Shown here: positions 1 to 64,000 of the stretch, piece after piece | Position numbering within the stretch: position 1 is the first letter of the stretch | Layout: each line of letters starts with the position of its first letter | Origin: Rhizaria sp. SCN 62-66 | Lineage: Eukaryota | Assembly: GCA_001724265.1 (NCBI GenBank) | Contig: MEDY01000004.1 | Coordinates: 124,001-188,000, forward strand | Direction of reading: 5' to 3' | DNA: 64,000 bases | The notes under the pieces: generated by a model | Databases searched by the model: none | What the model was told of the DNA's origin: nothing | Seen by the model: only the letters and a program-made list of their open reading frames with translations | Position numbers and translations under genes: made by a program

Positions 1-745
1 GCGCCTCTGGTTTTTCCCATGTTTGTGGCATGTACGGCCACGCGTATGCGCATGTTGCTTAGCACGATTTTGCGTTTGGAGGCTTACAGTGATCATTGTG
101 TTTCGTTTGGCCATCTTATACTCTCGTGACTTCTGGACCGAAACGCAGGTTCAGTTCAAATAGCAATCCAACATGGATATAAGAAGGTCTTGCAATGACT
201 TAAGCATATGTATCAGTACATATCCTATATCTGGGATACTTGTGCGCAGACACAATAACTAAATTAAGCTTATTTATGCGCGTATATCCCCGGTTTTACG
301 TTCATTTTTTCTCTGACGAAGGAGGGCCCGATCGCGTGCGTACGGTTTAGACGGGAGCCTGGACAATTTCGATCATCTATTTAAAAAACAATACACTGCT
401 GTCTTATTTATTTTAAGTTGAGTTAGTTGAATCGAGTTCGTTCTTGGTCAGATATCGCGTCTTTTGTGCCACTTCTAGAGTCCATTTTTCGACCCCGGCT
501 TGACTTTTTCCTTCGGGCTCCTAGCCAGGCCGACCGAGTGCTCGCTCCGTGTCGACCCCGCAAGTTTCGCGGCACTCCTCGGTTCGCTATATTTTACTCG
601 CCTTAAGTGGGAATTTCTTTACTTTAGAGCAGTCGGCGTGTTTTTCTACATAGATCACTTTTCATTTTCCCGACATCGCTCACTTTGCCCTCAACTTTAT
701 CCACTTTGCGCGCCCGGCCTTCTCTCCCGAATAGTTTCCTGGCAG

Positions 746-2947
746 ATGTCCAAGAACAAGACCCGCGTCGCGATTAACGCTGTCGCCGGTAAGGCGAACA
801 CCAAGGAGAAGGTTTCCAGTGGCCAGGCCTCCGTCGGTATCGACTTCGGCACCACCAAGATCTCCATCGCGGCCTACAAGCCCGACATTGGCGTCTTCGA
901 CATTATCGTCAACGAGGATGGTGAGCGCGCCACTCCTTGCTACGTTGGTTTCACCAACACCGAGCGTGTCATTGGTACCCCTGCCAAGACTGCCGTCTCC
1001 CGTAACGTCGAGAACACTATCCACTCGTTCCGTGATGCCCTCAACTCCTCCTTCGGCGCCCTCCCCGCCGCGCAGAAGTCCTACGGTGTGTCCGTGCGCC
1101 CCGACGAGAATGACCGCACCGTCTACGAGGTCAAGTTTAAGGCCGAGGCCACGATGGTGACCCCCGACGAGCTCATCCAGGCCCTCTTTGAGCGCGTCAA
1201 GGCGCACGCCGACGGCTACTGGGATGAGGACGTCAAGAACCTCGTCCTCTCCGTGCCCTCCACCTTCTCCGCCGAGGCCCGCGAGGCCATGACCGCGTGC
1301 GCCAACAAGGCCGGCTTCGCCGTCACCGCCGTGCTCGCCGAGCCCCTCGCCGCCGCCATTTCCTTCGGCCTCGATGACGAGACCGCGGCTGATGCTGCCA
1401 TGAAGAAGAACATCCTCGTCGTCGACGTCGGTTCCTACTCGACCACCTTCTCCGTGCTCTCATCCCAGCACGGCCTGCTGTCACTCATCGACACCGACTG
1501 CACCCAGGAGATCGGCGCTACCCACGTCGACGCCCAGCTCTTCACGCACTTCTCCAAGGTCTTCACCACAAAGTTCCAGCTCGACCTCTCCGAGTCCAAG
1601 CGCGCCACCACGCGTCTGCTGCAGGCCTGCGAGGGCGTCAAGAAGTCCCTGTCGTCCATGCCCGCCGCGTCGGTCAAGCTCGACTCGCTGTTCGAGGGCC
1701 AGGACCTCTTCGCTGACGTCACCCGCGCGCGCATGGAGATGATGTGCGACTCGCTCTTCCGTTCCCTCCACAACGCGCTCGTCGCCTTCTTCAAGCGCCC
1801 CCACAACGTCCGCGCCTCGGCCATCACCCACATCGTGCTCGCCGGTGGCGGCGCCGCGCTGCCCCGCACCCAGGCCGTCATCGAGAACTTTTTCGCCGAG
1901 CAGACCGGCGCCTTCACGGCCACCGTGCTCAAGCAGACGCACCCCTCCGAGGCCGCCGTGTTCGGCTGCGCCAAGCAGGCCTCGCTGCTCGCCGGTGTCC
2001 CCGCCGCGCGCATGGCCGACACGTGCGCCGCCGCCCGCGCGCTCAAGGCCAAGATCGACGCCTCGGGTGTCGTGGCCGTGAGCACCGCCGACGCTAACAA
2101 GCCCGTGTTCGCGACGGTTCACAATGAGGCCTACGCGGCCCCCGTCTTCGCGCTCGCCAAGGCCCTCGTCGCCAAGTCCGCCTCGGGCGCCTTCGTGCCC
2201 GTGCTGCCCGCCGGCACCCCCGTGCCTTGCTCCGTCACGCTCCCCTTCGCCGCCGCGGGCGCCGCCGCGCTCGCCCTGTACGAGCAGCAGTCGGCCACCG
2301 AGTTCGCACCCGTCGCCTCAGCCGCGCTCCCCGCGCCCGCGGCCGCCGGCGCGCCGCTGCAGGTCCGCGTCGCCGTTGACGCGCACCACAAGCTCACCGT
2401 GTCCGTCGCCGCCGTGGCCGCGGACCGCAAGCCCCGCGCGAACGAGTTCAAGACCGTCATCACCTCGGCCCTCAACAACGAGCTCCTCTCGGCCGGCGCC
2501 GCCGCTGCGACCACGGGTGCCGTCGAGAAGGCTCCCTTCGCGGCGCAGCAGACCGTCGCCGCGCAGATCACCGCCTTCGCCGAGCAGTGGGGCAAGTGGA
2601 AGGCCGCCAACGGCGCCGCCGCGTTCCTCAAGGCCGCTTCCGCTGAGGCCGACGCCAAGGTTTCCGCCGCCGTCGCCACCGCTTCCGCCGCCGCCGACAA
2701 GCTCCCCGCGCTCGCGGCCCTGAACGCCTCGCTCGCCGAGGTGCAGGAGGCCGTCGCCGCCGTCGTCATCCTCTTCAAGAAGGGCCCCGAGGTCGCTGCC
2801 GCCGAGGCCGCCGCCGCCGCCCGCGCCGCTGCCGCCGCCAAGCGCGCCGCCGCGTCGCCCGACTCTGATGACGACGAGGATGAGGACGAGGACGAGGACG
2901 ACGATGACGAGGAGATGATGGACATCGGCGGTGGCGACCTCGATTAA
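746..2947 (+). CDS. HSPA14: Atypical Hsp70, HSPA14/Ssz1-like (ribosome-associated complex subunit), ~733 aa
   Basis: Hsp70 NBD motifs GIDFGTT, IIVNEDGERATPCYVGF, LAEPLAAAISFGL, LDSLFEGQDLFADVTRARMEMMC. Degenerate DVGSYST and IGATHVD motifs, a reduced substrate-binding region and no EEVD fit the HSPA14/Ssz1 type. ATG at 746 chosen because the upstream part of the ORF is pyrimidine-rich and non-coding-like. Ends TAA. Confidence 0.8.
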   Translation: MSKNKTRVAINAVAGKANTKEKVSSGQASVGIDFGTTKISIAAYKPDIGVFDIIVNEDGERATPCYVGFTNTERVIGTPAKTAVSRNVENTIHSFRDALNSSFGALPAAQKSYGVSVRPDENDRTVYEVKFKAEATMVTPDELIQALFERVKAHADGYWDEDVKNLVLSVPSTFSAEAREAMTACANKAGFAVTAVLAEPLAAAISFGLDDETAADAAMKKNILVVDVGSYSTTFSVLSSQHGLLSLIDTDCTQEIGATHVDAQLFTHFSKVFTTKFQLDLSESKRATTRLLQACEGVKKSLSSMPAASVKLDSLFEGQDLFADVTRARMEMMCDSLFRSLHNALVAFFKRPHNVRASAITHIVLAGGGAALPRTQAVIENFFAEQTGAFTATVLKQTHPSEAAVFGCAKQASLLAGVPAARMADTCAAARALKAKIDASGVVAVSTADANKPVFATVHNEAYAAPVFALAKALVAKSASGAFVPVLPAGTPVPCSVTLPFAAAGAAALALYEQQSATEFAPVASAALPAPAAAGAPLQVRVAVDAHHKLTVSVAAVAADRKPRANEFKTVITSALNNELLSAGAAAATTGAVEKAPFAAQQTVAAQITAFAEQWGKWKAANGAAAFLKAASAEADAKVSAAVATASAAADKLPALAALNASLAEVQEAVAAVVILFKKGPEVAAAEAAAAARAAAAAKRAAASPDSDDDEDEDEDEDDDDEEMMDIGGGDLD

Positions 2948-3401
2948 GCGCTCAGTGCCGACGACTCTGCATGCGTTGCCCCCTTGCAACGACTTTTTCT
3001 CTCATGTTACGTTAGATTACACACCACTTTACAAACAAAAGCTTTTGTGACAAGCCGTGCTTTAGTTTTTATAGTCCTTTTTTTCGTTTTGATTTCTTTC
3101 TTTTCTGCGCTACATTCGCCTGCGCTGTGCGACACAGCGGTGCGATGTGGTTAATGGTGAGCAATGGGCCTGCCTAGTGCTGTGTGCGCGGACAGAAGCC
3201 GTTTGCTTCGCCACGCCACGCCAGTTAAACTTCAGTTCAACTAAGCTGCCAATACATATACTTTTTAACTCCACTACGTACTCGTTCTGTCTATCTATTC
3301 TGTATATTCTGTGTCACTTCTATTAACAACATTTAACATCCATTCACATCTTAAAATCATAATCAATATTGCACTACGCCGTGTAGTTCACTCGCATCGA
3401 C

Positions 3402-3663
3402 TCACCGCGCGGCCCTCTTGGTGAAAACCATCGGTGCGGGCTGCAGCAGCCCGTCGAGCGGCTCTACGGCCGAGTCGAACAGCCCGCCGCGCGCGCCCTG
3501 CCCCGCGAGCGCGCGCAGCACCGCGCCCTCGACGCCCGCGCTCGCCTGCGCGCGCGCCGTGTCATGCGCGTGTGCGTGCGCGTGCGTTGGCGCCGGCCAG
3601 TCGCCGTAGCTGTCGCCACCGGGAGGCAGCGCGCCGCGGCTGGGGTCGCCCCACGCTTGGCGC

Positions 3664-3717
<54 letters not shown>

Positions 3718-6700
3718 AGCGGGAACTCGTAGCCGTACGCGTCGGTGTCGCTCCCACGGCGGTAGTCGCTTGTGTTGCGGTTGCTGTTGCGGCGATCGGT
3801 GTCGTCGTTGTGACGGTAGCGGCGGCCGCTGTCGTAGCCGTCGCCGCCGTTGCCCGCGTAGTAATCATACTGGCGTGGCTGCTGATCGCGCCCTCGGTAC
3901 TCGTGACCACCGTGGCCGTGACCACTATGGCCGTAACCACTGCGCGGCGAGTAAGGCGAGTTGTAGAAGCGCGACACCGACGACTCGGGCCGCTCGTCCC
4001 ACGAGTCGCGTCTCTGCTGCTGCTGACGCTGCGCCCCGCGTGCGCTGTGCTGCTTCGACGGAGGGCTGTTGGCGGTGAAGCCCGCCGCGAAACCCTGCTG
4101 GTAGCCGACGTGGCGACGCTCGCGGTCGCTGGAGTGACGCTCACGGTGGTGACCGTTGTTGTTATCACCGTCGCTGTCAGTGTCGGTGGGGTGCGGCACG
4201 CGGGACAGCAGCGCAAGCAGCACCTCCTTCGACGGCGGCGCGCCCGTTGCCGTGTCGAGCACCTGGCCGCGCGCGTTGATGAACACGCCGGGCCCCATTC
4301 CGAGTTCTGACAGCCCGGACGCAGAGTCGCCGTTGGCCTGCTGCTGCGGCTGCGCGTGTGCGGGGGCGCGGGAGGAGAAGACCGGCGTCTGCGCTTCGCG
4401 CGGCGAGCGCACCGTCCGCGGTGACTGCGCAGAGCGCGGCTGTGCAGCGCGCGGGGAGTGCACTGCGCGCGGCGAGTGAACGACAGGGGGCCCGGAGCGG
4501 GGCTGCGCGTGCGTGCGTGCGCGCGCGTCGTCGTTCGTGTAGTTGTGCGCATACACGCGTTGCTCCTGTTCCCGCCCCTGCGACTGCGGCGGCGAGCGCA
4601 GCGGCTGCAGCCCCTCGCGGCCGGCCTGCTGCTGCTGCTGCCACCACCGTGCGCGCCGCTGCTTGGGCGCGTCGGGCGCGTCAGGGTCGTACGCGTCCCT
4701 CCGCTCGTGCACATGCGCGCCGCTGAGACAGGCGTGCCCGTGGTCGGGCGCGTGCGCGTGCTGCGCGTGCTCCGCGGGGCCCGGCGCCGCGCACGTGCTG
4801 CCGCGGCACAGGATCACGTCGCCCTCGCGCCGCCAGACCGCGGTGTCGATGTCGCCGCCCGCATCGCCCTCGCACGCGTGGTCGCCGCCGTACGTGAGCG
4901 GACACTCCTCGGCGGCGAGGATGCGCGCGCGCGTGCGGCCGGTCCCGTGCGCCGCCGCGTGCGCGCACAGCGCGGGCGTCACGGACCGCGGCGGATGCTG
5001 CGACTGGAAGTGCTCGTCCCACGGCGGCCGCGCGCTGCGCGACGGCGTGCGCGAGATCCCGCGCCCCGAAGGCGTGCGCGACAGGCCGCGCGACGGCGTC
5101 CGCGCCGGGGTGCGGCCAGTGCGCGACGGCGTGCGCGGAACCTGGCTAGGCGCGCCGCCGCAGTCCTGGCGCGCGCCGGGCACCGCCGAGGCTGCGAGAG
5201 TGTCGTTGACGGCGCGCTGCAGTGTGCGCGGCAGCTCCGGCGCGTAGGGGTAGCGCTGCGGCGCGTCCCACAACGACGGGTGCGTGACCCCGCTGCCACA
5301 CGCGTCGTACTCGTCGTCGACTGGACCGCCGCAGCTGGCGCCGTCGCCGTCGGCGCCGTAGCCGTCGTGGGCGTATCCGCAGCGCTGTCCGGGCGCGGCA
5401 GGCAGCGGGCGCAGGTGCTCAGTGTCCACCACGCGGTCATCGGGGCGCGCGGCGTCGAGCGCGGACAGCGACGACGGCGCCGCGTAGCCGCCCTGGCCGC
5501 CGCGCGCCTCGATGCGCCGCCGCAGCAGCGCGAGCTGCGCCTTGGCCGCGCGCGTCACGCCCGCGGTCGCGGCGCGCGCACGCGCGGGCGACGGCGCGGG
5601 CTCGCCGGGCGGGAGGCGAGCCACGCCGCGCACGGGGCTGCGCAGCACGTCCACGGGCAGCGGGAACACTGGCCGCGGGCCGCGCGGCGCCGCGGCAGGC
5701 GGGCTCGACAGCGCGCCGACAAAGCGCGAGCTACCACCTGCGCTGGAGGGCGTCTGCGGCGGGCGGCCGCTCGCGCCGCCGTTTCCTGCGTCTGGATTAT
5801 TATTGCTGTTTGCATTGGCCTCCGTGGACTCAGCGGGACGGCGCGATGAAGTCGGGATTTCGGGCGCGGAACCGGGCGGCAGAAACGCGCCCGCCCCGCC
5901 ATACTGGCTCTGGTTCTGGGCGTACGCAGACGCAGGCGCGGGCGCGGGTGCGAGTATAGGCGCGCCGTGCTGCAGCGGCGCGGGCGGGGCCGAGTGCGCG
6001 AGTCCGGCGGCGACGGCGCCGTGGGGAAAGCGCAGCAGCGGGTGCGCGCGGGCCAGTGCGGCGGCCGCGGCGGCGTCGGGCGCCGGCGGCAGCGACGCCG
6101 CGGAGACTGCGGCCGCGGCGGGTGCACCGTAGCCGCCGCCGGGCGCGGAGGACGCGAACACTCCCTGGCCGAGGCCATGGGCCGCGCTGCCAAAGTGGCC
6201 ATGAGGGCCCAGAGACTGGCCGAGCGAGGGGAGCGCGGCGCGCTGCTCTGCGCCGGCCAAAACGCGCAGGTACTCGTCGGCGACGCCGCCGCCGCTGGCG
6301 CTGCTGCCGGGGCCGAATGCCGCTGTGGCTGCGGCGGTGCGCGAGGGGAACGGGGCCGCCAGCGCCGACAACGCGGAGTCTGTGGGTGCGGGGAAGACCT
6401 GCGGGAACGAAGGAAACGCGGGCATCGAGGACGCGAGCGTGGTCGTGAACAGCGACGACGACGCCGAGGACGCATGCGGGGCGACGCCGGGCGCAGTCGC
6501 AGCGGCGGACGCGGCGAGCGCGCGGCGCGCAGCGATGTCGGCGGCCGCGGAGGAGTGGTGCGCAACGGCAAGGCGCACAACGAGCTCGCCAGTGGCTGCG
6601 ACGGCGCCGGCGGGGGAGTAGAACGTGAACACGCCCTTGCGGTAGCCGGCCAGGGAGTCCGCGCGGGGCAGCGCGGGGGACTTCGCGAATGCGGTGAGAT

Positions 6701-7243
6701 CCACCGCGGCAGTGCCCAGCACGCGTGCCGGCTGCGTCGCAGAGAGCGAGGTTCCGGGGGCCGCAAACGCGGGGTCGGCCAGGTCGACGAGCATGGCGTA
6801 GAGCGGGAGCTGCGTGAGGACGGCGGCGAGCGAGCTCTCGCCCAGCCGCATAAGGCAGGACTTGCCGCGCTGGAACTCGATCACGCTGCGGGGCAGCACG
6901 TCCGCGTTGGGCAGCAGGTCCGCGGCCGCGGCAGAGGCCAACACGCGTGGAGCAGGGTCTAGTGGCTGGACCACAATCGCGGGGAAGTCGAGCAGATGGA
7001 ACGACACGGCGGGGCGTGTTAGACCGGAGGCATCTGTGACGCAATGTGGAGTGGGGGGTCAGATGTGGTGTGAGTTGAGTGAGGTTTTTGATATGAACAG
7101 CTGTAAACGATGTGTTAGGCACTATAAATCATCTTTCAGACATTAATAAAACATTAAATTGACGTACTCTATGTTGGGAAGGCGACCCAGTGGACGAAGA
7201 GCTCCAGAGTGAAGGGAACCGCTGTCTCAGGCGCATGGGACAT
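3402..7243 (-). CDS. MAP10: MAP10-like microtubule-associated protein (N-terminal C2-type domain plus long disordered tail); exons 7243-7168 and 7033-3402; ~1235 aa with in-frame TAG at codon 25
   Basis: Spliced N-terminus MSHAPETAVPFTLELFVHWVAFPT*NASGLTRPAVSFHLLDFPAIVV...IEFQRGKSCLMRL resembles the MAP10/KIAA1383 N-terminus as I recall it (FSLELLVDWV...PAVAFRLLDFPTLLV...FGRGKSCLFRL). Phase-1 intron GTACGT...CACAG. Ends TGA. Confidence 0.75.
3666..3716 (-). repeat. (CAG)17 microsatellite encoding polyglutamine
   Basis: Uninterrupted (ctg)17 on the plus strand, Q17 in the MAP10-like frame. Confidence 0.95.
7034..7167 (-). other. Spliceosomal intron (134 nt) of MAP10-like gene
   Basis: Donor GTACGT, acceptor GTCACAG, AT-rich; splicing joins two MAP10-like motifs in frame. 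Confidence 0.85.
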
Positions 7244-7440
7244 GATGTGCGCCAAGGTGGGGACCTATGCAAGTTTAATCAAATATTCAAATAAAACGCG
7301 TCAGAGAACAGTTATTTATCTTGATATGCGATCGAGTAACGGACACTATACGGTGTTGTAGAATGTAACTTGATGCCGAACTTTATGACCGTTAGAGTCC
7401 GCTCGGTTGGCCAGCCTCGACACTTTGAACGACCTTCAAA

Positions 7441-7581
7441 GTAAGTTCGTTTCACATGCCGTGTGAGCTGAATCGACCGTCAATCGGAATGTGCGTACGA
7501 GTTATGACTATATATCATCGAATTTAACACATTTTATTTTCTCAATTCAACCTGTTTCTCAATGTTCCTCTTCATAAACAG
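7441..7581 (+). other. Possible 5'-UTR intron of the gene starting at 7635
   Basis: GTAAGT at 7441, AT-rich body, pyrimidine tract and AAACAG ending at 7581. Confidence 0.4.
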
Positions 7582-7634
7582 ACGTTACTACAGACCTCCG
7601 CGACCAAGCAAGCGCAACGCTCAACCTGAGCAAA

Positions 7635-10600
7635 ATGTCAGCAGACGTACGTATATTATGACTGTTAGACTACTATGATCGATTTTGAACGCATGCCATA
7701 AACTAAAAACTCATTTTTATGTCTATATTGTGTTACAGGATTGGGATATCGACGCGTATATCGAGGAGCGCATCGGTGGGGATAAGATCACAGCAGCGTC
7801 ATCCTCCCCGAGAAAGGCTCCCGCAGGTGAGTTCGCTTACGCCAGCTCAATCATTCCACCACCCTCTATGCAACAAACTACGGGCCCCGCGTTGGGTGGC
7901 ATCTATGCTATGGACGCGCGCTACAGTATGCCTACCGCGGGCCCCGCACTAGGATTGGGCATGGGCCTCGGCTTAGACCCCTCTGGCAACCTTCCGCCTA
8001 TTGCGGGCGCCACCTCGAGCGCAAGCACCAAGAGCGCGTCCGGTGCGGCAACGTCCCGCTCGCCCAGCAAGACGCGCGCCACGGGTAAGGCCATCCGCGG
8101 CGGCTCCGGCAAGTTTGCATACGTGTCGCCGCGCGAGTCGGCCCAGCGGCAGGCGCGCGCGGGCCGCCCCAGCAACAACAGCAACGCGCGCGGCGGCGGC
8201 CGCGGGCACCCGGGCTCGCCGCCGCCCTAGGACCGCGCGCTGGCGCAGGAGCTGATCCGGCGCTACGACCGCGAGCAGGCCGAGGCGCGCCGCGCGCAGC
8301 AGCAGCGCAACGACGAAATGGCCGCCGCGGCGCGCGCGCGCAACGCCGCCGCCGCGCAGGCCGAGGCGCTGGCCCGCGCGCAAGCCCGCGAGGCGGAGCG
8401 CCAGGACAAGATTGCGCGCCACGCCCGCGCCGCCGGTGGCAGCAGTCACGCCGGCGCCGTCGCCACCGGCGCGGTGGGCGCGCCGCTGGCCCGCGATACG
8501 CTGACGCCGCTGGCGGGCGCTGAGCGGGCGAGCCAGGAGAAGGTTAGCGCCCTGACCGCGGCGCCGGCGACGGACCTGGCCGCGATTGCGCCGGCGGACG
8601 ACGCATTCTCGCGCGCGCTGGTCAACAAGGTCGAGCAGCTCGAGGCGCTGGTGATCGTGCAGCAGCAGCAGCTGAAGCTGCACGCGCAGGTCGTGTCGGA
8701 GCTTAAGGGCCGTCTCGACAACGCGCGCCGCCGCACGCCCTACGGGGCCACCAGCGTGTATGGCGGCAGCTCTAGCTCCTCAGCTTCTGCGCCCCCGCGC
8801 GGCGCGCGATACCCCGTCCAGCGCGCGCCCCGCAACGCCCACGGCGCAAACGGCGCCGCGCCGCGCGGACAGGGGCAGGGGCTGGGCGATGCGGGCCGCG
8901 CGGCGCCGGACGAGGCGCGCGAGCGGCGGCTTCAGGCGCTAGTGGACCGGCTGTACCAGCGCAACGCGGGCCACAAGACCGTGTCGAGCGTCGGCACGGG
9001 CGCGCCGGAGCCCGCGGGCCAGACGCGCGGACCGCTGCGGGGGGCCGCGACGCAGGCGGGCCACCGGCGCATCGGCGCCGGCGCGACGCAGGCGCAAGGC
9101 CAGCACAACCCCGGCCGCACGACGCGTGCAGCGTCGACTGTGCGCCGTCCCGCGCCGCCGCCCGCGCGCCCCACCGAGAGCGCGACGACAACAACGACGA
9201 CCAAGCCGGAGGACAAGAGGGCTGAGGACGGCGGCAAAAAGGCTGTTGTGATTGTTGAGCCGTCTGCGGGGCCTAAGTCGGCGCGCGCGCTGTCCAAGCC
9301 GCGCTCGCCATCGCCGTCGCCGCCGCCGCGTACCTCGGCGCGCGAGCCAGTCAAGCCCGCCGCTGCTGCGCCTGCACCCGCCTCTGCCCGGACTTCTAAG
9401 AGCCCAGCACCGACGACTGCAAGGAAAGACAACGACAAGAAGCCCGAGAGTGAGAGCAAAATCAGCGGTGCTGAGACCGGCGCAAAGCCTGATGCCCGTC
9501 ACTCTGCGCCTCCCAAGCAGCGCGAGCCCAGCTCTAGTCCCCGCAAGCCTGCACCCGCTGCGACCGCGACGCCTGCGACCGCGCCTGCTGCAAGCAAGAG
9601 TGAGTCCCCTGTCCCGTCGCCCCGCGCCACTGCGCCGTCGTCGCCGGCCAAGTGCCCCGCTAAGTCTCCCGCCAAGCCTGCCGCGACGAACGCAGCCGCT
9701 GTTAGCACCGCTAAGAGCCCTGTGAAGCCCGCTAAAACAGAAACGAAGAGCACTGAGAGCAAGACGACTGAGAGCAAGAGCACTGCCGACGCTGGTTCAT
9801 TGTTGCTGGCGCAGTCTGCTCTGACTAAGGCTGCTGCTGCCGAGGACTTGAGAGCGCGGTCACAGGCTTCCGCCGTTGCCGCAGCGTCCGGCGGCGGCAG
9901 CGGCAGTGACGATGATTATGGGGATGACTTCGAGAACGACTTTGATGCGGCCGCTGCGGTGCTTGCAGATGAGCCTGTTGACAGTTCGGATGTTAAGAAG
10001 TCCGTACAGAGCGATTTTAAGCCCGCTGCTGCTACTGAAGTCGCCGATGATGTTGACGACATGTTCGAGGCAGTCGACGCGCTCAACGGCCCCTCCGCTC
10101 CTGTGGCGCCGCAGCCTCCGAAGCCGCTGGAGGAGGAGGCGGTGACGTCGACGCGCACGCTGCGCGACGGCGACAGCGCTGGCACAGGCAAGAAGAGCCC
10201 CGAGCCTGAGTCTTTGTCGGCCGCGTCGGTCGCCACCGTCACTGTGCTCGCCTCGGCGCGCGCGCTGCCGCGCCTGGCGGCCGGGTCCACCGCGAGCACC
10301 GGCGACGGCATTGCTGACGAGGTCCCCGACCCCGTGATCTTGCTCGTCGCCGTGCCGCGCGCTCAGGCCGCCACGCTGCGTCCCAACGCGCCCGCGCTGC
10401 GCGTGCCCGGCGCCGTGCTGCTCGCCGCGACGGAGCCGCAGCGGTCGACCGTGAACCCCGACTTCGCGTCACCGCTGCTCGTCGACATCCCCGTTGCCGC
10501 TGTTGTTGCTGGGGCCGCGGCTGCCGTCGGCGACGTTGTCGTCCGCGTTGAGGTGCATCACGCGCCCGGCCGCGCGGGCCCGCTTTCGCCTGCCGCAGCC

Positions 10601-12085
10601 ACTGCGCTGGGCGCCGACTCGCTGCTCTGTTCCGGCGTGTGCCAGCCCGCGCAGGTGGGTGCCCTGGCTGTGCGTGGACACGCTGCGCCCGTCGCAGTTG
10701 CGCTCGCGCCGGGTCCGCGCGCCGACTCCCGTGGCAGCGCGGTGACGGAGCCTGCGCAGGTGCTGCTGTGGGCTCCCAGCAGCCGCCAGCTCTTCACGCC
10801 GCCCCCCGCTGAGGCCCCCAAGCCTGCTGCCGCTGCTGTTTCCCCCGTTATTGCTGCGAACACATCTTTTGTGGCGGCGTCGCCTGCGTCGGGCACGTCT
10901 GCTTTTGCGGGCTCGCACGCTGTCATCCCCACCGCGTCATCCACGGCAGCGTTTGACGACGACTTCGAGTTTGATGACGCACACGTGAACACTGTTCCTA
11001 ACGACAACACGGCGCTCGTGTCGCCCAAACCCATGGCAGCGCCCGTGCCGGCGTCGCCTCCCGCGCCCGCAGCCGTGTTTGGCGCCGCGCCTTCGCTTGC
11101 ACCCGCGACGCCCGCGCGCCCACCTGCAGCTGTGCCGGTCGCTACTGCGACTCCGGCTCAGTCGGCTGCGCCCACGGCGAGCCTTGCGCTGCCGGCGTCT
11201 CCCGCCACCCAGCCCTCTGCCGCGCCTGTGGCTGCGTCAGCAGCGATGAGTGACCCCTTCGACCTTGATGATGAGCTTTCAATGTTTGCTGCGCAGCCCG
11301 CTGGTAGCGCTGCGAACAATGCTCCTGCTGTTTCCCAGCCTGCAGTTGTGGCGCCTGCGACTCCTTCGAAGGCGCCGGAGTCGCCTGCGAAGTCACCGGT
11401 CAAGCCCGCCGCTGCACCTGCGCCTGCATTTACGCCTGCGCCTGTGGCTGCCCCTGTCGCTGCCGTGCCTGCGCCCGTCCCCGCGACTACTACTACCCCC
11501 GCTAAGAAGCCCGCACCCAAGGCCTCGTTCCTTGACCACGATGATGACATGCTCAACTACACACCCATGCCCGCTGCTGCTACAGTCCCCGGTCCTGCTC
11601 CTGTCGCTGCCACTCCGGCCGTTGCAGCAAACCCCGCGCCTGCGCCTGCTCCTGTGCCTGTTCCTGTTGCTTCATCGTCAGTGTCGTCATCATCGTGGCT
11701 TAATGACGAGCCCGTTGTCAAGCCAGCAGTTGCTGTCGCCGCGCCCCTGCCTGCGCCTGCGCCCGTCCCTACGTACGCAGCCGCATCTCCCGTGGCGCCG
11801 TCCGCGACGATGACGACGGCGGGCGGCAAGTCTAAGCCCTCGATGCTCGCCGGACTCATGAAGCCGAAGCCCGCTGACGCCGCCGCGGCTCCCGCACCTG
11901 CTGCGCTCGCGACCTCTGTTGCCGCACAGGCTCAGCCCATGCCTGCTGCTGTGCCTGCGCCCGTATCAGCGCCTATGTTTGCCCCTGCGCCTGTTGCAGC
12001 CTCGGCAGCTGCGCCTGCGCCAGCGCCGGCCGCTGCTCCTGCAAAGAAGGCTGACGACGACTACGACTTCGATTTTGATCTTTAA
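7635..12085 (+). CDS. Uncharacterised ~1452 aa protein: coiled coil, KSP-rich linker, copine-type C2 domain, Pro/Ala tail with acidic-aromatic motifs; exons 7635-7646 and 7739-12085; in-frame TAG at 8228-8230
   Basis: ATG TCA GCA GAC|gtacgt...tacag|GAT TGG GAT ATC. ORFs 7685..8230 and 8318..12085 share a frame and are linked by 29 open codons (DRALAQELIRRYDREQAEARRAQQQRNDE). C2-like segment ASARAL...PDPVILL...TEPQRSTVNPDFASPLLVD...VRVEVHH. Ends TAA. Confidence 0.75.
7647..7738 (+). other. Spliceosomal intron (92 nt)
   Basis: Donor GTACGT, acceptor TTACAG, AT-rich, phase 0. Confidence 0.8.
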
Positions 12086-12309
12086 GCATCCAAAGACATG
12101 CTAAGAAATTTCTTTACATAGCCAACACATGATAAGTGTATCAATAAATATTGTTTTATTTTCAAACGATGTCCACAAGTACGTTGCAGATTATGCGTTG
12201 ATCGCTTCAGTTAAATATGACCACGCGCAAAATGTGTGCTAACATTTAGCATCACACACCCTCGCGCGAAACGAAACAAGTCGGATGAACAAAACAAAAA
12301 GCTGAGGAG

Positions 12310-12333
12310 TTTTTTTTTTTTTTTTTTTTTTTT
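12310..12333. repeat. T24 homopolymer in a convergent intergenic spacer
   Basis: 24 consecutive T, directly visible. Confidence 0.9.
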
Positions 12334-12646
12334 ATGAGTGACGGAAAATTTCTGATGCGACAGATGATGATTTGTGCTGCAGAGTGCGCTTGAATGCTCA
12401 ATTGACTCGACATCGAAGGAGCGCAACAGGAAACCTACGTCATGATGACGATTGTGTGAGTAAATGATGAATCGAACAGTGATGTGAAAAGAAACACGAA
12501 AAAAATAAACTGAATCAATAGGGTATGCAGAAAGTGACGTTTCAATGTTAACAAAAAGCTAGTAATCGATACGATAGATATAATACATCAACACAAGTAA
12601 CCTTGTGAGAGAGAGTGTTTTGGTGTAAATTGGCATTGTGCGCAAT

Positions 12647-15600
12647 TCACCAGACGTTTTTGGCGAGGTGGAGCGCACGGAGCGCGAGCGTGAGATCGAG
12701 CAGCACGTGCGAGAGCGACGTCATCGCGTACATGAATGCCTGCTCGGTGAGCAGAAAGAGTGTGGGGTACATGGCGAAGCCGTCGGGCGTGGTGTTGACC
12801 ATGCGCTCGCGACACGCGTCGTCGTAGCTGTGCATCAGCTTCGCGAGGATCTTGTACAGCTGACGGATGCGCACGCGCTCAGTGGCCCACTCCATGACTG
12901 CCTCTTGCCGCGCAATCAGCTCATCCTTCTCGGAGTCGGAGGAGCTACTGCTGCTGTCGGAGCTGTCGCTGCCGCTTCCGCTGTAGTCGTCGTCAGAGTC
13001 GTCACGCCGGCCTGAACCACTGCGCTGCGGCTGCTCAGGCGGCTGCTGTTGCTGTTGTTGTTGCTGCTGCTGATGGTTTTTCTGCTCGTGGACTGTCTCA
13101 TGATGCTAATGGTGATGACCGTGGTGATGATGATGGTGATGGTGGCTGTGGTGCTCGGTCTTGGCTTCGTCGTGGTCCTTAGCGGCAGGCACGAAGATGG
13201 TATTGGCGCCCGCACGGCCGTTGTCCTGATCAACACGCGCCATGAACTCTTCCAAGCGTCGGTGCCGCTCATCGCGCTCGCGTTCCTTTTCTTCTACGGT
13301 CGCCGCGGACAGCCCGTGCCGCGACAGCGCCATGTGCGCGTGCGAGTTGCTGTGGTGCATCGCACTGCTGACGCCCGGAAGGAGACTCGACTCGTGCCCG
13401 CTAAGGCGGCATGCATGCGCGCTGGGCGAGCCAGTACGCGAAGGCGGCCGCGACAGCGCGGGTCCGGTACCGGCCGCGGGCGCGGGCGAGGGGCCAGAAG
13501 AGAGCGCGGCGCTGGCGCTAGGGGTCGCGTTGCCCGATGCAGTTTGCCGCCACTGCGCAACCATCTCTTGCAGCGACAGATGGAGCGCCGCTGTGCGCGA
13601 GGCCGCGACACTGGGGTGATAGACCGTCTGCGAGGCCCCGGGCAGCGGCGGGCGGCCCGCCGGGTCGACGGCCACGTGCGCCGGCCCAGGCACGCCCGCC
13701 AGCGCCGGGCTTACGCGCGTGCTGTGGGTCGACGCCGCAGGGTCAGGAGACGCGCCCGCCTGCGCGGGGCTGGCACGCGAACGCGCCAGTTCGCGCGCGC
13801 GCTCCTTCTCGGCCTTGCGCTGGCGCGCCTTTACGAAAGCACGCTTGTCCTTAACGCGGTGAATCTCGGCTTGCGCGTCAAAGTGCGTGCCAAACTCATC
13901 ATCGTCCTCAAGCATCTGCAGCTCTTCCAGCACCTCTAGCGACGGCTTTGTGCGCGAGAAAGACGAGTTGCGCGACAGCTGGCGTCCAAATGGCGCCACA
14001 GCAGTGTCAGGTGCAGCCTTGTCGCCGGTGTTGGCGGTCCCGGGAGCGTCGCCGTCGGACTCGGTGTCGCGGGCAGGGGAAGCGTTGCGCGAGCCCAGCG
14101 CCGCACCGCTGGCGGGAGAAAGCGCAGCGTTTGCAGCGGAGCTCTTTGGCAGCGCCGGAGCAGTGACCACAGGCGCGAACGCCTGGCGGTCGCGCTGGGA
14201 GAGGTCTCCTGCACTGGCTGAGTGGGCCATCCCGCGCGGCGCGTGCGCACGCGCCACCACAATCGTCGGCGGTGCAAGCTGGCTCTGATGCAGGAACTGA
14301 TGCTGATGAGTGTTAGTGGGCGCAGGCGCTGGAGTAGGCACAAGCACAGGCGCAGGTACAGGCACTGTCGTCGTTGTGGGTGCGGGCATAGCGTCAGCGT
14401 CAGCACCAGAAACTGGGGCGACGAGGGCAGCCTGTTTGCGCAGCAGCTCGTTCTCCTGTGCCTTGCTAGTTTCGAGCATCGCACTGATCGTCGCCAACTG
14501 CTGCTGCAGCTGCGCCTGTAGTGACGATGCACTGTCACCACCACTCGAAAGAACACCAGCAGCGGCGTCGGGGACAGTCGCAGTTACCGTGACAGTCGCA
14601 GGCGCGGCGGTGGCGGTGGTGTCGGAGCCGACCACGGAGTCCGAGGGCGAGATGACAAGACTTAGCCCCGCGGGACGCGCGGCGACCTGGCCAGACAGGT
14701 TGCTGGAGCGTGAGCGCGAACGCGAGGGAATGACGACAAGCTCAATCTCGCTGCCGAACGCAGTCGCGGGTTTGCCCTTGCTCTTGCGCTTGCGCGCGCC
14801 CTGAGCAGACTTCTTTCCGCAGCAGCACTCACCGCAGCACGCGCAAAAGCCGTTCCCACAACCAACACGTTTGCGCGCGCGACGGCGCTCCTTACGGCGT
14901 TGCTTGGCGGCCTGCTCTGGCGTCTTGGAGCCACAGATAATGTGGAGCATGCCGGCCTTGGACTCGTCGATGCGGTGGTTAATGTCGTGAATGAGCGCCA
15001 TGAGCACGCGGCACGCGGCGGCGACGAGCTCCGCCATCAGCATCGTCGTCGGCATTTCGGGCTTGGCCTCGTGGCGCAGGCGCCCGCCCGCGGCCGAAAG
15101 GTCGACCTTGGCGACCTTGGGCATGTGGGCCACAACCCAGTGATGCGCGAAGAGACATTCCTGCATGCGGCCCAGCACGCGCACAAGCGTGACCTGATGC
15201 GTGATCACTTCGTGCAGAATGTCGCACGAGATGGACCGGCCCAGGAACGCCGGCTCCGAGGCGACCTCGTCCGCGAGCAGCCGCTGCGCGCCGATGGCGG
15301 CGTTGATGCCCGCGAGCTTGGCCGCGACTTCGCGTTCGTACGCGGTCATGAACGACGTCGAGCTGCGACCCATGACCGAGTTGGGGAAAATCACCTTGAA
15401 CGCCTGCCGCATCGCTGAGTTAGCCGCAAACGGGTTCGCAGTCTGCTGAAGCTGCTGCTGTGCGGACTGATTAGCGCCACCAGCTGCAACAGCGGTGCCA
15501 GCGCCGATGCTCAGCTTGGCGCCCGTTGTGGGGTTAATGCCTGCGGCGGTAAGCGCCTCCGCGGCGACGCGCTCAGCCTCTTCGGCAGCGGACGGCGCGA

Positions 15601-18600
15601 GCGCGTATTCGTCAGCTGACAGCGCAGGCAGCAGCGTGGGCCCGAATACGATCTCGGAGAGCTCAGTTGATGCCGATGAATGGTTGCGCAACAGGTGGAA
15701 GTGCAGTTCAAGCGTTGAGGCCGAGGCCTTGAGCACGGAGACGATGCGCTTGAAAGCGCCAGTCTCGGCGCGCTCCGGCCACAGCGCGGCAGCCACGAGC
15801 ATCGAGACGAGCACGCCGATGATTGTCATCTTGATACGTGCTAGCGCGAAGGTCTCGGCGCCGATCACGGGATCGTAACCTAGTGCAACAATACTTGCGG
15901 CATAACCAGCGGCAAAACCGATGGGCCCGTTGTTGGGACTTGTGCGCAGGTAGCCAACAATGACGGACCAGAAGCCCAGCAGTGCGGCGTTGGCGAAAGC
16001 CCAGTCAGCACCGCGCGAGGAGTCGATTTCGAGGGCGAGAATTGCGACAAAATAGCCATACATCGCACCGAGAACGTTACCGGCGAGACGATTGAAGCCT
16101 GCGACGAGACTGTTGCCGACAGACTCTGTGAAGATGAGGCCAACTGTTATGGGGGCCCACTGCGGCACGTAGATGGTAAAGGGCCACGGGACCAACAAAG
16201 TCAGCGCACTTATCTCAATTGCAACCACGAAACGCAGCGCCGTCTTGATCTTGGTGATGCCCTTCTCGTCGGGCACCACAAGCCACTTCAGCGCAGATGT
16301 GAAGCGTCCCCACGCAGTGAGCTGCGCCGCGGGCGTGGTCTCCGCTGCGGGCGCGCCGGGCCGCGGCACGGCCGTCATGAGCTGCGGCGGCGGCTTCGGC
16401 GGCCCGTCGCGCGCGCGGCGCCAGAACTCCCACATCGCCGTGAAGACGTGCGGTAGCAACACGTCGACGAGCGAGTCGGCTGTGAAGAGCCGCGCCGGCT
16501 TGTAGTAAGTCGGCACGGGTGCGGGCAGCGGCACGTAGCGAGTCACTGAGCCCAGCCCGAGACCGAACAGCGTCTTGGTGTTGACATCGCGGAGCACCGC
16601 CTGCGCCTGTGATCGCACCGCCTCCTGCGACAGCGCACCGGCATGCGACGGCGGCACGTCGGGCTGCGAGGGCATCACCGTAGGCACCGACGTCAGAGGC
16701 TGCGGCTCCAACGGCTCTGGCGGCGGCGGCAACGGCGCTGTCGTCGTGATGCGGTTCGAGCTCTTGCGCGTGCCGCTGCCGCCCACGGCACCAATGACAC
16801 CGGCTGCAGGCTGCTTCTGCTTCTGCGCCGGGGCAGGCGTCGCTGCGGGCTTGTGAGCAGAAGCCGCAGCAACTGCAGCAGCATGCGCAGAGGCTTGCGC
16901 GGCCGCTGCATGGGCGGCAGCGGAAGCCGCCTCAGCGGCCTGCGCAGCGCCAAGCTTCTTAAGATCGATGGCCTCGGGCACGGCCTCGGCCGAGGCACTG
17001 GCGGCGGCGATGTCGACCATGGGCGGCATGATGTCGTCGGCGTGGGCCAGCGCGACAGGCAGCGTGGTGACGAGCGTGGACAACGGGTACATGTGGGGGA
17101 ACACGTGGGGCGCAATGCGGTGCACGAGGCGCGAGGTGAAGCGGTCGAAGTTAAAGAAGAAGTGGTTCATCACAAGCATGTCCTGCACTTTGACGAACTG
17201 CTGCTCTTCTGCGTGTTGGCGCTGGATCTCCTCGGCGCTCTTGCCGCTGAAGCCGCTCGTGACGGACGCGCTCGATGTGGGGGCGCTGTGCAACGGCATA
17301 GACTCAAGTCCAGGCCCAGTCCCGGGCACAGGCGCAAGCGGGGCCGCGGGTGGCGGCAACGGACCCTTTTTCTGTCCGAGCTGCTGCCCCTGCCACTGAC
17401 CCACACCGAGCGCGGGATCTTGAGCCTGGTCGGGCCCCGACGAGGGCGAGGGTGAGGAGGTCGGCGATGGCGACGCTCGAACACCGTTGCCAGCACAGGT
17501 GCTGGCATTGCTCTCGATGCGATTGAGCGCGTTCATCGAGGTGATGCGCTCGAGTGTGGCGGCCGAGTTAGAGTACTTGCCGCCGAGCCCGCGGGACGAG
17601 AACACCGCTGCGGCATAGTCAGCCGAGGCCTGTGATGACACGTCAACAAACGCGCCGCCGGTGGACAAAACAGGGCCTGCCGAGCCAGAGCCAGTGGCAA
17701 CACGCAGACGGGCGTTGCCCGTGCCCGAGCCAGCGCCATGAGCCCCGTTGCCTCCACTGGGATGGAGTGACCCGGTTGACGAGGTGCGCGACGCAAGCGG
17801 GTGAGCGCCAACAGACGCATTGCCGCCGCTGACGCTGTGGTGCAGCGAGGTGGCCGACGCGGCGGGCCGCAGCCCGGCGACAGCGGCGTGGGGCTGCTCT
17901 GCAAGCGCCATCGCGGCCGTCGTGGGCGGCAGTCCGATGCTCGTGATGGGTCGGTGCGAGAGCGTGTGTGACAGCGGCATCTGCTGCAGCGGGACCGAGG
18001 CCTGGTGTGGGTAGGCCGCGGGCACGGGCTCGTTGTCAGGCTCCACTACGACGCGGTTGCGGAAGAAAACGGACTTGCGCGTGCGCGAGAAAGTGCCCCA
18101 CATGTGGTGCAGCGACGCCATGAGCGTCGTGTAAGAGCCGGGAGCGTAGGGCGCGGAAAACGTCAGTGCGGCGTCGGGCGAGCGCAACAACATCGCGGTG
18201 ACTTCGTCGACTTCTTGCACGTCAGCGTGCTCCGCGGACGCAAACTGTACAGCCTCTTGCGCGTTCGTCGGCGCGTTGGGATCCACAACAGCATTTAAAC
18301 CGGCGCCAGTGTTAGCGGCACCGGCGCCAGCGTCCGAGCCCATCTCGATCGCGATGTGGTCAGGATACACGCTCTCGGCGGCCGCGCTAGTCGCGTCGGC
18401 CGCAGCGCGCTGGACGGGCGAAGTTGGCATCTCACCGGCCAACACGGCCGCAGCCGCGAGCGCGGCGTCGGGCTCAAGTCCGCGGGCCTCGCGCGGCGGC
18501 GGCAGAGCCAGCAGAGCGATGGACATGCCCGTGGCGGCCGCGCGCGGCGAGTCCGGGATCGAGTTGCGCCGCACGCGAGTTGCCACAGCGCCAGGGACGT

Positions 18601-21600
18601 GCTCATGCTGCATAGAGCCCGCAGCGTAGCTTTGGGGCATCGCGTGAAACGGCACGACACCGGGGTTCCCAGCAGTTGCGGCGCCACCAGTGGGCGCGGC
18701 CGTGTTCATGGCGGGGCTGGAGGCTTCGGCGGTGGTGGCAGCGTTGTTGGCGGCCGCAGCAGGCGCGCCTAGCACGAGTCGCACGCGCGCGTGGCGTTGG
18801 CCGCGCACCTCGTCCTCGTCGGAGGATGACTCATCCGCGTCGTTGTCTGGGTCCGCCGCGTGGTCCATACCAGCGACGTACACGCCGAGCTTGCGCAGTC
18901 GGTTCTGCACCGACGCGAGCTCGCGCGCCGCCGTCTGCGACGGCCGCCGCGCGCGCTCCGCGGGCACCGACAAGGTGTCCACGCCCGCAGCTATATCCGA
19001 GGTGGAGTAGCTCTCCGCGCGGCGTGGCACGCCGTCGGGCCCGACAGTGCCTGCGCCGACCGCAAAGGTGCGGCTGCGGCCCAGCACGGTGTGGTTGGTG
19101 TCCTCAGTCGCGCCGGGCAAAGCACCACCCCACGGGCCCTGCGTCTGCGCGTGCAACTGCGCTTGCGGCAGTGTGTTAGCATGTTGGAGCAGACCATGTT
19201 CCCCGTCACCAGCAGTCTCAATGTGCGGGGCGATTCCGGCGGCATCCGAGGCGGCGCGCGCACGCACAAGACCGCCCTTCTCGACATCAAACGCGTCGTC
19301 GTCCTCTTCTTCGTCGCAGACCATGGCGGCGTCACGCGAGGCTTGCTCGGCGACCACGGACCGCGCGCTCTGCTGCACACGACTCGGCGCACCGCGGCTC
19401 TTGCCACCTAGACTGCTCTGGCTGTGGCTGCGGCTGCGGGCCGTCGCGGCCAGGTGCTCTGCCGAGTGCGGCAAAACCTCGAACTCATCAGCAATTGCGT
19501 CAGCCTTAGCGGCTGCGGCGACTTCGCGGAGCTCAAGGTCAGCGTTAAGCGCAGCCGTGGCCTGTTGCACTGCGCGGTCAATGCCGAAAAAGGCGTTGAT
19601 GTAAGTGGCGTCGATAGGCGCAAGGTCGTCGTCCTTGGAGACCATCTTAAAAACGAACTCCTTGACGGCTTTGGTGACGTGGCGCATGTCATACTGCAAC
19701 TCCTTGACAAAGGTGCTGTGCATGTACGCACCCGTAACATCCATACGCGTGATTGTGCTCAGCGCCGTCACCATGCCGCGCGCGTTGGACATCATACCGG
19801 AAACCTCGGCCAGGAACTGCTGCGCTGACGTCGACGAATACGGCACGAACGCAACGTGCTTGGGTGAGCAGAACGGCGGGTAAATCGGGTCAGGTGCACG
19901 GAGACCGAAGCCGTTGTTGCGCTTCATGCGCCAGTGGCGCGGGCGGAAGCAGCAACAGAAGGCCTTGTAGAGCGTCCGGTGCAGCCAGGACTCGGCCTGG
20001 AGGTCAGGCAGCTCGGCAATCGAGGCCGCAACTTCGGCGTCAATCTTGCCGATTAGAAACGTTGCCTCCTTGATGAAGAGGTACGTGAACGGCAGCGACA
20101 CTGTATTCGTGTTGGCGGTAGCGATGTGGAGCCCACGGAGGTCTTTGAGCTCGTGCATGCGGTCGATCTTGTCGCCCACGTCGGGCCCAGGCGCGTCGGA
20201 CGCGCGCGAGTGGTAGGTGCGGTCGTAGTTGCTCTGCGTCTGTGTGTGCGAGTGACCGTGCGTCTGGGTGCCCGATTGTGCGTTCGTGTACGTTTGCGAG
20301 CCTGGGGACGAAAAATGGACGCCGCGGTCGCCGTCTGCGTCCACGCGCACGTTGCGATCGCATCCACTGGCGTGGCCATCTGACCCCGTGACAGTCACTG
20401 GCAGTGACAGCGGCGCGACACAGCTAGCGACGCCTGCGTAGACAGGAGACAGAGGCACCGGCGAGGTCAGTCCTGAGGGCACAAAACCAGAGGCAGAGCC
20501 AGTGGCCACGGTCGCAGTCTTGGGGCGGACCGTTGAAACCGAGGAGGAAGGCGGCAGTGAGGGCAAGATAGGACCTGGCGGCGGCGGCAGCGGCCCCTTT
20601 GCGTTATCGCCAGTTTCGAGCCGCAATGCGGTCACAGGGGAGCTCTCGACAAAGGCCATGGGCGACGACAAGGCCGAGACCGCGGGCATCGTGGGCACAC
20701 TGACTGTAGGCGGGATCTCGGAAGGCGGAGCCATGGGCGCTACGGCAAGCCCCGCAAAGGAGGTGCTACCCGAGAGACCCAGCTCCCGCACAATGTGGTC
20801 CTGCTCGCTGCGGCCGCGGCCCTGGCCATCTCGGTAATCGCTGTCGCTGTTGCTGCTTATGCAGGCGTCGTTGAAGCTCGACGCAGGCTCCAGCCAAGTC
20901 GTCTGTGCAGCTGCTCTCGCACCAGCACCAGCACCGGCGGCGACACCTAAGCGCGCGTCCGAGATCGTGGCGGGGAGAACGCGGGCGCGCGCACCGGGGC
21001 TGCTGTTGGTGGTCACAAAAGAGACCTGTCCGGCCAGGGGAGCCGACGCAAGCCCCGACGCATAGCCGGTCAAAGGGGCGCCGGCCACGGGCGTGGACCC
21101 GTGCGCAGGCGTGCCGTTGGCGGGCCGCACGGCCATCAGGGGCACCATGCCCGGCGGCGCGCGCGCAATGGCGGCCCGCATGGCCGCGTACGCTGCGGCA
21201 CTCGCATTCGCGCTGGCACTGGAGCTCGATCTCCCAGAGGCCACGGGCGACAGTTGCTGCGAGAACGCGTCCAGCGGTGCGTCTGGCAAGCCGGGCGACC
21301 CGGGCCCGGTCGGTGCGGTGACCGTAGGTACGTGGTGCCCAGTAGCCCCGGCCTTACTCCCTGTCGGAGAGCTGACGCCGGGGCTGGCGAGCCCGCCGCC
21401 AACGCCGCCGGTGCCAGTGCCAGTGCCGGTTGGAAACCCGGTGCGGAATCCACCGTCGCCGTGGTCGGGCGCGGCGTCGTGCTGGTCGTGATCGGGGTGC
21501 CGCGCGGGCAGCGAGAGCGTGGCGTCGTCGCGCGTTCTGAGCGTGGTACTGTCGGCAGCGGAGAGAAAGCCGTTGGACAGCACGTAGAGCAGGCGCGACG

Positions 21601-22577
21601 AGTGCACCAGGATGCGGTGGGCGCGCGCCTCAAGCGTATCCGAGGCAAGGTGCGGAAATGGCAGGATCGCCATCACGAGGGCAACAGCGACGCCAGCGAC
21701 GGCGCAGGCGAGCGTGTTAACTGGGTACCACCAGACATCACCGCGCCAGAGGAAGACGAAGATGTTGGCGGCACTGAAGCCCCAGAAGAGGCGCATGTGC
21801 GGCGGCATCATGTCACCCTGCAGCATCGCAAGAACAAAGTAGACGATCGCGGAGCCCAGGCCGATGCCGAGGCGCGAGAACGGGAAGATGAGCGAGACGA
21901 GCATCGGCGTAATGGTCGCAGCGACGAGGCCGTAGATGGCCCAGCGTCCGAGACGCATTGATGAACCTAAACTAGTGGAGGACACCATGATTCCAGGAAC
22001 TACAGTACAGTATGGAATAAATGTGAATTTACCGCGCGTCGTTGGATAGACGCAGAGTAGCACTAGCACAAACGTCGTAATGACAAGACTGCAGAGGAGG
22101 GATAGAAAGAGGGCGAGAGAGTAAGTGAGAGAGGTTGATGGTGAGCGCGTGAAAAGCTTAGAATGAGAAATAAACATGAAGTTAGCGTCAAAGAAAAGTG
22201 CACGATGCACACGGCATTAAATTGGGTTGCTTGGCGAAGGTCCGGCGTCCCCAAGAGCCTCCTGGCAGCAGGCACCAGAGTGCTAACACCTGTTAACCGG
22301 CGCGGGATCGACGGTCTACGTACCGGATAACGCTGCGGACCCGTCCCCAAATCGGAGTCATCTGAATCTTGCGACGAAAGCGCTTGTACCAAGGCACGCG
22401 AACCTGCATGTTGTCCGTGGCGGGAGCGTATGGTTCTGAGGGAAAAGCTGTGTCTTTGATCGTGCGAGCTTCCATCTTGAGCTTGGTGGCCACGACGTCT
22501 TCAAGCCCATCAGTGGGCAAAGGTAGGTCAACCCGCGTGGGTGACCGACGCGACGCAGGGCCGGTGGCGCTGCTCAT
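12647..22577 (-). CDS. Giant FUSC/ALMT (aromatic acid exporter-like) membrane protein, paralogue A; exons ~22577-22324 and 22088-12647; ~3231 aa; in-frame TAG at 13108-13106
   Basis: Two hydrophobic blocks; the second reads KTALRFVVAI...QWAPITVGLIFTESVGNSLVAGFNRLAGNVLGAMYGY...ALARIKMTIIGVLVSMLVAAALWPERA, typical of FUSC/ALMT. The C-terminal ELIARQEAVMEWATERVRIRQLYKIL domain shared with paralogue B lies beyond the TAG in the same frame. Start could instead be the ATG at 22649. Ends TGA. Confidence 0.8.
22089..22323 (-). other. Spliceosomal intron (235 nt), phase 2
   Basis: ATC CG|gtacgt...ctctgcag|T CTT GTC; same position and phase as in paralogue B. Confidence 0.85.
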
Positions 22578-23442
22578 TGCGGAATGACGGCCAGGGAGCT
22601 GGAGTAAGGCGAGGGTCCCGAGGCAGCTGGTGTGGCGACACGCCTGCATTTTTTTTTCGGGCAGGTTTTTGAAGGGCAAAAGAGAGCAGGGAAAGGTGTG
22701 AGCAGGTCCGTAAACACATATTGTAGATGGGGAACACACGATTTTGGAGTTAGAGTGTTGGAAGAGCTGTTAAGACATGGATAAACCGAGAGGTTTGTCA
22801 CCTCCCACCCCCTGGCGATGGACATGATGACGATTTGCGCGTGGACGTGGAAAACCATAAGCAGACAGAAAATTATAAAAGCACAGTAGAGAACCTCCAT
22901 AAAATGCACTATCTTTAAATCAACAGATCGCATTGACGTGTCGCTGCACTGCATTTGACTCAAATAGTTACCTCAACTCTCCCGATTCTTTTTAGCGACT
23001 GGCAGCCATAGTGCAGCCATAGACAGTCTACGGACTCGGTCACGCGCAGAATTGGTGCTATTTGATCACGAGTACAATACCAATAATACGATGTACAAGC
23101 AATAGATCTAGATATAATGTTAGACATACATATCATTACATATAAGTACATAATATGGAGTAAAATTCCTCATATAAGACGAAAACGTTGCGTGTTAAAA
23201 GAAATTGGTGACGGCGGACTTTGGGAGTTAACAGCGCGACTCTTAGCTGTCGATACGAGCATGACTTGTAGTTCTCAGGAATTCAATGCGTAAAGGGAAC
23301 TATAATGCAGAGAATTTACACAATAGTATTCGTTTTTGATGCAACGAGCAGGTCATTACTTCCAGACGCTCATACTATTCAGCTTCATTGCGAAGTGTCA
23401 CAATTCGGACAGCCCACACTTCGAGTGTGTGCGAGGTAAGCC

Positions 23443-23594
23443 GAAGACCCAGAAAAGACGCATATGCGGCGGTATCATGTTGTCATGCAGCACTGCAAGA
23501 ACAAAGTACACGGCCACAAAGCCCAGGTTGATGCCGAGGCGCGAGAACGGGAAGATGAGCGAGACAAGCATCGACGTCAGGATGACAGCGACGA
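23443..23594 (-). pseudogene. Relic 152-bp fragment of FUSC/ALMT paralogue A N-terminal TM region
   Basis: Colinear, no indels, with 21776-21927; about 26 mismatches by hand count (~83% identity); flanks are AT-rich and unrelated. Confidence 0.8.
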
Positions 23595-23886
23595 ACAAAT
23601 ATCAAAAGACACAGAGTGAGATCGTCACACGAGACTTTTGTTCAGGTAGTGCAAAATGTTGTGTTGATATAATAAAAGATCTATGTATCGGAATATAAGC
23701 TTCTGCCTCTCAAATACGATCAAAATCGTTGTATAATGCAGACATGCGGCGCGTAGAAGTTGACGATGCGCGACTACAATGCTGTTATCATTAGGAATCA
23801 TAATTAAAAGGAAATCAATAGATTTAAATATTCATATTACACAAGTTTCAGACATATATATCGTATCATAGTGCGGTTTGTAATCC

Positions 23887-26800
23887 TTAGTCCCAGACGT
23901 TCTTGGCAAGGTGAAGCGCACGCATGGCGAGCGTGAGATCGAGCAAGCACTGGCTCAGCGAGGTCATGGCGTACATAAAGGCCTGCTCAGTAAGTAGGAA
24001 TAGTGTCGGCAGCACAGCATAGCCACCGGGCGTCGTCCTGGTAATGCGGTCACGGCACGATTGGTCGTAGCTACGCATGAGTTCAGCCAGGATCTTGTAA
24101 AGTTGGCGAATACGAACACGCTCAGTGGCCCATTCCATGACTGCCTCTTGCCGCGCGATCAGTTCTTCATCCTCGGACTCATCATCGCTCGTCTCGCTAT
24201 CATCACTCTCATCACTGAGTGCGTCCTCGCCATCCTCCTCGCCGTAGTACTCGTCCTCCACTTCTGCAGCGGCATCCTCGTTCGAGCCGGGCGTGCGCTC
24301 AGTCGCAGCCGCAGCTGTTGACGCGTCTGCGATGGATTGGACCGCAGGGGGCGAGACGCCGACCTGAGATGATCCCCGGTCTTGCGCACTCGCCAACGGT
24401 ACGTTAATCAGTGAGCGACTTGCGTCGGACGCCACGGGGGATTCTTGAACCGAGCCTACAGCAGTCGGAACAGGTGCACCCGCGATCGACGCGACGCCAG
24501 CTTCTGTGGCTGTTGTCGCTGCCGCGCCCTGCTGTTGCTGCAAGGGTGAGAAGACGCTCGCAAGCGAGACCGAGGGAGCAGGAGGAAACCGTGCGCGCGG
24601 GCGGAAGCTGGCGCCATGTCCGCCGACTGACATACCAACACGCGCGCCAGCAGCGGCCGCGGTGATCGTCGCCCCAGGCGAGGGCGCAGGCAGGGGCGTG
24701 GCCCCAGTGCCTGAACGGCGCGAGGAGATGGTGTTGTATGCGGTGACTTCAACGCGCGCCATAAAGTCTGCAAGCTTGCGGCGGCGCTGCTCGCGCTCGC
24801 GCTCCTCGCGCGCACGGGGATCAAGCGCCATCAGCTGCTGCAACCGCGCGTGCGACTCAGTGTGGGGCAGCCCGCCAGCGGTGCCCCCGCCCAGCGGCGG
24901 CGATGGTTGCGGAGAGACATGCGCGCCCGCAACCAGGGCGGGGCTTCCTTGGCGCGGGATCAAGGAGGTGCCGTTGCCTGCAACGGCATTGAAATTGGGG
25001 CTCGAGTTGTTGTGAGCGTGCATCATGTCGACAATCGAGGTGAGGCTCTGGCGCGGAACGGCGCTCACAATCCCGGGCCCAAAGCCCGTGCTGGTGCCCG
25101 AACCAGCGTTGCGGTGGCTGGTGTGGGACGCGTAGACAGTCTGGGAAGACAAGACGCGGCCCAATGGCGGCAGACGCGACGAGCTGCCCACGCGACTCAG
25201 CACCGGCAACGCAGCCGCACCAGTATTTCTGGGGCCGAAGCCGCCAACAGAGTCGTACGCTTTGCCATTGCTCATTAGCGAAGCGCGCGCCTGCTGCAGA
25301 GCACCAGCTGTCGGCCGCGGAGATCCAGCAAACGGACTCGGGGCGCCTACACTGCCAGCAGCACTGGCACAGGCAGCGGGTGGCGATCCGCGGCGCTTAG
25401 CATCTTTGCGTGCCTGGCGTTCGCGTTCGCGCTCCTCCGCGCGCAAACGCGCTTTTTCACGCTTGCGGCGCAGGCGAGCGCGATCGATTTCACCCTGCGG
25501 ATCGTAGTCACCATCAAAGTCATCATCGTCCTGCAGCATCGCAAGCTCTTCCATTATATCAGCGTTCGGCGAGATCCCCGCGGGCGCGGGCGACGGGCGC
25601 AGGTGCGAGGCCGACGAGTTACGCGTTAATGGTCGGCCCGCGGCTTGCGCCAGCGCAAGCGCAGGTGTGGATCCTGCAGGCTCCGCGCCGTTACCCGCGT
25701 TGCTTAGGGGGGTAGAACCACGAGATGAGGCCGGCGCCGCGCCTGCTGGTGACAGCATCGCACGGTTTGGACTGGGCGAGCGCGCTGGACCAGCACCCGT
25801 GGCGAAGGACGCACGAGAAAGATTTCCAGAACTGGCGGACTGTCGTAGTCCAGGCGGGCGCGAAGGATGCGACGAAGGCGGCGGCAGCAGCAACGATGTT
25901 GGCGGCAACAACGATGATGATCCGGCGGGCGGTCCCACGACAGTGCTGCTTCTATTAAGTTGAACAGAAGCTTGTGCTGGTGTAGTCAGAATCTGGGTCT
26001 GCACTTGATCATGTGCCTGCTTCTGCGCTTGCTGCTGTACCTGCAGAGAAAGCAGCTCGGCCTGCTTGCGATGAAGCGCCTGCTCTTGTGTTTTACTACT
26101 CTCAAGCATCGCGTTCAGCTGTGCCAGCTGCTGCTGCAACTGCGCTTGCAAACCTACGCCGTCTAGCGGCACTGAAGTGCCTTGGGGCGCAGTAGCACCA
26201 CGTGGCGCAAGGGTGCCTGATGGCGCTGTGTTGCTCGATGACACTGCTTCACCAGGCGGCGCCGCAGTTCCAGGAACAAAAAGTCCAGTTGTGAGCACAG
26301 GCGTAGTCATTAGCGTCACAGACGTTGCGGGCTGCTGTGGCGCAGGTATGGAAGCTGTGGTTAAGGCAGCCGTAATGGGCTTAGGGGTTGAGACACCAGA
26401 GGCTGCAGGCTCAGCGGGCGGCGCAACAACGAGGCGCAGCGGCGCGTTAGGCGCCTGTGTCGGGGCGGAATCGTTATTTTCTGCAGGTGAGAGAGTGACA
26501 GTAACGCAAACAGGTGACAATACTGCCATCTCAAGGTCTCCGCTATTGCTTCCATTATTGGCACTGATGGCCATTTGCTCGCGTGCAGGCTCAGGTTCGC
26601 TATCGTCAGGACGATGTCGGTTGCGGCGATGGTTGCGGCCACCCACGCGCGTATCATCATGTGCCGAGGACTTGGTGTCGTCGCAGCAGCAACTCTTGCA
26701 AGGCAAACAACTGGCAAGCGGCCCAAGGCAGCCCGGACAGCCTCCACGCTTTTTGCGCGAGCGCCGCGCGGCGAGCACGGGCGCGTCCACATCATGCACT

Positions 26801-29800
26801 TGCAGAAACGAAGGCATCGGCACCAGACCCGCAACGTTGTGCTCAACACGGCGGTTCACGTCGTGGATTAACACGATCAGGATGCGGCATGCCGCTGACA
26901 CGAGATCCGACATGAGGGTCGCGGTACGCACGGCCTCGCCCCGGATGCGATCCGTGTCAGGGATGGAGGTGCCGTGGGGACGGTCTACACGAGCAACCTT
27001 AGGCATGCGCGAGATAACCCAGTGGTGCGCAAACAAACACTCTTGCATGCGACCCAGCACCCGCACGAGCGTGACTTGATGCGTGATGACTTCGTGCAAA
27101 ATGTCGGACGGAAGACTGCGACCAAAGAGCGCAGGCTCAGACAGCACATCGTTGGCAAATGTGCGCTGGTCCGCGATCGCAGACGACATCGCCGCAAGTT
27201 TAGCTGCAACTTCGCGCTCATACACAGCCATAAAAGAGGTTGAGGAACACGTCGCGACTGCAGTCTCTGGAAAGATAACGCGGAACATGTGCCGCATCGC
27301 CGAGTTGGCCGCGAATGGGTTCAGCAGCGGCGCAGGCGATTTAAACAGACCAGGTGTCGGCACAGCAGTAACCAAGCCTAGCGCTGTTACAGGCATTGAT
27401 CCACGTGCATCTTTGCTGGCAGCCGTGTCTGCTGCTCCACCACTAATACCTGCGGCTCTAGACTCTGCAACGGCTTCGTCATCAGCGGAGAGGGCGGGCA
27501 ACAGCGTAGGACCAAAGACAATCTCAGAAATCTCTGCAGAGGCTGCTGAATGGTTATTGAGCAGGTGTAGGTTGAGCTCAAGACAAGATACCGATTCCTT
27601 GAGCACACGTGCAATACGCTTAAAAGCGCTTGTCTCAGCACGTTCGGGCCACATGATGGCGGCAACAATGGTGGCTGCGAGAATTCCAAGCATAATCATC
27701 TGGATACGCGCGAGAGCATAATCGTTGGCGCCACGCTTGGGGTCGTAGCCGAGCGCAATTGTGTTTGCGGCAAAGGACATGATAAGACCCATGCCACCGT
27801 GCCGCGGCGAGCTGCGCACGTAGCCTGAGATGAGAGCAAAAAATGACAACATACCGATGTTGGCCAGCGCCCATGTCTCGCCTCGCAGAGGGTCAATTTC
27901 GTAACAGATGGCGGCTGTAACGTAGCCGTACATGGCACCAAAGACGTTACCCATGATACGATTCATTGCCATGACGAGACCACCACCAATAGATTCGGAG
28001 AAAGCAAAACCTACAGTTAGCGGCGCCCACTGCGGCTGGTAAATTGTGAAAGGCCACGGCACTAAGACAGTCAGCGCCGCCACCAAGTGCGCAACAGTAA
28101 TTTTGATCGCCAGTTGCAGCAATTTGCGCTGCTTCGGACCCCACTCTAAGAGCCAGCCCAACGCCTGACGAAAACGCTCCTTGAAAGGCGCCTGCGCGCT
28201 GGACGCCGGCACGACTGGCGCGGGTGCGGCCGGCACCTCACCGTGTTCGCCAACGCCACCCTGCACAGCAGGCAGCTGCTGGACTACGGGCGTGGGCGTG
28301 CCATAGCAGCAACGCTTAACGAACTCGGCCAGCACAAGAATGCAGTAGGGCGCAAAGAACTCAACAATTTCACGAAGGGTCGCCAACCGCGGCGGCTTGT
28401 AGTAACCGGGCACGGGTGCGGGCAGCGGTACATACCGCGTCACTGAGCCTAGTCCGAGGCCAAACAGAGTTTGCGCAGTCACTTGACCCGCAGCAACGCT
28501 TGCACCCGCAGCGGCCGCGGCAACGAGTGCGGCAGCTGCTGCAGGTGATCCAGGTGAGATGGCGTCGGCAAGCGATGTCTCATCCTCAGCGACATCGATC
28601 TCCCCGCCCGCCGCCAGCGTCGGCATGATATCGTCGGCGTGCGCCAGCGCCACGGGCAGCGTGGTAACCAGCGTTGAGAGAGGGTACATGTGGGGAAACG
28701 CATGCGGGGCGACCTTATGCACCATGCGCGACACGTAGCGATCAAAGTTGAAGAAGAAGTGATTCATCACGAGCATGTCCTGAATTTTAATCATTCCAAT
28801 CGACTCATCTTCTTCTTCATTCTCATCCCCTGAGTCTTGGCCTCCATTGCTGCCCATACGGTTCTTGATACGCACGCTCTTCTTGCCAAGACTGTGAGAT
28901 GAACTAGAGCCAGAGACTAGGCGCTTCGGGCCGCCACGACGAGCAGACCTGCGCTTGCGCCCCGCAGCACTGCCACTACCAGTGTTCAGGCCACCAAGGC
29001 TATGTGTGCTGGTGCTGTCGAGCCCGTTGGAGCGGCTGTGCTGGTGATAATTGCCGCTGCTACTACGCTCTGGTACAACGGGCAGCGGCGGCGCATTGGG
29101 CGGTGGTAGCGGCTTATGCGGCGGCACTGTTGTCGACACAATGGGTGTTCCAACGGCATTGCTGTTGCTCATGTTGCTGATGCTGTTGTGGCTCGCTGCA
29201 TAGTTGAGTCCGGTCTTTTGAGCCACACGCTCGAGCGCGACGTCCGAGTTGGAGTAACCACCAAAGGCAGAGAACACGTTGGCGGCGTAACTGGCGGCTA
29301 CTTGTGAGGGCAGATCAACGAATGATCCTCCCGCGGAGCCTGTGGCAACGCGCAGCCGCGTGCGCGTGGCCGCGAGTCCGCCCTCAGTCGCCGGCTGCAG
29401 ACGAATTGGCGCCTCACTGACGGTGCCCGAGCCGGTGCCACTGATGTTGGGTTGCGGCAGCGATGCGAGGCTTGTGAGCGAGGGAGGACGCACCATCGAC
29501 TTGACAGCGGCGTCAACGCGCAACTCAACCTCAGGGTCCAGGTTTGACATTACATCCGCGGCCGCAGCTGCTGCAGCAGCAGAGGCGGCGTCTGCGGCGG
29601 CGACGCGTTGGCGGAAGAAGAGTTGCTTGCGCGTGCGGGAGAAGGTGCCCCACATGTGGTGCAGCGAGGCCATTAGCGTAGTGTAGGAGCCCGGCGTGTA
29701 GGGCGCGCTGAGAGTCAGCGCCGAGTCCGGCGACCGCAGCAACATAGCCGTTACGTCATCGACGTCTTGCACGTCAATGACCTCGGTCCGCGGTAGCGTC

Positions 29801-32800
29801 TCTTGTTCGTTCCATACCGTGTTAGACCGGCGCTCGCGCACGCCGGTGCTGCCAACGCCAGTGGAACCGGCGGCAGAGGGCGCGGAGCCGGCAGACACAG
29901 CAGCAGCGGCAGCAGTGGCCTCAGCAGAGAGTGTGGCCGCGGTCCCGACAATGGCGTTGGAATCGGGCAACAGACCCATTTCAATCGCAGTATGTCCGCT
30001 TCCAGGAATACCAGGAATCGCGCCTGTCGCAGGATTCACGGGCTCGACAGTGCCTGCGGCAACGCCGGAGCGCGGCGGCGGCACGTAGAGCGGCCGCAGT
30101 GTCGCCGTTGCCCCGCCAGTAGAGGCTGACGGCGGCGCGAGCGAGATCTGAACGCGCGCGTGCCGGAGTCCCGGCGCGGCCTCGTCGTCAGAGTCTTGGT
30201 CTGCGCCAGTGTCGAGGTCGGGGTCCGCCGTGTTGGACGTCACGCCCTCGACGAATACGCCGAGCCGTGCCAAACGGCTTTGTACGCGCGCGGCCTCATA
30301 CGCCGCCGCCGTGCCCGTGTGTCCGGTGCCGTCGACAGGTGAGCCGGCCCAGGAGTCTGAGATGGATCCGCGCCGCGTAGCGTCACCGTCAACAAGCATG
30401 AACTCCCCCACCGCGGAGGAAACACTTTGTTGGCGCGCGCGCAGCGTACGCGCATGCGTGCTCGTTGACGGCAGCACAATGCGGTTCGCAGGCTCGCGTG
30501 TGCCCTGCGCCACAGCTGAAAAGTCGTCCTCGTCCTCCTCCTCCTCCCCTTCCTCAGCGACAGTAGCACTGCCGTTTATCTGCATGTGCTACGCAGCGGT
30601 GCGGCGTGACGAGATCGATTGCGAGGGCGGGCGCTGACGCGAAATCGAGCGCGAGCGCTTAACCAATGACTCGGGTACAGTAAAATTGTTGTTATCAACC
30701 GAAGGAGCTCCCCCCAGGTTTGCAGGATGTGGGGGGGCAGCATCACCAAGCACCGCAGCGGCCTGTTGTGCAGCGCGGTCAATGCCAAAAAATGCGTTGA
30801 CATACGTCGCATCAATGGCGCGCGCGGCATCGGACTTGTTGATAATCTCAAAGGCAAAGTCCTTGTATGCGCGCGTGACGTGGCGCATGTCCGTCTGTAG
30901 CTCCTTGACAAACGCGCGGTGCATGATAGCGCCAGAGATGTCCATCTTTGTGATCGTAGTCAGCGCCGCAACCATGCCACGCGCGTTTGAAACCATACCA
31001 GCAGCTTCTGCAAGGAACTGGCGCGCAGAACCAGGGGAGTAAGGGGCCTGGAAGGCTTGGCGCTCTGACAGGAACGGTGGGTAGATCGGGTCCGGTGCAC
31101 GGAGCCCAAAGCCGTTGTTGCGCTTCATGCGCCAGTGGCGCGGGCGGAAGCAGCAACAAAAGGTTTTGTAGACGGCACGATAAACCCAAGATTCGGCTTC
31201 AAGATCAATGACCTCTGCCATGGATGCCGCAACATCGGCCTCAATCTTATCGATGAGGAAGCGCGCCTCCTTGATGAAAAGGTATGTAAAGGGCGACGAC
31301 ACAGTGTTGGTGTTGGCCGTCGCATAGTGCACACCACGCAGTCCCTGCATCTCGTGCATCTTATCCAGCTCGCGCCCGCTGCCGCGCAGAGAACCCCGTG
31401 CACTCGCCAGCTGCCGCTGCTTAAAGTTGCTCTCCACAGTCTTTGGTGGACCACGGGCGCCAGCAAGCACGGCCGCGGCGACTTCAGCTGCATCAGAAGC
31501 GGCGAGCGCGGCGGCGCTGACGGGAGCGACCACATTGGCGGGGTTGGCAATGTAGATGCCGCTGCTGCTGCGACCCAGCTGTATGCCCGGAAGAGGCTTC
31601 TCCGAGCCGGTCTGCGAGTGCGACTCGGAGCGCGCCCGGTCAGAAGCCAACGGCTGTGGAGACACGGGCGAAAACAGTTCACCAGGCGGAGGCAGCGGAG
31701 CTTTATTATTGCTCTTCGCACTCTTTTGCGAAGCACCTGAGTTAGAGCGCGCATCCCTCGTTGCAGTCGTGTTGCTCACAGCATGCGGGGGTGACACACC
31801 GGGAAAGTCATCACCCTCATCTGATGAGCTAATTGCACCGAGAGAATCCGCGCGCCGGACGCGCGGATCTGCGCGGTCTCCATCCGCGAAGCCACTGCTG
31901 TCAAAGTCATCGTCGCCGTCGCCGATGGGCGAGAACACTGCGTCAGAGTCTCCGCTCAGCGAATAGTCGAGCTGTGCAGCGGCGCCACGCTCAGCGTCGA
32001 GATCGGCGCTAGGTGCGGCCGCAGTGCGCGGGGCGGAGCGCGTCTCGGCCACAGGCGATGTCAGTGCAAAAGGCGTCGGCAACACCACATGTGCCATTCC
32101 GGACATGGGTGGCGTCGCCAGCGCCATCGGCTGCAGCCCTAGAGGCTCAATCGCAACCGCAGGCGGCTGAGCTGGCGGCATGGCAGGCAGCAAAATCGGC
32201 GTTAGGCCCAGACCGCCGGGGCCAGAAACAAGGGGCACAGGGACACCAGCAGCTGGGACAGTCGTCGCAGCAGGAACTATCGATGCAGGGATGGAGAGGG
32301 GGGCAACAGCTGGCGACGCGCGCGATTGCGGGGCGGCAAACGCGCCAGCACTCAGGGGACCCGCGCGCGGTGACGGCACCACGGCCTGTGGCAGCGTGAC
32401 AGTGGGCGGGATCGTGCCAGTGGGCGGCAGCGTAAGCATCGCCGGCAGCGTTAGCGGGACGGTGCCCGCGAGCGGCAGCACGCCGACGCCACCCAGAGGC
32501 AGGCCGAAGGAGGCGGCGTCGGGCAACGGCAGCGGCGGCGAGAGCACTGCACCCGTGGTCAGGTGAGGCTGCTGCGCGAGAGCGTTTGGGGGCATCGGCA
32601 TGGCACTTCCGCGAGGGAGCACTCCCAACGGCAGCGCAGTCTGCGGCAACGTGAGCTGGACAGGTGATGCGGAGTGCACTGGCAGCGCAGGGTTTAGTAG
32701 GCCGGACTGCGGAAGCGCGCCAGGCTGCAGCGGCACATGCGGCATAAGCGGTGAGAAAGCAGGCGACCCATGAAATTGCGGCCACACCGGCGCCGGCGCG

Positions 32801-34860
32801 CCGCTAGGACCGCCCGTCGGCGCAGTCCCCACGGGCAGCGGCGCCGCGGTGCCGGCGGAGAGTGAAGAGACGCCTGTGATGCCAACACCGCCGGACCCAG
32901 GGCCAGAGCCGGGGCCGGAGCGCGGGTTCGCTGTGGCCGCGGCGGCCGCGCTGACTGGGGGCAGCATGCCCGCGACCGTGGGCAGCGAGCCGGGGGCTGA
33001 AGGCAGCGAGCCTGGCACAGAGGGCAGTGAGCCCGGGATCGTGGGCAGCGAGCCATAGGCCATGTACTGGGACTTCTGCTGACCCAAGCTTTGCGCAGTG
33101 ACCGTGGGCACTGCGCTGGCGGGCGGCAAACCAGCGGGCACCGCAGCTGCGCCAGGTGCGGTCGACTGCTGCGAGTCGAGCCCGGAAAGCGACTGCACCG
33201 AAGCCACGCGCGCCTGCAGTCCCAGTGACAAACCACTCGGGGGCGCGGCTGTCGGTGCAGCTGCAATGTGTTGTGGTTGTTGCTGCAAAGGAGTCGGACG
33301 AGGAATAGCGAGTGCGAGATCAGAGGCGGGTTTCTGCCCAGTCGGCACGGATTGCAAGCCAAACTGCGCCGGATTCGCGAAGGGCGTCAGAAAGCCGGTC
33401 ACCGTTCCAACCCCCAAGCCGTTGCCTGTGCCCGAGCGTGCAATGGCAAGCACGGTAGGCGCGGGTACGGGCGTGAGCTGCGACGAGTTTCGCGACAGCG
33501 ACGGCGAACGCGACCGCGAGCGCGGCTGCCGCGAGCGCGAGCGGGACCGCGACCGCGCACGAGAGCGGCCAGCGGGGGCCTTCTTGCGCGGCGCAACGCT
33601 GTGTCCAGCGGCAGCGCCGGTGGCACTCTTGCCGTTGCGCGGGCGCGCGGACTGGAGGCCAAGCGGCAGCCCTCCGGATGGGAATACCGCATCGACATCA
33701 AAGCCGGCGCTGCCGAGGCCGACGCGGCGCGCGGGCTGGCCTGAGGCCGGCACACGTGCGCCGCCAGAGCCGCCACCAGTAGAGCCTGCGACGACAGCCG
33801 CAGCGACGGCGTCAGTCGTGGCACGGGTGTTGGCGTCGACAGAATCCTCGGCTGCACAGAGAAAGCCCTTGGAGAGCACGTAGAGGAGGCGCGTGGAGTG
33901 AGTGAGCACGCGGTGCGCACGCACCTCCATGTTGTCGGAGGCCGTAAGCGGGACGGGAAAAAGCAGCGCTAGCACGCACATGCCGACGCCGACGAAGGAG
34001 GAAATGAGGGTGAAGAGTGGGCGCCACCATCCCTGACCGGGCCAGACAAGGATGAAGAGGTTACACGCAGCCTGGGACCAGAAGAGGCGGAACTGCGTGT
34101 TAGGTGCGCTGCCTTGAATGTACGTGCCAACCAGCATGGTAAGGCCCAGACCAATGCCGAGCCCCAGCAGAGAGTCGGGAAGCAGCACGGATACAGCGAC
34201 GGCACAGACAGCGGCTGTGACGATACCGTTGAGCGAATAAACAGCGAGACGCAGGCTTGCTCCGAAACTAGGCCCGCATACCATGACACCTGGAACAACA
34301 GCACTATATGTTTTGAAGTAGTCCCGGGTAGCAGGCATGAGGCAGATAAACAACGTGGCGAACGTTGACAGAACAAGACTACAAAGGGGAGAAATGATGG
34401 GATGAAATCGTTAGCATGAGACGCTGCTACAGTGTCTGACACAAGCATCAAACGTTTAAAAGGTCAATTCATCAATTCACAAAACACTGATATATTATGA
34501 TGGTGGATTGGGCTTTGCAGCGTTGAATAAACAATTACAGCGTTATGAGAATTGAATAATTGACCATGAAAGTTTGTCGTACCGGAGTGCACTGTGCGAG
34601 CGGGTCCAGAGGGGCATGGCTTCAAGCTTACGCTTAAGGCGCCAAAACCAGGGCATACGCATGTTTTGTTCGTCGTCGAGCGTTGCAAACGTGTCTGGCA
34701 GCGTGGCGGCAGCGAGCGACGATGCCTGGTGTTGTTCCTTGGCAGATGGCTGAAGCTGCAACAGATCATCCAGCATCTGTCCGGCCGCGCCCGTCGGCAA
34801 TGACGCACCGGGCTCCCCAGCAGATGTAAACTCGCCACCACGGCGGGACGAGTCTGACAT
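23887..34860 (-). CDS. Giant FUSC/ALMT-like membrane protein, paralogue B; exons ~34860-34583 and 34378-23887; ~3589 aa; in-frame TAG at 30591-30589
   Basis: ORFs 30589..34353 and 23887..30585 are in one frame, separated only by TAG CAC. Both halves match successive parts of uninterrupted paralogue A (FCCCFRPRHWRMKRNNGFGLRAPDPIYPPF before; DVTAMLLRSPDSALT...LHHMWGTFSRTRK after). Ends TAA. Confidence 0.85.
32953..33054 (-). repeat. Degenerate 21-nt coding tandem repeat (GSLPxxP, 4-5 units)
   Basis: Protein reads GSLPTIP GSLPSVP GSLPSAP GSLPTVA GMLPPV. Confidence 0.8.
34379..34582 (-). other. Spliceosomal intron (204 nt), phase 2
   Basis: CTC CG|gtacga...gctaac...ccctttgtag|T CTT GTT; position conserved with paralogue A. 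Confidence 0.85.
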
Positions 34861-35482
34861 CACGAACAGGGGATTGCGCTCGTGGCGCACGTCAGAGCAG
34901 ACAAGAGGAAAAGAACGCGGATAGGTTGCTCCAGGTCCGACCTCCAAGTTCCTTGTGATTACAGAGTTTTTCTTAGAGCCTAAGGAGTGAACACAATAAA
35001 AAAGTATAGAAAATGGTGTGTAATGATGGATGATCACATATTTGTTTAAAAATATCGATGCTGTGGCCGTCAATGTGCAAGAAAACGTGAGCCGATGACG
35101 AAACAATTACACCGTCGTCTTAAAGTTTCTTCAGTCACATTTTTGACGGTGATAACCAAAGATTCCTGAATATTAAATGTTCGGGTCAAATAAAAAACAT
35201 TTCCTAAAGACGGAACAAATGTGTTATTTTAAGGTTCACGTTTAAAATGCGTTGATAAATAGAGTCAAAGTTCATGGCCATTCGTGTTGGGATATGAGCC
35301 ATTTTTTCGGAACCGCTCGCGAGAGCAGATGGCGAAGACAGCCCGAACTTTGGCTTTACGCACTGCTCAGATTAGAGCTGGTACATCCGTGTGTTAGTAA
35401 TTCTGACGTCAACTTGGGAGTCTTCGCTCACTATCCTATCTTATTCTTATTTAACTTTTTTATGCGGCACAGCGACAGGGTC

Positions 35483-38400
35483 ATGAACAAGAGCGCCTTC
35501 TTCGAGCCCTATCGCGCTCTCGGGTTCGTCACCGACTCCACCCCGTTTGACCTCCGGCGCCTGGGTCAGGAGAATATGATTACAGTTGCCACGGGAAAGT
35601 CTTGGCAGCTCTTTAACTGCGAGCGCCTGCGGTTGACGCTTGTCGCGCCGCAGCGCGAGCAGCAGATCGCGGCCATCGCGAGCATCCGCGAGGCCACCTT
35701 CACCGCCGTCGGCTCTGAGATCGTCATTTGGAAGCGCACACACGAGGTCACGCGTCTGCGTCCTCCGCAGGGTGGCGCTATCGTGCGTTTGATGGCCATC
35801 GGCACGACGTTACTCTCTCTGTCGGCCGACATGCATCTCTACGTGTGGGACTTTTCCACGTTTCGCGCCCTGCTGTCGAGCGCCGAGATCAGCGACGCCA
35901 TTACCGACGCCGAGGCCGAGACCTCCGCCGCACCCGCCAAGGGCGACGTGGGCCACCGCGCTGATGCGCCGCTGTTCCCGTCGCGCTCGCTGTCCCCATC
36001 GTCGCACATCCACTTCCCGCGCCCGATTGAGGCCCCCGGCGCGACCGTCACGGCGCTGGTGCACCCGCAGACGTACCTCAACAAGATTGTCGTTGGCTGG
36101 TCCACGGGCGCGCTGGAGCTGTGGAACATCCGCACGGGCGCGATGGTGCACCGCTTCCGCAACGTGGACGCGCTCACGGACGACGCGGCCGCGCCCGCCA
36201 AGGCGCTGGGCGCGCTGCAGGACGACTACGGCGCCGAGCGCGCGCGCCTCCAGGGCCTGGGCGCGCTGCCGCCCGCGGCCGTGACTGCGCTAGCTAAGTC
36301 GCCCGCCGTGGACGTCATCGCTGTGGGGCGCGCGTCGGGCGCGATCGTGCTGTTCAACCTGCGCGTGGACCAGCCGATCCACTGCTTCACCCAGGCCGAC
36401 GGGCCCGTGTCTGCGCTGTCGTTCCGCTCCGACGGCCACGCCTTCCTCGCCTCAGGCTCGCCCGCCGGCAACATCACGCTCTGGGACCTCAAGGCGCGCC
36501 GCCTGCACTCGACGCTGCGCGGCGCGCACCAGGCCGCCGTGACCGCGCTGGCGTTCCTGCCGCAGGAGCCGCTGCTCATCTCCTCGGGTGGCGACAACGC
36601 CGTGCGCCAGTGGGTTTTCGACCAGAACGACCACTCAGGCCGCCAGCTCCGCGTCCGCGCGGGCCACTCGGCGCCGCCCGCCGTGCTGCAGTTCTACGAC
36701 GAAAAAGTCGTGCTGTCGGCCGGAAACGACCGTGCGCTGCGCCTCTTCCACCTCGTGCGCGACCAGCAGACGGCCGAGTTCTCCCAGGGCGCGCTCGAGC
36801 GCCAGGCGCGGCAGCAGGCGCGCTCCGTGGCCGACCTGCGCGCGCCGCGCGCAACGGCGCTGGCGTGCTCCAACGTGCGCGAGCGAGACTGGGTGAACGT
36901 GCTGACTGCGCACCAGGGCGACGCGGCGGGGCTCACGTGGAGCTACGAGAACAAGCGTATGGGCGACTGCAAGCTCGTCAACACCAACGCGCTGCGCACG
37001 GCGCCCGCCACGGCCGTCGCCATTTCGGCGTGCGGCCACTACGGCCTCACCGGCTCCGCCGACGGCCGCGTCGAACGCTACAACATGCAGTCCGGGCTGT
37101 ACCGCGGCCGCTACGGCCGCGCGGCGCACGCCAACGAGTCGCAGCAGGCGCAGGTGACGGCCGCGCGCGCCGACGCAGCGGCCGCGCGTCTGGCAGCGAC
37201 GCAGCACCAGCGCGAGCGCGCGGCGGTGCGCGCGGCGACGGGCAAGCTGGCGACGACTCTGTTCGGCGACGTGCACACAGGCGCCGTCACGACACTCTAC
37301 TCGGACGCCATCAACACGCGCGTCATCTCGGGCTCGCTCGACGGCACCGTGCGCTTCTGGGACTTTTCTACCTTCGGCTCGCTGGGCGTGCTGGGGCTGG
37401 GCAGCCCCGTGGCGCTGGGCGCGTACAACGCCGAGTCGGCGCTGCTGGCAGCCGTGACGGACGACCTGCGCGTGCACGTCATCGACACTGAGGCGCAGCG
37501 CACCGTGCGTCGCTTCCGTCTCGGCGCGCGCGCCACGTCGGCGGCCTTCTCGCCCGACTCGCGTGTGCTCGTCGTGGCGCAGGCCAACGGCGAGGTGCGC
37601 GTGTTCGACCTCTCCACGGGTCGACTCGTCGACTGGTTCACCTTCCTGCGCCCCGTCGTCTCGCTGGCTTTCTCGCCCAAGGGCGACTTCCTCGCCACCG
37701 CGCACGTGGGCTCATTGGGCGTGTACCTGTGGGTGAACCGCTCGTACTTTTCGCACCAGTTCCTAGGCCTCTCGGTCCCGCACAAGCCCGTGGCGATGGA
37801 GCTGGCCACCACGGCCGCCTTCAGCAACGACGACGCCGAGATGGCCGCCGTCACCGACGCAGAGGCCCGCCGCGCCGCCGCCAAGGCCGCCGCGTCCGCC
37901 CGTGTCAAGCGCACCGCCTCGGGCAAGAGGACCGGTGGCTCCAAGCGCGCCCGCAAGGCCGACGGTGCCCCGTCTTCTTCCGAGGACGACGAGGAGGGCG
38001 ACGAGTCTGGCGACGACGAGGACGAGGACGGTGAGGAGGAGGAGGGCAACGAGGAGTTCGACGCGGTCCAGTTCGCGGCGCAGAACCCCGTGGACCCGGT
38101 GCAGATGCGCTCGGATGTGTGGGGCGAGATGCTCACACTCTCCGGGCTGCCCGCCGCCAAGTGGCAGCAGCTGTCGATGCTCGACCTGGTGCGCGCGCGC
38201 AACAAGCCCGTGCAGACGGCCAAGGCGCCCGTGCAGGCGCCCTTCTTCCTCTCCGTCGTCTCGGGCGTGCGCGAGAGCGAGTTCGACGTCACGGCGCTGC
38301 GCCAGAAGCTCAAGGAGGAGGCCGAGGCCGACGAAGCCTCCGCGCTGGCGCGCGTGCTGCGCGGCACGGCGAGCGAGGACCAGGCGCTCGCGCAACTGTG

Positions 38401-38989
38401 CGGCCGCGTGCCCTCGACCGCGCGGGCCTTCCCGGCCTTTGCGCGCGCCGTGCGTGAGCGCCAGGCCCACGCCAAGCGCGCGGCGGCGCTGCTCGCGGGC
38501 GAGGAGGTGGACGAGGCCGCCGAGGAGGAGGCGCTGCGCGCGCAGATGGCCGAGGAGGAGGAGCTCATGCAGAACGGCGGCGGCGACGCCGACGAAGACG
38601 CCGACGACGCCGACGCCGGCGGCGAGGATGACATGGCTGCCGTGGACGAGGTGACGACCTTCCTGGCGTCGATGACCCCCGCGGACGTGGACGCCGAGCT
38701 CCGCTCGCTCGCGCTGGGCGAGGGCGCGCCCGAGGAGCTCCCGCGGCTCTTCTCCGTGCTCCGCTTCCTCCGGCTTGCCGTGGCGCGCAAGCGCGACTAC
38801 GAGTTCGTGCAGGCCGTGGCGCACCTGTTCCTGCGCGTGCACGCCGAGGCCATCATGGCCAACCCGGAGCTGGCGGACGAGGCCGCCGCGCTGGGGCTCG
38901 TGCAGCGCCGCGTGTGGCGCCACCTGGAGCAGTTCTTCAACTCATCCATCTGCATGCTCTCATACGTCTGCAATATCCAACAGATCTGA
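35483..38989 (+). CDS. UTP21: U3 snoRNP-associated protein UTP21/WDR36, ~1168 aa
   Basis: SAFFEPYRALGFVT, HPQTYLNKIVVG, AKSPAVDVIAVG, RAGHSAPP, YNMQSGLYRG, FSPKGDFLATAHVGSLGVYLWVNRS, LTLSGLPAAKWQ...RARNKP...APFFL, RDYEFVQA. Ends TGA. Confidence 0.95.
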   Translation: MNKSAFFEPYRALGFVTDSTPFDLRRLGQENMITVATGKSWQLFNCERLRLTLVAPQREQQIAAIASIREATFTAVGSEIVIWKRTHEVTRLRPPQGGAIVRLMAIGTTLLSLSADMHLYVWDFSTFRALLSSAEISDAITDAEAETSAAPAKGDVGHRADAPLFPSRSLSPSSHIHFPRPIEAPGATVTALVHPQTYLNKIVVGWSTGALELWNIRTGAMVHRFRNVDALTDDAAAPAKALGALQDDYGAERARLQGLGALPPAAVTALAKSPAVDVIAVGRASGAIVLFNLRVDQPIHCFTQADGPVSALSFRSDGHAFLASGSPAGNITLWDLKARRLHSTLRGAHQAAVTALAFLPQEPLLISSGGDNAVRQWVFDQNDHSGRQLRVRAGHSAPPAVLQFYDEKVVLSAGNDRALRLFHLVRDQQTAEFSQGALERQARQQARSVADLRAPRATALACSNVRERDWVNVLTAHQGDAAGLTWSYENKRMGDCKLVNTNALRTAPATAVAISACGHYGLTGSADGRVERYNMQSGLYRGRYGRAAHANESQQAQVTAARADAAAARLAATQHQRERAAVRAATGKLATTLFGDVHTGAVTTLYSDAINTRVISGSLDGTVRFWDFSTFGSLGVLGLGSPVALGAYNAESALLAAVTDDLRVHVIDTEAQRTVRRFRLGARATSAAFSPDSRVLVVAQANGEVRVFDLSTGRLVDWFTFLRPVVSLAFSPKGDFLATAHVGSLGVYLWVNRSYFSHQFLGLSVPHKPVAMELATTAAFSNDDAEMAAVTDAEARRAAAKAAASARVKRTASGKRTGGSKRARKADGAPSSSEDDEEGDESGDDEDEDGEEEEGNEEFDAVQFAAQNPVDPVQMRSDVWGEMLTLSGLPAAKWQQLSMLDLVRARNKPVQTAKAPVQAPFFLSVVSGVRESEFDVTALRQKLKEEAEADEASALARVLRGTASEDQALAQLCGRVPSTARAFPAFARAVRERQAHAKRAAALLAGEEVDEAAEEEALRAQMAEEEELMQNGGGDADEDADDADAGGEDDMAAVDEVTTFLASMTPADVDAELRSLALGEGAPEELPRLFSVLRFLRLAVARKRDYEFVQAVAHLFLRVHAEAIMANPELADEAAALGLVQRRVWRHLEQFFNSSICMLSYVCNIQQI

Positions 38990-39221
38990 GCATGACTGCG
39001 CGCGCGTATTTGCACACTGTTTGCTCTTTCTCTTTCAATCTCGTTGCTCTGTGTCTTTCATTCTCTTCGATGGGAGCTGTTTGACTCATCTGGCCGGGGC
39101 CGCCGCTGTTACATAAGATCTCACTAACCGTTCATATTATTAATATCTTCAATTGTCCATAGCGTCAATACAAATAAGCTTTATTACTAAGTAACCCATT
39201 GTTAGATTTTTGAAATCCAAC

Positions 39222-39263
39222 AAATTATACTTACGCTTATTTAAATAAGCGTAAGTACAATTT
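39222..39263. repeat. 42-bp near-perfect palindrome abutting the methyltransferase stop codon
   Basis: aaattatacttacgcttattt|aaataagcgtaagtacaattt; 20 of 21 pairs are Watson-Crick. Confidence 0.9.
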
Positions 39264-41242
39264 CATTTAGAACTGGCGCTGCTATCACCGTTGTGCATCG
39301 GCTTAGCTTCGCGTACAGTCATGCCACCCTTGACCGCACCGACCCCAGCCCCCGTAGCCCACGTGCTCCTCTTGTCCGCTGCGCCACCGTCGACACTGCC
39401 GCTCTGCCCACTGGCGGCACCGGCAGCAACCTGGAGATTGCGCTTGCCCTTCGCGCGCAGCTTCTCGTGCCGTTGCAGCACCTTGTTGGTAAGCACTGGC
39501 GCTGCCACAAGTGCAAAGGCCACGACGCGGGCCACGTGCGGATCGCTGGGCACTGGAACCTCCACCAAAGCACGCACGATGTCGCCCTGTCGCACAGTGC
39601 CACCGAGATAATGGATCTCGTCACCCATATACGCGTCCAGATCTGGAGCAGCGGCACTCAAAGCTGACGCAGCCGTTGTGGACTCAACTGATGCCGTTAC
39701 GCCAATGGTAACGGGCGCCACTGCGGTTGTCGCAGCAGTGGTGGCAACAATTGACGGCGGTGCTGCGTTGGGGAAGAGCGCGGGGTACATGGCCACGTAG
39801 CGGGCTTCGTCAAACACGCCGCGCGCAAGCATCAGCACGATGTCCGCCGCGCCCCCCAGCTCCGCACGCGTGGCCGTGCTGGGAGCCGTACGCTCCGACT
39901 GGAGACCAAAGAAGAACAGTCCACGGCCGCGTCGCGATCGCGTCACTACACGACCCTGAACGCACACAATCTCAGATTTACGATCGCTAGCACTTGCGCT
40001 TGCTAACTCCACTGGATGTGCGGACTGCGTGATGTTGTCAGTGCTTGTGCTCGCGTCAGTATTGCTGTTCTCGTGATCGTTACGGGCAACACGTGTGCAA
40101 TAACGCGCTTTAAACTCGCATGCGTTCAGCGGGGCTTCGAGCCCGCTCCATGCAGCAGCTGCGTCCGCAGTCACCGCTGTCGCAGCATCTATGTTGGAGC
40201 TCGCGGCTGTTGTATCAGCGTTAGGAAGCGCGGCAGTGCGGACTGCAAGCAGCATCTTGCGCAGTGTGTTGTTGCGTTCTTCTGTCGCCTGCAGTGACGT
40301 ATAAACGTGACGGATCAGCGCAACACCCTCAACAACAGGACCAGTCTTTGCAGTCATATCAGCAGTCGAGCCGGCGCCAGCTGGCGGTGCGGGCTTGATG
40401 CAAACATGTGCATAGTCAACGTTAACCTTGTGCGCACTAATCAAACCACCGTTCCCACCGCGTAGAGGCGCAGACTCGTCGTCCTCATCACCATGGGCAG
40501 AGTTATTATCGTCGACATCGGCCTTACTCTGTACCTGTGCTCGACCATCATCTCGAGCAGAGTCAGTAGAGCTGTTCGACGTCGCCGAGCGCAAGGCTGC
40601 AGTAGCGACGCCACTTGAGTTGGCACCAGGCACGCGCAGAGGCGCGTCCCCGCCGCGCCGGACGACCTTGGGCGCGAGCACATGCCATTCCGCTGTGTAC
40701 AGGAAGCGCGGGCGGCGGCGCGGCGTCACCACGACGAAGCGCCCCTCGGGCCGCAGCACACGCTGCACGTGCGCCAGCATCCCGGCCAGCAGCAGCGGCC
40801 CGTCACGGGTGCGCGAACGGAACTGCAGTGTGTCGCTGGTGTGTTTATCGATGACGGCATCGAAAGATGCGTCTGCATAGGCGGACATGTCAGTGACATC
40901 ACTCACTTCCCAACGGATTTCAGGGTGCGACTGAGCGTGGCGGCGCGCCATGTCATCAGTGACCACAGATGAGATGTCAGTGCAGGTGATTCGACGCAAC
41001 CCGCGCTCGTAGAGCACGATGGGCAAACGCGAGCGGCCGGAGCCGACGAGGAGGATGTCGTGCTCAGGCCGCAGCCAGTCCAGCACTCCCGTCGCACACA
41101 CGTCCTCGGCGTCCACCATCCAGTCATAGTACCCATCCGCCATGTACTCCGCCTCGCTAGGCTCGCCCGCGGTCTTTGCAGCCGCATCCTCACTCCCTGT
41201 CTGAAATTGGTCGTCCCAGTACTTCGACTGCTTCTCCGCCAT
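39263..41242 (-). CDS. Class I SAM methyltransferase (EEF1AKMT4/METTL12-like) with C-terminal OB-fold-like region, 659 aa
   Basis: YWDDQF, YDW, ILLVGSGRSRL, ITCTDISSVV, WEVSDVTDM, SFDAVIDKHTSD, VQRVLRPEGRFVVVT. C-terminal VQGRVVTRSRRGRGLFFFGL...VRQGDIV. Ends TGA. Confidence 0.8.
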   Translation of the reverse strand: MAEKQSKYWDDQFQTGSEDAAAKTAGEPSEAEYMADGYYDWMVDAEDVCATGVLDWLRPEHDILLVGSGRSRLPIVLYERGLRRITCTDISSVVTDDMARRHAQSHPEIRWEVSDVTDMSAYADASFDAVIDKHTSDTLQFRSRTRDGPLLLAGMLAHVQRVLRPEGRFVVVTPRRRPRFLYTAEWHVLAPKVVRRGGDAPLRVPGANSSGVATAALRSATSNSSTDSARDDGRAQVQSKADVDDNNSAHGDEDDESAPLRGGNGGLISAHKVNVDYAHVCIKPAPPAGAGSTADMTAKTGPVVEGVALIRHVYTSLQATEERNNTLRKMLLAVRTAALPNADTTAASSNIDAATAVTADAAAAWSGLEAPLNACEFKARYCTRVARNDHENSNTDASTSTDNITQSAHPVELASASASDRKSEIVCVQGRVVTRSRRGRGLFFFGLQSERTAPSTATRAELGGAADIVLMLARGVFDEARYVAMYPALFPNAAPPSIVATTAATTAVAPVTIGVTASVESTTAASALSAAAPDLDAYMGDEIHYLGGTVRQGDIVRALVEVPVPSDPHVARVVAFALVAAPVLTNKVLQRHEKLRAKGKRNLQVAAGAASGQSGSVDGGAADKRSTWATGAGVGAVKGGMTVREAKPMHNGDSSASSK

Positions 41243-41657
41243 GCGTTGTGCGAGCTTCGCATATGCCTCTGGGCTAGGCTAAGTCATCACGCCCCTGCAA
41301 AGAATAAGATTAAATTCAAAAGGAAAATTGCGTTAGCACACGCATACTTATCGTTTTAACGACAACTGTGATACATATATGATGAGATTATTCGAATAGG
41401 CGAAATACGGTGAGGTGCAGACTGAGGACCCAGTCAAGCGACACTAGCATTTGCACAAATGTTGTGTGTGCGCCATCTATAAACCGTCAAACGTGTGCAG
41501 CATTTGAACCAATAATATAAATAGTATCTTCACTTATTTTCCCTTTTTAATACTCACTAAGCACTTATACCTGGCCCTGTTGCGAACTCCTTAGCTTTTC
41601 CGTTTGCTGTTTCCAACCGTTAGCAATTAGCACTGAGGCACCCCTGCTCTTCGTGCC

Positions 41658-44600
41658 ATGTCGCAGCTTCGTGCGGCCCGTCGCACTCGCGACAGCGACT
41701 CTGACCCAATTGAAAAGGAGCTCCGCGCCGCCCAGCGCGAGCGTGAATCTATTTCCGCCCACCTGGCTGAGGTGGAGGCGCGTGTCAAGAAGGAGGAAGA
41801 GCAGCGCCGCGCTTCTGCCTCTCTATTGTCGCGTGACTTTGCCTACCACGAGAGTGTCGCACGCTCACGCTTCCCCATGGCCGTCCCTATTAACGTGCCA
41901 ACCAACAACCTTGAGCTCAGCTCTACTCTTGCCACTGTCGGCGCCGCCGCGCGCCGCAGCCCGGCCGCCTCCCCGCATCGCTCTTCCGCAGCCGCGACCA
42001 ACCGCGCCGCGCCGGTCTCCGCGCGCGCGCCCGTGCCGGCTCCGCGCGTGCCCATGGCCTTTGCGGTTACACAGACGGACCGCTCGTCGCCGCTGCTCGG
42101 CCCCACGCCCGCCAGAGAGCCCGTTGCCTCCGCCGCAACCGTTTCTGTGCTGACTGAGACGGAGCCCTCGCAGCCACAGTCGCCTCTGCGGCCCTCCGCC
42201 CCGGCTACGGCCGCGCCCGCCGTGGCGTCCCCCCGCAACGCCGCGGCCGCGCAGCGCCCCGGCACCGCACGCCGCCGCGCGGGCACGGCTGCAGCGGCAT
42301 CGAAGCCGCGCGCCAAGAGCCGCCAGGCCGCGCGCCGCGCCACAGCCGTAGCGCCCGCTGCGGCGCCCGCTGCGGTGACGCCGGCTGGCGGGCAGGCGCA
42401 GGCGCAGTGTCAGACAATGTACCAGATGCAGGACGACGCCACTGAGGCCGCTGAGACCGACGCGGAGGCCGACGCCGAGGCGGACACCGAGGCAGACGAG
42501 CACAAACAGGCTCAATTCCCGCAACAGTGCGAGCTCGCGCTCTGTGACGAGGACCCCGACGCTACAATGGCCGCCGACTGCGCCGCCGCCGCTGCCGAAG
42601 AGCTTTGCGCTGACGCGGACGCCGACGCAGAGCCCACAGAGCCCGCCGAGCCTGCCGAGCGGTTCGACTGGGACGGCCCCGCGTTCGCGGCCGCGGCGGA
42701 GGCCGAGGCGGCCGAGCGCGAGGAGGCGGCGCGCCGCGCGGCGGACCCGGCGGCGTGCGCAGGACTTGTGATCACGCAGGTGCGCCACACCGCCAGCATT
42801 GCTGACTGCGACGCTGACTGCGACAGCGAAGGCGACGCGGATAGCGACGGCGGCGGCTTTGATGCGGGGCAGAGGTAGCACGCTGCGCTGGTGCTGAGTA
42901 TGCAGGGAGGCGAGACAGAGGCGCGGTCCCAGGGCCAGGAAGCGTACGCGCTGTCATCCTGCCACGTCGTCTCGCTCACCCCACTCGACTCACACGAAGA
43001 CATCGTTGACAACAGCGTGAAGTACACTAATGTGGAAGTCGCACCTGCAGTCGACCCGGCCGCAGTGGCCGCCGCTGCCGAGGCCGCCGCAGCCGCTGTG
43101 GCGCCCGCCGTGGCTGCCGCAGTAGAGGCCGTAAGCGCGCTTGAGGCGGCGCAGCAGCAGGCGCGCGAGGAAGAGGCTGCTCGCGCGCGCCGCGAGGAGG
43201 CCAAGGTCAAGGCCGAGTCGCGCGCACTACGGGCGCAGCTCGCGCAGCAGTTTGCAGCGCAGAAGGCCGCGTTTGCACAGCAGCAGCGCGAGCAGTTGGA
43301 CGAGCTTGTCGCTGCCTCAGCTGCAGCTGCCGCGCATCAGCAACAGCAGGCGCAGCAACAGGCGCAACAACAAGCGCAGCAGCAGGCTTTGGAGAGCGCT
43401 GAGGAGCGCGAGGAGCGCCGCGCGCGTCTGCGGGCGTTCGAAGAAGAGCGTGCGCGGCTTGAGCGTGAGCGCGATGCCATGCTGCGCCGCGAGTCAGAGG
43501 CGCGCGTTGCCGCAGCCGACGCGGCGGCCGCTACGGCTGAGGCTGAGCGCCGCGCCGCCGTTGCCGAGCAAAATGCCGTCGCCGCCGCCACGCGCGCTGC
43601 GGAAGCCGCTGAGGCTGTTGCCGCCGAACGCGCCACGGCCGCGCAGGCTGAGCGCGCGCGTGCCGCTGCTGAGAGCCGCGCTGCTGAGACAGCGGCGCAG
43701 GCGGCGGCTGAGCGCGCGGCCGCGGCTGCGGAGCGGGCCGCGCTCGAACGGACCATGTCTGCGGCGGCCAACGAGCGCGTGGCCGCCGAGCTCGCCGCAG
43801 CCGAAGCCGCGGCCTCGCGCAGGCTGGCCGCCGCGCGCACCGCGGCGGCCGAGCGTGTGGCCGCTGAGCGCATCGCGGCAGAGCACCGCGTAGCCGACAG
43901 GGTTGCAGAGGAGCGCCGCGCTGCCGACGCGCGCGCCGCTGCTGCCGCGGCTGCTGCTGAGGAGGCGAACGCCAAGGAGCGCGCTCAGGCTGAGGCGGCA
44001 CGCGTGGCCGCTGCGGTCGCCGCAGAGCAAGCGCACGAAGCGCGTGCACGCGAAGCTGAGGCGGCGGAGGAGGTTCGTGCTGAGCGCGCGCGCGCCGCCG
44101 ATGCTGAGTTTGCAGCGGCACGCGCGCGCGAAGTGGCCCTGCAGCAAGTGCTTGCGATCGAGCAGGCCCGCGAGGTCGAGCGCGAGCAAGAGCGCGCTGA
44201 GCGCGAGCAAGAGCGCGCTGAGCGCGAGGCTGTCCGCGAGGCCGACGCGGTGGAGCGTGCAGCGCAGCGCGCGGCGGAGCGCGAAGAGGCCGATGCGCGC
44301 GAGCAGCAGCGTGATGAGCAGCGCGCACACGAGCGCGCTGCACGGGAGGCTGAGCGTGTCGCGCGGGACGCAGAGCGCGACGAGCGCGAGCGCGCCGACC
44401 GCGAGCAGCTCGAGGCTGAGCGCGCTGCTGCAGCCGCTGAGCGTGAGACCGCGGCTACTGAGCGCGCCGCTGCGGCTGCGGACCGTGCCGCGGCGGTTGA
44501 GGCTGAGCGCGCGCGGCTTGCTGCGGTCCGTGGGCTGGCGCAGGAGCTGGGCGCGTTGCGTGAGCAGTTCAGCGCACACTCTGCAGAGGCGCTTGCGCGC

Positions 44601-47600
44601 GATGCGGAGAACCAGCGTGCCGCTGCCGTGGCCGCTGCAGTAGCTGCGGCTACTGCCGCTGAGGACGACCGAATCCTCGTTGAGGCTGCTGCCACAGCTG
44701 CAGCGGCGCGCGCCGCAATGGAGGCTGATGTTGCTGCAGCCGCTGCGGCAAGGCAGAGGCGCGAACTTCGAGATGAGGCATTTGCGAGCGCGCGCGCACG
44801 GTTGATGGCGCTCGACGACGAACGACGCCGCTTTCTGGCGCGCACCGACGCTGCGCGCATCGCCGCACAGGTTGCTGCGGAAGCTGCAGAAAATGCCACG
44901 CCTCGCGTACCGCCCGTGGGCCAGCTTTTGCCGTCGGCGCTCGTGGCCGCAGCGGAGGACGCGGCGCGCCGCAGTCGCGAACCTGGGCAGGCGGCTGCGG
45001 TGGCTGCGGAATTTGCCGCCGCACAGTCTGTGTCTGCTTCAGCTGCTCACTCTGTCATGCCCTCCGCCGCGCAGTCTGCGAAGGCTTCGCGCGCGCAGAC
45101 GCCCGTGTCTGCGACCCCCGTTGCCGATGTCTCTGCGGCCGCTACGCCCACAAACGTCAGGTCTGTATCAGCAACTCCGGTCGCTGAAGCAACATCTGTA
45201 TCGACCATTCCAGTGATGCATCGTGCACCACCGGCTGCCGCGTCTGTGGTATCTGTGGCATCTACAGCGGACTCTGGTTCCGCTTCGCAGCCTACCGTTC
45301 AGTGGCAGCGCAGGCCTTCACAGCAGCTGATGCGTCCCGCGACTGCAAGTGCTGCGCCGCTGGCTAGCACCATGCAAACCACTGTTGCACGCGGCTTTAG
45401 CCTTGGCCCCATCGTTGCGACCGCGTCTACCGCTGCGAGCACAAGTACAACTCCCGTCTCAGCGCTGGCTCCCACAGCGCTCGCGCGTCCGGCGACAGCC
45501 GGCGTTGCCCGTTGCGCGACCGCCGCGACCGCCGCGTCCGCTGCGCCGCTGCCGTCGCTGGCGCCGCTGCCGGGACTGCCGCATACGGTGATGTACGTGT
45601 CGCCCTCGCGCTGGGCGACGCCTGTGCACGTCGACCTTGACCGACATACGGTGGCCGACTTGGCTGCGTGTGTGCTTGCGCAGTGCGACGGTCATCGCGC
45701 ACTGTCGCCCGCGCGCTTACTGCTGCGACTACTGCCCGCGTTGCGCGTGCTGGCGCCTTTTGCAAACAACGCGCACGCCATCGCGCACGTGCCTTCGTGG
45801 TACACGAACCTGGCTGCCGACGCCGCCGCGCTCACTTCGCTGCCGCCACACGAGATGCGCGCTGGTGTTGCTTGGGCGTCAACGCTCGCAACCGGTCCCG
45901 CAGGTCCGCGCAAGGGCGCGCCGCCGCGGCCGCATGTTGCTGCGCTCCTACCGCACTTGACCCAGCTACCGTCCGCCTACACGCCATTGCTCGCGTCCGT
46001 CGCAGTGATCGCTTCTGGCGGCGCTGCCCCCAGTCTGCGCCGGCTGGGCGTGAACCATCTTGGAGTGCTGTCCGCCGCTCGCCTTGTGCTTGTTTCACGT
46101 GCGTCCGACACTATTATCCAGCACGCTCTTGCGCCGCCAGCCGCAATTTCCTCTAGCGCCACCGCTGATTGCGACGAGGATGACGTCAACGGACCGGAGT
46201 TCCAACCTGAAAGCCGTTACTTAGCCTCGCATGTCCCACTCCGCACAGCCGTCGCCGACAGCGCCGTGCCTGCCACGGCCGCTGCGTGGGCGCGCCACGA
46301 CTGCGCCGACGTGCCGCTTCATCCCGCGGCTGCGGCGGCCGCGGACTCTGTTGCCACCACGGCAGCCACCATGCGTGCCGCGCTCGCGGATGCGCACGCG
46401 AACGTTGCTGTGGCCCGCGAGCGCGCACATTCTGTCCCGGCCGCCGCGCTTGCCGTGGCACGTCTGGCCCGCGCGCTGGACCGCTGGCACGCCCCGGCTC
46501 CCGTGGCGACGCCCGCGCAGGCGTGCGAAGGCAGCTGGCTGTCGGCGCCGTCGGGAGTGCTCACCACGCTTGCGCCCGCGCACGCCGGCGATCCCGCCGA
46601 GCGCGAGGCCGTTTCTTCCGGCGCCGCGCGCCGCGCCGCGCTGGCCGCGATGGGCGTGCCCGCTGGCGCCGCGTCGGTCCTGGTTGCGCCCGACACGTTT
46701 GGCACTGCGCGCTTTATCTATGGCGCCGCCAAGCGCCTTGAGCAGCGCGCATCTGCGCTTCTTGCTGCCCTTGACGCCGAGACTGCCGTTGATGCGTTAC
46801 CTGTTGCTACAACGAAGCAGCAGCGTAAGAAAATAATTAACGCCAGCCTTGACTTGCCGGAAGGCTCCCGTGCAGTAACCCCTGTTGCTGCGCTGCAAGC
46901 TGATCCTGAGGAGGAGCTGCCGACTGAGGCATTGACGCCCGCACGCGTTGCGGCCCGCGCCGCGCGGTCTGTGCTATCTGGCGTCGCCTCCGCAGCGGCC
47001 GCTGTTAGCACTGCGGCGGGCGACGAGATGTCTGTGCTCTCCTCCACGAGCTTCTCGCTCCGCGCGCGCGCCGCCGCTAATTGGCGCCTACTGGGTGAGG
47101 TTGATGCAGCCATGCACCTTCTCTCCGTATGTGCGCCCGCCGCCGCGGCGGCTGCTGCAGCCGCTGCCGCGACAGCGTCCACGACCCCGTCGCGCGCTCA
47201 GACGCCCGGTATCACAACAAGTGGTGCCTCGTACGCGCCTGCATCCGCACCTGCGACGGGGCTCGTTCTGACATCACTGTCACTGCCGACGTGGCTCGAC
47301 ACTGTCCTGGCGGGCGCATCGCAGCGCGACGCGGCCCTCTACTCCGCCGGCGCGGCTGCAGCGACGCCCGCTGTGGCGGCGCACCTGTCCGTCGCGCACG
47401 CTCTACCCGCCGCGGCCGCGAACGCGCTGGTGTCCGCCGCGGCGCAGGCGTTCGACCCCCTCGCGGGGCTGCTGCGGCACTCGCCCGAGGCCGTGTTCCC
47501 CGCGGACGCGCGTGTGCCGCGCGCGGCGTGGCACGTGATCGCGGCCTACGCGCGCGGCGATGACCCGCTCACGGTCACGGCCACCGTCGCGCTGCCCGCG

Positions 47601-49265
47601 CACAGCTCCTACGCGTGTGCGGACCCCGCCGCGGGGCTCTGGCCCGGCGCGCGCGCGGTGACTGTGCGTATGCGCGCGCCGCTGAGCTACCCGCACGGGC
47701 CCGCGCCCGCGGTGTGGGTGCGCGCCGACGCCCCAGAGTACCTGCTCACGGACCGCCGCGGCCGCCTGCCCGCGTTCATCTCCTCTGCCGCCACCGCGGG
47801 TTCGAGCAGTGTGTGGCGCGACGGCGATAGCGCAGCGTGGGCGCGGTTGCGTCCCGTGGCGCCCGGCGCGTTCGACACCGCGTCCGCGGAGGCGATGGCG
47901 GACCCCGCGATGACGCCGCAGCGCTACTGGCCGCGGGCGTGGCGCGCGCCGCGGTTGCGCTACCTACTCTCGGCGCTGCTGCCCTGCCCCGCGCCGCCGC
48001 TGCTTGCGCTGCTTGCCGCCGCGCAGGACGCCAGCGGCGCGTACGCGCGCGCTGCACAGAGCACCGCCAACAGTGACGATGAGCATAGCAGCGACGACGA
48101 AGACGAGAGTATCGACGACGACGCGAGAGCAAACTTTGCGGCCATTGGAGGCGGGCTCCCCGCGCTGCGCGCGGGCCCGCGCGTGTCGCCCGCGACCGCC
48201 CTCGCGGTCCGCGCGGCGCCCGCCTTGGGCGAGGCCATGGGCGGCCTCGCCGCTCTGCTGCCCGCGCTCGCCCCCGCAGTGGCTGCCGAGGGGTTCGCCC
48301 TTGCGCTGTCCCTGCCGCACGCAACGGCCCGGGCCGCGGCGCGCAGCTGCGGCAGCGGGCGCATCCCTTTGCACAGCCGCAGCCACAGCCGCGACGACCT
48401 TGCTGGCGCGAGCGCGGAGAATGTGCCCCAGGGCCTGGTGTGGCAGCGCGTGCCCGAGGCGCTTGCATTGGGTGGCGCGCAGTGGTCACCGCGCCTCACG
48501 ATCGTTGACCTTGCGCTCGCCGCCGCCGCCGCAGTTGCGCTCGCACGGCCTTTCGCACCAGCGCCGGCGTCTGCGGTCAACGATGACTTACATAGCACTG
48601 GCGATGATTCGAGCGAGTCTCCTGAAGGCCCCTGGCTGGCCCCTGTGACCACACTCTCAGCCACGCCCTCGATCGCATCTTCACAGTCGCAGTCGAAGTT
48701 GATGCAGACTGTATACAGCAGCGCCTTAGTGGGCGACGTGCCCGTGCCCGTGTTGCACCCGGAGGCGTGGGCGCTGTGGCGCAGCGCGCCCGCCAGCGCG
48801 GTGCTCACGGCGCGCCGCGCGCTGGGCTGTCTGCCGCCCGAGATCGAGGCGGCCGCGGCGGTTGTGGCGGAGGAAGCGGGGACCGAAGGGGGCTGCGGCT
48901 GCGCCGACGCTGCGGGCGACGGCGACGAGGACGACGACCATGGCTATGGTTATGATGGTTATGGTGCGGGGCACGGATGCCGCGGAAACTGCGCGGCCGC
49001 GCTGGCAGTAGCCGTGAGCTCAGCAGCGGCGGAGCGAATGCAGGCTTGGACCATGCGCCACCGCGCCGCCACGCGCAGCAACGCGCGCACCACGACTGCG
49101 CCCGCTGAGGGTACACGCGTCGATCCAGTTGGTCAGCCTATTGTTGCTGCGGCGGCGTTGCCGGCGTGGACACGGGAACTGGGCGCCGCTGGCCCGCTGC
49201 GCGAAGGTGCCGCTGGGCGCAAACTGGTTCGACGACTGGACGTTGTGGCTTGTGACATGCTCTGA
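41658..49265 (+). CDS. Uncharacterised ~2535 aa protein: long Ala/Glu/Arg coiled coil, possible ubiquitin-like and E2(UBC)-like regions; in-frame TAG at 42876-42878
   Basis: ORFs 41658..42878 and 42891..49265 share a frame: CAG AGG TAG CAC GCT GCG CTG GTG CTG AGT ATG. No AT-rich spacer between them. Ends TGA. Confidence 0.7.
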
Positions 49266-49867
49266 GCATGCCGATAGAACTTAATTGACTTGCATGACTT
49301 AAAATAAACAAATTCATTACATTTTCTACCTATATGGCTTGGGTATATCTGTATGTGACCTGTTCTCATGCCGATTTCCACTGAAATACGTGTATCAGGT
49401 ATAATTGACACGCGGCCACCACAATCTGCTTTTGGGAGCAGGAGAGGTCAGTTGAGCACTCGACAACAACGAAGAAATCGACCATGCCGTCGTAAAATGC
49501 GCGTTTTGGAGTCTGAATCGCTTTTTTCATTGCGTTGATGTCTATATCCTTTAATTATGACCCGGGGTATGATGATTCGGATGCATGTGCGGCGTTCTCG
49601 TCCGGGCGACTCGGCCCAAAAGATCAAAAGCACACGAGCCATTTGCATAGCCCCGTACACATCAACGAAGGACCACCCAAGCGTGTACACATAAGATAAC
49701 GGCAATAGCGCACACGAATCTTACGGACTATACTCACAAATCTTATCATTGCTTTTGTACCACCCCAGCTTCGCTTCCGTTCCCCCACCTACCTCGCAGC
49801 CGACGTAACCCACCCACGCAACACCCAACCGCCCCTTTCCCGCGCGCGCCAGTCACTTCCACGCAAC

Positions 49868-50631
49868 ATGGGCAACGTTTTCGGCGAAGAGAAGACCATG
49901 AAGCGTACGTTTTTCTTGCTCCATTGCTCTATCCAAATCTACCGGACTCTTTGTGCCTGCCGAGCGTCTCGTTGAAATGAACTCACACACACGCATCTAT
50001 GCTTCCTCCCTTTTCATCGTTCGTCCCCACAGAGGTCCTGCGCGAGCAGAAGCGCATGGTCGACCGTTCCGTGCGCTCGCTGGAATCAGAGCGCTCGAAG
50101 CTGAAGCTGCAGGAGAAGAAGCTGATCGGCGAGATGAAGAAGATGGCGCAGGAGAATCAGCTCAAGTCGGTCAAGATCATGGCCAAGGACCTGATCCGCA
50201 TCCGCAAGCACCAGGAGAAGTTCATCAACCTGCAGGCGCAGCTGCGCGCGGTGTCGCTGCAGATGCAGGCGATGGCGTCGACACAGGCGTTGACGGACTC
50301 GATGAAGTCTGCGACCAAGGCGATGCGCATGATGAACCGGCAGATGAAGCTGCCGGTGCTGCAGAAGATCATGCAGGAGTTCGCGAAGCAGAGCGAGATG
50401 ATGGAGATGGGGCAGGAGGTTATGGGCGACGCGATTGACGACGCGATGGAGGACGAGGAGGACGTGGCCGAGAGCGAGCAGGTCGTCAACCAGGTGCTCG
50501 ACGAGATCGGCATCCAGATGAGCGACCAGCTCGTCAATGTCCCGGGCAAGTCGCGAACGGTCACAGAGGACACCGTCGCCAAGACCGAGACCAACGACGT
50601 CGAGGCGCGCCTCAACAACCTCGGCCACTAA
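49868..50631 (+). CDS. VPS2: ESCRT-III subunit VPS2/CHMP2; exons 49868-49904 and 50033-50631; 211 aa
   Basis: MGNVFGEEKTMKQVLREQKR...VKIMAKDLIRIR...QAQLRAVSL...MNRQMKLPVLQKIMQEFAKQSEMMEM...VNQVLDEIGI...VEARLNNL (MIM1-like end). Ends TAA. Confidence 0.95.
49905..50032 (+). other. Spliceosomal intron (128 nt), phase 1
   Basis: AAG C|gtacgt...ccccacag|AG GTC restores the VPS2 N-terminus. Confidence 0.9.
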
Positions 50632-51419
50632 GCGCGCTTCCGCTCTTTGCGCTGAGTCGAGTCGCGATGCTTGTAACGAACGCATCAGCAGCAGAGTGCA
50701 ATGCGCGGATTGGCGAGCATTGCGTGCTGTTGTTTCTCGGATGCTTGAGACGTGCATACTGTGGCGTAGGGTGTTATGGTGTTTGATATGCGCCGCGGTC
50801 CGAAGCGTGGCTGGTTGACGCGTATGCGTGTGACGATGCAGACGCGAGTTTGTTTTTTTTCAAGCCGCATCGAATGTATGTGATTTGCGATGCGAACGAT
50901 ATTTTGTATTTCAATAGTGTCCAATACAGTGAATTTAAAAGATATTGTCCTATTTTCGGATTTTATTAGTGTCATTCAACAAAGTTTGATGGTCTAACGT
51001 CGAACTATCAACTCCTTTGTTCGTGAGTTGAAATCCCCCCGTGATGAAATAAAGTATGATTTCTGGCGATACAAATATTTCACGTTCAATATATTTTTAA
51101 AACACAAACAATTGATTTAAATAGGAGAAATCACGTTTTCGTTTGTTTGGAAAAATTCCGGGTTGAAAAGTCGGATATCAGCGTGAGATCTTGTTTTGTA
51201 TTTTTATCGCACGCGAACACAAGTATTGCTTGTTGACGCGATCGCACTCAAACTCGCCGACTCGGTCTGTGACGCTGTTTTGACTCTGAAGACTCGATTG
51301 TGGCCTTCAGAGTGGCCTGACCTTGCTCGTAATGGATAAAAAATGATCGACCCATCCCTGCCGCATTCATCTGTTACATAAGCGGTTTACATCACAGGGG
51401 CTTTGCCGGCAGAGCTCGC

Positions 51420-53321
51420 TCACGCTTCGGTGCCCTCGCCGCGCTGCGCGCCGTCGCCGCCCTGCGCGCCAATCCCGGCGTCGTCGTCCTCGTCGCGCTG
51501 CTGCTGCGCGGCGGCCGCGGCGTCGGCGTTCTCGTGCGCGGCGAGCTTGGCGGCGCGGATTGAGTCGAGGATCGCGCGCATGCACGACCGCTCGTCGCAG
51601 ACGCCCGAGCCGCCGCCCGCGCAGGCCGTGTCGAGCAGCCCCACGGCCTCGAGCAGACACGCCTCGGCCTCGTCGTACTTGCCGATGCGCGGCGCCGCGA
51701 TCGTCGCGCCGAGCATGCACAGCGTCACGGCGACCTCGGCCGCGCCCGCCGCGGCGCTAGCGCGCGCGTGCCGGGCCTGCGCCTCGAGCCCCACCCCGTC
51801 GCCCTCGGCCTCGGCCTCGGCCGCGGCCTCGCCGGCGCCGGCGCACACGCCGGCGCCTGCGCAGTCAGCACTACCCGCAGCTTGCCCCGCGGTGGCGTTT
51901 GCGTTAGCTGAGCCGGAGCCGAAGGAGAAGTGGCACGAGGCGGCGGCGGCGGCGGGGCAGGGGCCGTCGCACTCGCCCTCGCTCTCCTCGGCGCCCGCCG
52001 CGGCGGCCGAGCTGGCCACTGCGTCGGCGGCGGCCGCGAGCGTAGCCTTGCCGCCCGAGCACGATGCGCGCGCCAGGTGCAGCATCGACGAGGTGAGCAC
52101 TTGGCGGATGGGCGCGGGTGGGTGGCGCGCCAGCGTCTCCTTGGCCAGCTCGGCCGCGCACGCCGTAGCGCACTCGATCGGGCGCGGCGCCTCCGCGCCA
52201 GCGGCGTCCTTGCCCTGCTGTTGCTGCTGGTCCTCCGAGGCAGCAGCAGCAGCGGCGGCGGCGGCACGAATCTGCTGCTGCTGGAGGCCGCCGCCGAGGA
52301 AGAGCTTGCGGCGGTGCGCCACGCACTCCCGGATGACGGGCTCGGCGGCGGCGAAACGGCCCTGCGAGTTAAGGATCTCGGCCAGGTGGAAGCACACATC
52401 CGAGTACAGCAGACGCGACTGGAACTGGCCGGCGCGGAAGAGCCGGATGAGCTCGCAGAAGAGCACGCCCGCCGACTGCAGGTCGCCGGAGGACTTGAGC
52501 GCCATCGCGTAGTGCTTCTTGGTCTCGATCTGCAGGCAGTGCCAGCGGCGGTAGCGCATCAGCGGTGTCAGGCGCGCCGAGCTGGCGCACGCCGACGAGG
52601 GGTCGTCGACCATTGGGCACGCCGCGCCGGCATTGGCGTCCTCGCCCTTCTTGTCCTCGCTGCTGTTGTTGCTACTACTGTCGTTCGAGCTGTCAGTCTT
52701 GGCGTCATTGCTGCTGGCGGCGGTGAAGGGCGAGGGCAGCTGCGCGAGTTGGTTGTCGCTCGCGCTGTCCGTCTTCGCGTCATTGCAGCAGTCGACAGCC
52801 GCGGCGGTGCTGAAGGGCGAGGGCAACTGCGCGAGTTCCTTGGTGGTGAGGTCGAGCGCGCGGTCGAAAGCGAGGATGGCGTCGGCGACGGCGTCGTGAC
52901 GCACGTGCAGGATGCCCAGCTCGACCAGGCAGAAGGCCGTAAAGCCCAGAAACGAGTCCGCCTGCGCGGGCGAGTCGGAGGAAGATGACGAGGCGTACTC
53001 GTCGATCGCGTGCTGGTACACCTCAGCCGACTGGAGAAGCAGCAAACATCAGGTGCAAAGTCAAGTCAGAGTGATTACAGAGTACGACGGTGAGGGGATA
53101 GAAAGCGAAAGCAGGATAAAGCACACATTTATAGACAGAACACCCATTTTACATTGAGATATCATGTTTTGCACGCATTTGACGGAGCAGCGGACCTCTT
53201 TGTAGTGACCCTGGGTGCCAAGCACAAAGGCCGCGTTCCGGAGCTGGGCGTAGCGCGGCGCATCAGCCAAGCGCTTGACGGCGTTCTCCGTGGCGATGCG
53301 AATCAGCTCTGAGTCTAACAT
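51420..53321 (-). CDS. TPR-like helical repeat protein; exons >=53321-53196 and 53030-51420; 5' end uncertain
   Basis: TPR-like segments NAAFVLGTQGHYKESAEVYQHAI, CLVELGILHV...AILAFDRALDL, HLAEILNSQGRFAAAEPVIRECV, GKYDEAEACLLEAV. Intron 53195-53031 (gtccgc...ctccag). A further intron 53467-53346 (gtatgc...TACTAAC...cgcag) may be coding or UTR. Ends TGA. Confidence 0.65.
52690..52835 (-). repeat. Internal coding duplication (LAQLPSPF...NDAKTDS x2)
   Basis: Two near-identical units in the TPR-like protein. Confidence 0.8.
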
Positions 53322-54023
53322 CTTGCCGGGAACGCTCAAGGGCAGCTGCGGCGGGCACGTGAGTGAGGACGAGATGCGTAAGAGTGAAGAATTGTCGCGA
53401 ACGTTAGTAAGGGGAGTGAAACAAAGACGGGGTTAGTGAGAGGCGAAAATTACGCAAACAAGCATACATCAACAATATACACACAGAGAATCATATGAAT
53501 ATATCTCAAGTTTGATTTGCGCTGCTTCTGGCGACATGGAGCGGCTACACGCGGGTGACGGAGATGAGTTGACACCCGAACGACGTCGACCCGTGGGGTA
53601 GCGCCCACAGGTGCCCTGACCATGGCAACAACTTCAGTGAACAAAACAGTTTTAAAATCAAATACACAGCTACTACATAAGCACGTATACACGCGTTATG
53701 CAGCGTTCGACGGCCAATGTTAGTCGCTACATAACGTGCCACGAACTTGTTCGTGTCGCTGGTCTCGTCGCCACCCGCCCACGGCTGTCAACCAGGCCAC
53801 TTTCGTGGTCGCGATTTTGTGGAGATATCTCAAGTCATCCAAGTCGTCATTCGAGGCCGGTTTTGTTTGTGACCGTGCCGCATGAACAGATCCATCATTT
53901 TATTTAATATGCACTTTCATCGACTTCATAGATGCGTTGCTACAGTTGTTGACCATTTGACTTGCCTGACAACTCACCACTCGCCTCTCTCGTCTCTCGC
54001 CAACACGTTACCTCCTGACAGCG

Positions 54024-57000
54024 ATGCGTATTTTAGCCAGAACGCTCGCTGTGCTTCTTGGCTGCCTTTTTGCCTTTGCCTTGGCGCAAGATGCGTTCAC
54101 GGCAGCGCCTCCTCCGCCCTCTCAGATCGTCCTCGACTCCTCGCGCGTGGCAGTCGAATCCACGCTGATCTCGTCCGATGACGCCGTCACCTTGCCGCCC
54201 GTGCCGACTCTGGACACGCTTGCGCCCGTGGCCACGATCCCGCTCGCGCCCGCGATGCTGCCCGCCCCGCTGCTGGACGCGCCTTTGCTGGCGCCCGCGC
54301 TGCAGCGCGACCTGCGCCAATCGTACATCCCCGTCGAGGACCCCTGCATCTACGCGCCATGCGCGCTCATCGAGTCGCCACGCGTCGAGCTGCGCTACCG
54401 CAACTTCACCTCGTTCGGCATCGACGAGGCGTACGAGTCGGACGAGTTCACCGTCTCGTTCCGCTCGCTGAACCACACGGTGCCACTCTTCTTCCTGTTC
54501 CTCGATGAGGACGGGTTCGAGCAGTTCGAGGCCGGCGCTGAGGACTTCCCCTACTACTCCGGCTCTATCGTCCCCGTGCCCTACCCGGACGCGGACCCCG
54601 AGTCTCTGGAGATCAAGGAACGCGTCTTCCGTCTCACGCGCTACTTCAAGAAGCTCTTCGTCGTCTTCTCCAACGAGTCCCCGCTGTCGACCGAGGTGGC
54701 TCACTGCGACTTCGAGCTCGCGCTCTCCTACCGCGGGCTCGGCTGCATGAGCTACTTCGTCGTTGTACTTGCCATCCCGGCCTGCTTTTTGCTCCTTATT
54801 GGCCTGCTCTGCTGCGGACCGTGTTACCGCCAGTGCTGCCACCGCTGCGACCCGTACGGCGTGCGCCGTCAACACGCCGCCCACCAGGCCGCGCGCCGCC
54901 AGCGCGTCATCGCGCGCGAGCGCGCGCACATCGACCGCCTCGCCGCGCGCCGCGCCGCAAAGGCAGAGTACGTCGCTGCGGCCTCCGCGGCGGCTTCGGC
55001 CGCGACGTCCGCCGCCGCTTCCCCCGCGGGCTCGCCCGCCGCGACCGGGACCTCCGCGCTAGCACAGGCCAACGTGCACGACAACGCGCTCCTGTTCGCG
55101 CCCGACCGCGCCGCCGGCAGTGCGCAGGGCAGCGAGGCGCCCGGCGCGCCGCTGCTGCTGTCGGGTGACGCCTCGCTCGCGGGCTCGCTGCTCTCCAACA
55201 GCAGCAACGGCAACAGGAGCGGCAGCGGCCGCAACTCCGGCTCGCTGCCCGTGGCGCTGTCGCTCGCTGCCGCCGGCTCCGGGGGCTCTGACGCACACGC
55301 CGGCGGCGGCTACGGCGAGTCCCCGCCGGGGGGTATGATGTCGCCGCTGGCCGACGCGGCCGAGGACGCCGCGGCGATGCGCACTCCCGAAGACGCGGAC
55401 ATCTTCCACGGCGACGGCGACGGCGACGGTACTGATCACGGCAGCGGCAGTGACGACGGCTATGGCAGCGTCGGCGACAGCAGCAGCCCCGCCCGCGACG
55501 GCGGCGACAGCGGCGCGCGCGCGCACGCGGGGCCCGACACGAGCAACTCCAACGGCGAGTGGGGCGAAGACCTGGCGGCCGCCAAGCGCCTGCCGCCGGC
55601 GTACATCCAGTACGACTTCAGCGAGGAGGAGGAGGCGGTGTACGTGCAGCCGGCGACATGCTGGTACTGCTGCGTGTACCGGCCGTACCAGTTCACGCAG
55701 CCCGCGCCGATGGCGCGCACCTTCTGCCCCGCGCCGGGCCGCTGCCGCATGCCGTACCCGCGCTGCTGCCCCTCGCTTTACTACTTCACGGGCCGCCCGC
55801 TGACCGACTACGCGCACTGGTGGCGACAGCGCGCGCTGGCGACGTGGCCGTGGAACCCGATCCCCGACGAGGACATTCTTAAGTTCCGCCACCGTCTGCT
55901 GCTGCTCGTTACCGTCCTCGTCTTCAACCTGCTCGTGCTCACCCGCTGGGCCGCGCGTTTCGCCGAGCTTAACAAGGGCGTGCAGGAGAAGCTGGCGCTG
56001 TTTCCTGTGCTGGGCCAGTACGCCGTTGTGTACATCGGCACGTCGATCATCCAGGACGTTTTCACTGCGCTGATGCGGCCCGTGATGGCGCTCACGCTCC
56101 ACGTTGCGCCGCGCCTCAAGCGCTCACCCTCGCCGCTCGTGCGCGCCGCTGGCTACGCGATGTACTACACGGGCGTCACGCTCGCGCTCATCGTGCTTGC
56201 GCTCGTCGTGATGGCGTCACTGGACCTCGCGCAGCGCTACCGCTGCTGGGTCCTCGAGACGCAGGTGCTGCTGCCGTTCCTGCTGCTCTCCGTGTTCCGC
56301 ATGTTCTTCTGCTTTGCCGTCGTCCCGCTGCCCGTCTTCTACTACCTGCAGAGCGCGTACGGCGCCATGATCCCGCCCGGTGTGGACGTGCGCACGGGCG
56401 AGCTTTACGCTGACCCCGCCCGCCGCGCGCGCGCGTTGCACCCTTACGGCGCCAACGACGACGACGCGCGCTCCGTCGCCGTGCGCGCCGCGCTGGCCGC
56501 GGACCCTGCGCTCGAGCGCGCGGCCTGCGCGGGCGACTACGCGGCCATGGACGCGCTGGGCGAGATGGTCGAGCGGTTCGGCAAGGGCCCGCGCGAGCAG
56601 GGCCGCGACAGGGTGTTCGCGCTCGAGCTGGGCGGCGCGGATCAGGGTTCGCTCGCCGCGCTGGGCGCGAACGCGTTGGGCGCCGGCGCGTACGGCGCGG
56701 AGAACCACGGCAGCGGTGCCGGCGGGATCCAGATTGATATGGCGACGGTACCCACGATCACGGTCTCTTCCACCGCCTCCGCTGCCGGTACAGCTGCGGG
56801 GGCTGCTGCGGGTGACGCTGCGGAGAACAAGAATAAGGGGCTGTACTCGCCCTCGCCGTCGTTTACCTACCGCCCCGAGCCCGCCAACGAGGCGAGCGCG
56901 GGGGAGTTCGCATTGAGCGGCGCTGAGAGCAACGCGAATATCACCTACAACGACGAGAACGTTGATACTGGTACCGGCAGCGCTGCCGGTGCCGAGGATG

Positions 57001-57128
57001 ATGAGGATCAGGGCGCGGAGAGCGGCCGGCTGGTGCAAGGCGGAGACTCGGCTGGGTCTGCGCTCAAGCAGCAGCAGCAACAGCAGCAGCAGAAGGGCAA
57101 GAAGAACAAGAACAACCGTAAGAAGTAA
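54024..57128 (+). CDS. Uncharacterised multi-pass membrane protein with signal peptide, 1034 aa
   Basis: Signal-like MRILARTLAVLLGCLFAFALAQ, a beta-rich luminal segment, a TM helix followed by a Cys cluster, about 4 more hydrophobic helices, basic C-terminus; strong C/G third-position bias. Ends TAA. Confidence 0.75.
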   Translation: MRILARTLAVLLGCLFAFALAQDAFTAAPPPPSQIVLDSSRVAVESTLISSDDAVTLPPVPTLDTLAPVATIPLAPAMLPAPLLDAPLLAPALQRDLRQSYIPVEDPCIYAPCALIESPRVELRYRNFTSFGIDEAYESDEFTVSFRSLNHTVPLFFLFLDEDGFEQFEAGAEDFPYYSGSIVPVPYPDADPESLEIKERVFRLTRYFKKLFVVFSNESPLSTEVAHCDFELALSYRGLGCMSYFVVVLAIPACFLLLIGLLCCGPCYRQCCHRCDPYGVRRQHAAHQAARRQRVIARERAHIDRLAARRAAKAEYVAAASAAASAATSAAASPAGSPAATGTSALAQANVHDNALLFAPDRAAGSAQGSEAPGAPLLLSGDASLAGSLLSNSSNGNRSGSGRNSGSLPVALSLAAAGSGGSDAHAGGGYGESPPGGMMSPLADAAEDAAAMRTPEDADIFHGDGDGDGTDHGSGSDDGYGSVGDSSSPARDGGDSGARAHAGPDTSNSNGEWGEDLAAAKRLPPAYIQYDFSEEEEAVYVQPATCWYCCVYRPYQFTQPAPMARTFCPAPGRCRMPYPRCCPSLYYFTGRPLTDYAHWWRQRALATWPWNPIPDEDILKFRHRLLLLVTVLVFNLLVLTRWAARFAELNKGVQEKLALFPVLGQYAVVYIGTSIIQDVFTALMRPVMALTLHVAPRLKRSPSPLVRAAGYAMYYTGVTLALIVLALVVMASLDLAQRYRCWVLETQVLLPFLLLSVFRMFFCFAVVPLPVFYYLQSAYGAMIPPGVDVRTGELYADPARRARALHPYGANDDDARSVAVRAALAADPALERAACAGDYAAMDALGEMVERFGKGPREQGRDRVFALELGGADQGSLAALGANALGAGAYGAENHGSGAGGIQIDMATVPTITVSSTASAAGTAAGAAAGDAAENKNKGLYSPSPSFTYRPEPANEASAGEFALSGAESNANITYNDENVDTGTGSAAGAEDDEDQGAESGRLVQGGDSAGSALKQQQQQQQQKGKKNKNNRKK

Positions 57129-57551
57129 GTTCTTTTGATGGTGGCGAATACGCTGTTCTGCAAGATAGGAAGGGATTACGAATTTGACTCAGATTATTAA
57201 ACAAGTTATCACGCATACATAGTTTTATTCCGTACTATATCGCCGTTTTGTTTGTTTCAGATGACATTTTCTGTCCATATGAGCGCAAAAACACGATTTT
57301 CGCGATTCACTTGCCATGCATCGTTAGAGAGACGTGGGGGGTCGACGGTGACCACATCATTTTTTGAGTAAATTGTTCTCTGTGTACGCTCGTATTTTCT
57401 GCATGCATTGCTCGAAATTGACATCGAATTACACATTAAGTTACGTTTCTTCTTTTATATCTTGCAAAATGTAGACACGTTGCTTCAATCCCGCGGCCTC
57501 TTTCGAGCCCTCCTCCACATCAAATCTCGTCTTCTTGCACCCGCTTCCTTA

Positions 57552-58958
57552 ATGGCGTCTGAGGCTCACCCCCTGGCGTCGTTTTCGACGCACACGACCG
57601 CGAGCTACATCATGCCCGACGGGCTCTCCGCAGCGCACCGCAAGCAGTGGATCGACGCATCTCGCGTTGCGACGAAGGAATCTAACGATACCTGGCTCGA
57701 CTCGGCTTCTGAGACCAAGCCGGCCACCGCGGACCTCGTCCCCGTAACCTTCGCGGAGTGGGAGAAGGCCCAGGCCGCGCTGCGTGCCTCCGGCGACCCC
57801 ATCGCCCACTTTGACGCTACTGCCTTCCGCACGCGTCTGAACGAGCTCATCGCCGCGCGCCGCGCCGCCGACCGCGAGCAGGTCCGCGCCGCGCTCGACC
57901 AGTTCAAGGCGCTCTCTCTCACCAATACCGGCAGCGCTGGCGCTGAGAGCGGCGCCGCACCGGGCGCTGATGCGACTGTGAGCGCGGAGGAAGCCGCTGC
58001 GGCTGAGCGCGCGACCGCGTCTATTTCACAGGCGTCGTCGCTGCCGCCCGACGGCACCTCGACCACTGGGTTGCAGCTGGGCCACACGCTCCTGCACGCG
58101 AGCCAGACGACGTCGACGATGACGCTGATGACTGGCGCGCTGCAGGGCCTTCCGGCGGGCTCCGTCTTTGTTGCTGACGTGCAGCGCGCGGGCCGCGGCC
58201 GCGGGAGCAACGTCTGGGTCTCCCCCGCGGGCTGCCTCATGTGCAACGTGTCGTTCCGCATCCGCTCCGGCGCGCAGCTGCCCTTCGTGCAGTACCTCGT
58301 CGGCTGGGCCATCGTATCCGTGCTCCGCAAGCACCCGCTGGGCGCGCGCCTCAACGCGCGGCTCAAGTGGCCTAACGACATCCTGCTCAACGGCCGCAAG
58401 GTCGGCGGCATCATCTGCCAGTCGACCATGGACAGCAACGCCGGCGCCGGCGGCGCGGTCTTCGGGGCCCCGACCTTCACCGTGCACGCCGGCTTCGGCG
58501 TCAACGTGGAGGCCAACCCCGAGTACCCGTCTCTCAACACCGATATCGCGGCCTTCGTCGCCGCGGGCGCCGGCGCGCGGCTTGACTTCGAGCTTCCGCC
58601 GCTCGCCGGCAAGGAGGCCGAGAGCGCCGAGGCCGCCGCGGCGGCGCTGGAGGCGGCGCGCCCGTTCTGCCGCGCAACGGTGCTGGCGGACGTGTTGGCG
58701 ACGCTGGACACCGCGCTGGCCAAGTTCAACGAGCACGGCTTCGAGCCTTTTCTGGAGGAGTACCTCACCATGTGGCTGCACTCGGGCCAGCTGGTGACGG
58801 CTGAGGGCAAGGACGGCACGTACCGCATCACCGGGCTCTCCACCTCGGGCTACCTTCGCGCGCAGAGCGTGTCGCGGCCCGGCGAGAGCGTCGAGCTGCA
58901 CCCCGACGGCAACTCGTTTGACATGAAGCAGAGCTTCATCGCCGTCAAGCGCCTCTAA
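57552..58958 (+). CDS. BPL1: Biotin-protein ligase (holocarboxylase synthetase, BPL1/HCS type), ~468 aa
   Basis: QRAGRGRGSNVWVSPAGCL, LKWPNDI, KVGGII, WLHSGQLV, LHPDGNSFDM. Ends TAA. Confidence 0.95.
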   Translation: MASEAHPLASFSTHTTASYIMPDGLSAAHRKQWIDASRVATKESNDTWLDSASETKPATADLVPVTFAEWEKAQAALRASGDPIAHFDATAFRTRLNELIAARRAADREQVRAALDQFKALSLTNTGSAGAESGAAPGADATVSAEEAAAAERATASISQASSLPPDGTSTTGLQLGHTLLHASQTTSTMTLMTGALQGLPAGSVFVADVQRAGRGRGSNVWVSPAGCLMCNVSFRIRSGAQLPFVQYLVGWAIVSVLRKHPLGARLNARLKWPNDILLNGRKVGGIICQSTMDSNAGAGGAVFGAPTFTVHAGFGVNVEANPEYPSLNTDIAAFVAAGAGARLDFELPPLAGKEAESAEAAAAALEAARPFCRATVLADVLATLDTALAKFNEHGFEPFLEEYLTMWLHSGQLVTAEGKDGTYRITGLSTSGYLRAQSVSRPGESVELHPDGNSFDMKQSFIAVKRL

Positions 58959-59079
58959 CGTAAACAACCAACATCTATGATCGTTCATTGAGTGTTATGT
59001 ATTGTGTGGTTCTAGATAAACATTATTAAGCTATATAAACAATATCAAAATTCAGATAATAAACATTGCGACTTTGGAG

Positions 59080-62000
59080 TCACCACCCACTGCGGCCGAG
59101 CGCCTGCGCCTGAGTCCAAAGGCAGACGGTGTCACCGAAAGACACAGCGAAGGACTGTGAGCTCGCATCGTAGGCAGCAGCGTGGAAGTGCGCAAACGCA
59201 CTGCGCGGCCCCGCGCGCGCGAGTTCAGCCTCCTCGTCCTCCCACGGCGCGTCGTCGCCCGCGTCGCCCCATTCGCCAGCAGTGATGTTGCCGAAGTTGA
59301 TGCCGGCGTTGTCGCCGTCAGCCACGCCGGGCTGCTGCGCGAACGGACCGTTGTCCCCGGTACTTGCGCGGTCGTTGGCGTTGCTGTTGTCATCATCACT
59401 ACGATCGCTGCGGTCGCCACCGTCGTCATCGTCGCCGTCGCGACCGAGGGAACCGGCTCCGCTGTCAGCACCGTCGTGGCCATCGCCGAAGTCGCCGCCA
59501 CCCCCGCCGATCCATCGGCCGCCGCGGCGCGTGTCGCGGCCCCAAATAAAGCCCGACGCAGCGCCGCCGAGCGGGGGTAGACCGCCAGAAACCGCAAGTG
59601 CGGCCGCGGCGGCTGCTGCTGTCGCGCTGTCGGTCGCGAGCGCCGCGCCCGCGGCCGCAGCAGCTGCAGCAACGTCGTCCCAGCCGCGGTCTCGAGCGCC
59701 GCCAATGTCGAGCGCGCGCGCGGCGCGGACAACAGCGGCGGCGCGGTGTGCAGGCAGCACAGCAGCGCCTGCAGCGGCGCCGACGACCGTGTCAGCGCCC
59801 GCCGTGGCGCCACCCAGGCGCAGTGCGTGCGCGAGAGCAACGGGCGACCACTGGCGCAGCATGTGCGCGTACGCCAGCGCCGACGCGGGCTCGGCCGCGG
59901 TGTTGACAGCGCCGGCCGCGGGCACGCCCTGGGTCGCCAGGAACGACACGCGCGAGGGCTGCACGGCCACGAGCGCATGTGGCAGGGCGATCACGGCCGA
60001 GACCGTGGCTGCAGCGCCGCGCCGGTTGCGCGGGGGCTCATTAGCAGACCGCCACGTGCCGCGCGGGCGCGCGGACGCGGTTGCCATGTGCATACCACGG
60101 TGCCCGCCCCAACGCGTGCCGGTACTAGAGCCCCAATGTGCACCGCTCGTACCGTACAGCGATGCAACCGGTGTAGGCGGCGTGTTGCTGAGTACAGAAC
60201 GACCGGCGGCCTCAGCCTCAGCCTCAGGGTTGGGAATGATCTCACGCAGCAGCGACAGTAAAGGTTGCGGCTCAGAGTGTACCGGGACAGCGGAGGCCGC
60301 ACCACCAGTGCCGAGCGCGAGCGCGTTCCAGGTTTGCGCACCGGCGCGCGTCAGCCCACCTGTGGAAGCCGCGGCGGAGGGTGCAGCGTACGAGTCGAGC
60401 AGATAGCGGTAACCCGCGTGTGCGGCCGCGCCCCAGCCCCAACCCATGGCGCTCGCTTCCGCCGCACTGCCACCGAGCAGCCACGGACTCGGGTCCAGCG
60501 AGCCGGATAGCAGCTCCAGCGGCGTGGGCTCGGCGGCCCGGCGCGCCTGCGCCTTGACGCGCTCGCGCTCGGCGCGTGTGCGCTGCGCAAGCGGTGCCGC
60601 AAAGGGGTTCGTCCACAGCACGTCCTGCAGCGGGTGCGCCGCGGTGCTGTAGGTGCCCGTGGCGGCGTTGTACGTGTCGGCGTAGGGCGCGTCGAGCGCG
60701 GCTAGATCTGCGGCCAGCGCGACACCCTCGGCTCCAATCGACGCCGCGGCCGTGGCGGCCGAGAGCGCGGAGCCGCCGCGCGCGGGACCCAGCAGGTCCA
60801 CGCACTGCGGCTCGCTGCGCGCAAGGAAACGCACGTCCCACACGCGTACCGTGCCCAGCGAGTCGCCCGCGGTCACGATCGGCGCCTCGGCTGAAGCTGC
60901 GACGGTGGTGACGTAGCCGCCCTGCGCGGGCACCAGCATCGCAGCCACGCCGCCCTCGGTCGTGCGCGTGTCCCACACTGTCACGGCGCCGCGCACGGGG
61001 CCCGCGGCGGCGCGCGGCAGCAGCGAACCCGTTAACAGCACAGTCGGCGACAACGCTGTCAGGCACGTGCTCGCGCCGGTCGTCAGCGGACCGCCCAGCG
61101 CCGCGGCCAGACGCCGCCGCGCCGCCGCCGACTGCGCGCGCAACGGCGCGTGCCGTCCGCGCAGACGCGCCGCGTCGAGCTCCGGCGCCAGAGCCTGCGC
61201 CTCGGCCTCGCGGCACATTTCAGCCAGTCCTGCATGCATCGCGACGCCACCAACCGCAGAACCAGCAGCTGAGGCAGTCGCCGGCGCAGTGCGCGCGCCT
61301 TGGAGCTCAGCGGTCTCAGGGCGGCGTCCGAGCAGTGCGTAGCGGCCAACGCACGCACCCGACTCGCAGTGCCACAGGTGCAAACTGCCGTCGAGAGCTG
61401 TCGAGGCGAAGTACGCGCTCGCGTTCGCGCTGCCGCCGCTGGCGCCACTGGCAGCTGCGGCGGCCGCGGAGGCAGAGGCCGCGGCGAGCGCGTCGTCGTC
61501 ATCGCCGTCATCGTCACCGTCAAGGCCGAGCCCAAAGAGCCCGCCGCCGCCCGACGCGAGGTAGGAACCGCGAGCACCCTTGCCGCCCTGCGCGCGCCGC
61601 TTGCCGCCGCCAGTGCCCGCGGTCGCGAGCGCGTTCGTGGGCGTGTGCGCCGCGGCCCCCACAGCACCGCCTCCAGCGGGGGCCGCGGTGCGGTGCAGCA
61701 GCGCAATGCCGGTGATGGCGCCGAGGTGGCGGCCGGTCTTGCTGGTCGCGGGCAGCGCGAGGCCCGTCTGCAGCGACTGCACGCGCAACACCGAGTCGCG
61801 CGTGCCCAGCACCACGAGCGCGGCGTCGGCGTCGGCCGCCGTGACGGAGCGCCGCGCGCCGGGGCTCACGCGGTGCAGGCGCCGGCCCGACTGCGTCGAG
61901 TAGCACTGCACCGAGTCCGCCGTCGTCGCGAACAGCAGAGCGCCAGAGAGCTGCAGCGACAGGATTGCGTCGCGCAGCGCCACAACCAGTCCGGGGCCCA

Positions 62001-64000
62001 GCGCAGCCGAGGCGGCGGGTGTCGGCGCGGTCAGAGAGAGCGAGTGCGCCTGCGCATGTGCTTGAGCGGGCGGCTGCGTTCCTGCGGCCGCAGCGCTGCC
62101 CGGCAGCGGTGCGACGGTCGGCGACGCGGGCCGGTCCGCGCCGCGCTGGCCGGGGCCGGAGCCGGTGCCCGTGGGCAGCAAGGGCGGGGAGAGCGGGCGG
62201 CGTGCGGGCGGCAGCTGCGGGCTCGCGTGCCGGCTCAGGGTCGGCGAGCCGCGCGCGGGCGTGAGCGACGGGGACGTCGCCGGCACTGAGCTCGCTGCCG
62301 CGACGGGCGCAGACGCCAGAGACAGCGGGGGCACCGCGCCGAGCCCGCGCGCAGCAGCGCCGCGCCGGCCGGCCGCCAGAGGCGTGTTGGCGCCGCTCGC
62401 GCCGGGGCCGGACGCAGCGGCTGCGGGCAGCGCGGGAGAGCCAGCAGGCGCGGACGCGGCGGCAGTCATGGCGACGGGGCCGAGCGAGGGCGAGGGTGGC
62501 GCAGCGGCGCCCCCGCGCGCGACAGTGCGCGTGCTGAGCACAGAGCCACGCAGCAGCAACGCCGCAGCAGCCGCGGTTGAGCTGGCCGCGAACAGCGCGT
62601 CACCGCGTCCGCGACCGGTGGCACGAGTGCGCGCGCGCTGCGCAGGCGTTGCGGCGCCGCTAGCAGTGCCGTAGCCCTGCCCGTAGCCTTGGCCGTAGCT
62701 GGGGCTTGAGCTCTGCCAGGGGTTGTAGTTGCGCACGCGCGCAGGCGAGGTGAACAGACTGCTACTGCTGGTGCTGCCGACCTTGGGGCTGTCGCCGGGC
62801 GCTGGCGGGCTGTAACGCGCGCCCGCGCCGCCGCCACCACTGCCGCGCACCGGTGTGGCGAGCGTCGCCACGCCGGCGTCGCCGGTGTTGACGGGCGCGT
62901 TCGCGAACACCGCGCGCTGCGGCAGCGCGAGGTCCGCGGCGTCGGGCAGCAGGAGCGCCAAGTGAGACAGCGAGCCGCCCATGTTGCCGGCCGACTGAGC
63001 ACTAGCGGTGTCTGTACCCGCGTTCGTGATGACAGGACCGCCCCCAAGCGAGCTGCTGGTTGACAGTGCACGCATCAGTCCCGTGGCGCCCGCATCTACG
63101 GCAACTGCACCGGCTGCTGTCTGCACGGATGCCGAGACAGACGTAGATGCAGAGGGGGCGTCGGTGGAGCCAGAGAGCGACCGCATGTCGGCCTTCCACG
63201 CGCGCACACGGGCGGCCGCGGCCTGCAGAGCGGTCGGCGCGGGCGGCGACGGCGACGGCGACGGCGTGCGCGGCGAGGCCAGTACAGGCGGGGAGTCAGC
63301 GACAGAGGCGTTGGCAGCAGCGAGCGTAGCGGCCTCGGACGCGGAGCGCAACACAGAAGGACGGGCGCGGGGTGCGACTGTGGGCGCAGGCAGGAACGTC
63401 GTCAGTCGAGGACCTGTGATGTGTGACTGCATTGGATCAGCGACCATTGGACTGTCCTCAGCTTCAACATCGTTGGTGATGTCAGTGTCCGGGTTGACAT
63501 CAGCATCGTTGTAAGCAACTACATCTCCAGCGATCGGCAGCAGCGTGCTGTTGCTCTCGGCAGAACGCGCTGGCACGACAGTGTCGGTCCCAACAAACGC
63601 AGACGCGGATGCAGTGGCGGGCGCGGGACGGAAGCCCAGCGCAGAGAACGAAGCAGTGCGCAGCGCATGCACCGGTGTCGCCGCGGCTGACTGCGTTGCA
63701 GGCTGCACAACGCCGTGTGTGGCGGAATGCGAGGGCGACAGTGTGGGGGACGGCACAGGCGAGGGCGACGGCGCAACACCACAAAGCCCGGCAACATCAA
63801 CAGCGGCCACACTCGCGGTGGCGCCAGGCACGGGCGCGGGCACGGGCGATGATGCAGTTCGGAGGAACGGCGTCGCGCCGGCAAAAGCTGGCGCGGGGCG
63901 CGGCGCCACTTGGGTCCGCGGCGCCGCGCCCGCCCTCGTCTTGGGCTTGGTCTTCGCCGCGGCGTCGCGCGGGGAGCGCTGCACCCGCGTCGCGCGGCGC
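59080..64000 (-). CDS. WD40-repeat protein with long low-complexity N-terminal part; probably 5'-partial
   Basis: RHLGAITGIAL, YFASTALDGSLHLWHCESG, GAVTVWDTRT, VTAGDSLGTVRVWDVR. Frame stays open to the window edge. Ends TGA. Confidence 0.7.
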   Translation of the reverse strand, partial: RRATRVQRSPRDAAAKTKPKTRAGAAPRTQVAPRPAPAFAGATPFLRTASSPVPAPVPGATASVAAVDVAGLCGVAPSPSPVPSPTLSPSHSATHGVVQPATQSAAATPVHALRTASFSALGFRPAPATASASAFVGTDTVVPARSAESNSTLLPIAGDVVAYNDADVNPDTDITNDVEAEDSPMVADPMQSHITGPRLTTFLPAPTVAPRARPSVLRSASEAATLAAANASVADSPPVLASPRTPSPSPSPPAPTALQAAAARVRAWKADMRSLSGSTDAPSASTSVSASVQTAAGAVAVDAGATGLMRALSTSSSLGGGPVITNAGTDTASAQSAGNMGGSLSHLALLLPDAADLALPQRAVFANAPVNTGDAGVATLATPVRGSGGGGAGARYSPPAPGDSPKVGSTSSSSLFTSPARVRNYNPWQSSSPSYGQGYGQGYGTASGAATPAQRARTRATGRGRGDALFAASSTAAAAALLLRGSVLSTRTVARGGAAAPPSPSLGPVAMTAAASAPAGSPALPAAAASGPGASGANTPLAAGRRGAAARGLGAVPPLSLASAPVAAASSVPATSPSLTPARGSPTLSRHASPQLPPARRPLSPPLLPTGTGSGPGQRGADRPASPTVAPLPGSAAAAGTQPPAQAHAQAHSLSLTAPTPAASAALGPGLVVALRDAILSLQLSGALLFATTADSVQCYSTQSGRRLHRVSPGARRSVTAADADAALVVLGTRDSVLRVQSLQTGLALPATSKTGRHLGAITGIALLHRTAAPAGGGAVGAAAHTPTNALATAGTGGGKRRAQGGKGARGSYLASGGGGLFGLGLDGDDDGDDDDALAAASASAAAAAASGASGGSANASAYFASTALDGSLHLWHCESGACVGRYALLGRRPETAELQGARTAPATASAAGSAVGGVAMHAGLAEMCREAEAQALAPELDAARLRGRHAPLRAQSAAARRRLAAALGGPLTTGASTCLTALSPTVLLTGSLLPRAAAGPVRGAVTVWDTRTTEGGVAAMLVPAQGGYVTTVAASAEAPIVTAGDSLGTVRVWDVRFLARSEPQCVDLLGPARGGSALSAATAAASIGAEGVALAADLAALDAPYADTYNAATGTYSTAAHPLQDVLWTNPFAAPLAQRTRAERERVKAQARRAAEPTPLELLSGSLDPSPWLLGGSAAEASAMGWGWGAAAHAGYRYLLDSYAAPSAAASTGGLTRAGAQTWNALALGTGGAASAVPVHSEPQPLLSLLREIIPNPEAEAEAAGRSVLSNTPPTPVASLYGTSGAHWGSSTGTRWGGHRGMHMATASARPRGTWRSANEPPRNRRGAAATVSAVIALPHALVAVQPSRVSFLATQGVPAAGAVNTAAEPASALAYAHMLRQWSPVALAHALRLGGATAGADTVVGAAAGAAVLPAHRAAAVVRAARALDIGGARDRGWDDVAAAAAAAGAALATDSATAAAAAAALAVSGGLPPLGGAASGFIWGRDTRRGGRWIGGGGGDFGDGHDGADSGAGSLGRDGDDDDGGDRSDRSDDDNSNANDRASTGDNGPFAQQPGVADGDNAGINFGNITAGEWGDAGDDAPWEDEEAELARAGPRSAFAHFHAAAYDASSQSFAVSFGDTVCLWTQAQALGRSGW

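Follow-up and report, generated by a model that had tools for sequence, protein, structure and literature searches.

The 64-kb window analyzed here, that is, the whole stretch of DNA under study, most likely belongs to a genome that translates UAG as an amino acid but retains UAA and UGA as terminators, and the four open reading frames (ORFs) that carry an in-frame TAG would each be a single gene that requires the part downstream of the TAG (we put the probability of this reading at about 0.68). Under this reading, UAG would be decoded by a suppressor-type tRNA with the anticodon CUA, unable to read UAA, and recognition of UAG by eRF1 would be weakened, as in other UAG-only nuclear codes. An earlier note on this DNA had proposed such a code, and within the 64 kb, single genes that continue across TAG, 0 of 13 gene ends in TAG, and the reproduction of one TAG in independent data speak for it, whereas the rarity of TAG and the bias toward a following CAY codon urge caution.

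TAG codons inside long coding frames

The window contains 13 coding ORFs, the same number as in the earlier gene models, and no additional coding-like ORF was found in its 13 AT-rich spacers. Four of these ORFs are interrupted by TAG. The first is a low-complexity gene with no Pfam family (7636-12085, plus strand, ending in TAA), in which TAG 8228-30 is codon 184 of the ORF 7679-12085 (context ccc TAG gac). In the predicted structure of this gene, exon 1, likely 7636-7647 (ATG and three codons), is followed by a putative AT-rich intron at 7648-7738, the ends of which read GTACGT...TTACAG, and by exon 2 at 7739-12085. The second and third are tandem paralogs on the minus strand that encode giant membrane proteins: P0002 (12647-22216, 3189 codons, FUSC_2-like, ending in TGA) carries TAG 13106-08 as codon 3037, within a run of His codons (cat TAG cat), and P0003 (23887-34410, 3507 codons, FUSC_2/ALMT-like, ending in TAA) carries TAG 30589-91 as codon 1274 (gcg TAG cac atg). 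The fourth, P0004, is an Ala-rich gene with no Pfam family (41637-49265, plus strand, 2542 codons, first ATG at codon 8, ending in TGA), with TAG 42876-78 as codon 414 (agg TAG cac).

Under the standard code, each of these TAGs is the sole stop within its long frame. The open codons upstream and downstream number 183 and 1284 for TAG 8228-30, 3036 and 152 for TAG 13106-08, 1273 and 2233 for TAG 30589-91, and 413 and 2128 for TAG 42876-78; the range of 152 to more than 2200 open codons previously reported to follow the TAGs is thus reproduced at these four sites. The GC3 periodicity stays in register through all four TAGs, with GC3 of 0.58-0.98 on either side (at 8228-30, same-frame values of 0.94 and 0.98 over the 50 codons before and after, respectively), and the local GC content is 0.47-0.85. 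All four TAGs are located in weakly conserved linkers.

Openness on either side of a stop is common in this GC-rich DNA. Across the six frames, 21 stops (10 TGA, 10 TAG, and 1 TAA) have 150 or more open codons to either side, and 17 of these are shadow-frame stops of the 13 genes. The four TAGs stand out from such chance openness because of their position in coding frames, as judged by GC3, homology across the TAG, and the terminal-stop control described below.

Five in-frame TAGs had been claimed originally; the four described above hold, whereas the fifth, 7169-71 (minus strand), located in AT-rich DNA, is in frame only if the gene at 3402-7058 has a hypothetical first exon (7243-7168) joined to it by splicing. 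Read directly, this TAG is followed by a further stop four codons on and does not share a frame with any long ORF. The splice would require an ATG at 7243, an exon end at 7168, a GTACGT donor at 7167, and a CACAG acceptor with its end at 7034; another acceptor, which ends at 7101, looks stronger but puts the gene in the wrong frame. The putative exon may just as well be an upstream ORF terminated by this TAG.

Paralogs, homologs, and reads across the TAG codons

P0002 and P0003 align end to end, and conserved blocks flank each other's TAG on both sides. An uninterrupted homolog of P0003 from another organism, P0252 (2393 aa), is a single polypeptide whose colinearity with P0003 extends from the N-terminal membrane domain to the C-terminal domain, where the two are 63% identical over 84 residues. 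The 152 codons past the TAG of P0002 include this C-terminal domain, which is common to P0003 and P0252. Between the two paralogs, for which dS exceeds 1, dN/dS is 0.19 both before and between the TAGs, and 0.117 (about 0.12; 95 codons) after the TAG of P0002. Another homolog, P0253 (951 aa, from a 95-kb contig), was considered as a test of the TAG and set aside: it ends early and its tail resembles read-through into an intron, so that it is uninformative on this point. A search for proteins related to the region around the TAG of P0003 gave no match, the query being swamped by low-complexity words; likewise, neither a metagenome scan with the paralog alignment nor scans of genome contigs and viral contigs recovered any related DNA.

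Could TAG be a normal stop, with each locus consisting of two adjacent or split genes, the downstream one of which initiates on its own? In that case, 4 of the 13 upstream genes would end in TAG, an ordinary share; moreover, an ATG lies two codons past the TAG of P0003, and standard-code gene callers divide this gene at 30589-91 into P0251 and P0249. Nevertheless, the identical frame carries on at all four TAGs with no gap or spacer, whereas the 13 real intergenic spacers are all at least 121 nt long and AT-rich. In P0002, the next in-frame Met past the TAG occurs about 80 codons on, where the conserved C-terminal domain starts, and the homolog P0252 is one polypeptide. This arrangement appears extremely improbable.

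Nearly as hard to sustain is the view that the code is standard and that the TAGs arose as disabling lesions (recent nonsense mutations or null alleles) or through errors of assembly. Mutation is locally biased from GC to AT: in a decayed gene relic, 18 of 31 differences are C>T or G>A, and given this bias and the GC3-rich codons, CAG to TAG would be the likeliest nonsense change. Yet lesions would have to have struck 4 of 13 genes exactly once each, leaving up to 2233 downstream codons free of frameshifts and further stops, and both members of the conserved P0002/P0003 pair would be null. As for assembly error, TAG 30589-91 is identical in a contig that spans 29603-31841 and comes from X3, a DNA run of a different study (0 differences).

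The read comparison covered 20 kb, a region that contains neither 8228 nor 42876 and in which 13106 falls in a stretch skipped as a repeat. The earlier note had called for DNA and RNA reads over the sites: the DNA part is answered for one site by the reproduction of TAG 30589-91, whereas among the 32 of 739 pieces listed, no RNA contig of X5 or X8 bridges a TAG, the nearest one ending at about 30532. The joints listed in this comparison have sides of 20-25 letters and were treated as spurious.

In a further alternative, compatible with the lack of bridging RNA contigs among those listed, the TAG would be removed from the mRNA before translation, by unconventional excision or by RNA editing, for example, A-to-I editing of UAG to UGG, which occurs in some filamentous fungi. 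All the interrupting stops are TAG, the one that such editing can repair. However, we know of no such stop-editing system beyond a few fungal groups, and the Utp21 protein encoded in the window is only about 30-35% identical to its fungal homologs. Where listed, the RNA contigs that lie on these genes agree with the DNA, showing 0 differences and 0 gaps. Excision finds no support in splice signals either. Taking GTACGT/GTGAGT as the donor types of the AT-rich introns of this genome, no GTRHGT donor-like motif that could mark an intron hiding the TAG occurs within 400 nt upstream of three of the four sites, including 8228-30 (the fourth has one at -214), and the local GC content is exon-like. 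Removal of the TAG from the mRNA thus seems quite unlikely.

Stop codon usage and the context of TAG

The 13 genes end in TAA (6) or TGA (7), and none ends in TAG, in agreement with the previous gene models. The statistical weight of 0 of 13 is low (P of about 0.01-0.05, assuming an expected share of TAG terminators of 20-30%). All 13 terminal stops are followed by closure of the same frame within 1-68 codons and by an AT-rich spacer (GC content of 0.30-0.50, at least 121 nt), and no coding frame was found to continue across TAA or TGA in the window. The accompanying claim, that internal TAA and TGA are lacking, is correct insofar as none lies inside the ORFs; it is, however, to some extent circular, since these very codons define the ORF ends. 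The window contains no tRNA gene and no Rfam family.

TAG is the rarest codon, with 4 occurrences among 18,641 (about 0.02%), compared to 116 for CAA and 597 for CAG. Were TAG a freely used synonym for Gln, its frequency should be far higher. Such sparing use suggests that the reassignment is young or that UAG is decoded inefficiently.

Three of the four TAGs directly precede a His codon (CAY), whereas the background frequency of His is 2.3% (P of about 5e-5, uncorrected for the post hoc choice of this feature); for C at +4 alone, the probability of three or more of four is 0.066. By contrast, the base after the 13 terminal stops is mostly G (8 cases, with A in 2). A stop followed by C at +4 and A at +5 is a weak termination context, and the motif CARYYA marks programmed UAG readthrough of the tobacco mosaic virus (TMV) type. 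The full CARYYA motif follows none of the four TAGs, C-A at +4/+5 alone being present in three, and no unusual RNA structure was detected downstream (z-scores against shuffled sequences of 0.62, -0.29, -0.70, and 0.03).

These observations bear on an alternative that we consider unlikely, albeit clearly less so than those discussed above, namely, that the code is ambiguous or leaky: eRF1 would still partly recognize UAG, which would be read through by a suppressor or near-cognate tRNA, mainly at UAG-C-A, as an intermediate stage of reassignment or as unusually widespread programmed readthrough. The C-A context would imply a context preference that a fully reassigned codon should not have and thus counts against a clean reassignment; the extreme rarity of TAG fits a leaky code as well, and the model-dependent TAG 7169-71, which is directly followed by A, could be a genuine stop of an upstream ORF. 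On the other hand, TAG terminators are missing from all 13 genes, the extensions of 152-2233 codons hold essential-looking domains, and inefficient readthrough would be an odd way to build a transporter; furthermore, the readthrough motif and downstream structure are lacking, and the context bias itself comes from four sites. The rarity of TAG and the CAY context are equally compatible with a complete reassignment and with a young or ambiguous one.

A related conjecture, which we regard as tentative and on balance doubtful, is that this genome is caught at an ambiguous intermediate stage, where UAG has disappeared as a terminator and is decoded only where termination is weakest (UAG-CA), and hence is limited to about 0.02% of the codons, in long, weakly biased genes. 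If this is the case, it would argue against simple codon capture under AT pressure, given that a GC-rich genome should favor TAG over TAA stops.

Returning to UAG as a translated codon, the identity of the amino acid cannot be read from the alignments because all four TAGs are in poorly conserved linkers; opposite both TAGs of the P0002/P0003 pair, the other paralog has Ser, in a part where the alignment is unreliable. Our best guess is Gln, considering that CAG is abundant, that a single C>T transition, the main change in the local non-coding decay, converts CAG to TAG, and that UAG=Gln recurs elsewhere.

Related codes, lineage, and implications

One of the closest parallels is the rhizarian exLh (Sainouroidea), for which Panek et al. 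(2017, PMC5304391) describe UAG=Leu with UAA and UGA as stops, 384 in-frame UAGs in 71 genes, and UAG as the most common Leu codon in proteasome genes. As in exLh, UAG alone would be reassigned here, with the other two stops kept, in an uncultured protist recognized by its in-frame UAGs; unlike the heavy use of UAG in exLh, there are 4 UAGs in 18,641 codons here, and no kinship to Sainouroidea is implied. In the fornicate Iotanema spirale, as described in the same paper, UAG alone is reassigned, to Gln, which is also the best guess for the present organism, and accounts for about 8% of the Gln codons; here, if it encodes Gln, UAG would represent about 0.6% of them (4 versus 713), and the organism is GC-rich and belongs to a different lineage.

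McGowan et al. (2024, PMC11687900) list further UAG-only codes, namely, UAG=Leu or Gln in Phyllopharyngea, UAG=Gln in Protocruzia, and UAG=Ser in the green alga Scotinosphaera, and report tRNA(CUA) genes in two metagenome-assembled genomes with such codes. The present case shares with these the UAG-only change and the discovery in a metagenome assembly, and their tRNA(CUA) corresponds to the mechanism proposed here; those assignments came from genome-wide Codetta/Pfam analysis along with tRNAs, whereas ours comes from one 64-kb window. Ambiguous codes, in which the same codon serves as stop and sense, are mentioned in a figure legend of PMC5304391 for Condylostoma, Parduczia, karyorelicts, and Blastocrithidia. 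In these, position or context can decide whether a stop codon is read as sense, and the CAY bias hints at context dependence here too; unlike in those codes, a single codon is affected and TAG terminates none of the 13 genes. In the literature searched, we found no wastewater or euglenid case with UAG as a sense codon.

The organism is a GC-rich, intron-poor wastewater protist. The best named matches are those of Utp21 (about 34-35% identity) and CHMP2A (56-57%). Utp21 is 40% identical to a sequence filed in the transcriptome set of Ploeotia vitrea, which may be a contaminant in that set; in the Utp21 tree, the window groups with this sequence and environmental ones, not with Trypanosoma. A metagenome scan with the Utp21 alignment yielded only three distant loci (L001-L003) with 25-28% identity, which were left out of the analysis. 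Relatives at 76-86% and at 50% were also seen. The CHMP2A tree contains only plants, three rhizarians, and environmental sequences and so cannot place the organism, although the CHMP2A sequence gives a weak hint that it might be a rhizarian.

If real, the code would make this organism a further independent case among the known UAG-only variants. In the two papers cited, nuclear codes of this kind are known from few lineages, namely, exLh, Iotanema, Scotinosphaera, Protocruzia, and some phyllopharyngean ciliates (PMC5304391, PMC11687900), and the present one would add an independent data point on the uncoupling of UAA and UAG. On the practical side, because standard-code gene callers split at least one gene into two database proteins (P0251 and P0249), this organism and comparable metagenomic eukaryotes would be misannotated until the code is set. 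The very low use of UAG, together with the possible context bias, could make intermediate steps of codon reassignment observable.

Gene content and affinities of the window

The window is eukaryotic nuclear DNA, with a GC content of 47-76% in 2-kb windows, and metagenomes of bioreactors and wastewater in several studies contain the same DNA. Among its genes are those for a Utp21/WDR36 homolog, an Hsp70-family ATPase, CHMP2A/Vps2, a lipoate/biotin ligase-family protein, a methyltransferase, a TPR protein, and several large low-complexity proteins. Thirteen coding ORFs were counted, in agreement with the 13 gene models of the earlier note, and no additional coding-like ORF was found in the 13 AT-rich spacers between them (121-1670 nt). 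The contrast in composition is sharp: spacer GC is 0.30-0.50 (for example, 12086-12646 and 58959-59079) vs coding GC3 of 0.64-0.90. The genes are nearly devoid of introns; a short, AT-rich intron with GTACGT...TTACAG ends, preceded by a four-codon first exon, is clear from the sequence at 7648-7738 (+). A perfect (GCT)x17.7 microsatellite is located at 3665-3717, within the gene 3402-7058.

The closest relatives of the Utp21 protein are metagenome proteins (76% and 50% identity), followed, at 40%, by an entry listed in the EukProt transcriptome set for Ploeotia vitrea; the named matches are from plants, oomycetes, fungi, and Thecamonas, at ~30-35%. In a quick tree, the window sequence falls within a seven-sequence clade with those metagenome proteins, apart from Trypanosoma. 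The best named non-plant matches of CHMP2A are from the rhizarians Nonionella, Spongospora, and Plasmodiophora (56-57%), and placement is not possible from the CHMP2A tree, which includes no supergroups beyond plants, rhizarians, and environmental sequences. Sequence similarity thus gives a weak hint that the organism may belong to Rhizaria.

In-frame TAG codons and the surrounding frames

Five in-frame TAGs had been reported in the earlier note, and four of these were confirmed, each as the sole interruption of a very long frame: 8228-30 (+; 183 open codons before and 1284 after), 13106-08 (-; 3036 and 152), 30589-91 (-; 1273 and 2233), and 42876-78 (+; 413 and 2128). The fifth, at 7169-71 (-), was not: it lies in the AT-rich spacer upstream of the gene 3402-7058, and direct reading encounters another stop four codons past the TAG. 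The underlying gene model was probably a spliced one, which we reconstruct, hypothetically, as exon 1 from ATG 7243 to 7168, a GTACGT donor from 7167, and a CACAG acceptor ending at 7034. This acceptor joins the exon to the frame bearing the GC3 signal from ~6950 downward; an acceptor ending at 7101 looks better but yields the wrong frame. The exon 7243-7168 may instead be a simple upstream ORF terminating at this TAG. The divergent neighbours at 7636-7738 and 7243-7034 may both open with a very short exon 1 and an AT-rich, GTACGT-donor intron, an arrangement that is clear from the sequence in the first case and hypothetical in the second.

In DNA as GC-rich as this, openness around a TAG is insufficient on its own: when all six frames are read, 21 stops (10 TGA, 10 TAG, and 1 TAA) are flanked by 150 or more open codons in either direction, and 17 of these are in shadow frames inside the 13 genes. 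The lack of internal TAA and TGA, noted earlier, is partly circular, given that TAA and TGA delimit the ORFs. The non-circular arguments are coding signal, terminal-stop control, homology, and selection. GC3 is high in the same frame on either side of all four TAGs. Past the 13 terminal stops (6 TAA, 7 TGA and, as previously observed, no TAG, in a small sample), the frame runs into another stop after 1-68 codons, and the DNA beyond is an AT-rich spacer; past the four TAGs, the frame stays open for 152-2233 codons, at a local GC of 0.47-0.85.

Against a reading of each TAG as a normal stop followed by a separate gene, all four sites lack a spacer and keep the frame, and the next in-frame Met is ~80 codons beyond the TAG in P0002, the giant FUSC_2-like gene at 12647-22216 (-). 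Gene callers do divide its tandem paralog P0003 (23887-34410, -), which is represented in databases by two proteins, P0251 (1231 aa, ending at the TAG) and P0249 (2232 aa, starting at ATG 30583-30585, two codons past TAG 30589-91), but this split is an artefact expected from standard-code gene calling. Introns hiding the TAGs are disfavoured by the exon-like composition around these sites and by the lack of a donor-like GTRHGT within 400 nt upstream of three of the four. TAG 30589-91 recurs in independent DNA, a contig from another study's run with 0 differences over 2.2 kb. RNA editing or another repair at the RNA level might remove the TAGs: the RNA contigs listed on the TAG-bearing genes show no differences to the DNA, but none of them bridges a TAG. 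Structure-stimulated readthrough is unsupported (z-scores -0.70 to 0.62).

Homology and selection in the FUSC_2/ALMT-like paralogs

P0002 and P0003 encode FUSC_2/ALMT-like membrane proteins of 3200-3500 residues, with a conserved C-terminal domain of ~90 residues. The two align over their whole length, so that each paralog confirms the sequence surrounding the TAG of its partner. A library search yielded P0252, an uninterrupted homolog of 2393 aa encoded on a 198-kb contig of another uncultured eukaryote. P0252 and P0003 are colinear throughout, over the N-terminal membrane domain, the central blocks, and the C-terminal domain, the last at 63% identity over 84 residues. Weaker matches of the family include Thecamonas and Salpingoeca proteins. 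Between the paralogs, dN/dS is 0.19 both upstream of the TAGs and in the stretch separating them, and 0.12 downstream of the P0002 TAG; dS is saturated, and the blocks were picked by identity using the same procedure in all three segments. All four TAGs fall in unconserved linkers, and therefore the encoded amino acid is not readable from the alignments.

The spacer between the paralogs contains a decayed relic of the P0002 N-terminal membrane segment (23398-23601, -; 70% identity over 53 residues, E = 1e-23), in which C>T and G>A changes account for 18 of the 31 nucleotide differences, indicating that non-coding DNA here drifts towards AT. Under such a bias, a nonsense mutation would most often arise as CAG to TAG, which to that extent favours the view that the TAGs are lesions, in pseudogenes or through assembly errors. 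It does not, however, account for four clean hits: exactly one would be needed in each of four of the 13 genes, TAG every time, and neither a frameshift nor another stop occurs over up to 2233 downstream codons.

TAG usage, context, and known UAG-only codes

No codon is used less often than TAG (4 of 18,641); ATA comes next (15), and CAA and CAG number 116 and 597. The codon directly after TAG (8231-8233, 13103-13105, 30586-30588, and 42879-42881) is His in three of the four cases (CAT, CAC, CAC) and GAC in the remaining one; against a His background of 2.3%, P is ~5e-5 before correction for post-hoc choice. CAY in this position puts C-A at +4/+5, and eukaryotic termination is weakest when +4 is C; after the terminal stops, a purine follows in 10 of the 13 genes. 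With n=4, the His-codon context may be a requirement or mere chance. TAG rarity and CAY context are both unusual for a settled reassignment. The CAY pattern and the weak +4 C fit a code in which UAG is still contested between a decoding tRNA and the release factor, which, at n=4, is only a lead.

Nuclear reassignment of UAG alone is reported from exLh, a sainouroid rhizarian (Leu), and from Iotanema spirale (Gln) (PMC5304391), as well as from Scotinosphaera (Ser), Protocruzia (Gln), and ciliates of the Phyllopharyngea (Leu, with Gln in two cases), where tRNA(CUA) genes were detected in two of the MAGs (PMC11687900). No tRNA gene was found within the 64-kb window, and no wastewater or euglenid case of a UAG sense codon in full-text literature searches.

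The proposal of the earlier note, UAG as a sense codon with UAA and UGA as stops, holds within these 64 kb as far as translation of UAG inside genes (coding frame, homology, and selection) and termination at TAA and TGA are concerned. Very probably (about 0.85, summed over full reassignment and an ambiguous code in which UAG is partly still recognised as a stop), UAG is translated in this organism, and UAA and UGA terminate. If genome-wide tests hold, this would be a further case of a known, rare kind of code variant, whose low TAG usage and CAY context deserve the closest attention.

Follow-up and report, generated by a model that had tools for sequence, protein, structure and literature searches.

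The organism from which this DNA derives most likely reads UAG as an uncommon sense codon, with UAA and UGA serving as its stops, and we place the probability of this reading at roughly 0.78. The analysis covered a 64,000-nucleotide stretch of DNA (the window) and centred on a minus-strand gene related to the MAP10_N family, in which a TAG at codon 25 would be decoded as an amino acid because the organism reads UAG as a rare sense codon. We infer that a cognate tRNA(CUA) is present and that eRF1 no longer recognizes UAG efficiently; no tRNA gene, eRF1 gene or Rfam match was found within the 64-kb window.

The coordinates of the MAP10-like gene were re-read from the sequence, and all of those in the original prediction were correct, including the TAG as codon 25 at 7171–7169. 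An ATG at 7243–7241 opens a frame of 24 codons that encodes FTLELFVHWV and is ended by this TAG; translation of 7243–7168 on the minus strand yields MSHAPETAVPFTLELFVHWVAFPT followed by the TAG. The next base, an A (7168), is succeeded by the donor GTACGT (7167–7162), and an acceptor, cacAG, is located at 7035–7034. Across the predicted intron the A joins with AT to form an Asn codon, from which the frame continues as ASGLTRPAVSFHLLDFP and remains open until a TGA. The features of the locus are as follows.

7168–7243, minus strand: exon 1, with the ATG at 7243–7241, FTLELFVHWV (motif 1) at 7213–7184, the TAG (codon 25) and, at 7168, base 1 of the split Asn codon
7169–7171, minus strand: the codon-25 TAG, in frame; it falls in the variable linker that separates the two motifs, where the homologue profile has an insert state
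7034–7167, minus strand: predicted phase-1 intron of 134 bases (GC 0.40), with donor GTACGT preceded by A, a C-rich tract and acceptor cacAG
3402–7033, minus strand: exon 2, with two bases of the Asn codon, 1,209 codons and the TGA at 3404–3402; motif 2, PAVSFHLLDFP, at 7013–6981

The exon-2 frame has a TGA on its 5' side (7061–7059) and its first ATG only at residue 61, so that motif 2 can be reached only through an upstream exon. A MAP10_N-like domain occupies approximately the first 140 residues of exon 2 and is followed by low-complexity sequence rich in Ala, Pro and Ser; GC at codon positions 1/2/3 of this exon is 0.76/0.62/0.87. Homology and splice-signal logic together strongly support a two-exon gene model for the locus. 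According to this model, exon 1 would supply the start codon and the N-terminal motif of the family, the 134-base GTACGT..AG intron would be removed by splicing, and exon 2 would supply motif 2, the remainder of the domain and the long low-complexity tail.

Residues 1–160 of exon 2 were searched against the full library by phmmer, which returned 26 proteins at E ≤ 1e-3, six of them at E ≤ 1e-10 (best 4e-15). When 16 of these 26 homologues were scanned against Pfam, PF14924 (MAP10_N) was found in all 16, above the cut-off in 14, and the PF14925 HPHLAWLY domain was found in four (P0024–P0027). The match of the window's gene to the Pfam MAP10_N model was weak: exon-2 residues 1–160 scored 13.9 bits (E 0.055) and residues 1–110 scored 14.5 bits (E 0.034), below the PF14924 gathering score of 21.5 bits, with residues 6–82 of the exon-2 protein paired with profile positions 7–75. 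With all 1,209 residues of exon 2 as query, no Pfam family, and so no PF14925, reached E ≤ 10, and none was detected for the 24-residue exon-1 peptide. A word-based search with exon 2 for longer homologous proteins gave no match. A metagenome scan with the exon-2 domain produced 600 pattern matches, none of which was confirmed, indicating that the locus and its close relatives are absent from that metagenome collection.

An F-S-L-E-L-x-V-x-x-V motif was present in 16 of the 26 homologues, 8 to ~40 residues N-terminal of the PAVAFRLLDFP motif. Four of the remaining ten proteins were fragments that begin past motif 2, and the other six had no clear motif 1, two of them containing doubtful variants. 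The Pfam MAP10_N profile starts at PAVAFRLLDFP in every scanned homologue, and motif 1 is therefore a feature of the family that lies outside the Pfam model. The exon-1 peptide had originally been described as matching the first MAP10 motif; this description holds for the family, but not for the Pfam MAP10_N model, which starts at motif 2.

A family profile was built from 15 homologues carrying both motifs, with the window's gene left out and P0020 dropped by the motif filter. The joined protein, with X at the position of the TAG, scored 116.4 bits against this profile (positions 8–145), compared to 99.4 bits for exon 2 alone (positions 30–145) and 36.2 bits for a protein that starts from exon 2's first ATG (positions 84–145). 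As the homologues had been collected using exon 2, the exon-2 score is not independent; the independent part is the 17-bit gain contributed by exon 1. PAVSFHLLDFP aligned to positions ~31–41 of the 15-homologue profile and to positions ~7–18 of the Pfam model. A profile of motif 1 (16 columns, 15 homologues, again without the window's gene) was then run on 6,396 overlapping 40-residue pieces of the six-frame translation. Exon 1 was its top match in the whole 64-kb window, at 13.5 bits and E 0.02, and the sole credible one; the runner-up scored 4.8 bits (E 13). In homologue P0012, PFSLEIYVQWVSVPT is followed by V, seven residues and PGV, so that the spacing of its motifs equals that of the window's gene: both contain PT, eight residues and P-[AG]-V, with the V of P0012 opposite the TAG. 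The proposed relationship between exon 1 and the N-terminal motif found in the MAP10_N family was thus borne out by the E-value of the motif-1 profile and by the gain in the family profile.

The gene shares with MAP10 and PF14924 proteins motif 1 (F-[ST]-L-E-L-x-V-x-W-V), motif 2 (P-A-V-[AS]-F-x-L-L-D-F-P) and, within the N-terminal domain, the GKSC and PLY.MLVD blocks. From its similarity to member proteins and the presence of both motifs, we place it in the MAP10_N N-domain family. Vertebrate MAP10 (microtubule-associated protein 10) differs in that the window's gene is without PF14925 and has a tail of unrelated low-complexity sequence. The sequence evidence supports membership of the N-domain family and does not extend to orthology with MAP10.

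All GT-AG, GC-AG and AT-AC pairs between the two motifs were enumerated, and in-frame joins were kept. Twelve GT/GC-AG pairs joined the motifs in frame, none of which was free of stops. Three of the 12 contained a single stop; the pair 7167/7034 alone had the TAG as that stop, and the other two used a poor GCCTTC donor and retained the TGA at 7061–7059. The phase-1 GTACGT..AG intron of the original prediction is consequently the sole canonical pair that connects the motifs with the TAG as the single stop. The only stop-free in-frame joins were three AT-AC pairs, all from 7172, with a donor (ATAGAG) that we take to be dissimilar to the U12 consensus. As no canonical intron removes the TAG, these results support the view that it would have to be decoded for the MAP10-like protein to be made.

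Four other introns were found in the window.

7647–7738, plus strand: intron of the neighbouring gene, donor GTACGT
22089–22323, minus strand: intron of FUSC/ALMT-like paralogue A, donor GTACGT, phase 2
34379–34582, minus strand: intron of FUSC/ALMT-like paralogue B, donor GTACGA, phase 2
49905–50032, plus strand: intron of the Snf7/CHMP2A gene, donor GTACGT, phase 1; its removal restores the Snf7/CHMP2A protein

All four are 5'-proximal with GTACG[TA] donors, and those of paralogues A and B are at an identical position. The predicted intron of the MAP10-like gene has the same donor type and keeps the frame. Exon 2 of CHMP2A matches Pfam Snf7, and a recorded 210-residue protein is 100% identical to it over 198 exon-2 residues; the 12 additional residues are the contribution expected of exon 1. 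GTACGW occurs 37 times in the window compared to an expectation of 31.8. As the sequence is not enriched, its position one base past the TAG is specific rather than compositional.

Of five sequencing runs that came up in a search, four contain part of the stretch, and contigs of four runs (X1–X4) were compared with the window. X1 is a polyA RNA library and X4 is possibly the source DNA from which the assembly was made; X1 and X4 belong to one study. An X1 contig of 308 bases (depth 3.6) was colinear with 6907–7214 with 0 differences, retaining both the TAG and the intron, and an X4 contig over 7008–8179 was likewise unchanged, TAG included. The junction 7168/7033 was absent among the 15 of 61 joints that were listed, none of which was a GT..AG joint within window positions 1–20000. 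X1 also spanned intergenic bins at low depth, and DNA may be present in this library. Since contigs lose rare forms and X1 possibly contains DNA, the unspliced X1 contig is neutral to mildly negative. As to the RNA junction with retained TAG that had been proposed as a check, the sole RNA-library contig over the site retains the TAG and is unspliced, which we count as mildly against the junction.

Four further long frames in the window are each interrupted once under the standard code, every time by TAG.

8228–8230, plus strand: TAG in the neighbouring gene (ATG ~7635, end TAA 12083–12085), between 183 and 1,284 open codons with GC3 of 0.85 and 0.93, respectively
13106–13108, minus strand: TAG in FUSC/ALMT-like paralogue A, between 3,036 and 152 open codons, 152 codons before the TGA
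30589–30591, minus strand: TAG in FUSC/ALMT-like paralogue B, codon 1,274 of 3,508, between 1,273 and 2,233 open codons
42876–42878, plus strand: TAG in a 2,542-codon Ala-rich gene, between 413 and 2,128 open codons, with no AT-rich spacer between them

Coding-like composition was observed on both flanks of all four TAGs. The two FUSC/ALMT-like genes (12647–22577 and 23887–34860) are paralogues with 49% identity over more than 3,000 residues, and conserved blocks common to both flank the TAG at 30591 on either side. Comparison of the last 91 codons past the TAG at 13108 with paralogue B revealed 34 synonymous and 15 non-synonymous differences, distributed 10/8/45 over the three codon positions. 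This pattern indicates that the tail past the TAG at 13108 is under purifying selection and hence, as judged from the paralogue comparison, translated. The identification of the TAGs at 8228 and 42876 is based on open frames and coding-like composition. Across the window, 39 pairs of open stretches of at least 120 codons, in any frame, abut across one stop (TGA 18, TAG 18, TAA 3); many such junctions arise because off-frame ORFs run long in GC-rich DNA. At junctions with a flank of at least 1,000 codons the stop is TAG in 4/4 cases, with TGA triplets being 2.5 times commoner in the window.

Two other TAGs were considered as in-frame cases and rejected. The TAG at 476 sits in AT-rich sequence 5' of the start of an HSP70-like gene. 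The TAG at 41281 could be read as codon 3 of a methyltransferase gene, but it was rejected because the solved homologue 2pxx begins 5 residues before the YWD motif, which places this TAG probably in the 5' leader. The sequence ATG ACT TAG at 41287–41279, before the methyltransferase gene, is probably a two-codon uORF.

The window as a whole is GC-rich eukaryotic DNA with AT-rich spacers and introns, and its coding GC3 is ~0.75–0.9. The terminators of the 13 genes that could be delimited, a small sample, were TAA in 6, TGA in 7 and TAG in 0. TAG occurs in frame 4–5 times in 18,413 codons (~0.03%); ATA and AGA, the least used of the standard codons, occur 12 times each, a difference of up to ~2.4-fold. 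It is ~10 times rarer in frame than off frame, which would also fit an inefficient or recent reading of UAG as sense. The absence of in-frame TAA and TGA from the 18,413 codons is not evidence, since the segments are bounded by those stops. No in-frame TAG was found in the well-conserved genes of the window, namely the HSP70-like, Utp21, CHMP2A and lipoate/biotin ligase-like genes. CAY directly follows three of the five in-frame TAGs, and the TAG of the MAP10-like gene has AAT next after splicing. The original prediction had favoured full reassignment over regulated C-terminal readthrough. The need to decode the codon-25 TAG, the four additional in-frame TAGs and the 0/13 TAG terminators sustain the preference for reassignment, which may be full or may leave UAG with a dual or inefficient meaning. 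Given the approximately tenfold in-frame rarity of TAG and its absence from the best-conserved genes, the sense meaning of UAG may be recent, inefficient or dual.

Several explanations compete with sense decoding. UAG might have a dual meaning, remaining a stop that undergoes readthrough thanks to a near-cognate or suppressor tRNA or by virtue of its context, with the TAG-bearing proteins made at lower yield. The great rarity of in-frame TAG, its absence from the four well-conserved genes and the CAY that follows three of the five TAGs would all be expected from such a mechanism, and context-dependent codes are known in Condylostoma and Blastocrithidia (as described in PMC5304391). However, an efficient stop at codon 25 or in the middle of genes of 2,500–3,500 codons would waste most translation, none of the 13 delimited genes ends in TAG, and the codon after the MAP10-like TAG is AAT rather than CAY. 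We consider a dual UAG unlikely on balance. An error in the gene model is considerably less probable. In that case the ATG-to-TAG frame would be a 24-codon uORF, the intron would lie in the 5'-UTR, and the protein would begin at the ATG of exon-2 residue 61. Such a start would discard both family motifs and lower the profile score from 116 to 36 bits, residues 5–60 of exon 2 match homologues yet contain no ATG, and exon 1 carries a match to motif 1 at the spacing seen in P0012. These observations outweigh the points on the other side, which are that a uORF is the default interpretation under the standard code, that spliced RNA was not seen in the contigs, and that the methyltransferase gene has a probable mini-uORF (ATG ACT TAG, 41287–41279) with the N-terminus of the solved homologue near the second ATG.

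The TAG could also have arisen through an error in the assembly, or else represent a nonsense allele or a lesion in a pseudogene. Calculation from the codon counts showed that, of the single-base changes by which a codon can become a stop, about two thirds yield TAG, so the finding that TAG is the sole in-frame stop type is weak evidence against nonsense lesions and does not decide the matter. What opposes them is the selection evidence (34 synonymous compared to 15 non-synonymous differences in the tail past the TAG at 13108) and the need for a single lesion in each of 5/13 genes, with 0 frameshifts over 1,200–3,500 codons. In addition, the contigs of two runs agree on the TAG at 7169–7171, and we regard a lesion or assembly error as very improbable. 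Least probable of all is removal or alteration of the TAG in RNA, either by mRNA editing (e.g. U to C) or through splicing of a non-canonical intron. The three AT-AC combinations from 7172 do yield a stop-free frame, but their ATAGAG donor is unlike the U12 consensus. Moreover, the TAG is kept in the RNA-library contig, possibly DNA-derived, and the four other TAGs are in GC-rich exon bodies without intron signals.

On the reading of UAG as a sense codon, the identity of its amino acid can be given as rough odds. All five TAGs are at variable or low-complexity positions and none is at a conserved column. The residues opposite or around them are V in P0012, S in the paralogue (where the alignment is unreliable), and a HHHGHHH-TAG-HH context followed by a Gln run. 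The UAG-only reassignments described in two published accounts are to Leu or Gln (PMC5304391, PMC11687900). From precedent and these weak local hints, Gln would be the leading candidate at less than even odds, an amino acid other than Gln or Leu would come next, and Leu would be an unlikely third.

The known code that most resembles this reading is the nuclear code of the rhizarian exLh, in which UAG encodes Leu while UAA and UGA are stops (Panek et al. 2017, PMC5304391). As reported there, 384 in-frame UAGs occur in 71 exLh genes, and the amino acid was set from conserved positions. Both cases are non-ciliate, have UAG alone in frame and show UAA and UGA as the only terminators among the genes examined (56 + 15 of 71 genes in exLh, 6 + 7 of 13 in the window). 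They differ in frequency, with 384 UAGs in 71 genes compared to ~5 in 13 genes (~0.03% of codons) in the window, and in that Leu was derived from conserved positions in exLh whereas the TAGs of the window are at variable positions. UAG is read as Gln in Iotanema spirale (Fornicata; PMC5304391) and as Leu or Gln in phyllopharyngean ciliates (McGowan et al. 2024, PMC11687900). As described in these sources, UAG alone is reassigned in these organisms and UAA is still a stop; they belong to other lineages, and their codes are documented by genes for suppressor tRNAs or by codon statistics across the genome. The window differs from both in its GC richness (coding GC3 ~0.75–0.9) and its short 5'-proximal GTACGW introns. 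Condylostoma and Blastocrithidia are similar in that a codon of the stop type has a sense meaning within genes, but there the same codon also ends genes according to PMC5304391, whereas TAG terminates 0/13 genes in the window, a sample in which occasional use could go unseen. Few codes are known that give UAG a meaning other than that of UAA, with two outside ciliates in the account of PMC5304391.

The type of code proposed here (UAG sense, UAA and UGA stop) is already known, and the lineage would be an added case. A limited literature search found no published UAG-sense eukaryote from a habitat of this kind. We tentatively suggest, at somewhat less than even odds, that the organism is a GC-rich eukaryote outside the ciliates that has taken UAG, and no other stop, into sense use, with usage of the codon still very low (~0.03%, below the rarest standard codons). 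If so, tolerance of UAG at codon 25 and mid-gene in genes of 3,500 codons would imply that UAG has all but ceased to terminate translation, and the organism would offer a rare view of early stop-codon capture outside ciliates. A further lineage would provide an independent case bearing on the joint change of eRF1 and suppressor tRNA, in this instance in a strongly GC-biased genome. There is also a practical consequence. Standard gene callers would split or shorten such genes, the MAP10-like gene losing its start and motif 1, and annotation of this organism thus needs a code in which TAG is sense.

The best matches of two conserved genes give weak hints of the organism's affinity. A protein-atlas search by features pointed to nothing more specific than generic clusters of eukaryotes. 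For Utp21, the best named match was from the transcriptome of a euglenid, Ploeotia vitrea, with 40% identity along 45% of the query. A metagenome scan with a Utp21 alignment identified 80 loci, the best with 43–44% identity; at two of these best loci, L001 and L029, genes seem to terminate at TAG, which makes them uninformative on the code of the window. For CHMP2A, the best named matches were from Rhizaria (Nonionella, Spongospora and Plasmodiophora; 57% identity), followed by plants. In a 25-row CHMP2A tree the plants were set apart from all other sequences, the rest forming no resolved groups. Closer relatives of both proteins were present in public metagenomes, with 86% identity for CHMP2A in P0086, encoded on a contig of 12.5 kb, and 70% identity for Utp21.

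Five introns were recognised in the window, all of them short (92-235 bases), 5'-proximal and with GTACG[TA] at the start:
7034-7167, minus strand, intron near the 5' end of the gene, GTACG[TA] start
7647-7738, plus strand, intron near the 5' end of the gene, GTACG[TA] start
22089-22323, minus strand, intron near the 5' end of the gene, GTACG[TA] start
34379-34582, minus strand, intron near the 5' end of the gene, GTACG[TA] start
49905-50032, plus strand, intron near the 5' end of the gene, GTACG[TA] start
Most gene bodies consist of a single exon of 1-10 kb. Two giant paralogues form a tandem pair with 49% identity, both members of which carry a FUSC_2/ALMT-like membrane domain:
12647-22577, minus strand, FUSC_2/ALMT-like giant paralogue A, about 3,200 codons
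23887-34860, minus strand, FUSC_2/ALMT-like giant paralogue B, about 3,500 codons
23398-23601, minus strand, 67-codon open stretch between the giant paralogues
In both paralogues the first exon is 84-93 codons long and is followed by a phase-2 intron at an identical position. Both also contain one in-frame TAG, the location of which differs between the two. The product of the intervening open stretch (MLVSLIFPFSRLGI...PPHMRLFW) is a near copy of their first membrane segment, and this stretch appears to be the remnant of a third paralogue copy.

A histidine codon (CAT, CAC and CAC) directly follows the TAG in three of the five in-frame cases:
13105-13103, histidine codon after TAG
30588-30586, histidine codon after TAG
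42879-42881, histidine codon after TAG
In the MAP10-like gene the following codon is AAT rather than histidine. A count of 3/5 is too small to call histidine after TAG a context signal.

The EEF1AKMT4-like methyltransferase has one further TAG a short way upstream:
41279-41287, minus strand, ATG ACT TAG
Since the solved homologue 2pxx begins 5 residues before the YWD motif, these triplets probably form a two-codon uORF and not methyltransferase codons 1-3. Two metagenome loci, L001 (a 23.6-kb contig) and L029, are the closest Utp21 relatives among those fetchable (43-44% identity), with a GC content of 0.52-0.53 and compact genes. Some of their genes seem to terminate in TAG, and the TAG reading would therefore not be common to relatives at this level of Utp21 identity.

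Across 1003-1195 (plus strand) of the HSP70-like gene, a second contig from sequencing run X4, the possible source of the assembly, has 23 differences from the window, most spaced by multiples of three. This pattern suggests another haplotype, strain or paralogue differing at third codon positions. Depth at 2669-3335 was 80-200 in all four runs versus 1-15 elsewhere. Here the HSP70-like gene ends in low-complexity sequence, Ala/Asp-rich and GC-rich, that draws contigs from other organisms, and many false joints and loose ends in the run contigs originate there.

Follow-up and report, generated by a model that had tools for sequence, protein, structure and literature searches.

On the minus strand of the 64-kb stretch of DNA analysed here (the window) lies a gene for a giant membrane protein, gene A, whose reading frame is broken by a single TAG at 13106..13108 and then carries on. 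Upstream of this codon (13109..22177) the gene comprises ~3,020 codons counted from its first ATG, and a stop-to-stop scan finds 3,036 open codons in this frame, reaching back to 22216; downstream (12650..13105) it encodes a linker, rich in His/Gln and then in acidic residues and Ser, followed by a conserved C-terminal domain (12650-12934), and closes on a TGA at 12647-12649. The original prediction had placed the TAG in a His/Gln tract with 152 in-frame codons after it, and both points hold: the strand reads CAC GGT CAT CAC CAT TAG CAT CAT GAG across 13108-13106, and exactly 152 codons lead to the C-terminus ...ELIARQEAVMEWATERVRIRQLYKILAKLMHSYDD...ALHLAKNVW. In a separately assembled metagenome contig of 1,909 bases (L001), 760 of 760 aligned bases match the window, the TAG of A included; when contigs of four public runs were aligned, 13033-13155 was masked as a repeat, and the site is neither confirmed nor contradicted there. 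Contigs of a polyA-RNA library fall on both A and its tandem paralogue B (on A at 13583-14042, 18325-18672 and 21413-21672), and among the RNA contigs listed for the window none spans any of the TAGs described here.

The 152 codons beyond the TAG of gene A are more than a chance extension of an open frame, given their homology to B and six further metagenomic proteins, their GC content of 0.61 against 0.37 in the spacer beyond the TGA, and a codon-usage score (log-odds trained on eight other genes of the window) that is positive in the TAG frame only; the 3' untranslated region of the gene scores below zero in every frame. The domain at the end, homologous to the same proteins, retains all 15 positions that are invariant across seven relatives, and in a full-length metagenomic homologue of 2,393 aa (P0005) it forms the uninterrupted very C-terminus. 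Purifying selection downstream of the TAG, suspected in the original prediction, is borne out by the comparison of the A and B C-termini proposed there: over the last 95 codons the DNA is 77% identical, differences number 11, 8 and 47 at the three codon positions, and a dN of 0.134 and dS of 1.15 give a dN/dS of 0.12. Selection acts on both flanks of the TAGs in A and B (dN/dS 0.13-0.21), with values between the two genes of 0.18 for the 263 codons compared before B's TAG, 0.21 for 630 between it and A's TAG, and 0.13 for 108 past the latter, although A and B are old paralogues (dS ~1.5) and such pairwise ratios are blind to a recent loss of constraint. The first ATG beyond the TAG of A is 70 codons on and already within the conserved domain (P0003), so that the conserved region is not obtainable by restart of translation. 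The domain is modelled as a two-helix hairpin (pLDDT 75.6) and appears specific to its family, being carried by only eight metagenome-derived proteins in the protein collections searched. Further upstream, A and B each contain one transmembrane block of the type seen in FUSC_2/ALMT-like membrane proteins (PF13515, PF11744), with borderline Pfam scores: 25.8 bits (E 1.3e-5) against a cut-off of 25.6 for FUSC_2 in A, and in B 26.8 against 20.6 for ALMT and 25.6 against 25.6 for FUSC_2. Unlike those proteins, A and B are ~10 times longer than the Pfam domain, consist mostly of low-complexity sequence and add the C-terminal domain with its two predicted helices.

Gene A has company. Paralogue B (23887..34410, minus strand) consists of 1,273 codons, a TAG at 30589..30591 (GCG TAG CAC ATG) and, after it, 2,233 codons closed by a TAA. 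The stretches before and after the TAG each show homology to A, and the ALMT and FUSC_2 matches of B both lie 3' of the TAG. No differences are seen at this TAG in a contig from runs X2 and X3 that spans 29603-31599, the figures for the two runs being identical and possibly derived from one data set. The Ala-rich gene C (41658..49265, plus strand), for which no Pfam family was matched, runs for 406 codons from its first ATG (413 from stop to stop) to a TAG at 42876..42878 (AGG TAG CAC GCT), and then for 2,128 codons to a TGA. Codon scores in the common frame are +0.80 directly upstream and +0.60 directly downstream, and the GC content of its upstream part is 0.72 against 0.30-0.49 across all 12 intergenic spacers. 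A search with a 201-residue piece around the TAG of C returned no match among proteins of 353-2,000 aa. Gene D (plus strand) carries a probable fourth in-frame TAG at 8228..8230 (CCC TAG GAC), identified from coding score and GC: if the ATG at 7868 is the start, the gene (7868..12085) has 120 codons, the TAG and 1,284 codons to a TAA, and from stop to stop 183 + 1,284 codons. Its same-frame scores are +0.43 for the 120 codons before the TAG and +0.95 for the 29 codons from the TAG to the next ATG, the highest of all segments scored, with GC contents of 0.72 and 0.76 respectively.

A, B and C are thus each one long frame broken by a single TAG in the stop-to-stop scan, and D is probably a fourth, such that in-frame TAGs with coding-like or selected flanks occur in three to four of the 13 genes of the window (three firm, one probable). 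All segments beside the four TAGs have positive codon log-odds in the TAG frame alone, and their GC contents (0.59-0.76) contrast with those of the intergenic spacers and of a real intron in the window (0.45). Across ~18,250 codons in 12 genes every internal stop is a TAG, at ~0.2 per 1,000 codons, and neither TAA nor TGA occurs in frame; at the ends of the 13 genes, a small sample, TAA occurs six times, TGA seven times and TAG never. The exclusive occurrence of TAG among internal stops barely discriminates between explanations, because a random spectrum of nonsense mutations on the codon usage of the window already yields 66% TAG (p ~0.29 for three). All four TAGs sit in low-complexity, poorly conserved linkers, and none occurs in the genes whose Pfam domains are well conserved (HSP70-like, Utp21, methyltransferase, BPL/LplA, Snf7). 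The codons that follow are CAU-CAU, CAC-AUG, CAC-GCU and GAC-CGC, placing a His codon directly 3' of every TAG but that of D; a post hoc test puts the chance of this for three sites out of three at 1.3e-5.

The organism is a GC-rich, intron-poor, uncultured eukaryote of bioreactor and wastewater metagenomes, whose proteins a protein atlas classes as Eukaryota only. After the window's own protein, the nearest relatives of its Utp21 are metagenomic sequences (76% and 50% identical), a transcriptome sequence (40%) and named organisms (30-35%), which points to a lineage with no close named relative. A scan of metagenome contigs found one locus only, identical to the window, and neither genome contigs nor viral contigs gave a match to Utp21 or to an alignment of the C-terminal domain.

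We consider that this organism probably reads UAG as an amino acid genome-wide. Translation of the TAG in gene A, as originally predicted, gains from the three further genes of the window with internal TAGs and from the absence of TAG from the ends of all 13. Under such a code UAG would not be a reliable terminator, whether the codon has been fully reassigned from stop to sense or is in an ambiguous intermediate state, and genes would end in UAA and UGA; gene A would then be a single protein of ~3,180 residues whose two-helix C-terminal domain is encoded past the TAG, and B, C and D would likewise each be one protein. Decoding would call for a tRNA that reads UAG and, we infer, a weakened recognition of UAG by the release factor eRF1; that the codon is so rare may be due to high genomic GC or to a recent change. 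The 64-kb window contains neither a tRNA gene nor an Rfam match, and an eRF1 gene is not among its genes.

There are observations that sit uneasily with translated UAG. The sample is one of 13 genes and four TAGs, one of them without homology support. The TAGs lie only in linkers and are far rarer than in exLh, the rhizarian discussed below. Full reassignment in particular fits poorly with TAGs that mostly precede His codons, as a reassigned codon should need no context.

That context also enters an unlikely alternative, in which the code is standard, UAG terminates elsewhere, and at these sites a weak context (C, mostly CA, 3' of the stop) allows a near-cognate tRNA to add an amino acid with sufficient frequency to yield full-length protein, whether programmed or merely tolerated. 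CAT or CAC follows three of the four TAGs, whereas a purine follows 10 of 12 true stops, and CA would follow three TAGs out of three by chance with a probability of 2.3e-4 (post hoc). UAG followed by CA also opens the motifs of type I programmed readthrough, given in the available text of PMC3159437 as UAG-CAR-YYA (tobamoviruses) and UAG-CAR-NBA (yeast). Yet by the same text the likeness stops there: the third base is a pyrimidine (CAY in place of CAR), the next codon is neither YYA nor NBA, the type I motif is absent from all four sites, and the sites lie deep inside genes. The fourth TAG, in gene D, has G next. Nor does RNA structure offer support, as folds downstream of or around the TAGs resemble those of shuffled sequences (eight folds; z from -1.65 to +0.68) and, with structure-stimulated readthrough of types II and III in mind, no stable fold was found in the 120 nt downstream (z of -0.58, -0.90, +0.33 and +0.68). 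With TAGs at ~36%, 16% and 9% of the protein in B, C and D, the products would not be C-terminal extensions; four genes of 13 would be an extreme frequency; and readthrough leaves the lack of TAG terminators in 13 genes without explanation. The TAGs might instead be true stops, products of nonsense mutation or gene splitting, leaving A truncated before its C-terminal domain and the other three genes in two pieces or dying, possibly with restart at a nearby ATG. This we regard as decidedly improbable, despite gene callers cutting genes at the TAGs (P0002, P0001, P0003), ATGs lying two codons past the TAG in B and eight past it in C, TAG being the commonest nonsense codon expected, and the inability of dN/dS against so old a paralogue to reveal recent relaxation. 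On this view precisely one TAG must have broken each of three or four genes among 13, without a frameshift or any further stop in >9,000 codons and with the parts before and after the TAG in one frame in four of four genes. Moreover, the domain behind the TAG in A is intact at every invariant position and contains the next ATG, and in D it is the codons between TAG and ATG that score highest as coding.

For each of two further explanations we see only a slight chance. Restorative editing of the mRNA, such as the A-to-I change that turns UAG into UGG (Trp) in sexual-stage filamentous ascomycetes, is a known mechanism that favours UAG and hairpin loops in the portions of PMC11156358 and PMC10776026 available to us, and the TAG of B stands at the loop start of a small hairpin. 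A hairpin loop is nevertheless found at one of four sites only, with no fold distinct from shuffles; the organism is not close to ascomycetes, its best named Utp21 matches being as distant as noted above; and editing leaves the missing TAG terminators without explanation. The 71 genes edited in this way in Fusarium graminearum are a small fraction of its genome. That number is taken from the part of PMC10776026 available; here the share would be four of 13 genes. It is about as improbable that the TAGs belong to short introns with lengths that are multiples of three, or that they are assembly errors. The TPR gene of the window does have one intron, of ~166 bases with two in-frame TGAs, and each TAG ends in AG like a 3' splice site; the real intron, however, is richer in AT and has a non-coding look, whereas coding scores here remain positive up to the TAG. 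No contig shows a real joint, the shorter side being <=25 letters in all, and around B's TAG the linkers of the two paralogues have similar lengths with nothing removed. Assembly error could shelter in the repeat-masked site of gene A, but A's TAG is the same in a second assembly and B's is present in contigs of other runs.

If UAG is translated, the amino acid it specifies is less readily named. The original prediction had favoured Gln because a single transition turns CAG into TAG, and this argument is weak, since the other non-His codons of the tract, AGC and GGT, are two changes from His. Published reassignments of UAG alone involve Leu as well as Gln (PMC5304391; PMC11687900, from the sections available), and when near-cognate tRNAs read through UAG in yeast, the residue added is Tyr in most cases, 92% in the accessible part of PMC4150775. 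Paralogue alignments were tried and set aside: A's TAG falls opposite Ser in a region alignment and Ala in a full-length one, and B's opposite Arg in a full-length alignment, all within linkers that do not align reliably. A homologue search with residues 2300-3187 of A recovered only the window's own two gene calls, two of 2,618 scored candidates.

Nuclear code changes confined to UAG are known from a handful of eukaryotes, mostly ciliates and mostly heavy users of the codon. As described in the available text of two papers, they include the rhizarian exLh, in which UAG is Leu and occurs 384 times in 71 genes, Iotanema spirale, in which it is Gln (PMC5304391), and phyllopharyngean ciliates, in which it is Leu or Gln (PMC11687900). 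The organism studied here resembles these, so far as the same accounts describe them, in that UAG but neither UAA nor UGA occurs in frame, genes end in UAA and UGA, and the pattern comes from the sequence of an uncultured organism. It differs from exLh in having four UAGs in ~18,250 codons, so far only in unconserved linkers, and from such reassignments generally in the His codon after three of four TAGs, the GC-rich genome and its standing outside the ciliates. Stops translated within genes, with a possible effect of context, also recall the ambiguous codes of Condylostoma, Parduczia, karyorelicts and Blastocrithidia (PMC4967479; bioRxiv 10.1101/2022.04.12.488043, in their accessible parts); there, in contrast, the same codon also terminates and several or all stops are involved, whereas here TAG alone is affected and ends none of 13 genes. 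In the literature searched, no code change turned up for eukaryotes of wastewater or for GC-rich ones outside the ciliates.

If UAG is indeed translated, the consequences begin with annotation. A, B and an 82-residue fragment are separate entries in protein collections, and as standard gene callers cut proteins at every TAG, the proteome is misannotated in the collections searched. More tentatively, and with rather less confidence than in translation itself, this may be a deep-branching, GC-rich eukaryote, recurrent in wastewater bioreactors, in which UAG is being lost as a stop and the process is still early or at low usage: the codon gone from the ends of genes, rare inside the fast-evolving parts of long ones, and mostly placed before His, where recognition by the release factor would be weakest. 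If true, it would be a change of the nuclear code caught part-way, outside the ciliates. A GC-rich non-ciliate that avoids UAG at gene ends and uses it about once in every 5,000 codons would illustrate the early phase of stop codon reassignment, a phase that bears on both the codon-capture and the ambiguous-intermediate models.

Gene A, which encodes a giant FUSC/ALMT-like membrane protein, carries an in-frame TAG at 13108-13106 of the minus strand (CAC GGT CAT CAC CAT TAG CAT CAT GAG), with 3,036 open codons before it and exactly 152 in-frame codons after it, closed by a TGA at 12649-12647; the original prediction described the TAG and the codons after it correctly. The purifying selection proposed for the region after the TAG was borne out: across the last 95 codons, A and its paralogue B are identical at 77% of DNA positions, their differences fall 11, 8 and 47 times at the first, second and third codon positions, and dN/dS is 0.12. 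The two genes (12647-34410) are tandem members of one giant family (~3,200-3,500 aa); B matches both ALMT and FUSC_2, while the FUSC_2 match of A is borderline.

As judged from comparative sequence evidence, the domain following the TAG of A genuinely belongs to the protein and is intact. A profile of this domain, searched against 1.84 billion representative proteins, returned eight matches, all metagenomic and none bearing a functional name. The sole full-length relative (P0005, 2,393 aa) carries the domain without interruption as its C-terminus (residues 2305-2391), and it is likewise C-terminal in five fragments (P0004 and P0006-P0009); a further match, P0003, is the domain of A itself, the gene call having started at the first ATG beyond the TAG. 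All 15 positions invariant in the other seven sequences are kept by A, and the equivalent test on B gives 15 of 16. Two long helices are predicted from the eight-sequence alignment (mean pLDDT 75.6). That first ATG lies 70 codons beyond the TAG, at MEWATERV, and an acidic, Ser-rich stretch common to A and B lies upstream of it, so that a restart there could not make the conserved region of A. Three gene calls in the family (P0007, P0008 and P0012) are much shorter than their contigs allow, one of them starting at a conserved internal Met, and these relatives may also contain internal stops or introns.

A stop-to-stop scan for other frames interrupted by TAG yielded two further genes besides B, the second of them probable. 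In B, a single minus-strand frame runs through 1,273 codons, a TAG at 30591-30589 and a further 2,233 codons. The part before this TAG and the N-terminal third of A are homologous, with stretches such as MHEMQGLRGVHYATANTNTV in B matching MHELKDLRGLHIATANTNTV in A, and dN/dS between the paralogues in well-aligned blocks is 0.18 upstream of the TAG of B (263 codons), 0.21 between the two TAGs (630 codons) and 0.13 downstream of the TAG of A (108 codons). The open frame of B begins directly after a TAA (34300-34500, minus strand) and matches the first membrane helices of A with no ATG of its own; a small 5' exon and an intron probably lie upstream. Gene C, unrelated to A and B, has 413 codons, a TAG at 42876-42878 on the plus strand and 2,128 codons, and in gene D a TAG at 8228-8230 is preceded by 183 open codons, 120 of them counted from the first ATG, and followed by 1,284. 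As C and D have no paralogue, they were scored by codon usage, using a log-odds model for which eight different genes in the window served as the training set. On either side of the four TAGs, every flanking segment scores positive in the frame of its TAG alone (for C, +0.80 before the TAG and +0.60 after it; for D, +0.43 before the TAG and +0.95 over the 29 codons from the TAG to the next ATG), and sliding-window scores stay positive across all four sites; the 3' UTR of A is negative in all frames. A start of C beyond its TAG would leave the gene with a ‘promoter region’ of 1.2 kb that has a GC of 0.72 and carries a strong codon signal, and no real spacer in the window resembles it.

Coding blocks in the window are GC-rich (up to 0.76) and separated by AT-richer spacers (GC 0.30-0.49 in all 12), with long ORFs alternating between strands. 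The flanks of the TAGs have a GC of 0.59-0.76, matched neither by any spacer nor by the intron of the TPR gene (~53027-53192, minus strand, ~166 bases), our non-coding control, which has a GC of 0.45 and two in-frame TGAs, ends in ...ttctccag, and establishes introns in at least one gene of this genome. The proteins encoded are of eukaryotic type: HSP70-like, Utp21 (a nucleolar U3 snoRNP protein), a methyltransferase, the TPR protein, a BPL/LplA ligase and a small Snf7/ESCRT-III protein (49981-50631, plus strand; Pfam E 1e-35; ending in TAA), the gene for which is overlapped by a probably spurious antisense ORF of high GC3. Beyond the window's own copy, the nearest Utp21 sequences are metagenomic (76% and 50% identity), followed by one unnamed transcriptome (40%); identity to named plants, oomycetes, Thecamonas and fungi is only 30-35%, and we therefore regard the host as an uncultured eukaryote that lacks any close relative among sequenced organisms. 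The runs that contain its DNA date from 2015 to 2025 and come from bioreactor, wastewater and activated-sludge metagenomes, one of them being a polyA RNA library. Contigs from four public runs of that period (X1-X4, several studies) agree with the window almost letter for letter, with one differing base among the pieces listed, which points either to a very uniform, widespread organism or to shared data.

Among 12 genes and ~18,250 codons, internal stops comprise three TAGs (four with the upstream part of D), no TAA and no TGA. Terminal stops across 13 genes are six TAA, seven TGA and no TAG. Were TAG to make up 20-35% of stops, the range for GC-rich eukaryotes, its absence from 13 terminators would have a probability of ~0.004-0.06. 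The codon following the TAG is His at three of the four sites (CAT, CAC and CAC; 13106, 30589 and 42876) and GAC at the fourth (8228). His after three of three TAGs has a chance probability of 1.3e-5, and CA of 2.3e-4, for a pattern noticed post hoc and trivial in one case, since the TAG of A sits in a His tract. A purine follows the true stop in 10 of 12 genes, and a pyrimidine after the stop is a poor context for termination. The bias is compatible both with readthrough specific to these sites and with an ambiguous, incomplete reassignment in which the release factor still competes.

Within this window, translation of UAG is well supported, and the original observation at A emerges stronger than proposed, given three additional sites and the lack of any TAG terminator. 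The simplest account of the combined evidence, and a probable one, is a UAG-only stop-to-sense change, whereby the organism would translate UAG and end its genes with UAA or UGA. Against it stand a sample of only 13 genes, the great rarity of in-frame TAG (~0.2 per 1,000), the bias in the codon after the TAGs, and the location of all four TAGs in unconserved, low-complexity linkers, regions that might accommodate a truncation or any residue. The exclusively TAG identity of the internal stops is weak evidence, as random nonsense mutation of the window's codons would give TAG in 66% of cases. Programmed readthrough under the standard code would account for the CA after three of four TAGs, UAG-CA being the described beginning of the classical readthrough motifs (PMC3159437), but we consider it unlikely: neither CAR-YYA nor CAR-NBA is matched at the sites, no significant RNA structure lies downstream of or around them, the TAGs of B, C and D fall ~36%, 16% and 9% of the way along their proteins, a frequency of four in 13 genes would be extreme, and the absence of TAG terminators would have no explanation.

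That the genes are really truncated or split, translation perhaps resuming at a nearby ATG (two codons after the TAG of B, eight after that of C), is a poor prospect, for three or four of 13 genes would each have to be disrupted by a single TAG and yet show no frameshift over more than 9,000 codons, all their parts sharing one frame; moreover, the C-terminal domain of A is intact, and in A and D the stretch from the TAG to the following ATG holds coding signal and conservation. Restorative A-to-I editing of UAG to UGG, reported from filamentous ascomycetes (PMC11156358, PMC10776026), could draw on the TAG of B standing at the start of a 5-base hairpin loop (CUGCGU-AGCAC-AUGCAG; 30576-30596, minus strand), but this fold is not distinct from shuffled sequences and nothing similar was found at the other three TAGs; with a loop at one site of four, editing is very improbable. 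Short in-frame introns and assembly errors, even taken together, merit scarcely any credence: the real TPR intron is quite unlike the TAG flanks, no real joints were seen among contigs, and a separately assembled metagenome contig (L001) is identical to the window over all 760 aligned bases surrounding the TAG of A, TAG included. That site was masked as a repeat when contigs of other runs were compared; the TAG of B is covered without difference by contigs of X2 and X3 (29603-31599), runs with identical figures that could represent a single data set. Both A and B are matched without differences by polyA-RNA contigs, none of those listed crossing a TAG; these contigs are consistent with expression, DNA carry-over being possible.

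As to the residue inserted, Ser (region alignment) or Ala (full-length) stands opposite the TAG of A and Arg (full-length) opposite that of B, in places where the alignment is unreliable; no orthologue spanning the TAG was found for A or C, the two positions searched, and the 64 kb window holds no tRNA gene. The original argument for Gln, that a single transition separates TAG from CAG, is weak, because AGC and GGT, the tract's other codons that do not encode His, each differ from a His codon by two changes. Published precedents for UAG-only changes are Gln and Leu (PMC5304391, PMC11687900). If near-cognate readthrough were at work, Tyr would be likeliest by analogy with yeast, where UAG is reported to be read as Tyr (92%), Gln (5%) and Lys (3%) (PMC4150775).

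A UAG-only change would resemble that of the rhizarian exLh, in which UAG encodes Leu (384 UAG in 71 genes, with 56 UAA and 15 UGA stops), and that of Iotanema spirale, in which it encodes Gln (both PMC5304391), as well as those described in phyllopharyngean ciliates, with Leu or Gln (PMC11687900). If true genome-wide, it would add to the small set of UAG-only nuclear code variants a host lineage that is unplaced, GC-rich and non-ciliate, possibly at an early stage of code change.

What the first reader, a model, noticed from the sequence alone, without database searches (positions are those of the whole stretch)
30589..30591. TAG splits paralogue B where paralogue A is continuous
GCT GCG TAG CAC ATG CAG: the 1254-aa and 2232-aa ORFs are one frame with no spacer. 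Paralogue A has the same ordered conserved blocks unbroken here, and B is unbroken where A has its TAG. The two genes act as reciprocal controls.
Basis: seen in the sequence. Interest (0 to 1): 0.8.

Follow-up and report, generated by a model that had tools for sequence, protein, structure and literature searches.

The report
Stop codon recoded in wastewater protist
The apparent stop codon in the middle of this transporter gene is not a break: this single-celled organism seems to read the stop codon UAG as an amino acid, most likely glutamate, all over its genome while still stopping at UAA and UGA, a version of the genetic code that we did not find described.

Summary
The TAG at 30589-30591 (minus strand) is real, identical in contigs from two other studies, and joins two ORFs into one 3483-aa ALMT/FUSC-type transporter; an outside homologue is unbroken. 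It is not special to this locus. In about 193,000 predicted codons of this genome, 34 TAG lie inside coding segments against 1 TAA and 1 TGA, while TAG follows only 3 of 145 segment ends, none convincingly. The only eRF1 gene found carries an in-frame TAG at a column that is Glu in 106 of 117 homologues. The genome has one intact tRNA gene with anticodon CUA whose acceptor end and T stem match its tRNA-Glu(CUC). Best reading: nuclear UAG is a sense codon (about 0.93), most likely Glu (about 0.75 overall), with UAA and UGA kept as stops. Seven literature searches did not find that combination. UAG is very rare (0.5% of Glu codons), and eRF1 keeps the known UAG-reading residues, so decoding may still compete with termination. 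Any 3,000-codon gene here has about even odds of one TAG, so the A/B reciprocity is expected by chance. There is no RNA or peptide proof, and the lineage is unresolved.

The parts
30589..30591 (-). In-frame TAG of paralogue B, residue 1250 of 3483; read as a sense codon, probably Glu
   Evidence: identical in contigs of two other studies
23887..34338 (-). Paralogue B: one 3483-aa reading frame ending in TAA; ALMT/FUSC_2-type membrane transporter with long low-complexity linkers. The true 5' end may include an upstream exon (not resolved). Held in the protein library as two halves (P0246, P0247).
27595..28116 (-). ALMT (PF11744, E 3e-6) and FUSC_2 (PF13515, E 1e-5) match in B, aa 2075-2248, downstream of the TAG
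   Evidence: Atlas first hit 0.92 to ALMT/FUSC_2 clusters
12647..22177 (-). Paralogue A: 3176-aa frame ending in TGA, tandem duplicate of B. Held in the library truncated at its TAG (P0248).
13106..13108 (-). In-frame TAG of paralogue A, in a His-rich linker, ahead of the conserved C-terminal block
8228..8230 (+). In-frame TAG in an unrelated gene (frame 7679-12085), coding-like on both sides
42876..42878 (+). In-frame TAG in an unrelated gene (frame 41637-49265), coding-like on both sides
23443..23594 (-). 152-nt relic, 83% identical to A's N-terminal coding block (21776-21927), lying between B and A
   Evidence: D6; coding-like segment

Best explanation
This eukaryote has reassigned nuclear UAG from stop to sense, most likely glutamate, and keeps UAA and UGA as stops. 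SHOWN in sequence: TAG is nearly absent at coding ends and sits inside exons of unrelated genes, including the only eRF1 gene found; one intact tRNA gene has anticodon CUA. INFERRED: that tRNA derives from tRNA-Glu (one anticodon change from CUC), is charged by GluRS and decodes UAG; B and A are therefore single polypeptides of 3483 and 3176 aa. INFERRED history: UAG was lost as a terminator and captured by the suppressor, but stays the rarest codon, entering by single mutations (from CAG, GAG and others) at weakly constrained surface sites.
For: Stops treated equally in one gene finder: internal TAG 34, TAA 1, TGA 1; first stop after segment ends TAA 76, TGA 66, TAG 3 of 145, against 21% TAG expected from intergenic triplets, p 9e-12. 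eRF1 exon (G000:C63) has TAG in an ungapped column with E 106, D 10, V 1 of 117 homologues. UBE2J1 site: D 37, N 32, H 17, S 13, T 11, E 8, G 2, Q 0 of 120. Pfam bits summed over 7 sites: E 652.2, Q 650.3, K 649.9, D 647.9, S 645.2, Y 639.2, L 637.0, W 634.6. Two ABC-transporter paralogues share one TAG, and a second TAG faces GAG in the paralogue. tRNA-CUA at G000:C84:76008-76080, Rfam 58 bits, all stems paired, single copy. It has the same T stem and first five acceptor pairs as tRNA-Glu(CUC), with two-sided changes elsewhere, and a Glu-type pattern finds only it and 8 tRNA-Glu(CUC) copies, 9 of 9 matches. TAG counts rise with rare-codon use (3, 7, 11, 17 by quartile) like AGA+ATA (11, 35, 45, 76).
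Against: The Pfam lead of E over Q and K is only about 2 bits, and no TAG was found at an invariant Glu. By the two specific columns D scores close to E (3.1 vs 3.8 bits), and tRNA-Asp and tRNA-Glu(UUC) were not recovered for comparison. Whole-length identity of the CUA tRNA to tRNA-Glu (47 of 73) ties with tRNA-Thr. One ubiquitin-like copy has TAG where the organism's ubiquitin has CAG, several TAGs lie in poly-Gln runs, and flanking composition is not Glu-like (E minus Q = -4, against +71 for GAG). The closest eRF1 relative has Val at the site. eRF1 keeps E55, Y125 and N129, and T32S left human eRF1 active at all three stops (PMC3632111). UAG use (0.5% of Glu codons) is far below known cases. 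No RNA contig or peptide spans a TAG, and no related tRNA-CUA was found in metagenome contigs.
Confidence: 0.75

Rival explanations
1. UAG is a genome-wide sense codon but means Gln (as in Iotanema and two phyllopharyngean ciliates), or Asp or Lys.
For: TAG opposite CAG in a ubiquitin-like copy; TAGs inside poly-Gln runs; Pfam sums for Q and K within about 2 bits of E; D fits the UBE2J1 column best.
Against: Q is seen in 0 of 117 and 0 of 120 homologues at the two specific columns. The CUA tRNA is 52-55% like tRNA-Gln and lacks its acceptor stem. Context tracks the mutational neighbour, not the meaning, for other very rare codons (AGA looks like G/S, ATA like T, CTA like P), so CAG-like context is expected under Glu too. 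The ubiquitin-like copy is an atypical fusion.
Confidence: 0.13
2. UAG is still a stop that eRF1 reads; the suppressor tRNA or a leaky context gives only low-level readthrough at a few tolerated sites, so most B is made as a 1249-aa piece.
For: TAG is the rarest codon, 38 of 192,584; one tRNA-CUA copy against 8 tRNA-Glu(CUC); eRF1's UAG-reading residues are intact; 6 of 41 TAGs precede a His codon, p 3e-4 post hoc.
Against: Genes hardly end in TAG; the essential eRF1 gene needs substantial readthrough; no structure downstream of B's TAG; C at +4 is 17 of 41, no more than background.
Confidence: 0.07
3. B's TAG is the 3' end of an in-frame intron, or is removed by RNA editing (UAG to UGG).
For: Phase-0 introns ending in TAG exist here and explain 4 of the 11 kinase matches with a TAG and the 1 kinesin match. 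A GT donor 90 nt upstream of B's TAG is in frame.
Against: The 45 introns modelled are 107 nt or longer with 30-50% GC and mostly GTACG donors; the candidate is 90 nt, 64% GC, with a donor seen 0 of 45 times, and scores as coding. eRF1's TAG fills one ungapped column. Trp scores 17.6 bits below Glu.
Confidence: 0.03
4. Nonsense mutations, pseudogenes or assembly errors; B is two genes.
For: One TAG-bearing kinase frame (L121) also has an internal TAA and may be decaying.
Against: Same TAG in two other studies; mutation would give TAA and TGA too (34 vs 1 and 1); only one eRF1 gene was found and it has a TAG; homologues are unbroken.
Confidence: 0.02

Closest known systems
UAG-only nuclear reassignments: rhizarian exLh (Leu), Iotanema spirale (Gln) (PMC5304391); phyllopharyngean ciliates (Leu, Gln) (PMC11687900)
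   Same: UAG is sense, UAA and UGA remain stops; single CUA suppressor tRNAs were reported in two ciliate MAGs.
   Different: Predicted residue is Glu. Use is 0.5% of the amino acid's codons against 18.5-31.8% of Gln or 6.5-10% of Leu codons, with 78-91% of genes affected (PMC11687900 section 10). GC-rich exons.
Oligohymenophorea sp. PL0344 (UAG = Glu, UAA = Lys; PMC10553269)
   Same: UAG = Glu through tRNA-Sup(CUA) most similar to tRNA-Glu.
   Different: There UAA is also sense and ten CUA tRNAs exist; here UAA is the commonest terminator and there is one CUA tRNA.
Blastocrithidia and peritrich ciliates (UAR = Glu; PMC12153298, PMC11687900)
   Same: tRNA-Glu(CUA) decoding UAG; reassigned codons avoided in highly expressed genes.
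   Different: Both UAA and UAG are Glu there; AT-driven history in Blastocrithidia; here only UAG and GC-rich coding DNA.
Plant eRF1 readthrough/NMD autoregulation (PMC5397192, listing and abstract start only)
   Same: eRF1 level could be sensed by termination on its own mRNA.
   Different: Here the stop-type codon lies inside the N-domain coding region and a dedicated suppressor tRNA would compete; untested.
ALMT / FUSC_2 (aromatic acid exporter-like) membrane proteins
   Same: Pfam matches at or just over the cut-offs in B and A; Atlas clusters ALMT/FUSC_2.
   Different: Over 3,100 aa with long low-complexity inserts; substrate not tested.

Membership tests
UAG-only stop-to-sense nuclear code (exLh / Iotanema type) | In-frame UAG inside conserved coding regions of unrelated genes | tested here: met
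   eRF1, UBE2J1, 5 kinase domains, ABC paralogues
UAG-only stop-to-sense nuclear code (exLh / Iotanema type) | UAG not used as terminator | tested here: met
   3 of 145 segment ends, none convincing (one is TAG then TAA); ends include some intron borders; sample is under 3% of the genome
UAG-only stop-to-sense nuclear code (exLh / Iotanema type) | UAA and UGA remain stops, not internal | tested here: met
   1 TAA and 1 TGA internal in 193,404 codons; 142 of 145 ends
UAG-only stop-to-sense nuclear code (exLh / Iotanema type) | Cognate suppressor tRNA(CUA) | tested here: met
   G000:C84:76008-76080, on a contig with eukaryotic genes of the same codon style; expression not tested
UAG-only stop-to-sense nuclear code (exLh / Iotanema type) | eRF1 change that weakens UAG recognition | tested here: inconclusive
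   T32S (T in 117 of 117 homologues) and T58K (shared with 1 of 117); but human T32S was largely unaffected (PMC3632111); E55, L69, S70, Y125 kept
UAG-only stop-to-sense nuclear code (exLh / Iotanema type) | Widespread use of the reassigned codon (most genes) | tested here: not met
   About 1 TAG per 4,700 codons against 78-91% of genes in the ciliate cases; typical of known cases rather than strictly defining
UAG-only stop-to-sense nuclear code (exLh / Iotanema type) | Residue confirmed by proteomics | not testable with these tools
   No peptide data
UAR = Glu codes (peritrichs, Blastocrithidia) | UAA also encodes Glu | tested here: not met
   UAA internal once, terminal 76 times; a UUA-anticodon tRNA was not searched for
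Locus-specific programmed readthrough | UAG is an ordinary stop elsewhere in the genome | tested here: not met
Locus-specific programmed readthrough | Stimulating 3' context or RNA structure | tested here: inconclusive
   No unusual fold (z -0.59); CAC follows B's TAG and His codons are enriched after TAG (6 of 41)
Pyrrolysine system | tRNA-Pyl identity (G1-C72 with G73) | tested here: not met
   U1-A72, G73, canonical cloverleaf (PMC9976931 passage); ARAGORN's 'Pyl' label follows the anticodon (my reading)
Pyrrolysine system | PylRS and PylBCD genes | not tested
ALMT/FUSC_2 transporters | FUSC_2 or ALMT membrane domain above the Pfam cut-off | tested here: met
   B: ALMT 26.8 bits (cut-off 20.6), FUSC_2 25.6 (25.6); A: FUSC_2 25.8

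The most novel reading that the evidence does not exclude
The organism is a living ambiguous intermediate of stop-codon reassignment: eRF1 still reads UAG part of the time while one tRNA-Glu(CUA) competes with it, which keeps UAG the rarest codon in both roles, and the UAG inside eRF1's own N-domain exon works as a feedback switch (more eRF1, more termination on its own message, less eRF1).
Probability: 0.2. Interest if true: 0.92.

Novelty: new variant of a known kind. Interest (0 to 1): 0.74.

Why it matters
UAA and UAG almost always change meaning together; a nuclear code with UAG = Glu and UAA = stop would add a combination that my searches did not find in print, outside ciliates as far as genome style shows. 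Because UAG is rare both as a stop and as sense, the genome may show an early or incomplete stage of reassignment, where codon capture and ambiguous-intermediate models can be told apart. In practice such a code is nearly invisible: at one TAG per 4,700 codons most genes annotate normally and only long genes get split or truncated, as B and A are in the protein library, so similar cases may be missed in eukaryotic metagenome bins.

Tried and rejected
First coding classifier was swamped by antisense frames and was replaced. Domain matches with a TAG inside: kinases 11 of 142, of which 5 exon-internal, 4 intron ends and 2 inside introns; kinesin 1 of 54, an intron end; MRP model 0 of 22; ubiquitin 1 of 23. 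One exon-internal kinase site (L120) lay in an unconserved insert and was left out of the Pfam test. Of 22 further TAG windows scanned, only UBE2J1 had the TAG inside a Pfam match above cut-off. Dropping two doubtful sites (L159, L121) leaves E 480.9, K 479.0, Q 478.9, D 478.2. Flanking-composition classifier: rejected after calibration on other rare codons. PDB alignments for three sites gave D/S, A/Y and L, uninformative; one search used too strict a threshold and returned nothing. Metagenome scan for Glu-type CUA tRNAs: 11 loci, two other tRNA sequences in prokaryote- or phage-like DNA, no relative. Pattern for tRNA-Glu(UUC)/Asp found no convincing gene among 7 matches. RNA run X6 covers parts of both genes but no listed piece bridges either TAG; X5 is patchy. 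Lineage: WDR36 and eRF1 searches gave only unnamed close relatives (76%, 55%; 84%) and named hits at 28-35% and 62-69%; no polyubiquitin junction was recovered. Earlier findings were not available.

Full report
OBSERVATION. Read through, B is 3483 aa and ends in TAA; tandem paralogue A is 3176 aa, has one TAG at residue 3024 and ends in TGA. Both carry an ALMT/FUSC_2-type membrane domain. Blocks flanking B's TAG are contiguous in A, and A's post-TAG block is 82% identical to B's C terminus. An exhaustive library search with B's break region gave 5 hits: B's two halves, a truncated A, and two outside homologues, of which P0249 has every block from N to C terminus in one chain. Contigs of two other studies carry the same TAG without differences. 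Runs holding half or more of the stretch are labelled bioreactor or wastewater metagenome, one unlabelled; one may be the source of this DNA.

THE CAUSE IS GENOME-WIDE. The window has two more in-frame TAGs in unrelated genes, and the long genes whose ends I inspected stop at TAA or TGA. The window lies in a 34.9-Mb eukaryotic assembly. I trained a simple gene finder on window genes and ran it on the window and most of the fetched DNA. With all three stops given the same penalty, 193,404 codons contained 34 TAG, 1 TAA and 1 TGA at least 30 codons from either segment edge. The first in-frame stop after segment ends was TAA 76, TGA 66 and TAG 3 times of 145. Those ends include some intron borders. 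Of the three TAG, one continues as coding, one is TAG directly followed by TAA, and one looks non-coding. Intergenic triplets would give 21% TAG (p 9e-12). The sample is under 3% of the genome and partly chosen for kinase and TAG-bearing loci. TAG is the rarest codon (38 of 192,584 after merging overlaps) and rises with rare-codon use like AGA and ATA. At this rate B and A each have about even odds of one TAG, so their reciprocity needs no explanation of its own.

The eRF1 search found three matches: one eRF1 gene and two exons that read as Pelota by my reading. The eRF1 exon has an in-frame TAG filling one ungapped column, E in 106, D in 10 and V in 1 of 117 homologues (3 fused hits of 120 were dropped). 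An essential gene with a TAG in its N domain cannot be a pseudogene unless a second copy is missing from the assembly.

THE tRNA. A pattern search gave 28 matches; ARAGORN on 27 of these loci (one overlapping locus omitted) found one tRNA with anticodon CUA, at G000:C84:76008-76080, Rfam 58 bits with all stems paired, single copy, between ordinary eukaryotic genes. It shares the whole T stem, the first five acceptor pairs, U11-A24, U13-G22, A46 and a four-base variable loop with the genome's tRNA-Glu(CUC), and differs by two-sided changes in other pairs; U11-A24, U13-G22:A46 and lack of residue 47 are listed as E. coli Glu determinants (PMC9976931, passages), but the two D-stem pairs also occur in this genome's tRNA-Gln. 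A Glu-type pattern returned only this gene and 8 tRNA-Glu(CUC) copies. Against: whole-length identity to tRNA-Glu (0.64) ties with tRNA-Thr; tRNA-Gln gives 0.52-0.55; tRNA-Glu(UUC) and tRNA-Asp were not recovered.

WHICH RESIDUE. Pfam scores under eight trial meanings over seven sites put E first, 1.9 bits above Q, 2.3 above K, 4.3 above D, and 13-18 above Y, L and W. The UBE2J1 column is D 37, N 32, H 17, S 13, T 11, E 8, G 2 of 120. Combining the two specific columns with recalled background frequencies gives E 3.8, D 3.1 and Q -9.3 bits; the sequences are not independent, so this is a rough guide. In two ABC-transporter paralogues one TAG is shared and another faces GAG. Contrary signs: a ubiquitin-like copy has TAG for CAG, some TAGs lie in poly-Gln runs, and flanking composition is not Glu-like. 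Calibration shows that for very rare codons context reflects the transition neighbour rather than the meaning, which weakens these signs without removing them. Glu is favoured because columns point to an acidic residue, GAG is one base from TAG, and the tRNA is Glu-like. No TAG was seen at an invariant Glu.

RIVALS AT THE LOCUS. An in-frame intron ending at B's TAG would be 90 nt, 64% GC, with a donor seen in 0 of 45 modelled introns (107 nt or longer, 30-50% GC); the stretch scores as coding. Such intron-end TAGs do exist and were removed from the counts. Editing to Trp is disfavoured by the scores. No readthrough structure follows the codon. RNA evidence is lacking either way.

MECHANISM AND THE BOLDER READING. 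Shown: codon distribution, tRNA gene, eRF1 sequence. Inferred: charging with Glu and efficient decoding. eRF1 has T32S, unique among 117 homologues, and T58K, shared with its closest relative. Iotanema's T32G was linked to UAG loss (PMC5304391 and PMC9161772, passages), but human T32S was largely unaffected, and the residues tied to UAG reading (E55, Y125, N129) are kept (PMC3632111, passages). PMC4381064 (passages) adds only that T32A is lethal in yeast. So eRF1 may still compete at UAG, which would explain why UAG is rare in both roles. eRF1's TAG exon is in the top 2% for codon bias, where the chance of a TAG in a gene of that length is 2-3% (8% at the genome-wide rate). That hints at a feedback switch; against it, the closest relative's eRF1 has Val there and reads unbroken. 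The His-codon excess after TAG (6 of 41) is unexplained and post hoc.

COMPARISON WITH PRINT. UAG-only nuclear changes listed as of December 2024 are Leu, Gln and Ser (PMC11687900, passages and section 10). UAG = Glu is known only with UAA also reassigned: PL0344 (PMC10553269, passages), peritrichs, and Blastocrithidia (PMC12153298, passages). Searches listed no paper whose title or abstract start describes UAG = Glu with UAA and UGA as stops; the library lacks most subscription journals, and I opened no supplements, where code tables could mention this organism. Use is also far lower than in known cases (384 UAG in 71 exLh genes). Lineage is unresolved: no named close relative. Its ubiquitin genes begin Met-Ser-Met, reminiscent of the one-residue insertions at rhizarian polyubiquitin junctions (PMC12930898 and PMC13746701, passages), but no junction was seen, so this is a lead only.

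VERDICT. [quoted passage not shown] Reassignment of UAG about 0.93; Glu specifically about 0.75; ambiguous decoding with eRF1 feedback about 0.2. Interest 0.74.

Noticed in passing
L032:1596-1594 (-) = G000:C63:103465-103463: In-frame TAG inside the N-domain exon of the only eRF1 gene found; the gene also has T32S, G57S and T58K by human numbering.
   Followed up: yes
L039:1489-1561 (-) = G000:C84:76008-76080: Single tRNA gene with anticodon CUA, Glu-like body, followed by a T run.
   Followed up: yes
41 internal TAG sites, including window 13106, 30589, 42876: 6 of 41 are followed by a His codon (CAC 5, CAT 1) against 2.3% overall; unexplained, post hoc.
   Followed up: partly
L031:1501-5945 = G000:C706: AT-rich, divergent 18S rRNA gene with four group I intron matches; the insert before the first two may encode a His-Cys box homing endonuclease (my recall of the motif, not tested).
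   Followed up: partly
L157, L160, L161, L164 (G000:C3, C168, C182): Ubiquitin is unusually divergent, starts Met-Ser-Met and occurs as single monomers with a short tail; some copies look damaged or misassembled.
   Followed up: partly
L159:1501-2100 (+) = G000:C681: Ubiquitin-like domain with a TAG, fused to a region that recalls an intramolecular chaperone domain of virus-like elements (recalled, not tested).
   Followed up: no
L121 (-) = G000:C148: Kinase frame of an expanded family holding several TAG and one internal TAA; possibly decaying.
   Followed up: partly
L144:1246 and L147:1246-1254 (+): Two ABC-transporter paralogues keep a TAG at the same codon; one has a second TAG two codons on, facing GAG.
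   Followed up: yes
window 23443-23594 (-): Relic copy of paralogue A's N-terminal coding block between B and A.
   Followed up: no
G000 tRNA set: No tRNA-Glu(UUC) or tRNA-Asp(GUC) was recovered by patterns although GAA and GAY codons are common; the search was incomplete.
   Followed up: partly
window 746-63999: Other genes: Hsp70-like (746-2947), WDR36/Utp21 (35294-38989), methyltransferase (39263-41242), Snf7 (49981-50631), TPR protein (51420-53048), lipoate/biotin ligase (57372-58958), WD40 protein (59080-63999).
   Followed up: no
L192-L202: Two other CUA-anticodon tRNA sequences in public metagenome contigs: one in nine 35-38% GC contigs, one in two 59-63% GC prokaryote-like contigs; unrelated to this organism.
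   Followed up: no
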